The notes beneath the pieces are model-generated. The model ran no database searches. It was not told the DNA's origin and saw nothing but the letters and a program-made list of their open reading frames with translations. From Leucoraja ocellata (lineage: Eukaryota): DNA of 64,000 nt. Where the stretch lies: the NCBI GenBank assembly GCA_036785375.1, contig JAWMAR010000399.1:1984001-2048000 (forward strand), read 5' to 3'. This document shows, piece by piece, positions 1-64,000 of the stretch. Positions within the stretch are counted from its first letter, which is position 1, and the number at the start of each line of letters is the position of its first letter. The translations under genes were made by a program, and so were the position numbers.

Positions 1-228
1 TATGTAATGGTTGGTGAGGATTGTTGGTGACTTTCCAAACTTCCTAAGCCTTTTAAGAAAGTAGTGGCGTTGGTGTGCATTCTTGGCCATTGCTTCGATG
101 TGGCTTGTCCAGGACAAATTGCTAGTGATATTTCTTCCTAAGTCCATGAAGCTTTCAATCATCTCTACTTCGGCGCGATCAATGTGTGTGCACTGTTTCT
201 TTCCTGAAGTCGATCGCAATCTCCGAAC
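1..228 (-). mobile_element. Old Rex/Babar-type LINE 3' fragment (duplicated with the block)
   Basis: Same sequence as 8958-9185 and 17643-17870, which encode the 'KAHQRHYFLKRLRKFG' C-terminal motif of Rex/Babar ORFs. Confidence 0.7.
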
Positions 229-919
229 CAGTGGCATGGACAATACTAATAATCACAAAACCTACTCCAGCAATTATTTAATGTTTTTGGACAGTCAAAC
301 TGACATTACCCATTGAAATGTAGACCAGTGGGATGACAATTTTTATTCTGGATGCTCGTGACATGATATATCTCACCAAAGCACAATTTCATGATTTAAG
401 CTTTCGAGATTTCTCGAGAAAAGCAGGGTGACAATTAATGTTTCAAATTAACAGCACAAGAACCCAGTGGGTTCATTGAATTCTGTCCTCCTGTTCACTT
501 CACTAACATAAAATCAACCGCATATTCTGAGATCAATACCCATCCCACCATCTTCATCTGCTTCATTCAGTTATTCATGTTGCTCTTTAAAACTATTAAA
601 AGACACTTTTTGTTCCCATCATGCAGTGAGAAACAATTTCTCTAATCTTCCACACTTACCATTTTTTCAAACAACCTCCCCCATCTCGTCCACCCTCAGT
701 TTTCCTTCCAATTGTGCGGTCCCAACTGCTGTAAAGTGTAATATGGCCCCATTTTTTTTCCAATAAAGAATGGGAATATAACACTTCAACAGCAAGGGGA
801 GAGCATTAAAATCATGGAATGGGCAAAATGTAGATCCTTCAGGGCATAGCAACTGCTTTACTCCACTCTCTAATGGCAGATTAGTTTCAAAATTACATCT
901 TAAACTGTTTCCTCTCCAG

Positions 920-932
920 AGTCAACAACATT
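920..932 (+). pseudogene. Decayed micro-exon (13 nt; 14-nt deletion relative to 18561-18587)
   Basis: ctctccag|AGTCAACAACATT|gtatgg versus the 27-nt paralogues. Confidence 0.6.
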
Positions 933-1045
933 GTATGGACATCAGCAGTTGAGATTGATGACTGGACAAATAGTTGTTTGCTTTATATGTAATGAGATTG
1001 ATTCTACAATCCTTGCACTCATATCTTCAATTGTATCCCTTCCAG

Positions 1046-1075
1046 AGTCAACAACGTCAACCACATCAACCACAG
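1046..1075 (+). CDS. Mucin-like micro-exon, 30 nt, (E)STTSTTSTT
   Basis: tcccttccag|AGTCAACAACGTCAACCACATCAACCACAG|gtatga. Confidence 0.8.
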
Positions 1076-1127
1076 GTATGATTATAAACCCATCTCTTCA
1101 CCTCTGTTCCCATTATTCCAGGGGGAA

Positions 1128-3197
1128 AGTAAGTAAGTAAGTAAGTAAGTTAGTTTATTGGCCAAATATTCACATACAAGGAATTTGCCTTGGTGCTTCG
1201 CCACAAGTAACAACATGGCATACAGTGACAGTAACGAATGACTCAGAAAACACTAAACTGTTTTTATGTCTGGCTGTGGCAGCTTTGACAGTCTAGAGTC
1301 GCCTTCCAGAGGGAAGTGATTCATAGAGTTTGTGGCTAGGGTGAGAGAGGGCAGAGATGATCTTGCCCGCTCGCTTCCAGGCCCTTGCAGTGTACAGTTC
1401 ATTATGGAGGTAATGTTGCAGCCAATAACCTTCTCTGCTGATTGGACGATTCGCTGCAGCCTCCATGTGTCGTGCTTGGTGGCTGAGCCAAACCAGACCA
1501 TGATGGAGAAGGTGAGAACAGACTCTACGATGGCCATGTAGAATTGGACCATCATTACCTGTGGCAGGTTGTGCTTCCTCAGCTGCCGTAGGAAGTACAT
1601 CCTCTGTTGTACCTTTTTGACTGTGCAGTCAATGGTAGCCCCCCATTTAAGGCCCTTGGAGATGATGGTTCCCAGGAACTTAAAAGACTCCACAGATGTA
1701 ACTGTGGTGTTGTTGATGGTGAGTGGGGTGGGGGAAGGGGGAGCTTTCCCAAAGTATACAGTTATTCCACTGTCTTAGGAGCATTGAGCTGCAGGTTGTT
1801 GCTACGGCAGCAGGACACCAGCTGTGACACTTCCTGTCTGTAGACAGATTCCTCCCCATCGTGGATCAGTCCAATCAGGGTTGTGTCGTCCGCAAACTTG
1901 AGAAGCTTGACAGAGGATTCTGTGGAGGTGCAGTCGTTGGTGTAGAGAGAGAAGAGGAGAGGAGAGAGTACGCAGCCTTGCGGTGCTCCTATGCTGAGTG
2001 TTTGCGGGTCCGAGATGTGCTTTCCAAGTCTCACATGCTGCTTCCTGTCTGACAGGAAGCTGGTGATCCACTGACAGAGGGGTTCAGGCACAGTCAACTT
2101 GGAAAGTTTGTGTTCTGGCACAATGATGTTGAATGCAGAGCTAAAATCAACAAACAGAATCCCCGCATAGGTCCCCTGGCGGTCTAGGTGCTGGAGGATG
2201 AAGTGCAGGCCCAGGTTGACTGCATCATCCACAGATCTATTGGCCCGATATGTAAACTGCAGGGGGTCCAGCAGGGGGTTTGTGATATTTTTCAGCTTGG
2301 CCAGCACAAGCCTTTCGAGTGTCTTCATGACTACAGACATCAGTGCGATAGACCTGTAGTCATTAAGACAAAGAATTCTTGCCTTTTTGGGTACAGGGAC
2401 AATAGTGGAGACTTTGAAGCAGGCAGGGGCAGTACATGTTTGCTGGGACTGGTTAAAAATATCTGTATAGACCGGTGCCCTCTGTTTGACACAGAGCTTA
2501 AGAGTAGAGGGGGAAACATTGTCAGGTCTTGGAGATTTCCGGTTCGTTTTCCCCCTCAAAAGCCTCTCCACCTCCTCTATTTTTAGTGTTGATATTGGAT
2601 AAGTGATGTTGAGCATCATAGAGGGTGTGGGTGATTGGGTGTGAAGTGGTGATTGGAGGGGGGTGGGTACAGAAGGGCCCAGTCTTTGCAGACTGAGGTC
2701 AGGCTGTGAGTGTGTGTGAAGTGTTGGTTGGGGTGGGAAATGGTCCAGTCTTTTCATACTGGAATCTTGCCTTAAGTAGCTGTGAAGTGGTGAATGGGAA
2801 GGAAAGGGTGCAGGGACCATTCTTTGTAGACTGGTGTCTGGCTGTGTTGGTTGGGGAGGGAGTACCAGAGTTATGTTTCTGATTTTCAAACCTGCAGGGA
2901 AACTCATTCAGGTCATTGGTCAGCTGATGATTGTCCAAAGAGCGGAGGGCCTTCCTCTTGTAGCTGGTAATTTCTTGCAAGCCCTTCAAACTGGAGAAGA
3001 GTCATTAGCTGAGAACTTGTTCCTCAACTTCTCAGAGTACCCTTCCTTGGCAGCTCTGATTCCTCTTCTCAGCGTGTACTTGGCCTGCCTGTAGCGGTCT
3101 GCATCTCTGCTCATGTAGGCCTTCTCTTTAGACCGTCGGAGCTGTCTGAGTTCTGCAGTGAACCGGGGCTTGTTGTTGTTGAACAATGTCCTGGTCT
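1128..3197 (-). mobile_element. Rex/Babar-type LINE, 5'-truncated, frameshifted
   Basis: RT motifs ([24 protein letters not shown]) in ORF 1762-2907; C-terminal QQRMYFLRQLRK in 1253-1693; (ACTT)n 3' tail. Confidence 0.9.
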
Positions 3198-3731
3198 CTG
3201 ATAATGGATTCCATTGGCAAGGGATGTCCGATCACCTTTGTGAATAGGAGGGAAGAGTGACCCGTCTTGTGATATCCCATTCGAAATGGGTTGGATTCAG
3301 AAGACACAACAGCTCTGCGAAGTGCTGTGGAGCATCAGCTGCAGCAGAATCATTCCCTGAGTGTCTCACTTCACAAATCACTCTCACACTCATGGGGACT
3401 GAATCTGGGTCCCAACTGGGCTAACCCGACGAAACTGCAGCATGTGTGCCACATGGGAAATGCTGCTGGCAGGCGATGGGGCAAATGATCCCACAAACAA
3501 TAGATCAGATCAAAGCTCAGAAAACTCACCACAACCCATCAGGAATTATGACGGACATCGATCACGTGCTTCTCAAAATGCGTTAGGAATGCTTGCATCG
3601 GATGGAGTGCAGCCAGGCAAAGGAGGTCAGAATGGGCGATAAATGCCGGTCTTGCCAGAGTGGCCACATCTCCTAAACCAATAAACACTCGATGGTTTTA
3701 TTCTCATTGTTTATTCCCAATTGTGTTTCAG

Positions 3732-3755
3732 AAATTTTCGTTGACTATCTATTTA
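3732..3755 (+). CDS. Non-PTS spacer micro-exon, 24 nt, (E)IFVDYLF
   Basis: gtgtttcag|AAATTTTCGTTGACTATCTATTTA|gtaagt; phase 1-1; paralogues at 11380 and 48897. Confidence 0.6.
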
Positions 3756-4370
3756 GTAAGTACGATTAATTTTACTTTGTCCATGTAAAGCTAATTATTA
3801 AACTTGCAATTAGATTCAGCTGTTCAGCAACAGATGCTTCCCACAGATTATTACTAAGTTCATTTTAAAAGATGAGAGGCTTGGTCTTTAGTACAAGATC
3901 ATTACAATACAGGAGTATAGATTACTTACGGCAATTAGGCACCATCTTAATGACACCAAATCACGAGTATTGTACACAATTTTGATCTCCAGGCTCCAAA
4001 ACGGATATGATTCTGCAGAATGAAGGGAAGATTAACCAGACCTGGTGATTATAAATATGAGGATAGTAGAGAGGAGGAATGAAAGTTGTCAACACATTAA
4101 ATTCTTGGAGGGCTGGACAGGCTAGATTTGTGAAGGATATTTCCAGGGGCTCAGTAGCTTACACTATGACATCACAGACTCAGAATGAGTGGTTATGTCA
4201 TTAAGATCAGAACGATTAGCACTTTTCAGTCAGAAGGTAATAATTTAAAACCCTGATCTTTAAACTTTGCCATGTTACCAATTTCTCTTTATATGGGGAA
4301 ATGATTGAAAAATGCTGTTTGCATATACGATTGGATCGTACACTGGAGCAGGTTCAATGGCCAATACTCA

Positions 4371-4668
4371 TTTAGTTTAGTTTAGAGATACAGTGTGAAA
4401 ACAAGCCATTCAGCCTATCGAGTCCATGCCGACTAGCGATCGCTCCGTACACTAGTACTATCCTGCACACTAGGAACAATTTACAATTATACCAAACCAA
4501 TTAACCCACAAACCTCTACATCTTTGGACTATGGGAGGAAACCGGGGATCCCGGAGTAAACTCACGCAGGTCACGGGGAGAACGTATAACTTCCATACAG
4601 ACAGCTCCCGTAGTCAGGATCAAACTCATGTCTCTGGTGCTGTAAGGCAGCAACTCCACTGCTGCGCC
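4371..4668 (-). mobile_element. tRNA-derived HE1/V-SINE-like element
   Basis: Core 'tgggaggaaaccgg...ggtcacggggagaacgt...acagacagc' and (CTAAA)n tail on the minus strand. Confidence 0.75.
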
Positions 4669-4944
4669 CTTACTACTCATCTTCCTTCTTATTTCCTTAC
4701 ATTCTACTTTCCCCAGTGGAAGTCATTACATGTAAATTACTTCCACTGACCGACAACAATAATCCCATTTCACAGGTCATGTACATATTCCTGATAGCTG
4801 AAATGAACAGCGTGTCTACACTGTAAAACCAACAGCCTCCCCACTTTGCCACAGTTTCACCCAACATACCAATTCTGGTCTCTCTCCAGCAGATAATATC
4901 AGAGTGCCAGATACAACGGTTGTATGCATCCACATGAAGTCAAG

Positions 4945-6700
4945 AGTCATACAGCATGGAAACAGGACTGTCAGCACAACTAGTCCATACCGACCAACAT
5001 GTCCCATCTACACTAGTCCCACCTGCCTGTGTTTGGCCCTTATCCCTCTAAACCTTTTCATCCATGTACCTGTTCAAATATCTTTCAAATGTTGTTATAG
5101 TACCTGCCTTAACTACCCCCTCTGGCAGCTTATTCCATTCACCCACCACCACTGACTACGGGAGCTATGTGAAAAAGTTACCCCTTAGGTTCCAATTAAA
5201 TATTTCTCCATTCACAAACCTCTGTCCTCTGGTTCTTGATTCCCTTACTCCAGGTAAAATAACTCTGTGCATCTAACCTGTGCAAGTCCTGGCAACATCC
5301 TTGTAAATCCTTTCTTTATTCTTTCCAGCTTAACAACATCTTTCCTGTAGTGACCACAACTCCATAATTTTGAATGCTTTGAATATGGACAGGTCTGGAT
5401 GTTGGGGGAAGGCACTTCATTGGGGCAAGGCAGATTACAATGTCATTAGACAGGAGCTAGGAAGGGTAGAGTGAGAGCAGTGGTTATTGGGTAGGTTCAC
5501 AAATGAGAGTGCAAGTTGTTTAAAGGCAAGCTGATCAAAGTGCAGGATCAGCATGTTCCAGTAAGGAGGAGGGATAAGGACAAGAATGTAAGGGAACCGT
5601 GGATGACCAAGGAAGTTGTTACATTGGTGAGGAAGAAAAATGAAGCTTATGTTAAGTTTGTGATGGTGGCATCAGATGAGGCTCAGGAGGAATATAAAGC
5701 GGGTGGGAAATAACTCACAGGCGATTAGAAAGGCCAAAAAGGGCCTTGGCGTATTGGATTAAGGAAAATCCCAAGGGTTTTTTAATGTATATTAAAAACA
5801 TGAGGTTGACCAGGGAGAAGGTAGAACCACTCAAGGATAAAGAAGGGAAATAATGCTTGGAATTGGAGGATGTAGGGAAAGCACTAAACTTGCATCTGTA
5901 TATACCGATACAAAGGACTCGAAGGACAGCAAGATCAATGTGTAGATATGCACACTGATGCTCACTACACAAATATGCTCGGGCAGTTTGGGATCAAAAT
6001 GTAGGTGGTGCGAGACTCTTGAAGAGCATTAAGGTGGCTAAATCCCCAGGGCTTGATTGGATTTACCCAGATTATTGAGGAAGACAAGAGAGGAGATAAT
6101 GGGGGCCTTGATGAGGATCTTTGATTCTTCTCCAGCCTCAGGTGAGATCCTGGGGTACTGGAGAGTGGTCAATGTTTTTCCTTTGTTTCTGGTGAAATAA
6201 AGAGAATACAGGGAAATCTAGGCCAGTGAGACTCACGTCAGTGGTGGGAAAACTATTCTTCAAGATAGGAATTTCTCCCATTTGGAAAAGAATGGGCTAT
6301 TTAAGGATAGCTAGCATGGCTCTGTATGGGACAGGACGTGTCTCACCAACGTGATTACATTGTTTGAGGAGACGATGAGGGAGATTGATGAAGATAGGGT
6401 GGTGGATGTTGTGAACATGGATTTTAGTAAGACTTTTCATAATGTCCCTCAAGGCTGATCTAGAAGATGATGATGTACAGGATTCATGATTCATAGATTC
6501 AAAGCTGGCTTATTCATAGAAGACGGAGGATTGTGGTGGAAGGAAATGAGTAGTGGGGGCCTGGAAGGTATTGCCCCGGGTGATGGTGGAGGCAGATACA
6601 ATAGTGGCATTGAAGTTGCTTTTTGATAGGTATGTGACAGTGCCGGGAATAGAGGAATAGAGATCATATACATGCTGATGAGAGATTATCATGTTCGGCA
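4945..6700. mobile_element. Degenerate CR1 LINE fragments in both orientations
   Basis: Minus-strand 3' end (LRGNFFTQRVV-like) at 4945-5350; plus-strand decayed ORF2 (EPWMTKEV, KSPG, DFSK-like) at 5380-6490; copy at about 13040-14790. Confidence 0.75.
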
Positions 6701-7127
6701 CAAACAAGGTTTAATGTACCGTCTGCCAGAGTTATTTCCTGCCCCCCAGTCGTTACCCATAATTTGATTAAAGCTAATAAAACAGTAGTCATTGGTCCCA
6801 AAATGCTCACTCATGAACATATCAGTAGCTTGCCCTTCCCAATTTCATAAGAGCTTTGGTCTCTCTCGTGTAGGCCCCTCTACATATTGCTTGCGGAAAC
6901 TTTTCTGAACACATATGACACATATAAAACTTTCCTGAACACATATGACAAATTCCACCCCATCTAAGTATTTTGCACAATGACAGTCCCTGTCTATTTT
7001 GAGAAAATGAAAATCACCTACCAGGCCAACCTTATTAATCTTGTTTAAGAAAGAACATACAGACATACTGATCTGTTCTGTATTTATATATGCCTACAAT
7101 ATTCTGTTGTGCTGAAAAGGTGGCCCA

Positions 7128-7480
7128 GCACTCACCTCCCCCTCCCATACCCAATCTGACCTTTCAGTCCTGGGCTTCCTCCATTGTCAAAGTGAGGCCC
7201 CGGGCACTTTGGAGGATCAGCACCTCATATTTAGCTTGGGTAGTTTACACCCTAGTGGTATGAACATTGACTTCTCTAACTTCAGTTAGCCCTTGCTCTC
7301 TCTCTTCATTTTCCCCCTTCGCGGTCCTCCCACTAGTCCCATTGTCTCCGCATACATTCTTTCCTTGTTCTACCCTCTGCCCTGCCATCAGTCTGAAGAA
7401 GGGTCTCAACCAGTAACGTCACCAATTCCTTCTCTCCATGGATGCTGCCTCACCAGTTGAGTTTCTCCAGCTTTTTGTGA
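7128..7480 (+). mobile_element. Penelope-type element 3'/pLTR remnant
   Basis: 'ggaggatcagcacctcatattt...ggtatgaacattgacttc...ctgaagaagggtctc...gatgctgcct' motif series; copy at about 15805-16165. Confidence 0.6.
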
Positions 7481-8448
7481 CCAATCTTATTAATTTTGCA
7501 CCTGCCTGCAATCTCCTGGCATATCTATTACTCTAATCCCTATTGAGTATAAGGGGGCCTGCAGTTCATTTCCAACAAGGTGATCATCCCCTTTTTAATT
7601 TTTCAACTCCACCATTTGCCTCACTAGTGGATGTCATCTTGGACGACTGCATGACATTCTCCTTAATCAATAAAGCCTCTTATATCCCCACTGCAGTATC
7701 ACCTGTACCCTGGAACATTATGCTACCAGTCCTTAAATGTCTTTCTACTGGCTTCACAATTGACATTTCCTGTTGAAAGATCTCCATATCCTGCATATAC
7801 TTGAATTCCTCGCCTTTCAGCAACTTTCACCCAACCAATTCATGACCATGTGTGAAACCAAAATATAACTATTTTTGCCAAAGTATGTAGAATATGATGA
7901 TGCATTCACAGTCCTAGATTTCAAGCCAGCACTGTCAATGGTTATGTTATAAATGGTTCAATGGGACTTTATTGTCAGATGTACCGAGGTACAGTGAAAT
8001 TGTTGATTCATAATTTACGAGGGTGACTTCCAATGGAAGTAGGAGCACAAGTAACGTTTTTTGAATATAATAAAAAGTTTTCCAGAAAATTATCAGTGGT
8101 TTGCTGATACCTATTTGTGTACAAATCTTCCTATCTTTTTCAAATCCATTCATATTCATCTCAAATTTAAGTACGTGTACAGATGGTGGGGAAGCAGTGG
8201 GAAAATTATCTTGGGAAAAGAGAGGCAGATTCAACAATTTTCTCAATATAATTGTAACCTTTTGTTTTCATGTTAGAGATTAAATGGAGGACCAAAACTA
8301 TGAAATGTTTTGAAATATTGCATAAGTGCAGCAACCATGACGAAAGACGTACAGGTCTGGTGATCTGAGGAAAGGGGTAGATTCTTGCTGAATTATTGTG
8401 AAGACATTTTACACTCCACACTGACATGGTCAATTTTCTAATTTCCAG

Positions 8449-8478
8449 CATCGGCAACAACTCCGACTTCAACACCAG
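8449..8478 (+). CDS. Mucin-like micro-exon, 30 nt, xSATTPTSTP
   Basis: ctgac branch-like motif...atttccag|CATCGGCAACAACTCCGACTTCAACACCAG|gtatgg. Confidence 0.8.
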
Positions 8479-8604
8479 GTATGGTATCAACTGGGCCACA
8501 GCAGGTTGTTATCATTCATGTACATGGACCAACAGACTGATCTTCTACAAAGCCACTGCAACGCTTGTTTTAAGACCTCTATTCCAGTCTGAGCTTCCAA
8601 CTGC

Positions 8605-9185
8605 TCCCAGAGTGTACAGATACTGGATAAAGGGTATAACATTTAGTGCAAGATAAATTCCAACAAAGTGTGCTCTCTTGCAGTTTCCCAGAAACTGTCC
8701 CTGAATATGGAAATATCATTTTCAAACTTCTGTACCTCTTGACTAATGGGAGAGAGACCAGGGTGAGACAGATCCTTGATTTTGCTGGTGGCCTTGCCGA
8801 AGCAGTGTGAAGGGTAAAAGGAGACACTGGAAGGGAGGTTGGTTTGTTTGATGGTCACAGTTATTTCCACTATTCTCTGCAATTTCTTGCGGTTTTAGAT
8901 GGAACTGTTCGCAAACCATGCTGTGAGGCATCCCGATAAAATGCGTTCCAAGGCGCATATGTAATGGTTGGTGAGGATTGTTGGTGACTTTCCAAACTTC
9001 CTAAGCCTTTTAAGAAAGTAGTGGCATTGGTGTGCATTCTTGGCCATTGCTTCGATGTGGCTGGTCCAGGACAAATTGCTAGTGATATTTCTTCCTAAGT
9101 CCATGAAGCTTTCAATCATCTCTACTTCGGCGCGATCAATGTGTGTGCAATGTTTCTTTCCTGAAGTCGATCGCAATCTCCGAAC
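8605..9185 (-). mobile_element. Old Rex/Babar-type LINE 3' fragment
   Basis: ORF 8895-9200 with the LSWTSHI...HYFLKRLRKFG motif. Confidence 0.75.
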
Positions 9186-9515
9186 CAGCGGCAAGGACAA
9201 TACTAATAATCACAAAACCTACTCCAGCAATTATTTAATGTTTTTGGACAGTCAAACTAACATTACCCATTGAAATGTAGACCAGTTGGATGACAATTTT
9301 TATTCTGGATGCTCGTGACATGATATATCTCATCAAAGCACAATTTCATGATTTAAGCTTTCGAGATTTCTCGAGAAAAGCAGGGTGACAATTAATGTTC
9401 CAAATTAACAGCACAAGAACCCATTGGATGACTGGACAAAAAGTTGTTTGCTTTATATGTAATGAGATTGATTCTACAATCCTTGCACTCATATCTTCAA
9501 TTGTACCCCTTCCAG

Positions 9516-9545
9516 AGCAAACAACGTCAACCACATCAACCACAG
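9516..9545 (+). CDS. Mucin-like micro-exon, 30 nt, (E)QTTSTTSTT
   Basis: cccttccag|AGCAAACAACGTCAACCACATCAACCACAG|gtatga. Confidence 0.8.
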
Positions 9546-9596
9546 GTATGATCATAACCCCATCTCTTCACCTCTGTTCCCATTATTCCAGGGGGA

Positions 9597-10845
9597 AAGT
9601 AAGTAAGTAAGTAAGTTAGTTTATTGGTCAAGTATTCACATACAAGGAATTTGCCTTGGTGCTCTGCCCACAAGTAACAACATGGCATACAGTGACAGTT
9701 ACGAATGACTCAGAAAACACTGAACATTAATAATAATAAAACATTTATGATAAAACACCATTGATCAAGCATGTGAACCAACAAAATACAGATCAAATGG
9801 AGGCTACAGATTTTGGCTGTTGAATAGAGCAACTACTCGAGGATAAAAACTGTTTTTATGTCTGGCTGTGGCAGCTTTGACAGTCTAGAGTCGCCTTCCA
9901 GAGGGAAGTGATTCATAGAGTTTGTGGCGAGGGTGAGAGAGGGCAGAGATGATCGTGCCCGCTCCCTTCCAGGCCCTTGCAGTGTACAGTTCATTATGGA
10001 GGTAATGTTGCAGCCAATAACCTTCTCTGCTGATCGGACGATTCGCTGCAGCCTCCATGTGTCGTGCTTGGTGGCTGAGCCAAACCAGCCCATGATGGAG
10101 AAGGTGAGAACAGACTCTGTATAGACCTACATGTTTACACAGAGCTTAAGAGTAGAGGGGGAAACATTGTCAGGTCTTGGAGATTTCCGGTTCTTTTTTC
10201 CCCTGAAAAGCCTCTCCACCTCCTCTATTTTTAGTGTTGATATTGGATAAGTGATGTTGTGCATCATAGAGGGTGAGGGTGATTGGGTGTGAAGTGGTGA
10301 TTGGACGGGGGTGGGTACAGAAGGGCCCAGTCTTTGCAGACTGAGGTCAGGCTGTGAGTGTGTGTGAAGTGTTGGTTGGGGTGGGAAATGGTCCAGTCTT
10401 TTCATACTGGAATCTTGCCTTAAGTAGGTGTGAAGTGGTGAATGGGAAGGACAGGGTGCAGGGACCATTCTTTGTAGACTGGTGTCTGGCTGTGTTGGTT
10501 GGGGAGGGAGTACCAGAGTTATGTTTCTGATTTTCAAACCTGCAGGGAAACTCATTCAGGTCGTTGGTCAGCTGACGATTGTCCAAAGAGCGGGGGGCCT
10601 TCCTCTTGTAGCTGGTAATTTCTTGCAAGCCCTTCAAACTGGAGAAGAGTCATTAGCTGAGAACTTGTTCCTCAACTTCTCAGAGTACCCTTCCTTGGCA
10701 GCTCTGATTCCTCTTCTCAGCTTATACTTGGCCTGCCTGTAGAGGTCTGCATCCCTGCTCATGTAGGCCTTCTCTTTAGACCGTCGGAGCTGTCTGAGTT
10801 CTGCAGTGAACCGGGGCTTGTTGTTGTTGAACAATGTCCTGGTCT
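9597..10845 (-). mobile_element. Rex/Babar-type LINE paralogue with the RT core deleted
   Basis: Same insertion site and tail as the 1128 copy; internal deletion junction near 10117. Confidence 0.9.
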
Positions 10846-11379
10846 CTGATAATGGATTCCATTGGCAAGGGATGTCCGATCACCTTTGTGAATAGGAGGG
10901 AAGAGGGACCCGTTTTGTGAGATCCCATTCGAAATGGGTTGGATTCAGAAGACACAACAGCTCTGTGAAGTGCTGTGGAGCATCAGCTGCAGCAGAATCA
11001 TTCCCTGAGTGTCTCACCTCACAAATCACTCCTACACTCATGGGGACTGAATCTGGGTCCCAACTGGGCTAAACCGACGAAACTGCAGCATGTGTGCCAC
11101 ATGGGAAATGCTGCTGGCAGGCGATGGGGCAAATGATCCCACAAACAATAGATCAGATCAAAGCTCAGAAAACTCACCACAACCCATCAGGAATTATGAC
11201 GGACATCGATTACGTGCTTCTCAAAATGCGTTAGGAATGCTTGCATCGGATGGAGTGCAGCCAGGCAAAGGAGGTCAGAATGGGCGATAAATGCCGGTCT
11301 TGCCAGAGTGGCCACATCTCCTAAACCAATAAACATTCGATAGTTTTATTCTCATTGTTTATTCCCAATTGTGTTTCAG

Positions 11380-11406
11380 AAATTGTTGTCGTAGACTATC
11401 TATCTA
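11380..11406 (+). CDS. Non-PTS spacer micro-exon, 27 nt, (E)IVVVDYLS
   Basis: gtgtttcag|AAATTGTTGTCGTAGACTATCTATCTA|gtaagt. Confidence 0.6.
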
Positions 11407-12033
11407 GTAAGTACGATTAATTTTACTTTGTCCGTGTAAAGCTAATTATTAAACTTGCAATTAGATTCAGCTGTTCAGCAACAGATGCTTCCCACAGCTT
11501 ATTACTAAGTTCATTTTAAAAGATGAGAGGCTTGGTCTTTAGTACAAGATCATTACAATACAGGAGTATAGATTACTTACGGCAATTAGGCACCATCTTA
11601 ATGACACCAAATCACGAGTATTGTACACAATTTTGATCTCCAGGCTCCAAGACGGATATGATTCTGCAGAATGAAGGGAAGATTAACCAGACCTGGTGAT
11701 TATAAATATGAGGAGAGTAGAGAGGAGGAATGAAAGTTGTCAACACATTAAATTCTTGGAGGGCTGGACAGGCTAGATTTGTGAAGGATATTTCCAGGGC
11801 TTTCCAGGGCTTCTCAGTAGCGTACACTATGACATCACAGACTCAGAATGAGTGGTTATGTCATTAAGATCAGAATGATTAGCACTTTTCAGTCAGAAGG
11901 TAATAATTTAAAACCCTGATCTATAAACTTTGCCATGTTACCAATTTCTCTTTATATGGGGAAATGATTGAAAAATGCTGTTTGCATATACGAATGTATC
12001 GTACACTGGAGCAGGTTCAATGGCCAATATTCA

Positions 12034-12763
12034 TTTAGTTTAGTTTAGAGATACAGTGTGTAAACAAGCCATTCAGCCTATCGAGTCCATGCCGACTAGC
12101 GATCGCTCCGTACACTAGTACTGTTAGTGCTTTAATCTTTGGAGCGCAGAAGGTTAAGGGGGGACTTGATAGAGGTTTTTAAAATGATGAGAGGGATAGA
12201 CAGAGTTGACGTGGAAAAGCTTTTCCCACTGAGAGTAGGGAAGATTCAAACAAGGGGACATGACATGAGAATTAAGGGACTGAAGTTTAGGGGTAACATG
12301 AGGGGGAACGTCTTTACTCAGAGAGTGGTAGCTGTGTGGAATGAGCTTCCAGTGAAGGTGGTGGAGGCAGGTTCTTTTTTATCATTTTAAAATAAATTGG
12401 ATAGTTATACGGATGGGAAGGGAATGGAGGGTTATGGTCTGAGCGCAGGTATATGGGACTAGGGGAGATTATGTGTTCGGCACGGACTAGAAGGGTCGAG
12501 ATGGCCTGTTTCCGTGCTGTAATTGTTATATGGTTATATGGTTATATGGTTACTATCCTGCACTCTAGGAACAATTTACAATTATACCAAAAAAATTAAC
12601 CCACAAACCTCTACATCTTTGGACTATGGGAGGAAACCGGGGATCCCGGAGTAAACTCACGTAGGTCACGGGGAGAACGTATAACTTCCATACAGACAGC
12701 TCCCGTAGTCAGGATCAAACTCGTGTCTCTGGTGCTGTAAGGCAGCAACTCCACTGCTGCGCC
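12034..12763 (-). mobile_element. HE1/V-SINE-like copy interrupted by a CR1 3' fragment
   Basis: Paralogue of 4371-4668, split at 12123-12551. Confidence 0.75.
12123..12551 (+). mobile_element. 5'-truncated CR1 LINE, unit-specific insertion
   Basis: ORF 12139-12390 (ERRRLRGDLIEVFK...FTQRVV); (TTATATGG)n tail; short TACT duplication; absent from unit 1. Confidence 0.85.
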
Positions 12764-14910
12764 CTTACTACTCATCTTCCTTCTTATTTCCTTACATTCT
12801 ACTTTCCCCAGTGGAAGTCATTACATGTAAATTACTTCCACTGACCGACAACAATAATCCCATTTCACAGGTCATGTACATATTCCTGACAGCTGAAATA
12901 AACAGGGTGTCTACACTGTAAAACCAACAGCCTCCCCACTTTGCCACAGTTTCATCCAACATACCAATTCTGGTCTCTCTCCAGCAGATAATATCAGAGT
13001 GCCAGATACAACGGTTGTATGCATCCACATGAACTCAAGAGTCATACAGCATGGAAACAGGACTGTCAGCACAACTAGTCCATGCCGACCAACATGTCCC
13101 ATCTACAGTAGTCCCACCTGCCTGTGTTTGGCCCTTATCCCTCTAAACCTTTTCATCCATGTACCTGTTCAAATATCTTTCAGATGTTGTTATAGTACCT
13201 GCCTTAACTACCCCCTCTGGCAGCTTATTCCATTCACCCACCACCCTCTGTGTGAAAAAGTTACCCCTTAGGTTCCAATTAAATCTTTCTCCATTCACAA
13301 ACCTCTGTCCTCTGGTTCTTGATTCCCTTACCCCAAGTAAAATAACGCTATGCATCTAACCTGTGCAAGTCCTGGCAACATCCTTGTAAATCCTTTCTTT
13401 ATTCTTTCCAGCTTAACAACATCTTTCCTGTAGTGAGCACAACTCCATCATTTTAAGAATGCTTTGAATATGGACAGGTCTGGATGTTGGGGGAAGGCAC
13501 TTCATTGGGGCAAGGCAGATTACAATGTCATTAGACAGGAGCTAGGAAGGGTAGAGTGAGAGCAGTGGTTATTGGGTAGGTTCACAAATGAGAGTGCAAG
13601 TTGTTTAAAGGCAAGCTGATCAAAGTGCAGGATCAGCATTTCCAGTAAGGAGGAGGGATAAGGACAAGAACGTAAGGGAACCGTGGATGACCAAGGAAGT
13701 TGTTACATTGGTGAGGAAGAAAAATTAAGCTTATGTTAAGTTTGTGATGATGGCATCAGATGTGGCTCAGGAGGAATATAAAGCGGGTGGGAAATAACTC
13801 AAGCAGGTGATTAGAAAGGCCAAAAAGGGCCTTGGCGTATTGGATTAAGGAAAAATCCCAAGGGTTTTTTAATGTATATTAAAAACATGAGGTTGACCAG
13901 GGAGAAGGTAGAACCATTCAAGGATAGAGAAGGGAAATAATGCTTGGAATTGGAGGATGTAGGGAAAGCACTAAACTTGCATCTGTATTTACCGAGACAA
14001 AGGATTCGAAGGACAGCAAGATCAATGTGCAGATATGCACACTGATGCTCACTACACAAATATGCTCAGGCAGTTTGAGATCACCAAGTAGGTGGTGCGA
14101 GACTCTTGAAGAGCATTAAGGTGGCTAAATCCCCAGGGCTTGATTGGATTTACCCAGATTATTGAGGAAGTCAAGAGAGTAGATAATGGGGGCCTTGATG
14201 AGGATCTTTGATTCTTCTCCAGCCTCTGGTGAGATCCTGGGGTACTGGAGAGTGGTCAATGTTTTTCCTTTGTTTCTGGTGAAATAAAGAGAATACAGGG
14301 ATATCTAGGCCAGTGAGACTCACGTCAGTGGTGGGAAAACTATTCTTCAAGATAGGAATTTCTCCCATTTGGAAAAGAATGGGCTATTTAAGGATAGCTA
14401 GCATGGTTCTGTATGGGACAGGACGTGTCTCACCAACGTGATTACATTGTTTGAGGAGGCGATGAGGGAGATTGATGAAGATAGGGTGGTGGATGTTGTG
14501 AACATGGATTTTAGTAAGACTTTTCATAATGTCCCTCAAGGCTGATCTAGAAGATGAAGATGTACAGGATTCATGATTCATAGATTCAAAGCTGGCTTAT
14601 TCATAGAAGACAGATGATTGTGGTGGAAGGAAATGAGTAGTGGGGGCCTGGAAGGTATTGCCCCGGGTGATGGTGGAGGCAGATACAATAGTGGCATTGA
14701 AGTTGCTTTTTGATAGGTATGTGACAGTGCCGGGAATAGAGGAATAGAGATCATATACATGCAGATGAGAGATTATCATGTTCAGCACAAACAAGGTTTA
14801 ATGTACCGTCTGCCAGAGTTATTTCCTGCCCCCCAATCGTTACCCATAATTTGATTAAAGCTAATAAAACAGTAGTCATTGGTCCCAAAATGCTCACTCA
14901 TGAACATATC

Positions 14911-15290
14911 CTCAGCTATCCTGTACCATCCTCCCATCTGGGAAGAGGTACAGGAGCATCAGCTGCAAAACCAGCAGGATGCTCCTCAGCTTCTTCCCAC
15001 AGGCTATAAGACTGTTAAATGAACTTTCCCCCCTGCCAAGTATCGCGCACAAACCCCCCACACTGCAGCAGAGCCACTGTTGTGCCGCTGCCGGTCGGAA
15101 CGGCTGTTGAATGTTATTGAATGTTATTAGAGGGTTAAATTGTTCATGACTGTATTTTAATTTAATTGCTATTTATTTTGTAACGAAAACTGAACGGACA
15201 CTGGTTGAGAAACGTTTTTTTGTTTCCTCTGAGTATGCGAATACTCAGGAAATGACAATAAAGGTTTACAATTACAATTACAATTTACAA
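14911..15290 (+). mobile_element. 5'-truncated Rex/Babar-type LINE 3' end, unit-specific insertion
   Basis: LPSGKRYRSI-like coding end, AATAAA, (TACAAT)n tail, flanked by ATATC; absent at the paralogous site near 6820. Confidence 0.8.
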
Positions 15291-17133
15291 TATCAGTTGC
15301 TTGCCCTTCCCAATTTCATAAGAGCTTTGGTCTCTCTCGTGTAGGCCCCTCTACATATTGCTTGCAGAAACTTTCCTGAACACATATGACACATATGAAA
15401 CTTTCCTGAACACATATGACAAATTCCACCCCATCTAAGTATTTTGCACAATGACAGTCCCTGTCTATTTTGAGAAAATTAAAATCACCTACCAGGCCAA
15501 CCTTATTAATCTTGTTTAAGAAAGAACATACAGACATACTGATCTGTTCTGTATTTATATATGCCTACAATATTCTGTTGTGCTGAAGCAAAGCAAGAAT
15601 TTCATTGTCCTATCTGGGACCCATGACAATAAACTCTCTTGAATCTTGAGATGCTGGTAAAGTCGAAGGTAGACAGGTAAAGGCGAGTGAGGCAGCATCT
15701 ATAGAGTGAAGGAATTGGTGACTGATCTCAGGGGAGGGGGTAGGAAAAGAAAGAAAATGATGGCTACATGAAGTTTGAGAAGTCTTGACCAAGCTGATCT
15801 CCCGGTGGCCCAGCACTCACCTCCCCCTCCCATACCCAATCTGACCTTTCAGTCCTGGGCTTCCTCCATTGTCAAAGTGAGGCCCCGGGCACTTTGGAGG
15901 ATCAGCACCTCATATTTCGCTTGGGTAGTTTACACCCTAGTGGTATGAACATTGACTTCTCTAACTTCAGTTAGCCCTTGCTCTCTCTCTTCATTTCCCC
16001 CCTTCGCGGTCCTCCCACTAGTCCCATTGTCTCCGCATACATTCTTTCCTTGTTCTACCCTCTGCCCTGCCATCAGTCTGAAGAAGGGTCTCGACCAGTA
16101 ACGTCACCAATTCCTTCGCTCCATGGATGCTGCCTCACCAGTTGAGTTTCTCCAGCTTTTTGTGACCAATCTTATTAATTTTGCACCTGCCTGCAATCTC
16201 CTGGCATATCTATTACTCTAATCCCTATTGAGTTTAAGGGGGCCTGCAGTTCATTTCCAACAAGGTGATCATCCCCTTTTTCATTTTTCAACTCCACCAT
16301 TTGCCTCACTAGTGGATGTCATCTTGGACGACTGCATGACATTCTCCTTAATCAATAAAGCCTCTTATATCCCCACTGCAGTATCACCTGTACCCTGGAA
16401 CATTATGCTACCAGTCCTTAAATGTCTTTCTACTGGCTTCACAATTGACATTTCCTGTTGAAAGATCTCCATATCCTGCATATACTTGAATTCCTCGCCT
16501 TTCAGCAACTTTCACCCAACCAATTCATGACCATGTGTGAAACCAAAATATAACTATTTTTGCCAAAGTATGTAGAATATGATGATGCATTCACAGTCCT
16601 AGATTTCAAGCCAGCACTGTCAATGGTTATGTTATAAATGGTTCAATGGGACTTTATTGTCAGATGTACCGAGGTACAGTGAAATTGTTGATTCATAATT
16701 TACGAGGGTGACTTCCAATGGAAGTAGGAGCACAAGTAACATTTCTTGAATATAATAAAAAGTTTTCCAGAAAATTATCAGTGGTTTGCTGATACCTATT
16801 TATGTACAAATCTTCCTATCTTTTTCAAATCCATTCATATTCATCTCAAATTTAAGTATGTGTACAGATGGTGGGGAAGCAGTGGGAAAATTATCTTGGG
16901 AAAAGAGTGGCAGATTCAACAATTTTCTCAATATAATTGTAACCTTTTGTTTTCATGTTAGAGATTAAATGGAGGACCAAAACTATGAAATGTTTTGAAA
17001 TATTGCATAAGTGCAGCAACCATGACGAAAGACGTACAGGTCTGGTGATCTGAGGAAAGGGGTAGATACTTGCTGAATTATTGTGAAGACATTTTACACT
17101 CCACACTGACATGGTCAATTTTCTCATTTCCAG

Positions 17134-17163
17134 CATTCGCAACAACTCCGACTTCAACACCAG
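17134..17163 (+). CDS. Mucin-like micro-exon, 30 nt, xFATTPTSTP
   Basis: catttccag|CATTCGCAACAACTCCGACTTCAACACCAG|gtatgg. Confidence 0.78.
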
Positions 17164-17289
17164 GTATGGTAGCAACTGGGCCACAGCAGGTTGTTATCAT
17201 TCATGTACATGGACCAACAGACTGATCTTCTACAAAGCCACTGCAACGCTTGTTTTAAGACCTCTATTCCAGTCTGAGCTTCCAACTGC

Positions 17290-17870
17290 TCCCAGAGTGT
17301 ACAGATACTGGATAAAGGGTATAACATTTAGTGCAAGATAAATTCCAACAAAGTGTGCTCTCTTGCAGTGTCCCAGAAACTGTCCCTGAATATGGAAATA
17401 TCATTTTCAAACTTCTGTACCTCTTGACTAATGGGAGAGAGACCAGGGTGAGACAGACCCTTGATTGTGCTGGTGGCCTTGCCGAAGCAGTGTGAAGGGT
17501 AAATGGAGACAATGGAAGGGGGGTTGGTTTGTGTGATGGTCACAGTTATTTCCACTATTCTCTGCAATTTCTTGCGGTTTTGGATGGAACTGTTCGCAAA
17601 CCATGCTGTGAGGCATCCCGATAAAATGCGTTCCAAGGCGCATATGTAATGGTTGGTGAGGATTGTTGGTGACTTTCCAAACTTCCTAAGCCTTTTAAGA
17701 AAGTAGTGGCGTTGGTGTGCATTCTTGGCCATTGCTTCGATGTGGCTGGTCCAGGACAAATTGCTAGTGATATTTCTTCCTAAGTCCATGAAGCTTTCAA
17801 TCATCTCTACTTCGGCGCGATCAATGTGTGTGCACTGCTTCTTTCCTGAAGTCGATCGCAATCTCCGAAC
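17290..17870 (-). mobile_element. Old Rex/Babar-type LINE 3' fragment
   Basis: ORF 17328-17885 (185 aa) with AHQRHYFLKRLRKFG...CLTAWF; related copies at about 25520-26270 and 39580-40328. Confidence 0.75.
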
Positions 17871-18560
17871 CAGTGGCAAGGACAATACTAATAATCACAA
17901 AACCTACTCCAGCAATTATTTAATGTTTTTGGACAGTCAAACTGACATTACCCATTGAAATGTAGACCAGTTGGATGACAATTTTTATTCTGGATGCTCG
18001 TGACATGATATATCTCATCAAAGCACAATTTCATGATTTAAGCTATCGAGATTTCTCGAGAAAAGCAGGGTGACAATTAATGTTTCAAATTAACAGCACA
18101 AGAACCCAGTGGGTTTATTGAATTCTATCCTCTTGTTCACTTCAGTAACATAAAATCAACCCCATATTCTAGATCAATACCCATCCCACCATCTTCATCT
18201 GCTTCATTCAGTTATTCATGTTGCTCTTTAAAACTTTTAAAAGACACTTTTTGTTCTCATCACGCAGTGAGAAACAATTTCTCTAATCTTCTACACTTAC
18301 TATTTTTTCAACCAACCTCCCCCATCTCGTCCACCCTCAGTTTTCCTTCCAATTGTGTGGTCCCAACTGCTGTAAAGTGTAATATGGCCCCATTTTTTTT
18401 CCAATAAAGAATGGGAATATAACACTTCAACAGCAAGGGGAGAGCATTAAAATCAGGGAATGGGCAAAATGCAGATCCTTCAGGGCATAGCAACTGCTTT
18501 ACTCCACTCTCTAATGGCAGATTAGTTTCAAAATTACATCTTAAATTGTTTCCTCTCCAG

Positions 18561-18587
18561 AGTCAACAACATTGTCATCGACCACAT
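18561..18587 (+). CDS. Candidate micro-exon, 27 nt, (E)STTLSSTT, ends in T (stop-forming with the next exon)
   Basis: tcctctccag|AGTCAACAACATTGTCATCGACCACAT|gtatgg. Confidence 0.45.
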
Positions 18588-18700
18588 GTATGGACATCAG
18601 CAGTTGAGATTGATGTCTGGACAAAAAGTTGTTTGCTTTATATGTAATGAGATTTATTCTACAATCCTTGTACTCATATCTTCAATTGTATCCCTACCAG

Positions 18701-18730
18701 AGTCAACAACGTCAACCACATCAACCACAG
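18701..18730 (+). CDS. Mucin-like micro-exon, 30 nt, (E)STTSTTSTT
   Basis: ccctaccag|AGTCAACAACGTCAACCACATCAACCACAG|gtatga. Confidence 0.8.
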
Positions 18731-18781
18731 GTATGATCATAACCCCATCTCTTCACCTCTATTCCCATTATTCCACGGGGA

Positions 18782-20250
18782 AAGTAAGTAAGTAAGTAAG
18801 TAAGTTAGTTTATTGGCCAAGTATTCACATACAAGGAATTTGCCTTGGTGCTCCGCCCACAAGTAACAACATGGCATACAGTGACAGTTACGAATGACTC
18901 AGAAAACACTGAACATTAATAATAATAAAACATTTATGATAAAACACCATTGATCAAGCATGTGAACCAACAAAATACAGATCAAAGGGAGGCTACAGAT
19001 TTTGGCTGTTGAATAGAGCAACTACTCGAGGATAAAAACTGTTGTTATGTCTGGCTGTGGCAGCTTTGACAGTCTAGAGTCGCCTTCCAGAGGGAAGTGA
19101 TTCATAGAGTTTGTGGCGAGGGTGAGAGAGGGCAGAGATGATCTTGCCCGCTCGCTTCCAGGCCCTTGCAGTGTATAGTTCATTATGGAGGTAATGTTGC
19201 AGCCAATAACCTTCTCTGCTGATCGGACGATTCGCTGCAGCCTCCATGTGTCGTGCTTGGTGGCTGAGCCAAACCAGACCATGATGGAGAAGGTGAGAAC
19301 AGACTCTACGATGGCCATGTAGAATTGGACCATCATTACCTGTGGCAGGTTGTGCTTCCTCAGCTCCCGTAGGAAGTACATCCTCTGTTGTGCCTTATTT
19401 GACTGTGCAGTCAATGGTAGCCCCCCATTTAAGGCCCTTGGAGATGATGGTTCCCAGGAACTTAAAAGACTCCACAGATGTAACTGTGGTGTTGTTGATG
19501 GTGAGTGGGGTGGGGGAAGGGGGAGCTTTCCTAAAGTATACAGTTATTCCACTGTCTTAAGAGCATTGAGCTGCAGGTTGTTGCTACGGCAGTAGGACGC
19601 CAGCTGTGACACTTCCTGTCTGTAGGCAGATTCCTCCCCATCGTGGATCAGTCCAATCAGGGTTGTGTCGTCCGCAAACTTGAGAAGCTTGACAGAGGAT
19701 TCTGTGGAGGTGCAGTCGTTGGTGTAGAGAGAGAAGAGGAGAGGAGAGAGTACGCAGCCTTGCGGTGCTCCTATGCTGAGTGTTTGCGGGTCCGAGATGT
19801 GCTTTCCAAGTCTCACATGCTGCTTCCTGTCTGTCAGGAAACTGGTGATCCACTGACAGAGGGGTTCAGGCACAGTCAACTCGGAAAGTTTGTAGTGTAG
19901 TAGCTCTGGCACAATGATGTTGAATGCAGAGCTAAAATCAACAAACAGAATCCCCGCATAGGTCCCCTGGCGGTCTAGGTGCTGTAGGATGAAGTGTAGG
20001 CCCAGGTTGACTGCATCATCCACAGATCTATTGGCCCGATATGTAAACTGCAGGGGGTCCAGCAGGGGGTTTGTGATATTTTTCAGCTTGGCCAGCACAA
20101 GCCTTTCAAGTGTCTTCATGACTACAGACATCAGTGCGATGGACCTGTAGTCATTAAGACAAAGAATTCTTGCCTTTTTGGGTACAGGGACAATAGTGGA
20201 GACTTGTTGTTGTTGAACCATGTCCGGGTCGTAGTTGGAATGCTACTGTT
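18782..20250 (-). mobile_element. Rex/Babar-type LINE paralogue with an internal deletion upstream of RT
   Basis: RT ORF 19544-20221; (ACTT)n tail; deletion junction near 20205. Confidence 0.9.
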
Positions 20251-21752
20251 GAAAGGTTGTTCTTTGTCCAAGATGCACCCAATAAAACAATGTTGATTTC
20301 ATACAATGGTTTGAGAGAGTCCTGAATCCCGATCAGGGATATTGTGTGTAATTTTGCCTCTTGCTCAGGAACAGATTTGATTTTACAGAGTGAAGTGAAG
20401 ATTGACCAGACTGCTATCTGAACGGGGGTGAACAGAATGAGGAGAAATTCAGGAGGCTAGATGTTCCTTTAAAGTTTATAGAATTAGAGTTGACCTCATT
20501 GAATCACATTAAAATCTTCGAGGGCAGGACAGGCTAGATTTGTGGAGATGAATTGCCATCAGCTTCAGACACTCAGAATGAGAAGTCGGTCTAAGTTAAG
20601 AATGATAAGAAATGTTCAGTCTGTGGGTATTAATTTAAAATTGTGATCTATAAATGTCCACATGTTATTGGATTCTCCTGATGAAGGTAAATTACATGAA
20701 AAATGTTGTTTACATACAGGATCTTGTAGAGCAACTCTTAATTCTTCTCTTACTTTCATGCATGAAGTATATTATTTACGTTGACCACACATTAGGATCA
20801 TTTCCCCAGACATCCACATATTCACCTCAACCAAAATGAATAGAGTGTCCTCACTGTAAAGCCATCATTCTCCTCCCTTTGTTATTGTATCATCCTTATT
20901 GACAATTCCTGTGTCACCTAAAACAGATAATATCAGAGTGTGAATTACATGAACTTCACAAGTCGCTGCATATTTCAATCCCCAAATAACCCACTCGTAT
21001 GAGCAAGAACACTTACGGACATGAGTCGATTGTTTAATTTAGTTTATTAATTTATTATTGTCATGCGAAGACAATACTAATAATCATAAAACCAACTCCA
21101 GCAATTATTTAATGATATTGGACAGTCAAACTGACATCAAACTACCCATTGAAATGTAGACCAGCTGGATGATAATTTAATTCCGGACCCTCCTGACATG
21201 ATATATCTCATCAAAGCACAATTTCATGATTTAAGCTTTGGAGATTTCTCGAGTAAAGCATGGTGACTATTTAATATTTGACATTAACAGCACAAGAACC
21301 CAGTGGGTTCATTGAATTCTGCCCTCCTGCTCACTTCAGTAACATAAAATCAACCGCATATTCTAGATCAATTCCTGTCACACCATCTTCATCTGCTTCA
21401 TGCAATTATTCATGTTGCTGTTTAAAGCTTTTAAAATATATTTTTTGTACTCATCACGCAGTGAGACACAATTATTTAATCTTCCACACTTATTATTTTT
21501 TCAACCAATCTCCTCATCTCGTCCACCCTCAGTATTCCTTCCAATTGTGTGGTCCCAACTGCTGTAAAGTGTAATATGACCCCATTTTTTTTCCAATAAA
21601 GAATGGGAATATTACACTTCAACAGCAAGGGGAGAGCATTAAAATCAGGGAATGGGTGAAATGTAGATCCTTCAGGGCATAACAACTGCTTTATTCCACT
21701 CTCTAATGGCAGATTAGTTTCAAAATTACATCTTAAACTGTTTCCTCTCCAG

Positions 21753-21779
21753 AGTCAACAACATTGTCATCGTCCACAT
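21753..21779 (+). CDS. Candidate micro-exon, 27 nt, (E)STTLSSST, ends in T
   Basis: cctctccag|AGTCAACAACATTGTCATCGTCCACAT|gtatgg. Confidence 0.45.
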
Positions 21780-21862
21780 GTATGGACTTCAGCAGTTGAT
21801 ATTGATGACTGGACAAATATTTGTTTGATTTATAAGTAATGTGATTTATTCTACAATCCTTG

Positions 21863-22766
21863 TATTCGTATTGTATTGTATTCAAATTTATTGTCATTGT
21901 CTCAATTTGAGACAACAAAATGAATTTCCCTTACAGGCAGTATCATAAAAAAAATAAAAATAATAAAAATAATAATAAATAAATAATAAAACATATTAAA
22001 AATAAAATTGAAATTGAATTTTAAAAAAAGCACAAACACAGAAAGTCCACGACACAACATAACATAAATGGCACCAAGGTGAGGATGGCACCATAGTCCA
22101 GCCAGCCTCCCCTCCGTGTTCATCCGTGGTCGGGGCCTTCCGAGCACCCGCAGTCGCGGCCCCGGGTGGCCCGATGTTCAGGCCCTCACGCCGGGCTGGT
22201 GGAACGCCAACGCCGAACCCCGACGGTGAGCATCCTCCTCCTCAGCGGCCCGGACCTCCTGATCAGCCGCCTCCCACTGCCGGAGTCTGCAGCTCCTGAG
22301 TCCGCAGGTCGAGCTGGGCAGAGTCGCAGGACCCCGCGTTGTTAGTCAGCGCCGCCCGCGTTGGGAGCTCCGCAAACCGCAGCTCCAGGATGTCGGTGCA
22401 GCAGGTCCAGCACTCCGGGCTCCAGACGGTGCACCCATGTAAGGCATCGCCAGCCCCGCGATGTTTCAGCGCTGTCCCACCGCTGCTGGAGCTCCGGTCG
22501 ATCCCGGCAGGAAAGGCCGCGCCAGTCCAGGTAGGTAGGCCGCTGTGGGGGGACGGGGGGGGCGAGGACGCGACTCGAATAATAGTCGCGTCCTCACCAG
22601 GAAGCGGCTGAAGGAAGGCATCCCCCGCACCGTGCCCTCTTCCCCCACATAAAAACACCAAAAAAAACACACTTTTACATAACTAAATAAACAAAAAAAC
22701 TAAAAGATACCGGGCTGTAGGTGGAGGCTGCTGACACCAGCGTCACCGGAAGTACAATACACACTA
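21863..22766 (-). mobile_element. GC-rich non-autonomous retroposon (about 0.9 kb)
   Basis: 11-bp target duplication TACAATCCTTG (21852-21862, 22767-22777); AATAAA and (AATAC)n tail on the minus strand; absent from paralogous introns. Confidence 0.8.
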
Positions 22767-22807
22767 TACAATCCTTGCACTCATATCTTCAATTGTATCC
22801 CTTCCAG

Positions 22808-22837
22808 AGTCAAGAATACAAACCACATCAGCCACTA
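22808..22837 (+). CDS. Micro-exon, 30 nt, (E)SRIQTTSAT
   Basis: cccttccag|AGTCAAGAATACAAACCACATCAGCCACTA|gtatga. Confidence 0.65.
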
Positions 22838-22924
22838 GTATGACCATAACCCCATCTCTTCAATACTGTTCCCATTATCCCAGGGGGAAAGGTTGTTCTT
22901 TGTCCAAGAAGCACCCAATAAAAC

Positions 22925-23741
22925 AAGAGTGGAGACTTTGAAGCAGGCAGCGTCAGTACATGTTTTCAGGGACTGGTTAAAAATGTCTGTATAGACTGGT
23001 GCCAGCTGTATGACACAGAGCTTAAGAGTAGAGAGGGAAACATTGTCAGGTCCTGGAGATTTCCGGCTCTTTTGTCCCCTGAAAAGCCTCTCCACCTCCT
23101 CTATTTTTAGTGTTGATATTGGATAAGTGATGTTGTGCAGCACAGAGGGTGTGGGTGTGAAGTGGTGATTGGAGGGGGGTGGGTGTACAAGGTCCCTGTC
23201 TTTGGAGACTGAGGTCAGGCTGTGAGTGGGTGTGAAGTGTTGGTTCGGGTCGGAAATGGTCAAGTCTTTTCATACTGGAGTCTTGCCTTAAGTAGGTGTG
23301 AAGTGGAGAATGGGAAGGACAGGGTGCAGGGTCCATTCTTTGTAGACTGGGGTCTGGCTGTGTTGGTTGGGGAGGGGGGGAGGTGGTACCAAGGTTATGT
23401 TTCTGATTTTCAAAACTGCAGTAAAACTCATTCAGGTCGTTGGTCAACTGATGATTGTCCAAAGAGCGGGGGGCTTTCCTCTTGTAGCTGGTAATTTCTT
23501 GCAAGCCCTTCCAAATTGAAGAAGAGTCACTAGCTGAGAACTTGCTCCTCAACTTCTCAAAGTACTTTTCCTTGGCAGCTCTGATTCCTCTTCTCAGCTT
23601 ATACTTGGCCTGCCTGTAGAGGTCTGCATCCATGCTCATGAAGGCCTCCTCTTTAGACCGTTGGAGCAGTGTGAGTTCTGCAGTGAACCAGGGCTTGTTG
23701 TTGTTGAATCATGTCCGGGTCGTAGTTGGAATGCAACTGTT
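22925..23741 (-). mobile_element. Rex/Babar-type LINE paralogue, upstream half only
   Basis: ORFs 22835-23263 and 23046-23639 (KSPGPDNV, YRQAKYKLRRGI). Confidence 0.85.
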
Positions 23742-25051
23742 GAAAGGTTATTCTTTGTCCAAGATGCACCCAATAAAACAATGTTGATTTCATACAATGG
23801 TTTGAGAGAGTCCTGAATCCCAATCTGGGATATTGTGTGTAATTTTGCCTCTTGCTCAGGAACAGCTTTGATTTTACAGAGTGAAGTGAGGATTGACCAG
23901 ACTGCTACCTGAACTGGGGTGAACAGAATGAGGAGACATTCAGGAGGCTAGATGTTCCTTTAAAGTTTATAGAATGAGAGTTGACCTCATTGAATCACAT
24001 TAAAATCTTCGAGGGCAGGACAGGCTAGTTTTGTTGAGATTAATTGCCATGGACTTCAGACACTCAGAATGAGAAGTCGGTCCAAGTTAAGAATGATAAG
24101 AAATGTTCAGTCTGTGGGTATTAATTTAAAATTGTGATCTATAAATGTCCACATGTTATTGGATTCTCCTGATGTAGGTAAATTACATGAAAAATGTTGT
24201 TTACTTACAGGATCTTGTAGAGCAACTCTTAATTCTTCTCTTACTTTCATGCATGAAGTATATTATTTACGGTGACGACACATTAGGACCAATTCCCCAG
24301 ACATCCGCATATTCTGCCCAACCAAAATGAATAGAGTGGCCTCACTGTAAAACCAGCATTCTCCTCCCTTTGTCATTGTATCATCCTTATTGCCAATTCC
24401 TGTGTCACATAAAACAGATAATATCAGAGTGTGAATTACAACGTTTGTGGAGTGAAATGGTCTGAAAATCTATCCACTCAAGCTGTCAAGCGGTATATAT
24501 GAGTGCTTCTTCTGAACAACTGCAAGCAGTCAAGTCAGCCACTCTTCATCCTATTCTGCTTACGGCAGGGTCTACTCTGCAACTCCTTGGTCAGACCCCT
24601 CACTCCCTCACAGCATCTCACACAAACAAGGTGATTTCCACTCATATTAACTCTTCCTTTCATTCCCAAAACCAATTTAACGGCCCCCAGTCTACCCCAT
24701 TGCTCTGGGGAGGCAATGATCTACATCTCCAATTCACTTACGTATCTAAAAACCCAATGTTATGAACGTTCCATTCAGGTAGCCTACACTCCCAACCTCT
24801 TCGCCCACGCGCACTCACCTGTCCACCTATGTTTCTACTCTGTTCACCATTCCTACCTCTATCTCTATCTGTTTACATTTTCTATTTGTATCAGTATATT
24901 ACCCCCAACGCTTCTGAAAATGCAAATACACTGCAACCACGGTTTCTTCCACATTTTCCCGATGGACCTGAGGAAAGTGTTAGTTACTTGCTGAATTATT
25001 GTGATGACATTTTACACTCCACACTGACATGGTCAATTTTTTCATTTCTAG

Positions 25052-25081
25052 CATCGACAACAAGTCCGACTTCAACAACAG
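25052..25081 (+). CDS. Mucin-like micro-exon, 30 nt, xSTTSPTSTT
   Basis: catttctag|CATCGACAACAAGTCCGACTTCAACAACAG|gtatgg. Confidence 0.8.
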
Positions 25082-25363
25082 GTATGGATTCAGCTGGGCC
25101 ACAGCAGGTTGTTATCATTCATGTACACGGACCAACATACTGATCTACAAAGCCACTGCAACGCTTGTTTTAAGACCTCCATTCCAGTCTGAGCTTCCAA
25201 CTGCTCCGTTAAGATCCCAATCTGCCCATATCAAGAATGGTGTTGAATCTCTGCTTGTTACCTTTCCCATGTGTTAATGTAACGTTAAAATAAGTCTCCT
25301 AGAAATAGTTGATGGAATTGCACAGCATTCTCAAGAACTAAACCTACACATCTTTATTTACAG

Positions 25364-25396
25364 CATCAACACCAACAACAACATCAACCTCAACAG
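25364..25396 (+). CDS. Mucin-like micro-exon, 33 nt, (A)STPTTTSTST
   Basis: tttatttacag|CATCAACACCAACAACAACATCAACCTCAACAG|gtacca. Confidence 0.78.
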
Positions 25397-26572
25397 GTAC
25401 CAAGTTAGCAATGAAAATTAATACAATTTGCATGAACTTCACAAGTCGCTGCTTTTTTCAATCCCCATATAACCCAATCGTATGTGCAAGAACACTTACG
25501 GACATGAGTCGATGGTTTAATTTAGTTTATTAATTTAATTTATTATTGTCATGTGTAGCAGAGTGCACTGAAAAGCTGTTTGTTGCAAGCTATCCAGTCA
25601 GCGAAAAGACTATACATGATTACAATCAAGCTGTCCAGAGTGTACAGATGTTGGATGAAGGGTATAACATTTAGTGAAAGATAAATTCCAACAAAGTGTG
25701 ATTAAAGATAGTTCTAAGGTCTCCAATTATGTAAATGGGAGGTCAAGACTGCTTTCTAGCAGTGTCCCAGAAACTGTCCCTGATTCTAGACGTATCATTT
25801 TCAAAATTCTGTACCTCTTGACTGATGGGAGAGGAGTAACCAGGGTGAGACAGGTCCTTGATTTTGCTGGTGGTCTTGCCGAAGCAGTGTGAAGGGTAAA
25901 TGGGTGACAATGGAAGGGAAGTTGTTTTGTGTGATGGTCACTGTTTTTTTCCACAATTGTCTGCAATTGCATGCGGTTTTGGATGGAACTGTTCACAAAC
26001 CATGCTGTGAGGGATCCCAATAATATGCTTTCTAAGGCACATACATAATAGTTGGTGAGGATTGTTCGTGACATTCCAAACTTCCAAAGCCTTCTAAGGA
26101 AACGTGGCATTGGTGTGCATTCTTGACCATTGCTTCGATGTGGCTGGTCCAGGACAAATTGCGAGTGATATTTCTTCCTAAGACCGTGAAACTTTCAATC
26201 ATCTCTTCTTTGGCACTATCAATGTGTGTGCACTGGTTCGTTTCCTGAAGTCGATCACAATCTCTGAACCAGTGGCGAGGACAATATTAATAATCATAAA
26301 ACCTACTCCAGCAATTATGTAATGTTTTTGGACAGTCAAACTGACATTACCCATTGAAATGTAGACCAGCTGGATGATAATTTAATTCCGGATCCTCTTG
26401 ACATGAGATATCACATCAAAGCACAATTTCATGATTTAAGCTTTGGAGAATTATCGAGAAAAGCAGGGTGACTATTTAGTATTTGTCATTAACAGCACAA
26501 GATCTCAGTGGGTTCATTGAATTCTGTCCTCCTGTTCACTTCAGGATTACACTTGTCATGTGGACTATAAAC

Positions 26573-26935
26573 GTCCACATGACAACCTACGAGAACCGAA
26601 GTCAACCTAAGTCACCGGTTGACGTAGGTTGATGTACGTTGGCATAGATAGTCGCCAATTGAATTCACTGAAGTCAGCACACGGCGACAACCTGTGTCAT
26701 CCTGGCGACAAACTATAACAGCACATACGACAGGAGAAGACAAGCTACGTCAAGCTCACAGTCGCCGAATATTTTGAACATTTCAAAATCCAGCAGCGAC
26801 CAGATAAATGATATGACTCTTTTGGCAACTTGAGGAGACTACTCACGACTATACAGGCGTCACCCCGCAACCATGTGAAAACAGCCTAGTCACCTGTAGT
26901 CGCCGGAAAAAATCGCCTAAGTGGGAGAGGGGCTT
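26573..26935. mobile_element. Truncated Harbinger-like MITE remnant
   Basis: Ends in 'aaaaatcgcctaagtgggagagggg', resembling a Harbinger-type MITE terminus; internal gtcgcc/ggcgac repeats; other end missing. Confidence 0.45.
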
Positions 26936-27666
26936 CACTCCTTGGTCTGCTCCCTCACATCACCTCACACAAACAAGGTGATTTCCACTCATATTAACTT
27001 TTCACTCCCAAAAACAATTTAACGGCCCACAGTCTTCCCCATTGCTATGGGGAGGCAATGATCTACATCTCCAATTCCACTTAGGTAGCTAAAAACCCAA
27101 TGTTATGAACATTACGTTCAGGTAGCCTACACCCCCAACCTGTTCTCCCACGCACAATCACCTGTCCATCTATATTTCTACTCTGTTCAACTTTCCTACA
27201 TCTAACTCTATCTGTTTACATTTTCTATTTGTATCAGTATATTACTCCCAACGCTTCTGAAAATGCAAATACACTGCAACCACGGCTTCTTCCACATCTT
27301 CCCGATGGACCGGAAGGGAAGTCAAGCACAAATTCACTTTTATTGACCAATGTTCATTCAGCTCAGCCCTATCATTTTATTGACGGGATATGGATTATGT
27401 GTAGGCAGATAAGAGTTGGCATTGTGTTCGACACAGATATTGTGGGCCAAAGGCTCTGCATCTTTCCTGTATTGTGTGGTAAGGAACTGCAAATGCTGGT
27501 TTAAACTGAATAGACCCAAATGCTGGAGTAACTCAACAGGGCAGACAGCATCTCTGGAGAGAAGGAATGTGACATTTCAGGTTGAGACCTTTCTTCAGAC
27601 GGAGTCAGCGGAGAGGGACATACAGAGATAAGGAAGTGTAAGGTGTGTAAAATTGAATCACTGAGG

Positions 27667-27895
27667 CAGGGCCGTCTTAACAGCATTATAGGCCCCCAGG
27701 AAAAGCAGTGCACTGGGGCCCCTACACTTCCAGTTTCTTTATGTCGAATCAAATATGTCGTCATGCACTTGCGATGTTCTTCTCTGTTTTCATGTTCTAC
27801 AAAAACATTTGCCAATACATAGATTAGCATGGGGCCCCTATGCTCGTGGGGCCCTGGGCAACTGTCCAGCGTGCCCATGCATTAAGAGGGCCCTG
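27667..27895. mobile_element. hAT-type MITE (229 bp)
   Basis: TIRs CAGGGCCGTCTTAA / TTAAGAGGGCCCTG; perfect 8-bp TSD CACTGAGG. Confidence 0.9.
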
Positions 27896-28526
27896 CACTG
27901 AGGGGGGAGCAGCGAGAGGATGTTGTAGAACTCCTGTCAGAGAACCCGGTGGATACTGGCGTCCTGACCTTTCTGCGAGGATTTTAAGCATTACCTGATC
28001 TCCGCCTTTTGACATTGTCTTCAATGCTTATTTTCTCCTTTCCCCAACATTTATCCTCTGCCCAATCATTATGTCATTCTTAAATACATGTAATTGGTGG
28101 GTTTTGAGATTGTGGATCATTAGTTGGGATCTTTCAAGAATCTCTAGAGTCAAGGGTGGATCCAGACGATTAGAAAATTGCAAATATTACTCCGCTGTTC
28201 AAGGAGGGAATGAAGCAGGAGTGGAAATTATCATGTGTAAAATACTCAAAAACCTCTGATCAGTCGAATGAAGCAACTGAAATATATTGAGGAGAAAGTG
28301 TTACACTGTAAATAATATCATCAATGGAAGACCATATCATTGGACATCCTGTGTGCCTTTCTACTGCAAAGCCAAACGTTGTGCCCATCACACTGGCATC
28401 CTCATTAAACCTATTGTTGGGTATGATGAACCTATTTCCTGCAGCGTCCAACTTCGGCATTTCCGTACAGATGGAAATCCAGATTTCACTCGTTTATCCT
28501 CCAACTTCTACTTATTTATATTACAG

Positions 28527-28574
28527 GCAAAATTACAGATGGATACTCATGGACACGACCATCATCAACAACAG
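28527..28574 (+). CDS. Spacer micro-exon, 48 nt, (G)KITDGYSWTRPSSTT
   Basis: tatattacag|GCAAAATT...TCAACAACAG|gtaatg; an in-frame alternative AG lies 12 nt inside; paralogue at 42821. Confidence 0.7.
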
Positions 28575-28705
28575 GTAATGTGGTCATTGTTATGACGTCA
28601 TTCCCATTCAGATTAATAAGGTCCTGAATGGATACATAACTAGTGGGTGGGAATGATGTTTGAATGGGTGATCAGGGTGTGATCATGACCAGCGACAATC
28701 TCCTC

Positions 28706-29200
28706 AACCTCACAAGGATGAGGTTTCTGACTACTTTGAAGCACATGATAAAATAGGCCATAGTCAGCATGGTTTTGTGAAAGGGATTTCTTGCCTGATG
28801 AACCCATTGGAATTCATTGAGGAAGTAAATAGCTGGATAGACAAAGTAGAGACAGAGGACGTGGTTTACCTGGATTTTCAGGCAGCCTTTGATAGTGTGG
28901 CACACGTGAGGCTGCTGAAGAAGATGAGAGCCCCTGGTATCAGAGGGAAGATAGTAACATGGATAGCAGGTTTGCTGGATGGCAGAAAGAAGAGTTGCAA
29001 TAAAGGGGGATTTATCTGGTTGGTTGTCAGGAACTAGTGTTCCTCAGAGATTGGTGCTTGGGCCGCTATCAAAGCCATCAATTCCATCATCTAAATCATT
29101 AATATGTAACGTGTAGCGTAGCGGTCCCAACACCAACCCCTGCGGAACACCACTAGTCACCGGCAGCCATCCAGAAAAAGCACCCTTTATTCCTTCTGCA
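28706..29200. mobile_element. Two CR1 RT fragments in opposite orientation
   Basis: Plus ORF 28777-29037 (VVYLDFQAAFD) abuts a minus ORF with VTSGVPQG...INDLDDG. Confidence 0.8.
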
Positions 29201-30381
29201 GGGGAGTAGTGGCGTTGGTGTGCATTCTTGGCCATTGCTTCGATGTGGCGGGTCCAGGACAAATTGCTAGTGATATTTCTTCCAAAGACCATGACGCTTT
29301 CAATCATCTCTACTTCGGCGCTATCAATGTGTGTGCACTGCTTCGTTTCCTGAGGTCGAGCACAATCTCCGAGCTATTAATGATCATAAATCCTACTCCA
29401 GCAATTATTTAATGTTTTTGGCCAGTCAAACTGACATTACCCATTGAAATGTAGACCATATGGAAGATAATTTAATTCTGGATCCTCTTGACATGATATA
29501 TCTCATCAAAGCAAAATTTCATGATTTAAGCTTTGGGGATTTCTTGAGAAAAGCAGGGTGACTATTTAGAATATTTGACATTAACAGCACAAGAGCTCAG
29601 TGGGTTCATTGAATTCTGTCCTCCTGTTCACTTCAGTAACATAAAATCAAGCCCTAGATCAATTCCTGTCCCACCATCTTCATCTGCTTCATTCAGTTAT
29701 TCATGTTGCTCTTTAAAGCTTTTAAAATATACTTTTTGTTCTCATCACGCAGTGAGAAACAATTTTTCTAATCTTGCGCACTTACTATTTTTTCAACCAA
29801 CCTCCTCCATCTCGCCCACCCTGTTTTCCGTCCAATTGTGTGGTCCCACCTGCTGTAAAGCGTAATATGGGACCACTTTTTTTCCAATATAGAATGCGAT
29901 ACAATACTTCAACAGCAATGGAAGAGCATTAAAATCAGGGAATGTGTGAAATGTAGATACTTCAGGGCATAACAACTGCTTTACTGCACATTATAATCAA
30001 TTCCTGTCACACCATCTTCATCTGCTTCATGCAATTATTCATGTTGCTGTTTAAAGCTTTTAAAAGATACTTTTTGTTCTCATCACGCAGTGAGACACAA
30101 TTTTCTAATCTTCCACACATATTATGTTTTCAACCAATCTCCCCATCTCGTCCACCCTCAGTATTCCTTCCAATTGTGTGGTCCCAACTGCTGTAAAGTG
30201 TAATATGGCCCCATTTTTTTTCCAATAAAGAATGGGAATATAACACTTCAACAGCAAGGGGAGAGCATTAAAATCAGGGAATGGGCGAAATGTAGATCCT
30301 TCAGGGCATAACAACTGCTTTACTCCACTCTCTAATGGCAGATTAGTTTCAAAATTACATCTTAAACTGTTTCCTCTCCAG

Positions 30382-30408
30382 AGTCAACGCCATTGTCACC
30401 GACCACAT
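30382..30408 (+). CDS. Candidate micro-exon, 27 nt, (E)STPLSPTT, ends in T
   Basis: cctctccag|AGTCAACGCCATTGTCACCGACCACAT|gtatgg. Confidence 0.45.
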
Positions 30409-30521
30409 GTATGGACATCAGCAGTTGAGATTGATGACTGGACAAATAGTTGATTAATTTATATGTAATGAGATTTATTCTACAATCTTTGCACTCATAT
30501 CTTCAATTATATCCCTTCCAG

Positions 30522-30551
30522 AGTCAACAACATCAACCACATCAACCACAG
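30522..30551 (+). CDS. Mucin-like micro-exon, 30 nt, (E)STTSTTSTT
   Basis: cccttccag|AGTCAACAACATCAACCACATCAACCACAG|gtatga. Confidence 0.8.
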
Positions 30552-31861
30552 GTATGACCATAACCCCATCTCTTCACCTCTGTTCCCATTATTCCAGGGG
30601 GAAAGTAAGTAAGTTTGTTTATTGGCCAAGTATTCACATACAAGGAATTTGCCTTGGTGCTCCGCCCACAAGTAACAACATGACATACAGTGAAAGTTAC
30701 GATTGACTCAGAAAACACTAAACATTAATAATAATAAAACATTTATGATAAAACACCATTGATCAAGCATGTGAACCAACAAAATACCAGATCAAAGGGA
30801 AGCTACAGACTTTGGCTGTTGAGTAGAGCAACTACTTGTGGATAAAATCTGTTCTTAAGTCTGGCTGTGACAGTTTTGACAGTCCGCAGTCGCTATCCAG
30901 AGGGAAGTGATTCAAAGAGTTTGTGGCCTGGGTGAGAGGGGTCAGAGTACAGTGTACAGTTGATCAATGGAGGGAAGGTTGCAGCCAATAACCTTCTCTG
31001 CTGATCGGCCGATTCACTGCAGCCTCCACGTGTCGTGCTTGGTGGCTGAGCTAAACCAGACCATGATGGAGTATGTGAGAAGGGACTTTACGATGGCCAT
31101 GTAGAATTGGACCATCATTACCTGTGGTAGATTGTGCTTCCTCAGCTGCCGTAGGAAGTACATCCTCTGTTGTGCCTTTTTGACTGTGGAGTCAAAGGTA
31201 GCCCCCACTTAAGGTCCTTGGAGATAATGGTTCCCAGGAACTTAAAAGACTCCACAGATGTAACTGTGGTGTTGTTGATGGTGAGTGGGGTGAGGGGAGG
31301 AGGAGCTCTCCTAAAGTCTACAATTAATTCCATTGCCTTAAAAGTATTGATCTCCAGGTTGTTGTGACGGCAGTAGGACGCCAGCTGTGACACTTCCTGT
31401 CTGTAGGCAGATTCCTCCCCATCCTGGATCTGTCCAATCAGGGTTGTGTCATCTGCAAACTTGACAGAGTTGTCTGTTGAGGTACAGTCGTTGGTGTAGG
31501 GAGAGTAGAGGAGAGGAGACAGTACGTAACCTTGCGGTGCTCCTATGCTGAGTGTTTGCGGGTCCGAGATGTGGTTTCCCAGCCTCACATGCTGCTTCCT
31601 GTCTGTCACGAAGCTGGTGATCCACCGACAGATGGGTTCAGGCACAGTCAACTCGGAAAGTTTGGAGTGTAGTAGCTCTTGCACAATGGTGTTGAATGCA
31701 GAGCTAAAATCAACAAAAAGGTCCCCTGGTGGTCTAGGTGCTGTAGGATGAAGTGCAGGCCCAGGTTGACTGCATTATCCACAGATCTATTGGCCCGATA
31801 TGTAAACTGCAGAGTGTCCAGCAGGGGGTTTGTGATATTTTTCAGCTTGGCCAGCACAAGG

Positions 31862-32218
31862 GCATGGACACGCTAGAGGCAGGAAACATGTTCCCGATGT
31901 TGGGGGAGTCCTGAACCAGGGGCCACAGTTTAAGAATAAGGAGTAATCCATTTAGAACTGAGATGAGGAAACATTTTTTCTCACCGAGAGTGGTGAGACT
32001 GTGTAATTCTCTGCCTCAGAGGGCAGTGGAGGCTGGTTCTCTGGATGCTTTGAAGAGAGAGCTAGATAGGGCTCTTAAAAATAGTAGAGGATATGGGGAG
32101 AAGGCAGGAACGGGGTACTGATTGGGGATGTTCAGCCATGATCACATTCAATGACGGTGCTGGCTTGAAGGGCCAAATGGCATATTCCTGCACCTAATGT
32201 CTACTGTCTATTGTCTAT
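31862..32218 (+). mobile_element. CR1 3' fragment nested in the Rex element
   Basis: CR1 C-terminus and 3'UTR (ggggagaaggcaggaacggggtactga) with (CTATTGT)n tail. Confidence 0.8.
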
Positions 32219-32743
32219 AAATATTTCTAGTACTTCATGAATACAGAGGTCAGTGTGATAGGCCTGTAGTCATTAAGACAAATAATCCATGCCTTTTTGG
32301 GTACAGGGACAAGAGTGGAGACTTTGAAGCAGGCAGGGTCAGTACATGTTTGCAGGGACTGGTTAAAAATGTCTGTATAGACAGGTGCCAGCTGTTTGAC
32401 ACAGAGCTTAAGAGTAGAGAGGGAAACATTGTCAGGTCCTGGAGATTTCCGACTCTTTTGTCCCCTGAAAAGCCTCTCCACCCCCTCTATTTTTAGTGTT
32501 GATATTGGATAAGTGATGTTGTGCAGCACAGTAGGTGATTGGGTGTGAAGTGGTGATTGGAGGGGGGTGGGTGTACAAGGTCCCAGTCTTTGGAGACTGA
32601 GGTCAGGCTGTGAGTGTGTGTGAAGTGTTGGTTGGGGTGGGAAACATAGAAACATAGAAACATAGAAATTAGGTGCAGGAGTAGGCCATTCGGCCCTTCG
32701 AGCCTGCACCGCCATTTAATATGATCATGGCTGATCATCCAAC

Positions 32744-35728
32744 TCAGTATCCCGTACCTGCCTTTTCTCCATACCCTCTGATCCCCTTGGACACAAGGGC
32801 CACATCTAACTCCCTCTTAAATATAGCCAATGAACTGGCCTCAACTACCCTCTGTGGCAGAGAGTTCCAGAGATTCACCACTCTCTGTGTGAAAAAAGTT
32901 CTCCTCATCTCGGTTTTAAAGGATTTCCCCCTTATCCTTAAGCTGTGACCCCTTGTCCTGGACTTCCCCAACATCGGAAACAATCTTCCTGCATCTAGCC
33001 TGTTCAACCCCTTAAGAATTTTGTAAGTTTTTATAAGATCCCCTCTCAATCTCCTAAACTCTAGAGAATATAAACCAAGTCTATCCAGTCTTTCTTCATA
33101 AGACAGTCCTGACATCCCAGGAATCAGTCTGGTGAACCTTCTCTGCACTCCCTCTATGGCAATAATGTCCTTCCTCAGATTTGGAGACCAAAACTGCACG
33201 CAATACTCCAGGTGTGGTCTCACCAAGACCCTATACAACTGCAGTAGAACCTCCCTGCTCCTATACTCAAATCCTCTTGCTATGAAAGCCAACATGCCAT
33301 TCGCTTTCTTTACTGCCTGCTGCACCTGCATGCCTACCTTCAATGACTGGTGTACCATGACACCCAGGTCTCGTTGCATCTCCCCCTTTCCCAATCGGCC
33401 ACCGTTTAGATAATAATCTGCTTTCCCGTTTTTGCCACCAAAATGGATAACCTCACATTTATCCACATTAAACTGCATCTGCCAAACATTTGCCCACTCA
33501 CCCAGCCTATCCAAGTCACCTTGCAGTCTCCTAGCATCCTCCTCACACCTAACACTGCCCCCCAGCTTAGTGTCATCCGCAAACTTGGAGATATTGCCTT
33601 CAATTCCCTCATCCAGATCATTAATATATATTGTAAATAGCTGGGGTCCCAGTACTGAGCCTTGCGGTACCCCACTAGTCACTGCCTGCCATTGTGAAAA
33701 GGACCCGTTTACTCCTACTCTTTGATTCCTGTTTGCCAGCCAGTTCTCTATCCACATCAATACTGAACCCCCAATGCCATGTGCTTTAAGTTTGTATACT
33801 AATCTCTTATGTGGGACCTTGTCGAAAGCCTTCTGGAAGTCCAGATACACCACATCCACTGGTTCTCCCCTATCCACGCTACTGGTTACATCCTCGAAAA
33901 ATTCTATAAGATTCGTCAGACATGATTTACCTTTCGTAAATCCATGCTGACTTTGTCCAATGATTTCACCACTTTCTAAATGTGCTGCTATCCCAACTTT
34001 AATAACTGACTCTAGCAGTTTCCCCACTACCGATGTTAGGCTAACTGGTCTGTAATTCCCCGTTTTCTCTCTCCCTCCCTTCTTAAAAAGTGGGGTTACG
34101 TTTGCTACCCGCCAATCCTCTGGAACTACTCCAGAATCTAAGGAGTTTTGAAAGATTATTACTAATGCATCCACTATTTCTGGAGCTACTTCCTTAAGTA
34201 CTCTGGGATGCAGCCTATCTGGCCCTGGGGATTTATCGGCCTTTAATCCATTCAATTTACCCAACACCACTTCCCGACTAACCTGGATTTCACTCAATTC
34301 CTCCACCTCCTTTGACCCGCGGGCCCCTGCTATTTCCGGCAGATCATTTATGTCTTCCTTAGTGAAGACGGAACCAAAGTAGTTATTCAATTGGTCCACC
34401 ATATCCTGGTTCCCCATGATCAACTCACCTGTTTCTGACTGCAAGGGACCTACATTTGTTTTAACTAATCTCTTTCTTTTCACATATCTATAAAAACTTT
34501 TGCAGTCAGATTTTATGTTCACTGCCAGTTTTCTTTCATAATCCATTTTTCCTTTTCTAATTAAGCCCTTCGTCCTCCTCTGCTGGTCTCTGAATTTCTC
34601 CCAGTCCTCCGGTATGCTGCTTTTTCTGGCTAGTTTGTACGCATCATCCTTTGCTTTGATACTATCCCTGATTTCCCTTGTTATCCATGGATGCACTACC
34701 TTGCCTGATTTATTCTTTTGCCAAACTGGGATGAACAATTTTTGTAGTTCATCCATGCAGTCTTTAAATGCCTTCCATTGCATATCCACCGTCAACCCTT
34801 TTAGAATTAATTGCCAGTCAATCTTGGCCAATTCACGTCTCATACCCTCAAAGTTACCTTTCTTTAAGTTCAAAACCATTGTTTCTGAATTAACAATGTC
34901 ACTCTCCATCCTAATGAAGAACTCAACCATATTATGGTCACTCTTGCCCAAGGGGCCACGCACAACAAGACTACTAACTAACCCTTCCTCATTACTCAAT
35001 ACCCAGTCTAAAATAGCCAGCTCTCTCGTTGGTTCCTCTACATGTTGGTTTAGATAACTATCCCGTATACATTCCAAGAAATCCTCTTCCTCAGCACCCC
35101 TGCCAGTTTGATTCACCCAATCTATATGTAGATTGAAGTCACCCATTATAACTGCTTTGCCTTTGTCGCAAGCATTTCTAATTTCCTGTTTGATGCCATC
35201 CCCAACTTCACTACTACTGTTAGGTGGCCTGTACACAACACCCACCAGCGTTTTCTGCCCCTTATTGTTTCGCAGCTCTACCCATACCGATTCCACATCC
35301 TCCAAACTAATGTCCTTCCTTTCCATTGCGTTAATCTCCTCTCTAACCAGCAACACTACCCCACCTCCTTTTCCTTTCTCTCTATCCCTCCTGAATATTG
35401 AATATCCCGGGATGTTCAGCTCCCAGCCTTGGTCACCCTGGAGCCATGTCTCCGTGATCCCAACTATATCATAATCATTAATGGCTATCTGCACGTTCAA
35501 CTCATCCACCTTATTACGAATACTCCTTGCATTGAGACACAAAGCCTTCAGGCTTGTTTTTACAACGCTCTTACCCCTTATACAATTATGTTGAAAAGTG
35601 GCCCTTTTTGATTTTTGCCCTGGTTTTGTCTGCCTGCCACTTTTACTTTTCACCTTGCTACCTATTGCTTCTACCTTCATTTTACACCCCCCTGCCCCTC
35701 TGCTCTTGTACCCATCCCCCTGCCACAT
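32744..35728 (-). CDS. CR1 ORF2: APE endonuclease + reverse transcriptase (994 aa from the ATG overlapping the ORF1 stop)
   Basis: NARSIRNK, ITETW, GDFN, SDH, YLDFQKAFD, GVPQGSVLGP and KFADD motifs; no stops. Confidence 0.93.
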   Translation of the reverse strand: MWQGDGYKSRGAGGCKMKVEAIGSKVKSKSGRQTKPGQKSKRATFQHNCIRGKSVVKTSLKALCLNARSIRNKVDELNVQIAINDYDIVGITETWLQGDQGWELNIPGYSIFRRDREKGKGGGVVLLVREEINAMERKDISLEDVESVWVELRNNKGQKTLVGVVYRPPNSSSEVGDGIKQEIRNACDKGKAVIMGDFNLHIDWVNQTGRGAEEEDFLECIRDSYLNQHVEEPTRELAILDWVLSNEEGLVSSLVVRGPLGKSDHNMVEFFIRMESDIVNSETMVLNLKKGNFEGMRRELAKIDWQLILKGLTVDMQWKAFKDCMDELQKLFIPVWQKNKSGKVVHPWITREIRDSIKAKDDAYKLARKSSIPEDWEKFRDQQRRTKGLIRKGKMDYERKLAVNIKSDCKSFYRYVKRKRLVKTNVGPLQSETGELIMGNQDMVDQLNNYFGSVFTKEDINDLPEIAGARGSKEVEELSEIQVSREVVLGKLNGLKADKSPGPDRLHPRVLKEVAPEIVDALVIIFQNSLDSGVVPEDWRVANVTPLFKKGGREKTGNYRPVSLTSVVGKLLESVIKVGIAAHLESGEIIGQSQHGFTKGKSCLTNLIEFFEDVTSSVDRGEPVDVVYLDFQKAFDKVPHKRLVYKLKAHGIGGSVLMWIENWLANRNQRVGVNGSFSQWQAVTSGVPQGSVLGPQLFTIYINDLDEGIEGNISKFADDTKLGGSVRCEEDARRLQGDLDRLGEWANVWQMQFNVDKCEVIHFGGKNGKADYYLNGGRLGKGEMQRDLGVMVHQSLKVGMQVQQAVKKANGMLAFIARGFEYRSREVLLQLYRVLVRPHLEYCVQFWSPNLRKDIIAIEGVQRRFTRLIPGMSGLSYEERLDRLGLYSLEFRRLRGDLIKTYKILKGLNRLDAGRLFPMLGKSRTRGHSLRIRGKSFKTEMRRTFFTQRVVNLWNSLPQRVVEASSLAIFKRELDVALVSKGIRGYGEKAGTGY

Positions 35729-36390
35729 TAGTTTAAATCCTCCCCGACAGCAGTAGCAAACACCCCCCCAAGGACATTGGTTCCATTCCAGTCCAGGTGC
35801 AGACCGTCCTGTTTGTACTGGTCCCACCTCCCCCAGAACTGGTTCCAATGCCCTAAAAATTTGAATCCCTCCACCTTGCACCATTTTTCAAGCCACGTAT
35901 TCATCTGCAATATCCTCCTATTTCTGCTCTGACTGGCCCGTGGTACTGGTAGTAATCCAGAGATTATTACCTTTGAGGTCCTACTTTTAAGTTTATCTCC
36001 TAGCTCCCTAAATTCATCCTTTAGGACCTCATCCCTTTTTTTACCTATATCGTTGGTGCCAATATGCACCACGACAACTGGCTGTTCACCCTCCCCCTCC
36101 AGAATGTTCTGCAGCCGTTCACTGACATCCCTGACCCTTGCACCAGGGAGGCAACATACCATCCTGGAGTCTCTTTTGCGGCCGCAGAAACGCCTATCTA
36201 TTCCCCTGACAATTGAATCCCCTATTACTATTGCCCTTCCACTCTTTTTCCCCCCCTCATGTGCCGCAGAGCCACCCATGGTGCCATGAACTTGGCTGCT
36301 GCTGCATTCCCCTGATGAGCAATCTCCCTCAACAGTTTCCAAAATGGTATACCTGTTTAGGAGGGAGATGACCGCAGGGGACTCCTGCAC
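35728..36390 (-). CDS. CR1 ORF1, SGNH/GDSL esterase-like domain
   Basis: IGDSIVRG, LPGARVRD, HIGTND and DGLH blocks. Confidence 0.9.
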   Translation of the reverse strand: MQESPAVISLLNRYTILETVEGDCSSGECSSSQVHGTMGGSAAHEGGKKSGRAIVIGDSIVRGIDRRFCGRKRDSRMVCCLPGARVRDVSERLQNILEGEGEQPVVVVHIGTNDIGKKRDEVLKDEFRELGDKLKSRTSKVIISGLLPVPRASQSRNRRILQMNTWLEKWCKVEGFKFLGHWNQFWGRWDQYKQDGLHLDWNGTNVLGGVFATAVGEDLN

Positions 36391-36687
36391 TACCTGCCTA
36401 CTGCTTTGCTGACTATTGGTCCAGTCTTTTCATACTGGAGTCTTGCCTTAAGTAGGTGTGAAGTGGTGAATGGGAAGGACAGGGTGCAGGGTCCATGCTC
36501 ATGAAGGCCTCCTCTTTAGACCATTGGAGCAGTGTGAGTTCTGCAGTGAACCAGGGCTTGTTGTTGTTGAATCATGTCCGGGTCGTAGTTGGAATGCAAC
36601 TGTTGAAAGGTTATTCTTTGTCCAAGATGCACCCAATAAAACAATGTTGATTTCATTCAATGGTTTGCAAGAGTCCTGAATCCCAAT

Positions 36688-37893
36688 TCAGATTCAGATT
36701 CAGATTCAATTTTAATTGTCATTGTCAGTGTACAGTACAGAGACAACGAAATGCATTTAGCATCTCCTTTGAAGAGCGACATAGCAAACGATTTTGAATT
36801 AAAAAAAAAAAATAATAAGTGTCCGGGGGGGGGGGGGGGGGGTGATTGGCAGTCACCGAGGTACGTTGTTTAGTAGAGTGACAGCGGCCGGAAAGAAGCT
36901 GTTCCTCGACCAGCTGGTTCGGCAACGGAGAGACCTGTAGCGCCTCCTGGATGGTAGGAGGGTAAACAGTCCATGGTTGGGGTGAGAGCAGTCCTTGGCG
37001 ATGCTGAGCGCCCTCCGCAGACAGCGCTTGCTTTGGACAGACTCAATGGAGGGGAGCGTGGAACCGGTGATGCGTTGGGCAATTTTCACCACCCTCTGCA
37101 ATGCCTTCCGGTCGGAGACAGAGCAGTTGCCATACCATACTGTGATGCAGTTGGTAAGGATGCTCTCGATGGTGCAGCGGTAGAAGTTCACCAGGATCTG
37201 AGGAGACAGATGGACCTTCTTCAGTCTTCTCAGGAAGAAGAGACGCTGATGAGCCTTCTTGATCAGAGTAGAGGTATTGTGGGTCCAAGAGAGGTCATCG
37301 GAGATGTTGACTCCCAGGAACCTGAAGCTAGAAACACGTTCCACCTCCGTCCCGTTAATGTGGATGGGGGTGTGCGTGCCGCCTCTGGACTTCCTGAAGT
37401 CTACAATGAGCTCCTTGGTCTTCTTGGAGTTAAGGGCCAGGTTGTTGTCAGCGCACCATGCTGCTAAGTGCTGGACCTCCTCCCTGTAGGCCAGCTCATC
37501 GTTGTTGCTGATGAGGCCAATCACCGTTGTATCATCTGCATACTTGATGATGGTGTTAGTACCATGTACAGGTGTGCAGTCATAGGTGAAGAGGGAGTAG
37601 AGGAGGGGGCTCAGCACACAGCCCTGAGGAACGCCGGTGTTCAGGGTGAGGGTTGAAGAGGTGTGCTTGTCTAACCTCACAGACTGGGGTCTGTTGGTTA
37701 GAAAGTCCAGTATCCAGTTGCAGAGGGAGGGGTCGATGCCCAGGTTACCGAGTTTGGTGATCAGTTTTGATGGAATAATGGTGTTGAATGCTGAGCTGTA
37801 ATCGATGAACAGCATTCTTACATAAGTGTCTCTGTTGTCAAGGTGGGAGAGGGCGGAGTGAAGTGCCGTTGAGATGGCATCCTCCGTACTCCT
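36688..37893 (-). mobile_element. Young 5'-truncated Rex/Babar-type LINE of a second family
   Basis: Open ORF 36853-37815 ([22 protein letters not shown]); (TCTGAA)n tail; empty site at about 23825. Confidence 0.92.
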
Positions 37894-39120
37894 GGAATAT
37901 TGTGTGTAATTATGCCTCTTGCTCAGGAACAGATTTGATTTTACAGAGTGAACTGAAGATTGACCAGACTGCTACCTGAACTGGGGGGAACAGAATGAGG
38001 AGACATTCAGGAGGCTAGATGTTCCTTTAAAGTTTAGAGAATGAGAGTTGACCTCATTGAATCACATTAAAATCTTCGAGGGCAGGACAGGCTAGTTTTG
38101 TTGAGATTAATTGCCATGGACTTCAGACACTCAGAATGAGAAGTTGGTCCAAGTTATGAATGATAAGAAATGTTCAGTCCGTGGGTATTAATTTAAAATT
38201 GTGATCTATAAATGTCCACATGTTATTGGATTCTCCTGATGTAGGTAAATTACATGAAAAATGTTGTTTACATACAGGATCTTGTAGAGCAACTCTTAAT
38301 TCTCCTCTTACTATTCATGCATGAAGTATATTATTTACGGAGTCCACACATTAGGACCAATTCCTCAGACATCCGCATATTCTGCCCAACCAAAATGAAT
38401 AGAGTGTCCTCACTGTTAAACCAGCATTCTCCTCCCTTTGTCATTGTATCATCCTTATTGCCAATTCCTGTGTCACCTAAAACAGATAATGCCAGAGTGT
38501 GAATTACAACTTTTGTGGAGTGAAATGGTCTGAAAATCTATCCACTCAAGCTGTCATGCGGTATATATGAGTGCTTCCCCTGACCAACAGCAAGCAGTCA
38601 AGTCAGCCACTCTTCCTCCTATTCTGCTTACGGCAGGGTCTACTCTGCAACTCCTTGGTCGGCCCCCTCACTCCCTCATAGCACCTCACACAAACAAGGT
38701 GATTTCCACTCATATTAACTATTCCTTTCATTCCCAAAACCAATTTAACGGCCCCCAGTCTACCCCATTGCTATGGGAAGGCAATGATCTACATCTCCAA
38801 TTCCACTTACGTAACTAAAAACCCAATGTTATGAACGTTGCATTCAGGTAGCCTACACTCCCAACCTCTTCTCCCACGCACACTCACCTGTCCACCTATG
38901 TTTCTACTCTGTTCACCATTCCTACCTCTATCTCTATCTGTTTACATTTTCTATTTGTATCAGTATATTACCCCCAACGCTTCTGAAAATGCAAATACAC
39001 TGCAACCACGGTTTCTTCCACATTTTCCCGATGGACCTGAGGAAAGGGGTAGTTACTTGCTGAATTATTGTGATGACATTTTACACTCCACACTGACATG
39101 GTCAATTTTTTCATTTCTAG

Positions 39121-39150
39121 CATCGACAACAAGTCCGACTTCAACAACAG
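39121..39150 (+). CDS. Mucin-like micro-exon, 30 nt, (A)STTSPTSTT
   Basis: catttctag|CATCGACAACAAGTCCGACTTCAACAACAG|gtatgg. Confidence 0.8.
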
Positions 39151-39423
39151 GTATGGATTCAGCTGGGCCACAGCAGGTTGTTATCATTCATGTACACGGA
39201 CCAACATACTGATCTACAAAGCCACTGCAATGCTTGTTTTAAGATATCCATTCCAGTCTGAGCTTCCAACTGCTCCGTTAAGATCCCAATCTGCCCATAT
39301 CAAGAATGGTGTTGAATCTCTGCTTGCTACCTTTCCCATGTGTTTATTTAACGTTAAAATAAGTCTCCTAGAAATAGTTGATGGAATTACACAGCATTCT
39401 CCAGAACTAAACTTTATTTACAG

Positions 39424-39456
39424 CATCAACATCAACAACAACATCAACCTCAACAG
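39424..39456 (+). CDS. Mucin-like micro-exon, 33 nt, (A)STSTTTSTST
   Basis: tttatttacag|CATCAACATCAACAACAACATCAACCTCAACAG|gtacca. Confidence 0.78.
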
Positions 39457-40623
39457 GTACCAAGTTAGCAATGAAAATTAATACAATTTGCATGAACTTC
39501 ACAAGTCGCTGCATATTTCAATCCCCATATAACCCAATCGTATGAGCAAGGACACTCACGGACATGAGTCGATGGTTTAATTTAGTTTATTAATTTAATT
39601 TATTATTGTCATGTGTAGCAGAGTGCAATGAAAAGGTGTTTGTTGCAAGCTATCCAGTCAGCGAAAAGACTATGCATGATTACAATCAAGCTGTCCAGAA
39701 TGTACAGATGTTGGATGAAGGGTATAACATTTAGTGAAAGATAAATTCCAACAAAGTGTGATTAAAGATAGTTCTACTGTCTCCAATCATGTAAATGGAA
39801 GGTCAAGACTGCTTTCTAGCAGTGTCCCAGATACTGTCCCTGATTCTAGACATATAATTTCCAAACTTTTGTACCTCTTGACTGATGGGAGAGGAGTAAC
39901 CAGGGTGAGACAGGTCCTTGATTTTGCTGGTGGTCTTGCCGAAGCAGTGTGAAGGGTAAATGGGAGACAATGGAAGGGAGGTTGGTTTGTGTGATGGTCA
40001 CTGTTATTTCCACAATTCTCTGCAATTTCATGCGGTTTTGGATGGAACTGTTCACAAACCATGCTGTGAGGGATCCCAATGATATGCTTTCTAAGGCACA
40101 TACGTAATGGTTGGTGAGGATTGTTCGTGACATTCCAAACTTCCAAAGCCTTCTAAGGATGTGTGGCATTGGTGTGCATTCTTGACCATTGCTTCGATGT
40201 GGCTGGTCCAGGACAAATTGCGAGTACTATTTCTTCCTAAGACCGTGAAGCTTTCAATCATCTCTTCTTTGGCACTATCAATGTGTGTGCACTGCTTCGT
40301 TTCCTGAAGTCGATCACAATCTCTGAACCGAAGACAATACTAATAATCAGAAAACTTACTCCAGCAATTATGTAATGTTTTTGGACAGTCAAACTGACAT
40401 TACCCATTGAAATGTAGACCAGCTGGATGATAATTTAATTCCGGATCCTCTTGACATGAGATACCTCATCAAAGCACAATTTCATGATTTAAGCTTTGGA
40501 GATTTTTCGAGAAAAGCAGGGTGACTATTTAGTATTTGACATTAACAGCACAAGATCTCAGTGGGTTCATTGAATTCTGTCCCCCTGTTCGCTTCAGGAT
40601 GACACTTGTCATGTGGACTATAA

Positions 40624-42639
40624 TAGGCCTTTTTCACGGGGCGACTTGACGCAAGATGTAGCCAGAGTGAAGTGGTCGTGGTCTAGCACGATATCACACG
40701 ATATAACGGGGGGGTAGACAAAGAGTTCCCACGGTAATCGTCATTTCTGTTATTTGTGCGAGAGACTTGTCCATCTCCCGAGCTTTCCCGTTAAATCTTG
40801 AATGACATTGTAACTGTCAAGTGTAATTAATCATCATGTGGCACAAATGATGTCACTTTTTTTTTCACACACTATAAATATCCTCCCTTGGTTGAATTGG
40901 TCTATACACACACAAAGCAGAGTTTTACTGTGTATGTGGGAGACACAGATGGAGTGAGCACAGTTACTGAGGCAGAGTCTCTCAGCCTGTGTGAGAGGGA
41001 GGGAGCGAGAGAGAGAGAGGCACGCACAAGGTGGATGTGAAATCTCACCTGCCTATTTCAGTGACAGACACCCGCCGCCAGTAAATGAAGCCACCCCCAT
41101 CTGTCTCCCCCTCCTCTCCCTCGACTCCCCCACCTTTCCCTCCCAACTCCAGTCCCGTCCCGACTCCCTGGGAAACTGAAGGGAGCAACAATTAATTGCT
41201 GCCTGCCCGCTGAGTTAAAGAGTTCCCACGGTAAGACGATGTTAGTTGCGCCCAAGTTTAAATTTCCAACGTGTGTTTCAGAGTAAATCAAAAACTGTCT
41301 GAATCAGCAAGTTAGACACAAAATGCTGGAGTAACTCAGCGGGCCAAGCAGCATCTCTGGAGAAAAGGAATAGATTCCATTTTTGGTCGGGACCCTTCTT
41401 CGGGATGATTGTAGGGGGTAACTGGAAGCAAGAAAAGACCGGGACAAATCAGGGCCAACAACAGATGACCTCAGCAGGGTATTTTGAAGAAGGGTCGCGA
41501 CCCGAAATGTCGCCTAACCCTTTCCTCCAGAGATGCTGCCTGACCCACTGAATCGCTCCAGCACTTTATGTCTATATTTGGTTCCCTGATAGGCCAATTG
41601 TTGGCTAGGGATAGTGTGATCCCAATAGGGAACCAGCGTTGCAAACCTTGGACTGGTTAACCGACAATTACTGCATGGGGGAGGGGGGGCAGGAGGGGGT
41701 GGGCGTGGGAGAGAGAGAGAGTTTAAGTTACCTAAAATTAAATAATTCAATGTTCATAGTGAACACGGACACAAAATGTTGGTGTAACTCAGCAGGTAAG
41801 TCAGATCTGGGAAGAAAAACATAAAAAGCTGGAGTAAGTCAGCGTGTCAGGCAGCATCTCTGGAGAAAAAGTATAGGTGGCAAATCGAATCGGAACCCTT
41901 CTTCAGACATCCTAATCGGAATTGAGTCTGAAGATGTGTCTCGTCCCGAAACATCACCTATTTTTCTCCAGAGATGCTGCTGGACTCGCTGAGTTACTCC
42001 AGCTTTTTGTGTCTTTCTTCGTTTTAAACCAGCATGTGCAGTTCACTCCTTTACACGGGTCTCTGGAGAACATTGATTGGTAGCATTCCGGACCCTGCTT
42101 CGGAAAGGCATCGATCGCTGATTGGCGAGGACTCCGAGCTGTATCTCTCAAAGAAGTACATGTGCAAAATTTCTCACGGACCATAAAAATGCGGGACCTT
42201 TCAGTAAAGTCCCTTTTAAAGATTATAGTTATTTTCTTGAAACTCTAACATAACTCATGAATAAGTTGATGTCCATATGCGGATGCAAATCTTTATTTTT
42301 TAAATTCCACAGAAGACAATTTTTACTCACCTTCTGTCCCCTCTGTCCAGCTTCCGGGTTCACCGTTCGCAGGTGTTCCCACGGTTCACGCAAGAGTCAG
42401 TACGGATATCGCACTCGCCACTACGTGCATATAATGTTGCAATGTTCAACCACAAGTGTACAAGTCACTCTTGGAGAAATTCAAGCTTGTTTGAATTTTC
42501 TCCCGAGTCACCAAGTTACACGAGTACCTGCCGTTAGCGCCACGGTGGTCCACGAATGCCGTACGGTTATCGTAAGAGGTTCCCACGATGTTCAACTCTG
42601 GTTAACTCTTGCGTCAAGTCACCCCGTGAAAAAGGGGTT
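40624..42639. mobile_element. Non-autonomous PIF/Harbinger-like DNA transposon (about 2 kb) with nested SINE/Penelope-type pieces
   Basis: About 45-bp imperfect TIRs (cctttttcacgggg(c/t)gacttgacgcaaga...ccagagt); TAA on both flanks. Confidence 0.8.
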
Positions 42640-42820
42640 TAACAGAGAACTATGTTTACGTACATTATCTGTTGTGCTGATGCCAGTCAGGATTTCATTG
42701 TTTCGTTTCAGGACATATGACAATAAAACATTCCTGAAACTTCAGCTTCGGCATTTCCGCATGGTTAGAAACCCAGATTACACTCGTTTTTCCTCCAACT
42801 TCTCCTTATTTCTATTCCAG

Positions 42821-42868
42821 GCAAAATGACAACCTATGTATATGATCATCAAACATCAACGCCAGAAG
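42821..42868 (+). CDS. Spacer micro-exon, 48 nt, (G)KMTTYVYDHQTSTPE
   Basis: ttctattccag|GCAAAATG...CCAGAAG|gtaatg. Confidence 0.72.
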
Positions 42869-44114
42869 GTAATGAAACCATTATTATCATGTGATTCCCA
42901 TTCAGATTAATAAGGACCTGAATGGAAACAGAACCAGTTGGAAGTGACCATTGAATGGGTGATTAGGGTGTGATCATGACCTGGTAAAATCTCCTCTACC
43001 TCATGTTAAATCCATACCATTTTCAGGCAACTAACAGGTTATTGCCTTTGATTATGGGATGAGCAATCCTTTGTATGTCTAATCTAATCAAATATAACAG
43101 CATCCACCCATGTAACTCTGGAATGCTGCCAAGATTCATTTTTTAGCACTGTCGCCATTTATTTTAATTCCCAACTATGTCCTGTAGATTGGTTTATGCA
43201 TGAGAACCAATCATAGTAGAATAGGATCACTAACCCCATCCTACTGTACGATTTATACTAACACCCACTTCCTACACTGGTCAGTCTTGGAAACGGTCAT
43301 GATGTTCTAACAACTAACAACCTGCTGTACTGCTTTAATACGAATACTGATTAAAGATGATCTTGGACTTCAGATTGTATTCTTTGGCTATATACATGTC
43401 CAAACATCTGTCTATCACTGCTTTGAATGAACGCATTGACTAAGCCTTTATAGCCAGATGTGTTCTCACCATGCTCCTCAATAACTACAATCAAACGGCT
43501 TGGGTCTGATCAAATATTCTCGTAGTAAACGTGAACTTACCATCTGCCTTTAGCCACAACGACCTTCTGGAGGAATTCAGCAGCACAGACAAGATCTGAG
43601 GAGGGAATTGAACTGTGAACGTTTCACATTGGGAACCTTCTTGATTTCCTGTTATATACCGAAGTGCACGACTCCACATTTACCCACCACCCATTGTGTG
43701 AAAACCTTGTGCCTCAGAATTGTAGTAAATCTTTCCCCTTTCACCGTAAATCTATGTCCTCTGGTTCTTGATCCCCCTATTCTGGGTAAAAGAGTCTGTG
43801 CATCTCCTCTACCTATCCCCTCGTGATCTTTTACACCTTTATCAGATCACCCCTATTCTTCCTTGCTCCAAGGATTACAGTCCTGGCCTGCCTAACCTCT
43901 ACTATAGCTCAGGCCCACAGGTCCTGGCACCATCCTCGTTAATATTCTCAGCACCGTTTCCAGCTTAACACATCGTTCCAATGGCAGGGAAAGATTTTAC
44001 AATAATGGCATGAAGTTTCCAATTCAATATCCTGAGAACTGGTTCTATGAACTGAGGGAAAATTGAATGATATTCTACTCCGCCTATTCACACAAACTAA
44101 TGTCTTCCTTCCAG

Positions 44115-44141
44115 CACCAACATCGACAACAACTTCAACAA
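44115..44141 (+). CDS. Mucin-like micro-exon, 27 nt, (A)PTSTTTST
   Basis: ctaat branch-like motif; cttccttccag|CACCAACATCGACAACAACTTCAACAA|gtaagt. Confidence 0.8.
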
Positions 44142-44764
44142 GTAAGTGATGAACAACACATTAACAATTACACTTCGCATTAACTTGGGAACAACTATTC
44201 CCAGGATGTTAACTAGTTTCTTTTGATGAAGTGGAGGAGAGTGTTTTAATACTTTCAGTCAAAACCTTAATATAATTAGACATTTTATCTTAACCTTTCT
44301 GAGTATATTGTAAACTTTGGAAATTATGAAATGAGAGGCAAAAATTCTGCTCTGTCATAATTTTACTGAAATAAAATTTGGGATCTACACAACTGAGACA
44401 TTGAGATTATCATGGCAGTGAATTACACATTTTGTCGACAGTCACAACTTCTTCCTCAGGGTGGAAATGTCCAACATGAGAGAGCACAGCTATCATGTGA
44501 GTGGGGGAGTTTAATGAAGATGTCCAGGGGAAATGTTTTAATGCAGATAGCGGGGGCTGGACGTCGGAACACATTGCCAGGAGTAGTGGTGGAGGCATAC
44601 ACTATAGTGCCGTTTAAGAGGCTTTTTGATTGGCACATTGAAGTACAGGGAAGAGAGGGATTGAATTGCCAATCAGTAAAACAATTGATTGGTTGCAGCA
44701 AGTGAACTTCAGGTCAGGTCAGATGCAGGAACATTAAAAAGCCCGTCCGTGGACAGATCTATAA

Positions 44765-45660
44765 AATAAGAAAAAACCTTTTCACCCAGAGAGTTGTGAA
44801 TTTGTGGAATTCCCTGCCACAGAGGGCAGCGGAGGCCAAATCACTGCATGGATTTAAGAGAGAGTGAGATAAAGCTCTAGGGGCTAGTAGAATCAAGGGA
44901 AATGGGGAGATGGCAGGCACGGGTTATTGATTGGGGACGATCAGCCATGATCACACTGAATGGTGGTGCTGGTTTGAAGGGCCGAATGGCCTTCTCCTGC
45001 ACCTATTTTTTCTATGGTTCTAGAGGAGCATATTAAACCTTGAAATTAACCTAGCCAGGTGACAGGTGTAACAGCCGTAGAGTATTTTGATCACAACTCC
45101 ATGAGTTTTGATGTGGACACATGGAACTACAGATGCCGGATAAGTTTTAAGTTTGTTGTGAAGAGTGATAAGTCTGGACCTTGCGGGAAGGTACTAAATT
45201 GGGGGAATTGTAGATTACAGCAACATTTAGCAGGAGCTAGGGTGAGTAAAGTGAGCCGCTGTCATTGGGCAAGTACTCATCTGACCGATAGGAGACTTAT
45301 ACTGGCAAGTTGATCAGTGTTTAAGACCAACATGTTTCAACAAGGAGGTAGGATAAGGATGGCAATGGAAGGGAACCTTGTCTGATCACAGAGGTTGTAA
45401 CAGCTCAAAAGAAAAATGAACTCTATGTAAGGATTAGAAAGAAGAAATCAGACAAGTACTTTGAGGAATATAAAGCGATCAGGAAATAAATCACGCTGGC
45501 AATTGGTGAACAAAAATCCCAAGGCTTTGTATACATCCATGAAAATCCATAGGGTAACAAGGAAACAGTAGGACTGATCATGGATAAAGAAGGGAATTTG
45601 TGCTTGTAGTCAGAGGATGTATACAAGGTAGTAAACGAGTACTTTGCATCAATGGTGTTT
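44765..45660 (+). mobile_element. CR1 3' end followed by decayed CR1 ORF2 interior
   Basis: cagagagttgtgaatttgtggaattc...cagccatgatcac...tttctatg tail; copy at about 59480-60380. Confidence 0.75.
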
Positions 45661-46075
45661 TCATGGTCCCTTATGTTTTTAAGCAGGAGCACAAAAATGT
45701 TTCTTGAATATAAATTAACTTTACAGAAAACTATCAATGTTCTGTTGATACATATTTTAGTACAAATATACCAATGATTTTCTGAAATATTCATATTCAT
45801 CTCAAATTTAAATACGTGGACAGAGTGATGTAGATTTTGGGAAAGCAGTGGGAAAGTGATCTTGGAAAAGAAAGGTGCATTCAACAATTTTCACAATATA
45901 ATTCTGATCTTTTGTTATCAAGTTCAAGATTAAATGGAGGACCAAAACGGCCCAATATTTTGCAATGTTACGTAGGTGTAGCAATCATGAGAAAAGATAG
46001 ACCAGTAGACAGATGGACAGGATCGAGATGAAATTTTACATTACACACTGACATGGTCAATTTTCTCATTTCCAG

Positions 46076-46105
46076 CATCGACAACAACTCCGACTTCAAC
46101 AACAG
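46076..46105 (+). CDS. Mucin-like micro-exon, 30 nt, xSTTTPTSTT
   Basis: catttccag|CATCGACAACAACTCCGACTTCAACAACAG|gtatgg. Confidence 0.8.
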
Positions 46106-46526
46106 GTATGGTATCAACTGGGCCACAGCAGGTTGTTATCATTCATGTACACGGACCAACAGACTGATCTTCTACAAAGCCACTGCGACGCTTTATTTAG
46201 ACCTACATTCCAGTGTGAAGAACTACGTTCCTTATTCCTAATACATCAACCCAGAATCTTCATCAGAATATTCATAGACATACCGAATCTCCTCAATCTT
46301 TGAGGAAAGAAGAGGCATTGATGGATATTGTTGAGATTACATCAATGTACTGGGCCCAGAACAGATCTTCAGAGATATGCATGCCCAGTAACTTGAAAGA
46401 GTTGACTCTCTCCATCGTCATTGCAGAAGGTAGCACCAGTGAAGGGACAAATACTATGTTGATTTTAGTGTTGTCAGATTTATTCTACAATCCCCGAACT
46501 CACATCTTCAATTGCATCACTTGCAG

Positions 46527-46553
46527 AGTCAGTAACATCATCATCAACCACAG
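46527..46553 (+). CDS. Mucin-like micro-exon, 27 nt, (E)SVTSSSTT
   Basis: cacttgcag|AGTCAGTAACATCATCATCAACCACAG|gtatga. Confidence 0.75.
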
Positions 46554-46819
46554 GTATGATCACAGCCCCATCTCAAAAGTCTGCTCCCATTATCCCAGGA
46601 ACATCAATCTTAAATTAATTCTGCTGATTTTCAATTCATCTCAATGCAATTTAATTATATCTTCAACAGCAGCATCTGCTGCAACTATTCAAGAAGGCTT
46701 TACAAAATAATTCCATGATGTTTACAATTCAATATCCTGAGAACTGGTTCTGAGAACTGGGAGATGATGGAAAGATATTCCAGTCTGCCTATTCACACAA
46801 ACTAATGTGTTTCTTCCAG

Positions 46820-46849
46820 CACCAACATCGACCACAACTTCAACAACAA
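46820..46849 (+). CDS. Mucin-like micro-exon, 30 nt, (A)PTSTTTSTT
   Basis: tttcttccag|CACCAACATCGACCACAACTTCAACAACAA|gtaagt. Confidence 0.8.
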
Positions 46850-48165
46850 GTAAGTAATGAACAACATGTTAACAATTACACAATGCATTAACCTGGGAAC
46901 AACTATTCCCAGGACGTGAACTTGTTACACTTGATGAGGTGAAGGAGAGTATTTTAATATTTTCAGACATGGAGTTCATCATGGAAGTAAATTCAGGAAT
47001 TTGTGTACATTCAGATTATTTTATTATTCTCAGGGTGGAAATGTCTAACACTAGCTCACATAGCTATCAGATGAGTGTGAGATTTTAATGAAGATGGGTT
47101 GGGCAAATGTTTTGATGTAGATAGTGGGGTGGGAGGAGGGCTATAGCACATTGCATGGGTAAACCTGATCTACTCATTGAAGACAGAGGGTTGCAGTGCA
47201 ATGGTATTATTATTGCAGGAGGTCTTTGACGAATGGAATTCTGAGTGATCCGTTGGAGAAAATTGTGTGTTTGACCTGTTCTTTGCCTCCCTCCCACCAT
47301 TCCCCACTCCACTCTGTCTCTCCCTCGACTGTTTGCCCGACAGGGATTAACGATCTGCTATAGCAACAACAAAGTGCAGGTTCTGGTTTTCCAAATAAGG
47401 AAAGCCACAATCCGAAATGTTGCTAATCCATGTTCTCCACAGATGAGGCCTGACACGCTAAGTTACTCCAGCATTTGTGTCTTTTTTTAAATGTCCTGCG
47501 GACTGCCTTTCTAGAGTTTCCAGAAGTGCTGCTTTTACTTCAGTGAATGAAACACTGGAAACCACCCGTAAACAATGAGAAGACGTACGATAGGCATCAC
47601 AATCTGGCCAAGACAGCAGGCTGTCTGACAATCGTAGTCCTTAAACGTCTTTCCAGTGGCATCACAATTAAGATTTCCCATTGGAAGATGATGGATAGAA
47701 TATACGTATATATCCTGCATACAAATGAATTCCTTGCCTCTCAGCAACAATCACCCATCAAATTTATGAACATGTGTGAAACTATACTACAGATATTTCT
47801 TAAAAAAGTAGGGAGAATATGATGATGCATTTGTACTCTGAGGATTCCAGACAGGGCTGTCAATGGTTATGCTAGAAAGCAGGGGCACAAAAATGTTTCC
47901 TGAACATAAAAAGAGTTTGCAGAAAACAATCAATATTCTGTTAAAACCTATCTGGGGAAAAGAGAGGCAGATTCAACTATTTTCTCAAAATAATTCTAAT
48001 CTTTTGTTTTCATGTTACATATTAAATGGAGATCCAAAACTATGAAATGTTTTGCAATATTACATATGTGTAGCAACCATGAGGAAAGATAGACGGGTGG
48101 ACAGATGGACAGGATTGAGATGAAATTTGACACTCCACTGACATGGTCATTTGTCTCATTTCCAG

Positions 48166-48195
48166 CATCGACAACGACCCCAACTTCAACAACAG
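48166..48195 (+). CDS. Mucin-like micro-exon, 30 nt, xSTTTPTSTT
   Basis: catttccag|CATCGACAACGACCCCAACTTCAACAACAG|gtatgg. Confidence 0.8.
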
Positions 48196-48473
48196 GTATG
48201 GTATCAGCTGGGCCACAGCAGGTTGTTATCATTCATATACATGGACCAACACACTGATCTTTTATAAAGACACTGCAACACTTGTTTTCAGACCTCCATT
48301 CCAGTCTGAGCCTCCACATTCCTTTCACCTCCCATTCCAAGGGCCGCATTGAATGGTGTGGAATCTCTGCTTGTGTTACCTTTGTCACGGATTTATTTAA
48401 CTCCAAACTACTCACCCAATGATGGAATTGCTCAGATTCCTCTGGAACTAAACAGACAGATCTTGATTTACAG

Positions 48474-48503
48474 CGTCAACATTTCAAACAACTACTTCAA
48501 CAG
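48474..48503 (+). CDS. Mucin-like micro-exon, 30 nt, (A)STFQTTTST
   Basis: gatttacag|CGTCAACATTTCAAACAACTACTTCAACAG|gtaata. Confidence 0.78.
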
Positions 48504-48896
48504 GTAATAAGTTAGCAACAATAATGTAGCAAATGTCATGATCCTCACAAGTTGCTGTAAGTTTCAATCCAAAAAAAATCCACTCATAAGAGCATGCACA
48601 TTTAAGGACATAAGTTGATTAAACCAGCAGTGTGGACACATTTAATAATCAAAATACCTACTTAATCCATAATATTTCAACACCCCCCGTCCCGCCCCCA
48701 GTAGTCACATTGAACAAGTGCTTCTTATAGTGCAATAGATGAAGTGCAGCCGGTCAAGATGCTGGGTCCACACCTGCTCCTCAAGGGAGATCAGGATGGG
48801 CAATAAATGCTGGTCTCGCCAGTATGGCTCATCCCATAGATAATTAATATATACCAATAGTTTTATTCTCTTTTTCTATTCCCATTCATCTTTCAG

Positions 48897-48923
48897 AACC
48901 TATTGTTCGTGGCACCCCCGAAA
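48897..48923 (+). CDS. Non-PTS spacer micro-exon, 27 nt, (E)PIVRGTPE
   Basis: Long pyrimidine tract; catctttcag|AACCTATTGTTCGTGGCACCCCCGAAA|gtaagt. Confidence 0.7.
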
Positions 48924-49903
48924 GTAAGTATTGATTAATTTTACTTTGCACAAATAACAATAAATATTTAACTGGCAATCAGATTCAGCTGGTCAGTAAT
49001 AGATGTTATCCATTGCTTCATACAGAGTTCTTTCTTTAGATGGTAGAGGGCAGGTTTCTGTTTGTTCCAAGATGATCCCAAATCATTTTCTTACAAAGGT
49101 TAGAGAGGGTCCTGACTCCAAACTTGGGCGTGTTCTGTCTAATTTTGTGTCTTGCTCAGAAACAGATCTGATTTACTGAGTGAAGTGAAGTATGACCAGA
49201 ATGCTAACATAACTGGAGTGCCTGTTAATATGAGGAGAGATTGAGAGGGCTACATCACTTGGAAAGATGTTGTTCAGCTGGAAAGAGTGCAGAGAAGATT
49301 TACGAGAGGATGTTGTCAGGACTTGATAGCCTGAGCTTTGGGGAGTGGTTGAGCAGGCTCGGACTTTATTCCTTGCAACACTGGGGGATGTATGGTGATC
49401 TTATTGAGGACTATAAGTTCATGAGGGGAAAAGATAGAGAAGATGCACAGAGTTTTTAGATTTAGTTTTAAAGATACAGTATGGACGCAGGCCCTTTGGC
49501 CCATCGAGTCCGTGCTGACAACGATCACCCATACACGAGTCTTTTACCTTGTGTAAGGGAATCAAGAACCACAACACATGGTTTAAGGTGGGTGGAGAAA
49601 GATTTAAGAGGAACCTGAGAGGCAAATGTTTTCACATAGCGGGTGGTGTGGATATGGAATGAGCTGCCAGCGCAGAGAATAGTAAGATTAAACGAGTACT
49701 TACCAGTGCGAAGTTTGATCTGTATTTTATGAGGAGTTACGATGAGGGATTACGTGAAGAACCCACCCAGTGCGCAGGCGCGGCATACTTCCAAGCAGCG
49801 GTGTGGAATCACAGGTAGACACAATATTTGAAGTAAAGATAGTAAAGATTAAAGAGACATCAGTTTCTAGTTTGATCCATATACTGAGGGTGGGAGCGGA
49901 GGG

Positions 49904-50016
49904 CACGTAATCCCTCATCGTAACTCCTCATAAAATACAGATCAAACTTCGCACTGGTAAGTACTCGTTTAATCTTACTATTTTACTTCGGAGTCACGTG
50001 AGTGACTACGTGAAGA
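49904..50016. repeat. DIRS internal complementary region (circle-junction template)
   Basis: Reverse complement of 49678-49756 fused to the reverse complement of 54445-54480 at ...cttacta|ttttacttc... Confidence 0.92.
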
Positions 50017-50176
50017 CTTCAAAGGTCTGTGATTTCAAACCGTGTAACAGCTATATCACTCGCTGCCGAAGTTATCGAGGGAGGAAGTGGTATCTAAAGA
50101 CCAACGAATCTGTTTGTTTTTTGAAAACAAAAATGTTTATTAAACAATAACAAAAATAGCTCCCTTGGGCTTAAAA

Positions 50177-51100
50177 TTATAAATTTGCAGTTTCTAAAAT
50201 CTTTTCTGCAAACAAATCTTTTTTCATCAGCGGTTTGTTATAGAATATCCGGAACGTCGATTCCCTTGACCATCCTGCTGTACTTAGGATGTGGTCTATG
50301 GGAACATCCATCCGTTCCGCCGCTGACGTAGATGCTGCCCTAATAGAATGGGATTTAAAAACGTCAGTGTTAATCCCTGCAGCTTTCAGGACCTGTTTTA
50401 ACCACCTAGATATAGTTTGGCTGGTTACCCATCCAAAAGGCTTCTTGTGGCTGACCCATAAGGCTTTTTCACTCCCTCTAAGTGTATGGGTTGTGTCTAC
50501 ATAGTTGTATATGTGGGTCACTACACACAGCCTAGGTTCTGGAGGGTAGGCCCGGAAGATTAATGGTGAGTTGGACATACCTGGCCTGCTTTGTTTAACT
50601 AACCCCGGCATAGTGAATGTGATGCAGTCTGGGGTAGTTACCATGTTGTCCAGTCGTAGTTGATGTAGCGACTGGACCCTTTGTGCAGAGACGAGCACAA
50701 TTAGCATAAGTGTCTTGAGTGTAGATTGCTCTAGACTGAGGGATCCCACCGGTGGCCATCCTCTGAGGTTTGATAACACAACACTTATATCCCATACATG
50801 GGTATATCTGGGTGTAGGGGGTTTGTTATTGTAAATCCCCTTGAGGAGTTTTATGACTAGCGGGTGGGACCCTATGCTATGGTGTCCTGTTGGCATGAGA
50901 TAAGCAGACAGGGCACTTCGTGCTGCATTGACGGCACTGTAGCTCATCTTCTGGTCATGGTGTAAGTGGGCCAGGAACTCCAACACGTCGGTGATTGAGG
51001 CTGTCTTATACGACGTCCCTGCGTCCAAGCAGTATTGCTCCCATTTCTTGATATATGTCAGGTACTGCTTCTTGGTTGAGTCTCGCAGGGATGCCGACAT
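50177..51100 (-). CDS. DIRS tyrosine recombinase
   Basis: SAM-like N-terminus (ARSALS); catalytic R (AQRV), HxxR (SHSIR), W (AGW) and Y (FRIFY). Confidence 0.9.
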   Translation of the reverse strand: MSASLRDSTKKQYLTYIKKWEQYCLDAGTSYKTASITDVLEFLAHLHHDQKMSYSAVNAARSALSAYLMPTGHHSIGSHPLVIKLLKGIYNNKPPTPRYTHVWDISVVLSNLRGWPPVGSLSLEQSTLKTLMLIVLVSAQRVQSLHQLRLDNMVTTPDCITFTMPGLVKQSRPGMSNSPLIFRAYPPEPRLCVVTHIYNYVDTTHTLRGSEKALWVSHKKPFGWVTSQTISRWLKQVLKAAGINTDVFKSHSIRAASTSAAERMDVPIDHILSTAGWSRESTFRIFYNKPLMKKDLFAEKILETANL

Positions 51101-51147
51101 GGTGGTGATTGTTCGTTCTGATAGACCCAGTCCCTGGTAAGGCCTGG

Positions 51148-52015
51148 TTAAAACCTACAACCCAGGAGTTTTAAATTTTGATGGCATGGATGACTTATGC
51201 CGGATACTGGGTGAGTCAATAGTTGTGGGTGACTATGAAAGACCATAGGTGACTCAACCACCATGTCGTGAAAGACTGGGAACCATGGTTGGGTAGGCCA
51301 GTCGGGTACGACCAAAATACCTGAAGCAGAGTCTGACTGTATTTTCTGGAGTACCCGACTGATGAGGCAGAAGGGAGGGAAAGCATAGAAGAAGAAATTT
51401 CCCCAATCCAGCGTGAAGGCATCTACCGCTGCTGCCTCTGGGTCTGGTTCCCAAGCCACATACATGGGTAACTGGTGATTCAATCTAGACGCAAACAAAT
51501 CTATATCTGGCGTTCCATATTGCTTAATAATTTTTGCAAACATTTTTGGATCTAACATCCATTCAATGTTATCATTGAATTTTCGTGACCTGGTGTCTGC
51601 CACTGTGTTTAGCTTACCTGGTAGATAGGCAGCTGATAACCAAATATGTCTCTTGACACACCATTGCCAGATTATATTAGCCAATTTGTCGCATGATACT
51701 GATTTTATGCCACCCATGTGCTTGATGTAAGCCACCACCGTTGTATTGTCAATCAGTAACCTAACATGCACGTGCTGCATATTGGATGCATATGCTTTTA
51801 GCCCATAAAAGGCGGCCAGCATTTCCAAATAATTTATGCCTAGTGAGTGTAGTAGCGATGACTCTGAATTAGTCCATCTGCCACCTGTGCTGGATATAGA
51901 GTTAGTAGCTCCCCAGCCTAAAGCACTGGCATCCGTCGTGATGACTATGTTAGGATTAGTGATGACAATGGGACTGTAACTGTGCCAAACGTTTTGTGAC
52001 CACCACTGAAGTTCT
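51148..52015 (-). CDS. DIRS RNase H + DNA adenine methyltransferase-like domain (detached from RT by a frameshift)
   Basis: TDASALGWG, DNTTVVAY, DLFASRLN, YAFPPF and PDWPTQPW motifs. Confidence 0.85.
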
Positions 52016-53084
52016 GAGCTTCAGTGGGTAAATACATTGTTCGGTCATAATGCCCCCTACATTGATGTAGTGCATGTGCCCTTGCTCTTTGCAAATTTTG
52101 ATAATGCAAGGGTCCAAATTGTGTAGCTGGAAATGCTGCTACAATACTTCCAATTACTCTGGCAACATGCCGGATCCTTGGTTGTTTATTTGCGATTAAA
52201 TTATTGCATGCTTGTGCTAATGCAACCTTTTTATCCCTTGGCAGAGTAACAGTCATGTGGATAGAATCAATGGTGAAGCCTAGATAGTCCATATTAGTTG
52301 ATGGCTTCAATTTTGATTTATCTGGGTGTAGAACAAATCCCAACGTTTCAAGGAGCTGTTTGGTAGCTAAAACTGCTGTGACAGCTAATTCCTTGGTTCT
52401 TCCCAATATGAGAATATCGTCCAGATAAGCCATGACTAGGTATTGTTGTTCTCTTAATATTTTCATGGCTACTTTAAGAATTTTGGTAAATAATCTGGGA
52501 GCTGTCGTTAAGCCATTGGGCAGTGCTCTATACTGCCATAGTTGCCCCATCCAGATAAATTTCAGGTATCTAAAATGATCCTTGTGAATGGGTACTAAAT
52601 AGTAAGCATCTTTGATATCTATGCTTGCCATGAAGTATCCCTTGGAGATCAGTTGTCTGGCAGTGACAAATGTCTCCATTTTGAAATGTAGATACTCAAC
52701 AGATTGATTTAGTGATGTTAGATCAATGATGATGCGACATCCACCATCTTTTTTGGTTTTAGTAAATATATTTGATACAAATTCCAATGGCTCATGTCTG
52801 GTCCTTTCAATGACTCCTTTAGACATGAGCCTTTCTAGTTCAGCCTGTCCTTCCTGCTTCTCTTTTTCAGTGGGAAGGAATACCCTTTGGGGTATATGCT
52901 GAACCGGCGGTATTATGCCTGTTTTAAATTCAATTTTGTATCCACTAATACTGTTGAGTATGTATTTGTTGTTAGTGATAGTACACCAAACATGTTTGAA
53001 CAAACGTAAACGCCCTCCTGTTAGTAAAACACCCTTAGTCTGTGTATGTTGACAGGAACCAGACCCACCTACCTCCAAGTTCAT
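51945..53084 (-). CDS. DIRS reverse transcriptase
   Basis: KKDGGCRIIIDL, DIKDAY, LPNGL and YLDD motifs; the ATG overlaps the gag stop (ATGA). Confidence 0.9.
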   Translation of the reverse strand: MNLEVGGSGSCQHTQTKGVLLTGGRLRLFKHVWCTITNNKYILNSISGYKIEFKTGIIPPVQHIPQRVFLPTEKEKQEGQAELERLMSKGVIERTRHEPLEFVSNIFTKTKKDGGCRIIIDLTSLNQSVEYLHFKMETFVTARQLISKGYFMASIDIKDAYYLVPIHKDHFRYLKFIWMGQLWQYRALPNGLTTAPRLFTKILKVAMKILREQQYLVMAYLDDILILGRTKELAVTAVLATKQLLETLGFVLHPDKSKLKPSTNMDYLGFTIDSIHMTVTLPRDKKVALAQACNNLIANKQPRIRHVARVIGSIVAAFPATQFGPLHYQNLQRARAHALHQCRGHYDRTMYLPTEAQNFSGGHKTFGTVTVPLSSLILT

Positions 53085-54463
53085 TTTTGGGAGCGTCTCC
53101 GTTGGTGGGTTTGGTTCGAGGGCGTTCTTGTTGGTGCTGTCACGGGGCGGCGTATCTTCCCACGGCTCCGCTCTGGTCCCCTCTCTAAAAAAGAGCTGTG
53201 GGGGTAGTGAGGAGCGGTCGCCAGGCTTTCACCAGTCCGGTATCTGCTGGTGGATGCCGAGGGGTGCTGCCAACTGGGTGTCTTCGCCCTGCTCGGCGCT
53301 GGTCCTGCCCTCATGAGGCCCACAGGTTTGGCAGCCTCTTCGAGTTCTTTCAGCCTTTTCCCCAGGTCAGCCCCAAATAGCAGTGCCTCTTTCTCTGGCG
53401 CAGGGGCTCTACATAGCCCCGCATATTTGGGGTTGAGGGCAGGCCTAATGTTTTCCCGCCTCAAGTTGTTCATCTCGAAGTGGGTGTTGCACATCAGTGC
53501 AAGGACATCCTGTTGGGGTGTAGTGAGGTCCATATTCTCAGCGGACCGAGCAAAGGCGGTGATGGCTGCGGTATGGAGCTTCAAGATGCGCTGCATCTTT
53601 AGCTCTTGGCTCCTTATGTGTTGGCCTAGCTGGCTCCATATTTGGCCATTGACGGTCTTGACCCGCAGCGCCTCACAGTTCTCGGGTGCCGTATAGGTGT
53701 CGAGTGCCTCTTGGAGTACTTTCTCCTGGAGGGGCTTGTTGGAGAGCCGGTTTATACTTGCCGCCATTTTCGGGTTCAGCATTCTCCCGGCCCTCGGGGG
53801 CGCCGCATATCTGTCGACCACACCCAGCAGCTCTTCTTCCTCCTGCTCCCCTGGCATACTTGCACAGTCGTCCGTCTGCCCATGTGATAAGCCAGCCCAG
53901 TCCTGGCCTCCCTTGCTGACCTCAAACAAGGAGGAAGCAGAGGGGTGAGGTGACATTTTGGAGGAGGCCTCAGCCCGTCCTCCATGGTGATGCTTTGCCT
54001 GCATCTCCTGCTCGAGCATTTGCTCAAGGAGCTGCCTCATGCAGCTTAAGCGGCTGTCTCCCCGTTTAGCCGGTGGAGAGCGTTCCCGTTCCTCCGACGA
54101 GTCGGAGACCACCGGCCGGTCCGTTTTACGGGTGGATTTCCTCCCTGTGCGAGGTGTTGAAGTCGGCGGCACAGGGAGCGGCTCGGGGTCGGGTGTACGG
54201 GAGCGTTCAAATTGCTCCTCCGCCGCCAGTGGCTGCCGCCCAGATGTCGAATCTTCCTCGGGGGGAGTTGGGCAGGCAGTCCGTTTAGTTGGTCGCTTGT
54301 GGGTTGCCATGCTAGCGACTCTCTGCAATACAAAAGACTCACTTACCTGAGGTCTTGTCTTTATCCTGCAGCTGGAGAGCCTGGCTCCAGCTGCCGCCGC
54401 TGTTGCGCTGCTGGCGTAATGCCGCGCCTGCGCACTGGGTGGGTTCTTCACGTAGTCACTCAC
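53081..54463 (-). CDS. DIRS ORF1 (gag-like); true start probably downstream, near MATHKRP
   Basis: 460-aa open frame 5' of RT; homologous to the decayed ORF at 61319-61854. Confidence 0.75.
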   Translation of the reverse strand: MSDYVKNPPSAQARHYASSATAAAAGARLSSCRIKTRPQVSESFVLQRVASMATHKRPTKRTACPTPPEEDSTSGRQPLAAEEQFERSRTPDPEPLPVPPTSTPRTGRKSTRKTDRPVVSDSSEERERSPPAKRGDSRLSCMRQLLEQMLEQEMQAKHHHGGRAEASSKMSPHPSASSLFEVSKGGQDWAGLSHGQTDDCASMPGEQEEEELLGVVDRYAAPPRAGRMLNPKMAASINRLSNKPLQEKVLQEALDTYTAPENCEALRVKTVNGQIWSQLGQHIRSQELKMQRILKLHTAAITAFARSAENMDLTTPQQDVLALMCNTHFEMNNLRRENIRPALNPKYAGLCRAPAPEKEALLFGADLGKRLKELEEAAKPVGLMRAGPAPSRAKTPSWQHPSASTSRYRTGESLATAPHYPHSSFLERGPERSRGKIRRPVTAPTRTPSNQTHQRRRSQK

Positions 54464-54769
54464 GTGACTCCGAAGTAAAATTAAAGCACAAACTACAGCA
54501 ACATTTAAAAGACATTCAGACAGGGATAAGCACAGAAGAAGTTTTGAGGGACATAGGAAACGTGGGCAGATGGGACTAGTGTAGATGGGGTAGTTTGGGC
54601 TTCATGAGCATTTCGGGTTGAGAAGACCATTTTTTGCTCTATGACTGTGAGAGTGATATGGGACAGAGATAAATACTTTAAAATTGTGTTCTTTAGATGT
54701 CCACATGTAAACGGATTATCCTGCTGTGGAGATATAATGTTAAATGCTGTTTACATACAGGATCTATAG

Positions 54770-55490
54770 ATCACCCCTTATCCTCCAGTGCTCCAAGGAA
54801 TAAAGTCCAAACCTGCTCAACCTCTCCCTATAGCTCAGGCCCTCGAGTCCTAGCAACATCGTCGTACTTCTTTCTGCACACCTTCCAGCTTTACAACATT
54901 TCCCCTATAACAGAGTGACCAAAACTGAATAATACTCCAAAAGTAGCCTCAGTAATGTCTTATATAACTGTAACATGACCTCCCAACTTCTGTACTCAAT
55001 ATCCTGTCTGATGAAGGCCAATTTGCCTAAAGCCTTTTTGGCCCCCATATCTACCTGTGACGCCACATTCAAGGAACTATGTACCTTCACTCCTAGATCC
55101 CTTTGGTCTACAATTCAGTGCATTTTTCCTGCCCTTGTTTGACTTTCCAAAATCCAACACCTCACATTTCTCTGTATTCAATTATAAATCCCATGAAACA
55201 TTTACTCACCAACCGGCTCTTTCAATCAAGATCCTACTGCATTATTTGACAACCATCTTCACTATCTACAATAACACCCACTTTAGTGTCATCTGCTAAT
55301 GTGATAGTCATGCTTTATGCTCATCTATATCATTTCTTATGGATGCCTAACAGCAATTGGCCCCGCACCGAAACCCCAGGCACACCACTAGTCACAGGCC
55401 TCCAGCCTGAAAAGCTACATTCCTCATTCACCCTCTACTTCTTTCCTTGAAGCCAATTTGTTATCCATTCAGCTATCTCCCCTTAGATCA
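54770..55490 (-). mobile_element. Degenerate CR1 ORF2 fragment
   Basis: ORF 54905-55090 (IEYRSWEVMLQLYKTL). Confidence 0.75.
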
Positions 55491-56215
55491 CAAAAGTAAG
55501 TGTCATTGTTTTGGAAGAACTACATCTCATATTCCACCTCGGTACCTAACAACCCAACGTAATGAATATTGAATTCAGGTAACCCACACGACCTTCCTTC
55601 TTCTCCCACAAACACTCACTAGTCAATCCATTTTTCTTCTGCTTTTATCCATCATTCCTATCACCACTCCCTCTATCTGTCCTCCACGTGGCTGAACTGC
55701 CCATCATTCTCTCCCCATCTCATTCCACTAATTAAGTTCCAACTTCTGTCCCACCCTAACCTGTACCGCAGTATGTTGGCTATCGTACTTCTTTCCTCTC
55801 AGTTAAGATAGAGGGATGCGTTCAGTAACATCAGACACATTCAATCTAGACAGTGAATAAACAATTTCATCAGGCCATCTGTTGTTTCACTATTCACAAA
55901 TGCCTGTCCATTCCCCTGATCACACAAACTCTACCTCACTGGAGTAAAGAGAGTGTCCTCGCTGCAAAACCAGAACCCTCCTCCCACAGCCAAAGCATTG
56001 TCTTTCACACCAATTCTTATCTTCCTTAATACAGATACAACCAGAGTGTGAATTACAACTGTTGTTGATTGCAATTGTCTGAAAATCAACAAAAGACAGT
56101 CACCGAAATCAGATTGAAAGAAATGCTTTTTTCCATGTAATTTGTTCTGTCATTTTCCATTCACCAACTCTTTCTCATGTTTTCACATTCCTACCTACAA
56201 CGGTGTCTTCTCCAG

Positions 56216-56245
56216 CACCTGAAACAACGACAACTTCAACAACAG
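56216..56245 (+). CDS. Mucin-like micro-exon, 30 nt, xPETTTTSTT
   Basis: gtcttctccag|CACCTGAAACAACGACAACTTCAACAACAG|gtatgg. Confidence 0.8.
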
Positions 56246-57769
56246 GTATGGAATTTCACAGCATATTGTCACTTGTTCCCACCTCCACAATTAATTTGCA
56301 ACATACAATTATATCTCATCTCCTTCCAGTGAATACAGTCAGACTGCTGTCTCCCCTAGTCAAACTAAGTTAACGACTGTCCAGCAATTGTTTACATGGA
56401 GTCACGCATTTCTGCTAAACTTTGCTTCTTTGCAGTGAATGAGACCATGAAGGGATCTTCACCCTGTTGACTGGGGAGTGGCCATGTTGACTGGGGAGTG
56501 GCCATTTCCCTCCAAAACCATCAGTAATCATTAGGGTTGGAAGAGTGTGGTTGAGGCTCGACTGAAAATGGTGCCTAACATGTGAGCTCATCCAGTGGGA
56601 ACTGAAGGCATTTTAAACCTGGCCTGAACGGGACAGCTGCTGCTGCTGGCCTACCAGCCCAAAGTGAGATGGCAGCAAGTAGCAATGAACAAGATCCACT
56701 CCTAGTCAACCAATTCTCTTCGCAGAAATTGGACATGCACCATTTACCAATAACCCAAACACAGATAAACTACTTTTGACAGCTATTTACTGTGTGGGGA
56801 AACTAAAACTAACATTGGGCAGGTCAGCCCACGAGTTAGTGCATCTTATGGATTGAAACTACTGTTGCTGGAGATAAATGTGGCATCAATTGTCTGCCTT
56901 CCTGCTCCAGTCTGGGTGAAAATGTGTATCCACCAGAATCTGACAGGCCTCCCATCACCACTCTGTTGGGGGATTAACCTTCGCTCCCACCAAATATGTG
57001 GAAATACAGCCCGGATTCAGCATCTCCTAATTGTAACCAAATCATCTTCATGACATGTTATTCATCAAAGATGTAATTGCCCCCCAGACCTTCAATGTGT
57101 AAGGTACCATGGTTATGGGGAGAAGACAGGAGAATGGGGTTGAGAGGGAAAGATAGATCAGCCATGATAGAATAGCGGATTAGACTCGATGGGCCAAATG
57201 GCCTACTTCTGCTCCTATGACTTCTGAATTTATGAACTATGAAAAGTTAAGAGTGTTTAATTGTCAAATGAATAATGAAATTCTTACTTGCAGCAGCATA
57301 AGTAATTGTTCCTCATCTTCAACCCATGAGAACATGAAAACATGAATCAGCAGAAGAAGTCAGCACGCAGGTCTTTCAGTTTCTGCCAGTCATTCATCAA
57401 GATAATGGCTAATATAGCAACCCAGAATCTACATCAGAATATGCATAGACATACCGAATCTCCTCAATCTTTGAAGAAAGAAGAGGTATTGATGGACATT
57501 GTTGAAGATTACATCAATATACTGGGCCCAGGACAGATCTTCAGAGATATGCATGCCCAGTAACTTGAAAGAGTTTACTCTCTCCATCATTATTGCAGAA
57601 GGTAGCGCCAGTGAGATTTGAGCCGGCATTGATCGATTGTGTTGGTAGGTAATTGTAGTGGGTTCAGGTCTTCACCAAGGTGGGTGTTGATATGCACCAA
57701 AACCAACCACTCAAAGCACTTCTTCATCACGAGATTAGTGCCACTGTTTAGTGGTCATTGAGACATGTT

Positions 57770-58045
57770 TAGTTCAGTTAAGCTTAGATGAGTTTAATTT
57801 AGTTCAGTTTTAATTTAGTCCCAGTGACCAGCGATCACCTGTACACTATTTCTACCCCACATGCCAGGGACAATTTATAGAAGCCAATTCATGTACGAAT
57901 CGGCAGGTCTTTGGAATGTGGGAAGAAACACACATGGTCACAGGGAGAACATTCAATCTCCGGACAGACACTAAATGTAGTCAGGATCTAATCCGGGTGT
58001 ATGGCGTTGTAAGGCAACATCTCTGTGGCTGCACCACTGTGTCGC
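57770..58045 (-). mobile_element. Diverged HE1/V-SINE-like element
   Basis: tgtgggaagaaac...ggtcacagggagaac...cagaca core. Confidence 0.6.
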
Positions 58046-58926
58046 CCTCTGTACTCTTCTTGTCATGGTACTCTTCTAGGGCCCGAGTATTATTGAAGCC
58101 CTTTGAAGCAGATAGGAACCTCAGACCTTAATAATGACACATTCAAGATGTCCGCAAAATCTCCTGCGAGTTGGTTGGCTTAGTTACTTGGTTCACCCTC
58201 GTGATGCATCTTCTGACGCCGGCCTTGGTGAATGAAAATACGATGCCATTGGAAGCTCTGGGTGCTCGAGAAGACACGTCCGTGTTCAACATTTCAAATC
58301 GAGCGTAGAATGCAACAAGCCTAACCGGGAATGATGCCACACTCTCGCTTGAGCTGCCACATGGTTTTGTGAAGGCGTGCGAGCCCTGCCACAGTTGCTG
58401 AATATCCATCTCATCTTCCAGTTTGGAGCAAAATTGTCTTTCCAAAGCATCCTTCCACTGAATTGATCAAGGGTGGAAATGGAATGTATTACTGTTTTTC
58501 AACCATGCATGCTTATACATTTCCCTTGCCTCAGTGATGCTCAATAAACTTAACATACAGTAAGTAAAACACCATCTGAGTTCAATCTCCTGTACTGACT
58601 ATGCAATCATAAGGAGCAACTGAATAAAGATGCAGAGAAAGTATTACACATTAAGGTCACCCTTATTCTTCTTTGCTCCAAGGATTACGGTCCTGGCCTG
58701 CCTGGCCTCTCACTACAGTTCAGGCCCACAGGTCCCGGCACCATCCTTGTTAATCTTCTCAGCACCGTTTCCAGCTTAACACATCATTACTGTAGTAGGG
58801 AAACATTTTACAATAATGGCTTGAAGTTTCCAATTCAATATCCTGAGGACTGTTAACTATGAACTGAGGCAAAATTAATTGATATTGCACTGCGCCTATT
58901 CACACAAACTAATGTCTTCCGTCCAG

Positions 58927-58953
58927 CATCAACATCGACCACAACTTCAACAA
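58927..58953 (+). CDS. Micro-exon, 27 nt, (A)STSTTTST, weakened donor
   Basis: ttccgtccag|CATCAACATCGACCACAACTTCAACAA|gtgaag (paralogue 44115 has gtaagtga). Confidence 0.5.
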
Positions 58954-60773
58954 GTGAAGAACAACACATTAACACTTTGCATTAACTTGGGAACAACTAT
59001 TCCCAGGATGTTAACTTGTTGCTTTTGATGAAGTGGAGGAATTTTAATACTTTCAGTCAAAATCTTAATATAATCTTATCTTAACCTTTCTGAGGTTGTT
59101 GTAAACTTGGGAATTATGAAATGAGTGGCAAAAATTCTGCTCTATGTCATAATTTTACTGAAATAAAATTTGAGATCTACACAAATGAGACATGACAGGG
59201 CACAGCTGTCAGGTGAGTGGGGGAGTTTAATGAAGATGTTCAGGGCAAATTTTTTAACCAAGATAGTGGGGGCTGGAAGTCGGGACACATTGCCAGGAGT
59301 CGTGGTGGAGGCATACACTATAGTGCCGTTTAAGAGGCTTTTTGATTGGCACATTGAAGTACAGGGAAGAGAAGGATTGAATTGCTAATCAGCAAAACCG
59401 TTGATTGGTTGTAGCAAGTGAACTTCAGGTCAGGTCAGATACAAGAACTTTAAAAAGCCCGTCCATGGATAGGTCTGTAAAATAAGAAAATTTTAACCCA
59501 GAGAGTTGTGAATTTGTGGAATTCCCTGCCACAGAGGGCAGTGGAGGCCGAATCACTGGATGGATTTAAGAGAGAGTTAGATAGAACTCTAGGGGCTAGT
59601 GGAATAAAGGGATATGGGGAGAAAGCAGGCACGGGTCATTGATTGGGAACGATCAGCCATGATCACAATGAATGGCGGTGCTGGCTCGAAGGGCCGAATG
59701 GCCTCCTCCTGCACCTATTTTTTCTATGTTTCTAGAGGAGCATACTAGACCTTGAAATTAGCCTAGCCAGGTTACAGGTGTAACAGCCTTAGAATATTTT
59801 GGGATCAGTGATCACAACTCCATAAGTTTTAATGTGGAAACATGGAACTACAGATGCCGGATATGTTTTAAGTTTGTTGTGAAGAGTGATAAGTCTGGAC
59901 CTTGCGGGAAGGTACTAAATTGCGAGAATTGCAGATTACAGCAACATTTAGCAGGAGCTAGGGTGAGTAAAGTGAGCCGCTGTCATTGTGCAAGTACTCA
60001 TCTGACCGATGGGAGACACACACTGGCAAGTTGATCAGTGTTTAAGACCAGCATGTTTCAATAAGGAGGAAGGATAAGGATGGCAATGGAAGGGAACCTT
60101 GGCTGATCACAGAGGTTGTAACAGCTCAAAAGAAAAATGAACTTTGTGTAAGGATTAGAAAGAAGAAATCGGACAAGTACTTTGAGGAATATAAAGCAAT
60201 CAGGAAATAAATCACACTGGCAATAGGTGAAAAAATATCCCAAGGCTTTGTATACATCCATGAAAATCAATAGGGTAACAAGGGAAACAGTAGGACTGAT
60301 CATGGATAAAGAAGGGAATTTTTGCTTGTAGTCAGAGGATGTATACGAGGTAGTGAACGAGTACTTTGCATCAACGGTGTTTTCATGGTCCCTTATGTTT
60401 GTAAGCAGGAGCACAAAAATGTTTCTTGAATATAAATTGACTTTACAGAAAACTATCAACGTTCTGTTGATACCTATTCAAGTACAAATATACCAATGAT
60501 GTTCTCAAATATTCATATTCATCTCAAATTTAAGTAAGTGAACAGAGCAATGCAGATGGTGAAGAAGCAGTGGGAAAGTGATCTTGGAAAAGAAAGGCGC
60601 ATTCAACAATTTTCTCGATATAATTCTGAACTTTTGTTACCAAAACTGTGCAATCTTTTGCAATGTTATGGAAGTGTAGCAACCACGAGGAAAGATAGAC
60701 CAGTAGACAGATGGACAGGATTGGGATGAAATTTTACACTCCACACTGACATGGTCAATTTTCTCATTTCCAG

Positions 60774-60803
60774 CATCGACAACAACTCCGACTTCAACAA
60801 CAG
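60774..60803 (+). CDS. Mucin-like micro-exon, 30 nt, xSTTTPTSTT
   Basis: catttccag|CATCGACAACAACTCCGACTTCAACAACAG|gtatgg. Confidence 0.8.
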
Positions 60804-61088
60804 GTATGGTATCAGCTGGGCCACAGCAGGTTGTTATCATTCATGTATACGGACCAACAGACTGATCTTCCACAAAGCCACTGCGATGCTTTATTTTAGA
60901 CCTTCATTACAGTGTGAAGTACTACGTTCCTTTCACCTCCCATACCAAGAGCCGCATTGAATAGTGTGGAATCTTTGCATGTGTTACCTTTATCATGGGT
61001 TTATTTAACTCCAAACAACTCTCCCAATTATCGACGGTGCAATTGCTCAGCATCCTCAGGAACTAAAACAAAAAATCTTTATTTACAA

Positions 61089-61124
61089 CATCAACACTTC
61101 AGACAACTACTTCGACTTCAACAG
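61089..61124 (+). pseudogene. Decayed 36-nt micro-exon (ASTLQTTTSTST), acceptor AG>AA
   Basis: tttatttacaa|CATCAACACTTCAGACAACTACTTCGACTTCAACAG|gtaata. Confidence 0.6.
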
Positions 61125-61369
61125 GTAATAAGTTTGCAATAAAAAATTGTGATTTGCATGATCCTCCCGTCTCTGCACTGTTCAATTTCCAAATATCCCA
61201 CTCATGAACATGGACACTTAAGATGTAAATTAATTAAACCAGCAGTGTGGACATATTTCATAATCATAAAACCTACTGCACTAATAATTTAATGTTTTTT
61301 TAGGAAGTCAAACTGGCTTTATCCATTGATACATAGACTAGTTGGATGGGAATTTTCATTCTGGGTCCT

Positions 61370-62584
61370 CCGCCGGAGGGGATTTTTGCTGGTCGGTTGT
61401 GCGTTTATGAGGCCAACCGTTTTCGCCTTATCATCCAATTCTCGGACCTGTTTTGAATAGTCGTCACCGAACAGTAAATTTGGCGACTGCACGTTGCTTG
61501 TCTTGCATAGTGCGGCAAACTTCGGATTTAGCATGGGGCGGATTGCACTCTTCCTCAGACAGTTTATCTCAAAATGTGTATTGCACATTAAGTCAAGAGC
61601 ATCCTGCTGTACCTCGGACAAAGCCCCACCATCAAGCGACCCGGCGAATGCGTAATTCCTGAAGCAAGCAGCTTTAGAATCTTTTGGAGCCTCAGTTCCT
61701 GGGCTCTGATACCCGCACCCATGTGACCCCAGAGAGGGTGGTTCACAGTTGGGACTTTCAATGAGGCACAATTGGCGGGTGTCTGGTATTTTTTGGAGGT
61801 TTCCTCCATCGTGAGGTCTTGTAGCTGGTGTGAGACCATGTAGTTGATGGTCATGGACAGATCCTCATCCAGCGGTCCCGATCGGCAAATTTAGATGCCA
61901 TGTTTGGCACCTCTGATTCCTGGCCTTCTTGCCTGGAGGTATGCTCACCAGCTATTATTCCGACCTCAGAGTCAGAACAAAATTGACTCTGTGTACTCTC
62001 CTCCTCCAAGAGGGAGACATTATGCAGCCCTACTACAGGTGCTGCTGCCACGGGCCCACGAGTAGACCCGTGGATATAACGCTCGTCTGTCTCGAGCTCA
62101 TCGTGATGGAGCATCCTCCCCATCAGGAGCTCCATCCTGGACAGCCGCCCAAAAACGGCATCCATCGTGGGAGACAATCCTCCTGACCCGACTCATCAGA
62201 GTCTAAGGGCCTAATTGACTCCGGCCCACTGGAGTAGCCATGGTGCCTTCCACCGGTTGGAAGCCACTGGCCGTGCCGCCAGTGACTCTGAAGGCGAGAT
62301 GGACAGCCGCCCGCTACCCACACTTCCGCGGTCCTCTGTAGCTGCTCTCCCAGCATACCGACTCGACCTTCCCTTCACCATTTTCTCCATAGTCGACTTG
62401 TTTCCTGCAAACAAAATTTAACGACCGCAGAAAATGACCTGAGTTAAGTTTTCACGGTTTTTAACTTACCGCTGGTGGATCTACGCCCTCCCAGACCGTC
62501 GGAGCGCCATGCATCAGATTTAATGACGCGCATGCGGACTAGCAGGCTTCATCACGGAATCACTCACGTGACTCCGAAGTAAAA
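61370..62584 (-). mobile_element. Second DIRS1-like element, 5' terminus plus decayed gag only
   Basis: Terminus tcactcacgtgactccgaagtaaaa identical to the first element; gag motif LMCNTHFEINCLRK..IRPMLNPKFA. Confidence 0.85.
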
Positions 62585-63468
62585 TTGTGTGTTTGACCTG
62601 TTCTTTGCCTCCCTCCCACCATTCCCCACTCCACTCCGTCTCTCCCTCGACTGTTTGCCCGGCAGGAATTAACGATCTACTATAGCATCAACAAAGTGCA
62701 GGTTCTAGTTTTCCAAATAAGGAAGGTCACAGTCCGAAATATCACTTATCCATGTTCTCCAGAGATGAGGCCTGACACGCTGAGTTACTCCAGCACTTTG
62801 TCTTTTTTTTAATTTCCTGCGGACTGCCTTTCTAAAGTTTCGAGAAGTGCTGCTTTTACTTCAGTGAATGAAACACTGCAAACAACCCATAAACACTGAG
62901 AAGGCGTACGAGAGGCATCAAAGCTCGGCCAAGACAACAGGCTGTCTGAAAAATATAGTCCTTAAACGCCTTTCGAGTGGCATCACAATTAAGATTTCCC
63001 ATTGGAAGATAATGGATACAATACACGTATATATCCTGCATGCGAATGAATTCCTTGCCTCTCAGCAACAATCACCCATCAAATTTATGAACATGTGCGA
63101 AACTATACTACAGATATTTCTTAAAAAATTAGGGAGAATATTATGATGCATTTGCAGGGCTGTCAATGGTTATGTTTGAAATCAGGAGTACAAAAATGTT
63201 TCCTGAACATAAAAAGAGTTTGCAGAAAACAATCAATATTCTGTTAATACCTATCTTGGGAAAAGAGAGGCAGATTCAACAATGTTCACAAAATAATTCT
63301 AATCTTTTGTTTACATGTTACATATTAAATGGAGGTCCAAAAACATGAAATGTTTTGAAATATTACATATGTGTAGCAACCATGAGGAAAGATAGACGGG
63401 TGGACAGATGGACAGGATTGAGATGAAATTTGACACTCCACTGACATGGTCAATTGTCTCATTTCCAG

Positions 63469-63498
63469 CATCGACAACGACCCCAACTTCAACAACAG
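63469..63498 (+). CDS. Mucin-like micro-exon, 30 nt, (A)STTTPTSTT
   Basis: catttccag|CATCGACAACGACCCCAACTTCAACAACAG|gtatgg. Confidence 0.8.
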
Positions 63499-63764
63499 GT
63501 ATGGTATCAGCTGGGCCACAGCAGGTTGTTATCATTCATATACATGGACCAACCGACTGATCATCTATAAAGCCACTGCAACACTAGTTTTCAGACCTCC
63601 ATTCTAGTCTGAGCCTCCACATTCCTTTCACCTCCCATTCCAGGAGCCGCATTGAATGGTGTGGAATCTCTGCTTGTATTACCTTATTTAATTCCAAACA
63701 ACTCACCCAATGATGGAATTGCTCAGATTCCACTGCAATTAAACAGACAAATCTTGATTTACAG

Positions 63765-63794
63765 CATCAACATTTCAAACAACTACTTCAACTG
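63765..63794 (+). CDS. Mucin-like micro-exon, 30 nt, (A)STFQTTTST
   Basis: gatttacag|CATCAACATTTCAAACAACTACTTCAACTG|gtaata. Confidence 0.75.
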
Positions 63795-64000
63795 GTAATA
63801 ATTTAGCAGTAATAATTTAGCAAATGTCGTGATCCTCACAAGTTGCTGCAAGTTTCAATCCACAAATAACCCACTCATAAGAACATGGACATTTAAGGAC
63901 ATAAATTGATTAAACCAGCAGTGTTATCACATTTATTAATCATAAAACCCACTCCTCCAATAATTGTATGTTTTTTCGACAGTCAAACTGGCATTATCCA

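Follow-up and report, generated by a model that had tools for sequence, protein, structure and literature searches.

A micro-exon array in the skate Leucoraja ocellata most likely encodes the PTS domain, missed by annotation, of a secreted MUC6-like mucin

What is encoded by the short, T/S-rich cassettes scattered over a 64,000-nucleotide stretch of the Leucoraja ocellata genome (hereafter the window; positions 1,984,001 to 2,048,000 of contig JAWMAR010000399.1, referred to as C399)? The original prediction, which left the gene unnamed, had read them as symmetric phase-1 micro-exons of a mucin PTS domain in a cartilaginous fish, and this is borne out by flanking exons that match mucin-6-like models. 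We are confident that a single gene for a secreted, gel-forming mucin of MUC6-like type contains the cassettes as coding micro-exons. This gene would run from D1-D2-D3 through the PTS to a brief Cys-rich stretch and a cystine knot, and the array most likely supplies the PTS domain that annotation lacks. The PTS would be written as one repeat of 7 to 16 codons per exon, with no fourth VWD. What the sequence shows is the anatomy of the cassettes, the exons on either side, compatible phases, and homology at both ends to named elasmobranch mucin models.

A flank-anchored catalogue of the 64-kb window contains 34 related cassette sites, 33 of them found automatically and one (58927-58953) placed by hand, its boundary falling inside an alignment gap. 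An AG acceptor, a GT donor, a length divisible by three, and no internal stop are found at 32 of the 34 sites. Contrary to the original prediction, not every relative is intact: 920-932 is 13 nt long, and 61089-61124 carries AA in place of AG. As predicted over this range, 27 sites are intact, G/A-ending, and 24 to 48 nt long in phase 1-1 on the plus strand; the other seven are weak or broken. The sites fall into at least eight families arranged in higher-order blocks, non-PTS spacer exons included, and are listed here by window position:

920..63794, plus strand: portion of the micro-exon PTS array of the MUC6-like gene; the window does not reach the exons for the D domains and the cystine knot
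920..932, plus strand: family G, 13 nt, broken by a 14-nt deletion, donor -1 is T
1046..1075, plus strand: family B micro-exon, 30 nt
3732..3755, plus strand: family E micro-exon, 24 nt, hydrophobic/aromatic non-PTS spacer
8449..8478, plus strand: family A micro-exon, 30 nt
9516..9545, plus strand: family B micro-exon, 30 nt
11380..11406, plus strand: family E micro-exon, 27 nt, one codon more than 3732-3755
17134..17163, plus strand: family A micro-exon, 30 nt
18561..18587, plus strand: family G, 27 nt, donor weak owing to T at -1, would give a stop when joined to next cassette
18701..18730, plus strand: family B micro-exon, 30 nt
21753..21779, plus strand: family G, 27 nt, weak donor, would give a stop when joined to next cassette
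22808..22837, plus strand: diverged member of family B, 30 nt, weak donor
25052..25081, plus strand: family A micro-exon, 30 nt
25364..25396, plus strand: family D micro-exon, 33 nt
28527..28574, plus strand: family F micro-exon, 48 nt, T/S together with aromatic residues
30382..30408, plus strand: family G, 27 nt, weak donor, would give a stop when joined to next cassette
30522..30551, plus strand: family B micro-exon, 30 nt
39121..39150, plus strand: family A micro-exon, 30 nt
39424..39456, plus strand: family D micro-exon, 33 nt
42821..42868, plus strand: family F micro-exon (diverged paralogue), 48 nt
44115..44141, plus strand: family C micro-exon, 27 nt
46076..46105, plus strand: family A micro-exon, 30 nt
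46427..46438, plus strand: family J candidate, 12 nt, weak donor, doubtful
46527..46553, plus strand: family B micro-exon (diverged subfamily), 27 nt
46820..46849, plus strand: family C micro-exon, 30 nt
48166..48195, plus strand: family A micro-exon, 30 nt
48474..48503, plus strand: family D micro-exon (diverged subfamily), 30 nt
48897..48923, plus strand: family E micro-exon (diverged paralogue), 27 nt
56216..56245, plus strand: family H micro-exon, 30 nt
57599..57610, plus strand: family J candidate, 12 nt, weak donor, doubtful
58927..58953, plus strand: family C cassette, 27 nt, weakened donor
60774..60803, plus strand: family A micro-exon, 30 nt
61089..61124, plus strand: family D cassette, 36 nt, acceptor lost, with AA in place of AG
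63469..63498, plus strand: family A micro-exon, 30 nt
63765..63794, plus strand: family D micro-exon (diverged subfamily), 30 nt

Joined in order, the 27 intact cassettes give 831 nt, or 277 codons, with 0 stops and 75% T/S/P, in agreement with the single open frame originally proposed. Neighboring cassettes are 88 to 8,569 nt apart, and Tandem Repeats Finder detected no long coding repeat in the window. Branch-like motifs had been described as frequent, a claim that the counts do not support: YTRAY occurs at -45 to -14 of 12 of the 34 sites, compared to a background of 23%, and eight of those 12 belong to one family. In a wider catalogue of ~100 kb, 65 of 67 sites are intact (AG, GT, divisible by three, no internal stop), all 65 in phase 1.

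A strict scan, requiring YAG, a pyrimidine tract, a donor matching at least 6 of 9 positions, a length divisible by three, and at least 60% T/S, returned 21 matches in phase 1 of the plus strand of the window and none in the other five strand/phase combinations. The same scan had no match in any of seven 10-kb flanking loci outside the array, and third-order Markov windows gave none in 37 of 40 cases and a single match in the remaining three. When the length filter was dropped, 21 of 23 matches were still divisible by three. The copies arose through block duplication and are not independent of each other.

Could the cassettes belong to a dispersed repeat family, or be an assembly artefact that resembles exons? 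The window does contain multi-kb duplications that are 85 to 99% identical, which would suit such a reading, but every scored genome match of family A (40/40, from 93 candidates), family B (40/40, from 89 candidates), family E (20/20), and family F (14/14) lies in this locus on the gene strand, whereas a true interspersed repeat from the same region has 3,101 candidates genome-wide. Dispersal across the genome, which the original prediction had named as grounds for its own rejection, is largely refuted by these four families, and copies are distinguished from each other by substitutions and codon indels. We regard a repeat or artefact as very improbable. These scored matches are confined to two contigs, C399 and C11, which are apparently haplotypes.

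As predicted, the array fills the window, but the window holds only about a fifth of it, and the array continues far beyond on both sides, from ~C399:1,806,889 upstream to C11:3,498,280 downstream. Its span is 270 to 360 kb, of which ~100 kb was read, and an estimated 140 to 200 PTS exons of 21 to 48 nt lie within a gene of about 480 kb. The array differs in length by ~97 kb between the two contigs, which suggests a VNTR-like polymorphism of whole exon-intron blocks; together with the multi-kb duplications, this difference also means that copy number may be mis-assembled.

The flanks, inspected as the original prediction had advised, point to a MUC6-like gene, with D1-D3 upstream and a cystine knot downstream. 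Exons for D1-D3 lie in order on the gene strand at C399:1.723-1.796 Mb, where the Amblyraja model P0003 (VWD, C8, and TIL by Pfam) maps with 66 to 95% identity; the D3 exons were read directly, and D1-D2 were placed by this mapping. Pfam VWD matches occur at C399:1,745,389 and 1,784,552, upstream exons reach E values of 1.4e-8 for VWD and 9e-14 for C8, and one is 100% identical over 77 aa to a little-skate "mucin-6-like" model. Among 21 homologues of a D3 exon, 19 are models from skates, sharks, and a stingray that are called "mucin-6-like", and 20 carry mucin-6 names when an amphibian mucin-6 at 55% is included, these names being automatic and the search word-limited. The RefSeq proteins of these relatives are predictions and do not themselves prove splicing.

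On both sides, the array hands over to its flanking exons in phase 1: the last upstream Cys exon (C399:1,798,016-078) is a 63-nt phase 1-1 exon, and phase 1 is also where the first exon beyond the array (C11:3,495,990) begins. Exons on that side form a chain of 35, 141, 61, 103, and 166 nt, three of them Cys-rich and the last two for the cystine knot, with canonical sites and consistent phases through to the stop. All five exons match, in order, the 173-aa skate model P0026 (Pfam Cys_knot, E = 5.8e-9), with 23/32 and 24/50 residues identical in the two terminal exons. Taken alone, the first cystine-knot exon falls below the Pfam Cys_knot cut-off (E = 0.017) and the second has no Pfam match. 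In a stingray model, P0005, D3 is followed by PTS and then by sequence homologous to downstream exons one and two, with 9/11 and 27/47 residues identical. No fourth VWD-C8-TIL unit follows the PTS, as the downstream exons join the cystine knot in phase and match P0026 contiguously, and none of the 150 VWD candidates that were scored, out of 312, falls at C11:3.468-3.498 Mb. In agreement with the expectation that standard annotation would miss the array, two skate N-terminal models end ahead of the PTS, and the C-terminus is the separate 173-aa model of another skate.

In what may be a head-to-head arrangement, as for Muc2 and Muc6, VWD and Cys_knot matches on the opposite strand at C399:0.86-1.09 Mb face the other way from the genes on the array strand, which occupy 1.2-2.05 Mb, and further MUC6-like paralogues sit between them and the array gene. 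Human AP2A2 (alpha-adaptin) lies at the 3' end of MUC6; the skate alpha-adaptin gene lies beyond the opposite-strand genes and not 3' of the array gene.

Alternatively, the array could be a decayed or silent relic, either in a pseudogene or in a gene with a short PTS-less (ovomucin-like) product, with cassettes that are neutrally amplified remnants. Four of 12 listed raw-read RNA runs (5 to 25% of each) had zero depth on three micro-exons, weak and broken copies exist, and the first PTS exon candidate (C399:1,801,473) is interrupted by a repeat after ~49 nt, its donor not found. There is also no synonymous excess within families (13/35 observed versus 11.5 expected, p = 0.36), and changes that are synonymous or retain T/S/P are only weakly enriched (24/35 versus 53% expected, p = 0.047). 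However, 65 of 67 sites are intact, and six families show whole-codon length variants; gap events are divisible by three in 7 of 10 cases in exons, compared with 6 of 26 in the flanking sequence (Fisher p = 0.018), the three exonic exceptions being one real 14-nt deletion and two untraced 1-nt gaps. Conservation between seven old families is highest at splice signals, with ungapped identities of 0.56 to 0.62 at the acceptor tract and exon ends versus 0.28 to 0.33 in distal flanks. Exon identity between families is itself inflated by the selection of T/S-rich cassettes. Every flanking exon that was examined has an open frame bounded by canonical sites, and in shark and ray models D3 runs on into T/S-rich units. 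Recent block duplication homogenizes exon and intron alike, so intactness is partly due to youth. On balance, a relic seems unlikely.

As coding micro-exons, the cassettes would form an array that gains and loses length by unequal crossing-over of multi-kb exon-plus-intron blocks, with symmetric phase 1-1 exons preserving the frame under gain, loss, or skipping. Exons with strong sites would mostly be included, and weak or damaged copies could be skipped without frame cost. When joined to the cassette that follows, each of the three T-ending family G cassettes creates a TAG codon, and some skipping is therefore required to avoid a truncated transcript. The product would be an O-glycosylated rod of ~1,400 to 2,000 residues flanked by N-terminal D-domain and C-terminal cystine-knot polymerization modules, as in other gel-forming mucins, its length probably varying to some extent through skipping and more through allele differences.

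The gene structure would allow the combinatorial splicing envisaged in the original prediction. Skipping might also be regulated, such that cell type or condition picks exon subsets, including the family E and F spacers, for a programmed mucin length and composition, with the T-ending cassettes as poison exons. None of the 351 forward skip pairs of the 27 intact cassettes, all in phase 1-1, creates a stop, their donors range from -0.5 to 5.9 bits (approximate matrix), and the stop-creating subfamily occurs three times. There is precedent in the in-frame removal of a chicken MUC2 PTS exon and in the Xenopus integumentary mucin FIM-C.1, termed polymorphic via alternative splicing (PMC3549977 and PMC7177656, respectively). 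Against this, no junction read was found in the four RNA runs, but an ordinary 141-nt exon of the gene also had zero depth, which makes these runs uninformative on splicing. Symmetric phase is equally needed for growth by exon duplication and does not imply regulation. Family G copies farther 3' are G-ending and without a junction stop, and the sole frameshifted copy comes from the subfamily ending in T, a pattern more in keeping with decay than with function. We therefore consider regulated combinatorial splicing possible but doubtful.

Several known systems resemble the micro-exon array in part. Schistosome micro-exon genes contain runs of very short symmetric exons, as found here, and encode secreted proteins, some O-glycosylated, with reported isoform diversity, whereas such diversity is putative for the skate gene; they are small, have no relationship to the skate gene, and lack both D-domains and a cystine knot. 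The repeats of the Xenopus integumentary mucin FIM-B.1 are cassette-encoded. FIM-B.1 is described as a VWD mucin (PMC7177656). FIM-C.1 contains trefoil modules, whereas neither trefoil nor sushi was seen between the skate D3 and cystine knot on reading the exon chain. Vertebrate MUC6, human and chondrichthyan (Lang et al. 2016, PMC4948705), has three VWD-C8-TIL units, PTS, no fourth VWD, and a terminal cystine knot like the skate gene, which lies in a gel-forming mucin cluster with opposite-strand VWD genes. Human MUC6 has 33 exons, and its PTS lies in the 12,294-bp exon 31 of 507-bp repeats (PMC6269512). In contrast, the skate cassettes are scattered rather than held in one large central exon, and the gene has ~80 extra Cys-rich residues ahead of the cystine knot.

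Chicken Muc13 has its own exon per PTS repeat, for which splicing-based length control and an ancestral vertebrate design were proposed (Lang et al. 2006, PMC1552070), but it is a membrane SEA mucin with near-identical exons, and the skate gene is a secreted VWD/cystine-knot type with at least eight families including spacers. Chicken MUC2 is gel-forming, with PTS repeats over exons 32 to 45 and an in-frame spliced variant (PMC3549977), yet its 64 exons occupy 74.5 kb, its repeats are 69 residues long, and it carries CysD inserts, against exons of 7 to 16 codons and about 480 kb in the skate. With exon-per-repeat mucins already known from chicken Muc13 and the multi-exon PTS of chicken MUC2, the skate array is an extreme form and not a new design, although its scale was not found described in the literature searched.

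Current annotation splits this gene into N-terminal "mucin-6-like" and C-terminal "intestinal mucin-like" models and misses the whole mucin domain; the array rejoins them. As the models lack the PTS, elasmobranch mucus proteomics and mucin inventories may search databases without it. A more speculative proposal, which we hold to be rather unlikely, is that the elasmobranch phase-1 array, with 150 to 200 interchangeable micro-exons, is a regulated splicing code by which one allele yields many gel-forming mucins whose length, glycan density, and cross-linking are programmed, with aromatic/hydrophobic spacer exons that may be common to sharks and rays, and that it is a surviving ancestral exon-per-repeat state from before intron loss gave the mammalian single exon. 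If true, it would be the largest vertebrate micro-exon diversity generator. The locus extends exon-per-repeat coding from the membrane mucin Muc13 to a MUC6-type gel-former, on a scale of about 150 to 200 exons, and provides a test bed for the ideas of Lang et al. (2006) that a multi-exon PTS is ancestral and that mucin length is set by splicing within an individual.

A plain scan for AG...GT cassettes refound the phase 1-1 micro-exons of the original prediction in place. A flank-anchored catalogue of the window holds 34 related sites in families A to H and J, 32 of which combine an AG, a GT, and a length divisible by three with the lack of an internal stop. The 27 cassettes originally proposed proved to be the exact number of intact, G/A-ending sites of 24 to 48 nt, and joined in genomic order they total 831 nt (277 codons) with no stops and 75% Thr/Ser/Pro; junction stops are likewise missing from all 351 forward skip pairs among them. 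A strict scan gave 21 matches, all in phase 1 of the + strand rather than in any of the five other strand/phase combinations; seven flanking 10-kb loci had no matches, and 40 Markov-simulated windows had at most one each. The proposal that branch-like motifs often precede the cassettes did not hold as an enrichment (12 of 34 sites versus a 23% background, mostly in one family).

The cassettes are very probably coding exons of a secreted MUC6-like mucin, as judged from sequence. A dispersed repeat or an artefact fits more poorly than coding exons and is highly improbable. Genome-wide dispersal of the cassettes was checked, and the scored matches of four families all fall in the array locus and one second copy of it on contig C11 (A, 40/40 from 93 candidates; B, 40/40 from 89 candidates; F, 14/14; E, 20/20). 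Within the window, multi-kb block duplications are 85 to 99% identical, and cassette copies are not independent events because they derive from these blocks.

Non-PTS exons encoding hydrophobic/aromatic spacers are scattered through the array (window 3732-3755, 11380-11406, 48897-48923, 28527-28574, and 42821-42868); these may be putative self-association or protease sites. Array introns also hold inverted pairs of interspersed repeats (window 31858-33013 and 41309-42020), and folding of these pairs might influence which exons are chosen. A young MITE-like element probably accounts for window 49678-49982, where two perfectly inverted 79-nt copies flank a 147-nt spacer.

Inspection of the flanks, proposed as a route to the gene's name, uncovered VWD and C8 matches in upstream exons on the same strand as the array and cystine-knot exons downstream. 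One upstream exon is 100% identical over 77 residues to a Leucoraja erinacea "mucin-6-like" protein and 99% identical to that of Amblyraja radiata, and mucin-6 names are attached to 20 of its 21 homologues. A further D3 exon matches the little-skate model at all but one residue, and the Amblyraja model maps in order onto 1.723-1.796 Mb of contig C399, which carries the window. Downstream, exons of 35, 141, 61, 103, and 166 nt have canonical sites and consistent phases through to the stop; all five match, in order, a Rhinoraja longicauda (skate) model of 173 residues named "intestinal mucin-like protein", which has a cystine knot. Phase 1 is shared by the end of the last upstream Cys exon and the start of the first downstream one, as a phase 1-1 array requires on both sides. 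In the stingray model XP_072906151.1, D3 is followed by T/S-rich units and then by homologues of the first two downstream exons. After D3, shark models have T-rich units of roughly 10 residues plus a short Val/Gly-containing spacer, which hints at an array architecture common to sharks and skate. By its domain content, the gene fits the MUC6-type gel-forming mucins. That annotation had missed the array, as first suspected, is borne out: because two skate N-terminal models end before the Thr/Ser/Pro-rich (PTS) domain and the C terminus sits in the separate 173-residue model, public annotation splits the gene and omits its middle.

A candidate first PTS exon at C399:1,801,473 (position 1473 of the fetched stretch L011) resembles the PTS start in stingray and whale-shark models; a repeat insertion interrupts it after about 49 nt, and no donor was found for it. 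No candidate emerged when short relatives of the stingray C-terminal region were sought, and a genome-wide Cys_knot search did not detect the split knot of this gene. The protein record P0023, 100% identical to the 141-nt exon, was rejected as a transcript; it is a genomic read-through open reading frame. The 3' untranslated region is unread because about 60 nt past the stop codon the sequence passes into a run of N (C11 about 3,468,200, stretch L006). At least two further MUC6-like paralogues, about 55 to 60% identical, lie on the same strand at C399:1.20-1.53 Mb, and the gap of about 190 kb that follows the D3 located at 1.53 Mb may conceal a further array of micro-exons from a different family. 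On contigs C252 and C801, VWD and cystine-knot matches form another large cluster with many tandem genes, a predicted expanded mucin-like cluster.

Contig C399, on which the window occupies 1,984,001-2,048,000, stops 6 kb past the window at a position that matches C11:3,517,880 with 100% identity, and the two contigs give paired matches across the whole gene cluster; we therefore infer that the pair represents two haplotypes. The array extends from near C399:1,806,889 to C11:3,498,280, and the gene spans about 477 kb on C11 from the first D1 match to the stop. The same gene lies at C11:3.47-3.95 Mb on near-identical sequence; block order also differs, the stretch from D3 to the C399 end is about 97 kb longer on C11, and family F has five copies on C399 and nine on C11. 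Uncollapsed haplotypes that vary in allelic block copy number could account for these differences, as could mis-assembly. Reading covered about 100 kb of the array and the remainder is known from search coordinates alone, so that the total of about 142 to 194 exons, extrapolated from window density, is a rough estimate, since the 3' end of the array is twice as dense as the window.

Once two spurious alignments (L011 8773 and L001 5668) and the first PTS exon candidate, which lacks a located end, were removed, the window and fetched flanks together hold 67 sites, 65 of them intact. Of 10 gap events in exons, 7 are multiples of three; in flanks this holds for 6 of 26 (p=0.018). Seven old families agree best with one another at the acceptor tract and exon ends (identity 0.56 to 0.62) and drop to 0.28 to 0.33 in distal flanks, the between-family exon values being inflated by composition. 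That the array is a silent relic is a poorer fit than coding exons and is improbable. Mucin repeats are usually under loose sequence constraint, and substitutions offer little positive support for selection on the cassettes: no synonymous excess was significant (13 of 35 changes versus 11.5 expected, p=0.36; two single-site "stop" calls were artefacts of double substitutions), and changes retaining T/S/P or the residue were weakly enriched (24/35, p=0.047).

Some cassettes are damaged: one at 920-932 has lost 14 nt, and another at 61089-61124 has AA where AG is expected. Three members of family G end in T:

Window 18561-18587, + strand: T-ending family G cassette with a weak donor
Window 21753-21779, + strand: T-ending family G cassette with a weak donor
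Window 30382-30408, + strand: T-ending family G cassette with a weak donor

Joining any of these to the next AG-starting cassette creates a TAG codon, and the three are possibly decayed or poison exons; some skipping of cassettes would be obligatory. Towards the 3' end of the array, family G copies carry a final G instead and create no junction stop. Because the sole frameshifted copy belongs to the T-ending subfamily and the 3' copies are stop-free, this subfamily is suggested, from that one event, to be a decaying skipped lineage.

RNA was sought in parts of four raw-read runs (X8, X11, X12, and X15, of 12 listed; species matched by label), against a 3.6-kb stretch outside the window (L012) that covers the final three micro-exons together with the 35-nt and 141-nt exons. 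No RNA data set was listed for window 44000-49500. Depth in the parts read was 0 on the 141-nt exon and the micro-exons, which is uninformative for splicing, and coverage was confined to a dispersed repeat and a few low-depth intronic patches. In every one of the four runs the repeat (L012:1900-2280) had depths in the thousands on each strand, and this depth comes from other genomic copies. Expression of the gene was undetected in the parts read, and splicing of the cassettes is predicted from the DNA sequence. Regulated skipping that makes a repertoire of mucins is unlikely.

Gel-forming mucins are polymerised by their D-domains and cystine knot. For coding cassettes, the same parts would polymerise the skate mucin, and the array would supply an O-glycosylated rod extrapolated to about 1,400 to 2,000 residues. 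Symmetric phase would allow blocks to be duplicated, deleted, or skipped without a frameshift, and would explain why the blocks are organised at a higher order, why the contigs differ in length, and why dead copies are tolerated.

The textbook PTS structure of gel-forming mucins is a single exon. Cassette exons are known from FIM-B.1, and schistosome micro-exon genes are a further comparison. Whereas the human MUC6 PTS lies within one 12.3-kb exon (PMC6269512), that of the skate MUC6-like gene is predicted to be built of many micro-exons. Chondrichthyan Muc6 is already known, defined by three VWD units and the absence of a fourth (PMC4948705). In chicken Muc13 each repeat is its own exon, proposed to be ancestral and to permit splicing control (PMC1552070); the PTS of chicken MUC2 spans multiple exons, with an in-frame spliced form (PMC3549977); and FIM-C.1 is termed polymorphic via splicing (PMC7177656). 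MUC19 was rejected as a multi-exon precedent, the literature consulted giving it no support and the available preprint text describing an intron-free central exon in the longest isoform (PMC13345508). No prior description of the skate array was found in the literature outside subscription papers and supplements; the supplementary gene tables of PMC4948705 may bear on this. Chicken Muc13 resembles the proposed skate structure in its one exon per repeat, and chicken MUC2 in its multi-exon PTS. The exon-per-repeat design is already known, and the skate array is a real example of it, of unusual size and absent from annotation, in a mucin class of single-exon textbook structure.

Follow-up and report, generated by a model that had tools for sequence, protein, structure and literature searches.

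Paralogous spacer micro-exons in a MUC6-like mucin gene of a skate: a divergent 20-nt core between more similar introns

Why should two paralogous exons of one gene differ more than the introns around them? The question is raised by two 48-nt exons, designated A and B, in a stretch of 64,000 nucleotides from the skate Leucoraja ocellata (contig JAWMAR010000399.1, positions 1,984,001 to 2,048,000; here called the window). A first-pass annotation took them for non-glycosylated spacers under diversifying selection. The coordinates, 48-nt length, AG/GT splice ends, phase 1 and open frames that it gave are all accurate, as is its count of 4/16 residues shared without gaps. The relevant features are:

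28436..28526, + strand: upstream intron flank of exon A; its alignment to B has 75 matches, 15 mismatches and 2 gaps
28466-28475, + strand: exact 10-nt match, in this copy, to nt 8-17 of exon A, within A's upstream flank
28527..28574, + strand: spacer exon A, 48 nt, phase 1, (G)KITDGYSWTRPSSTT
28538..28557, + strand: core of exon A, 20 nt, with 18/20 bases mismatched against B and homology undetectable
28575..28712, + strand: downstream intron flank of exon A; its alignment to B has 112 matches, 23 mismatches and 2 gaps
42715..42731, + strand: intron segment matching nt 20-36 of exon B at 14/17 bases, a possible local template identified post hoc (P=0.034)
42731..43003, + strand: alignable B unit, exon plus flanks
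42821..42868, + strand: spacer exon B, 48 nt, phase 1, (G)KMTTYVYDHQTSTPE
42832..42851, + strand: core of exon B, 20 nt

The introns are alignable, as had been proposed: the A and B units share 78.2% alignment identity over 280 columns (E 1e-56), and the two exons are true paralogues. Homology downstream of A stops at a high-copy repeat, which was called from depth at the equivalent place in L086. The assembly contains 8 copies of exon A, 6 of which carry N for D, and 6 copies of exon B, with one variant that is synonymous; AG/GT ends, a 48-nt length and the absence of stops are seen in 14/14 copies. The predicted acceptor scores of the two spacers, 5.6 and 9.0, are among the strongest in the array. 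A search with the shared flank motif gave 14 perfect matches and 3 on unrelated contigs, revealing no third spacer type with A/B flanks, and a DNA search recovers the same 14 loci. The possibility that the spacer unit arose out of a PTS unit was considered and rejected (flank scores of 17-20, vs 81-96 for A vs B); resemblance to PTS exons is limited to the last 18 nt of A (15/18). Internal repeats have period 10 in A and period 7 in B. The description "non-glycosylated" is overstated, as Ser/Thr account for 7/16 residues in A and 5/16 in B. In the protein collection, none of three candidates for a spacer peptide orthologue held up when exon B alone, with in-frame intron padding, was the query.

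Both exons are part of a gene for a gel-forming mucin of the MUC6-like type. Single exons give Pfam matches to VWD, TIL and C8, with three VWD-C8-TIL units at the N-terminus, and tblastn with the Amblyraja mucin-6-like protein and marmot mucin-6 is colinear across L045-L037. In the VWD region the best-match ranking places marmot mucin-6 (50%) above a fish mucin-5AC-like protein (42%), and skate "mucin-6-like" models match one exon at 99% and 96% identity. After the PTS region, tblastn gives no VWD, C8 or TIL match to a fourth unit, either in the array or at the loci downstream of it (L016-L035, L051-L085), where the sole matches are in L019, to a non-VWD stretch of P0002. A terminal exon (C11:3468444) matches the marmot mucin-6 C-terminus at a pairwise E=0.003, with no Pfam match; the first cystine-knot exon was not found. 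Upstream of the gene lies a same-strand cystine-knot-like exon, and downstream a DENN gene. The PTS region comprises at least 154 micro-exons of 21-48 nt over ~357 kb, counted on contig C11, the array on C399 having been read only in part at 1.81-1.98 Mb. T, S or P account for 1186/1266 whole codons in 145 non-spacer exons, and Cys is absent from the called micro-exons, a class that does not include larger CysD exons. The pN/pS of the PTS exons, 0.81 (P=0.31), is uninformative on purifying selection. Both public skate models retrieved end before this region. The window holds 19 micro-exons on the + strand, and 0 on the - strand control; those other than A and B are:

1046..25081, + strand: six 30-nt PTS micro-exons upstream of A (starts 1046, 8449, 9516, 17134, 18701, 25052)
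30522-30551 and 39121-39150, + strand: two PTS micro-exons of 30 nt, lying between A and B
44115..63498, + strand: nine PTS micro-exons of 27-30 nt downstream of B (starts 44115, 46076, 46527, 46820, 48166, 48474, 56216, 60774, 63469)

Against this background, it is possible to ask whether the exons have in fact diverged beyond their introns. Ungapped, 25/48 exon bases differ between A and B, compared with 20/120 in fixed, gap-free flanks of 60+60 nt (Fisher P=6e-6), and a simulation that allows for gap over-fitting gives P≤0.002 at the flank rate over all simulated pairs; this part of the earlier reading is upheld. Its survival under gapped alignment is mixed. With one codon gap per exon the excess persists (17/45, P=0.0045); with free nucleotide gaps the exons show 22-29% substitutions plus 3-4 gaps, and P<0.05 is reached in 0/16 settings for substitutions alone and in 5/16 for substitutions plus gaps. 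Because free-gap alignment over-fits 48 nt (P from 0.017 to 0.60), it was dropped as a test and the simulation used instead. At higher true divergence the same simulation yields P=0.015-0.017 (20%), 0.07-0.10 (25%) and ~0.3 (30%). Among PTS-exon paralogues whose flanks diverge by 0.14-0.22, mean exon divergence is 0.09-0.12 with an ungapped maximum of 0.23 (453 non-independent pairs); the A/B excess is an outlier within the gene.

The mismatches are not spread along the exon. There is 1/11 before the core, 18/20 in nt 12-31 and 6/17 after it, a clustering beyond that of scattered substitution (P=1.4e-4). Outside the core the exon is not above the intron rate (7/28 vs 20/120, P=0.22), and within it an A/B alignment is no better than alignments of shuffles (P=0.29-0.37). 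Point substitution saturates at 75% mismatch; the core, at 90%, lies above that ceiling, a sign that register has been lost.

Nor is there any sign that the exons are changing fast, as had been supposed. Both are near-static among the 14 copies in the assembly, with 1 variable exon site among the 8 A copies and 1 among the 6 B copies, or 2/96 exon sites compared with 21/800 flank sites. Both spacer types are present in two other organisms, on contigs only 3-5% different, and the A/B split is therefore old. In the first of these organisms, the first 334 nt around exon A carry 13 listed differences, none within the exon; 0/48 vs 13/286 has a probability of 0.0009 at 3x the intron rate, provided that no difference at this place is missing from the listing. 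With 40 of 961 differences listed, 12 of this organism's 25 around A have no assigned place. Exon B lies, gap-free, on contigs with 14/372 differences in that organism and 7/208 in the second, where the exon can hold at most 7. Among the differences listed, nothing points to rapid change in either organism.

Taken together, these observations lead us to lean towards the view that the core of a tolerant spacer was overwritten long ago in one or two block events and that the result has been kept since. A and B would be two kinds of non-PTS spacer cassette within the micro-exon-built PTS region, derived from a single ancestral unit duplicated long ago (flanks ~19% apart, corrected). The middle 20 nt would then have been replaced in 1-2 steps of several bases each, through slippage or indels that offset one another, or through a brief template switch into the intron of the same unit. 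Because a cassette exon must remain a multiple of three, its length and frame would have survived, and divergence at the two exon ends would have kept roughly to the pace of the introns. Each version would have changed little thereafter, being multiplied as blocks of 40-60 kb crossed over unequally. The predicted effect on the protein is to place Lys/Tyr/Trp/His interruptions within a Thr/Ser bottle-brush; the spacers are most likely less glycosylated hinges or cleavage-accessible points. Consistent with a local template, each core finds a better match in the intron of its own unit than in that of the paralogue (A 10/10, P=0.003, or 9/9, P=0.025, with the commoner allele; B as given above; cross-controls P=0.45-0.80), although these matches are short and were found post hoc, and the strongest, the 10/10 match of A, rests on a minority allele present in 2/8 copies and probably recent. 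Against a block event, nonsynonymous sites retain an excess over the flanks after the best codon gap (14/31 vs 20/120, P=0.0014; synonymous 3/11, P=0.30), and the 3' third of the exon is 35% divergent (P=0.07). A block change could also itself have been fixed by selection, which likewise counts against this account.

That nonsynonymous excess also speaks for a second, less probable but credible reading, in which an episode of positive selection after duplication split the spacers into different binding, cleavage or cross-linking sites and was followed by stasis. This is the idea of the first-pass annotation confined to an old episode. It would fit the outlier status of the pair among micro-exon paralogues, the retention of splice sites and frame in every copy, and the occurrence of both types in other organisms. 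In 5/5 alignments pN (0.45-0.60) is above pS (0.28-0.42), but the difference is not significant (P=0.21-0.44), and the ratio is undefined if the cores are non-homologous. The clustering of mismatches, the lack of excess change in recent copies and the unchanged exon A among the between-species differences listed also speak against it. The exon-over-intron excess is real; diversifying selection as its cause is not established by the dN/dS comparison or the mismatch pattern. An extended version, which we regard as doubtful, is that the MUC6-type mucin of skates is assembled from a library of >150 in-frame cassettes that includes two distinct functional modules, one spacer with Lys/Tyr/Trp and one with Lys/Tyr/His. 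Selection would have driven these modules apart to serve as alternative sites for cleavage, cross-linking or ligands, and block duplication among haplotypes and species, together with exon skipping among tissues, would tune how many of each there are and in what ratio.

It is improbable, though arguable, that the exon is near neutral and the flanks were slowed, by splicing elements or exon-sparing gene conversion, such that the 17% baseline understates the age of the duplication. The exon would be unremarkable if true divergence were 25-30% (P=0.07-0.31); weak homology runs on for another 80 nt upstream at ~40% mismatch (z≈2.1-2.2, P=0.02-0.05); and the downstream flanks of PTS micro-exons are closer near the exon (0.13 vs 0.24 further out, 20/22 non-independent pairs). 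A precedent is CEACAM32, for which conversion is described in introns but not domain exons (PMC7042247). However, the gradient is absent upstream (11/26 pairs), A/B flank differences hold at ~17% out to +138 with no clustering of the kind left by gene conversion (P=0.28-0.39), and the confinement of the excess to 20 nt is left unexplained. Finally, it is very unlikely that either exon is a decaying cassette no longer spliced in, like other dead units of the array: 51/205 flank-matched sites fail exon thresholds, at least 6 have lost the AG, and two RNA runs of unspecified tissue, 5-6% of each read, place no reads on either exon (depth zero at B, no joints at A or B among those listed, and near A upstream intronic reads only, uninformative on splicing), but every copy keeps its splice ends, length and open frame, the acceptors are strong, and a dead pair at 52% divergence would rarely retain length and frame.

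The case for selection is modest, and the micro-exon context is the more useful result. A Muc6-type gene with its PTS region spread over ~150 micro-exons has been missed by both public skate models retrieved. With such a layout, exon skipping and block duplication, not VNTR slippage, would be the means by which mucin length and the count of exposed spacers could vary, and the two unique spacer peptides offer handles (primers, antibodies, mass spectrometry) for an otherwise pure Thr/Ser repeat molecule. More generally, divergence of a 48-nt exon beyond its introns can arise from one block event.

Within the literature searched, which lay mostly outside subscription journals, nothing was found that describes a PTS region built of micro-exons, whether for Muc6 or for elasmobranch mucins. 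CEACAM32, described as an escape from concerted evolution, is alike in that paralogous introns are closer than the exons they enclose, but there the units are whole Ig-domain exons in separate genes with detected conversion tracts, while the skate case is a 20-nt patch within one gene with no conversion tract detected. The schistosome MEGs, platyhelminth genes with very small symmetrical exons, some with dN/dS >1 between species (PMC4350168), share tiny symmetrical exons, a secreted surface protein and suitability for splice variation; the skate gene is a vertebrate VWD mucin, making this an analogy only, and its spacer exons look static between species, with no significant dN/dS excess. As MUC6 and the ovomucin beta-subunit are described (three VWD-C8-TIL units, PTS and no fourth VWD unit; PMC4948705), the skate gene resembles them in each respect and may do so in a putative cystine-knot-like end, but it is not head-to-head with Muc2, having instead the neighbours named above. 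Canonical mucins carry the PTS in one large VNTR exon (PMC13345508, PMC1552070), unlike the finely divided skate region. The layout resembles that of chicken Muc13, in which each PTS repeat unit has its own exon and alternative splicing could vary length (PMC1552070). In Muc13, however, which is a transmembrane mucin of the SEA type, the exons are nearly identical. The skate gene would encode a secreted mucin with VWD domains; its exons fall into several families, two non-PTS spacers are interspersed among them, and higher-order duplications span 40-60 kb.

Two paralogous 48-nt spacer exons lie among the Thr/Ser/Pro-rich (PTS) micro-exons of a skate MUC6-like gel-forming mucin gene, each forming a unit with its alignable intron flanks:

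28527-28574, + strand: spacer exon A (unit 28436-28712; core, the middle 20 nt, 28538-28557)
42821-42868, + strand: spacer exon B (unit 42731-43003; core 42832-42851)

Both have the positions, length, AG/GT ends, phase 1 and stop-free reading that the first-pass annotation gave them. The two units yield a 78.2% alignment. Compared without gaps, 25 of the 48 exon bases are mismatched and 4 of the 16 residues agree, whereas their fixed 60-nt flanks are mismatched at 20 of 120 (exon versus flank, P=6e-6). Gapped alignment, which the first-pass annotation had named as its refuting check, is ambiguous when taken alone: P<0.05 is reached in 0 of 16 settings counting substitutions and in 5 of 16 counting substitutions plus gaps. 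Because free gaps over-fit 48 nt, divergence was simulated and alignment scores were compared; the observed A/B score has P<=0.002 at the flank rate, 0.015-0.017 at 20% divergence, and 0.07-0.10 at 25%. PTS micro-exon paralogues from C11, another contig of this assembly, served as an internal control: those with flank divergence of 0.14-0.22 have a mean exon divergence of 0.09-0.12 and do not exceed 0.23 ungapped (453 pairs, not independent). Given the simulation and this control, the claimed excess of exon over intron divergence is genuine, on condition that the flanks can be trusted as a clock.

The excess is located in the core. From 5' to 3' the mismatches fall as 1/11, 18/20, and 6/17, and a 20-nt window this dense has P=1.4e-4 if 25 mismatches are scattered randomly; outside the core the exon (7/28) is not above its flanks (P=0.22). 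An alignment of the two cores scores no higher than alignments of shuffled sequence (P=0.29-0.37), and the cores' 90% mismatch, beyond point-substitution saturation, suggests loss of register or replacement. The A core has a 10/10 match to its own unit's intron at 28466 (P=0.003; 9/9 for the commoner A allele, P=0.025) and the B core a 14/17 match at 42715 (P=0.034); each resembles its own intron more than its paralogue's (cross-controls, P=0.45-0.80). Both matches are short and post hoc, so a local template switch as the origin of the core is a lead only. We consider it somewhat probable that an ancient duplication of a spacer unit was followed by block rewriting of a tolerant exon core, and then by stasis with passive multiplication of both versions.

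Episodic positive selection is a distinctly less likely account. In the best codon-gapped alignment, nonsynonymous sites (14/31) exceed the flank rate (20/120, P=0.0014), favoring the diversifying selection proposed by the first-pass annotation, and synonymous sites do not (P=0.30); the nonsynonymous excess is also expected if the core is non-homologous. Across five alignments pN is 0.45-0.60 and pS 0.28-0.42, with P=0.21-0.44 in three contrasts. One exon site varies across the 8 copies of A (D/N) and one across the 6 copies of B (synonymous), giving 2/96 in exons versus 21/800 in flanks. The flagged signal is genuine, and its adaptive nature is a candidate reading only.

Four of 24 listed sequence runs were compared with L086, a locus in which A is 219-266 and B is 9710-9757. 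In organism B a single contig crosses A (L086 1-483), showing 25 differences plus 10 gap letters; 13 of the 25, all within 1-334, are among the 40 of 961 difference rows listed, and none of these 13 is in the exon. The single contig that crosses A in organism C has 22 differences over 406 nt, and six of these are among those listed. The contigs carrying exon B have 14 differences in 372 nt in organism B, where the two gap letters correspond to an insertion beyond the exon; the organism C contig is gap-free and has 7 in 208 nt. Because these contigs differ by 3-5% and A from B by ~19% corrected, both types are older than the splits from these organisms. Provided that no difference near A is missing from the listing, the probability of 0/48 is 0.11 for an exon changing as fast as its flanks, and 0.0009 for one changing three times as fast; the comparison argues against an ongoing arms race, and is silent on an early episode. 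Contig depth is higher for B than for A in organism B (1294 versus 289, ~4.5-fold; L086 9629-10000 versus 1-483) and organism C (102 versus 4.4, 23-fold), with B:A copies of 6:8 in this assembly; this hints at amplification of B in other skates, although contig depth is not copy number.

It is rather improbable that the flanks were slowed or converted around a neutral exon. The exon score has P~0.3 at 30% divergence in the simulation, and downstream PTS-exon flanks are more conserved close to the exon (20/22 pairs), but upstream flanks have no such gradient (11/26 pairs) and the A/B flank differences are unclustered (P=0.28-0.39). Upstream of the A/B flanks, weak homology continues for 80 nt more (~40% mismatch, P=0.02-0.05). 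The flank as a fair clock is partly doubtful; block rewriting, selection, and slowed flanks can coexist. That A and B are dead exons is very improbable. Two RNA runs (tissue unspecified, 5-6% read) have no reads at B and, near A, intronic reads alone; they provide no evidence.

Lys and Trp occur in the array only in the spacer exons (the 1266 PTS codons include no K or W, three Y, and four F), and on this composition A and B could serve as hinges, cleavage points, or sites of tyrosine modification. They need not lack glycans, as had been supposed, since A keeps seven Ser/Thr and B five.

The gene layout is more notable than the A/B selection signal. Exons upstream of the array match Pfam VWD, TIL, and C8 and are colinear with Amblyraja mucin-6-like and marmot mucin-6; two of the five matches to one of these exons are "mucin-6-like" models of Leucoraja erinacea (99% identity) and Amblyraja radiata (96%), which identifies the animal as a skate. 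Both public skate models stop short of the PTS region. The start of the Amblyraja model (P0002) probably includes transposon-derived sequence, because residues 145-196 have two further unrelated matches in locus L019. A fourth VWD unit was sought downstream of the PTS array and none was found. The terminal exon weakly matches the mucin-6 cystine-knot end (pairwise E=0.003; no Pfam match), and the next gene downstream has a DENN domain and is presumably MADD. Between array and terminal exon, a Cys-Cys motif in a 61-nt exon (L019:3535-3595; C11:3483595) suggests additional cysteine-rich sequence ahead of the knot. A cystine-knot-like exon (L049:6460-6562; C399:1676460) lies on the same strand, ~40 kb upstream of where the VWD matches begin; its Pfam Cys_knot match (E=0.0016) falls short of the cut-off, and it may mark where another mucin gene, arranged in tandem, ends.

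The window corresponds to C399:1984001-2048000, and C11 holds a second copy of its locus, where a splice-site scan found 154 phase-1 exons of 21-48 nt across 357 kb (145 PTS, 5 A, 4 B). T/S/P fill 1186 of 1266 whole PTS codons there; the scan criteria include 3n length and S/T/P content, so neither property is independent evidence. In the window the scan gave 19 exons on the + strand and none on the reverse. A precedes every B, two called PTS exons earlier. At 48897-48923 there is a 27-nt candidate exon whose splice sites score strongly and whose reading is non-PTS; it may be another type of spacer or a site that arose by chance. A flank-only census found 205 sites, 51 below exon thresholds, some of these intact-looking with weak donors. 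The AG acceptor is lost in at least six C11 copies (3790493, 3639599, 3625593, 3579233, 3563922, 3526965) and the donor weakened in many decayed ones, indicating birth-and-death of cassettes. The stretch between equivalent micro-exons is 247 kb on C399, the window's contig (1806889-2054079; 3 A, 2 B), versus 338 kb on C11 (3855762-3517983; 5 A, 4 B); the 90.6-kb difference is either cassette-level length polymorphism between haplotypes or assembly collapse.

We found no account in the open-access literature of a PTS region built of micro-exons, whether for Muc6 or for elasmobranchs. Muc6 architecture and its occurrence in a chondrichthyan are covered in a portion of PMC4948705. The usual mucin PTS region, in the relevant passages of PMC1552070 and PMC13345508, is one large exon, in contrast to the 154 C11 micro-exons; the former also describes chicken Muc13, whose PTS domain has one exon per repeat. 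Polymorphism of Xenopus FIM-C.1 is attributed to alternative splicing in an excerpt of PMC7177656. Schistosome MEGs offer an analogy for micro-exons under selection (PMC4350168), and CEACAM32 one for introns that are more similar than exons (PMC7042247).
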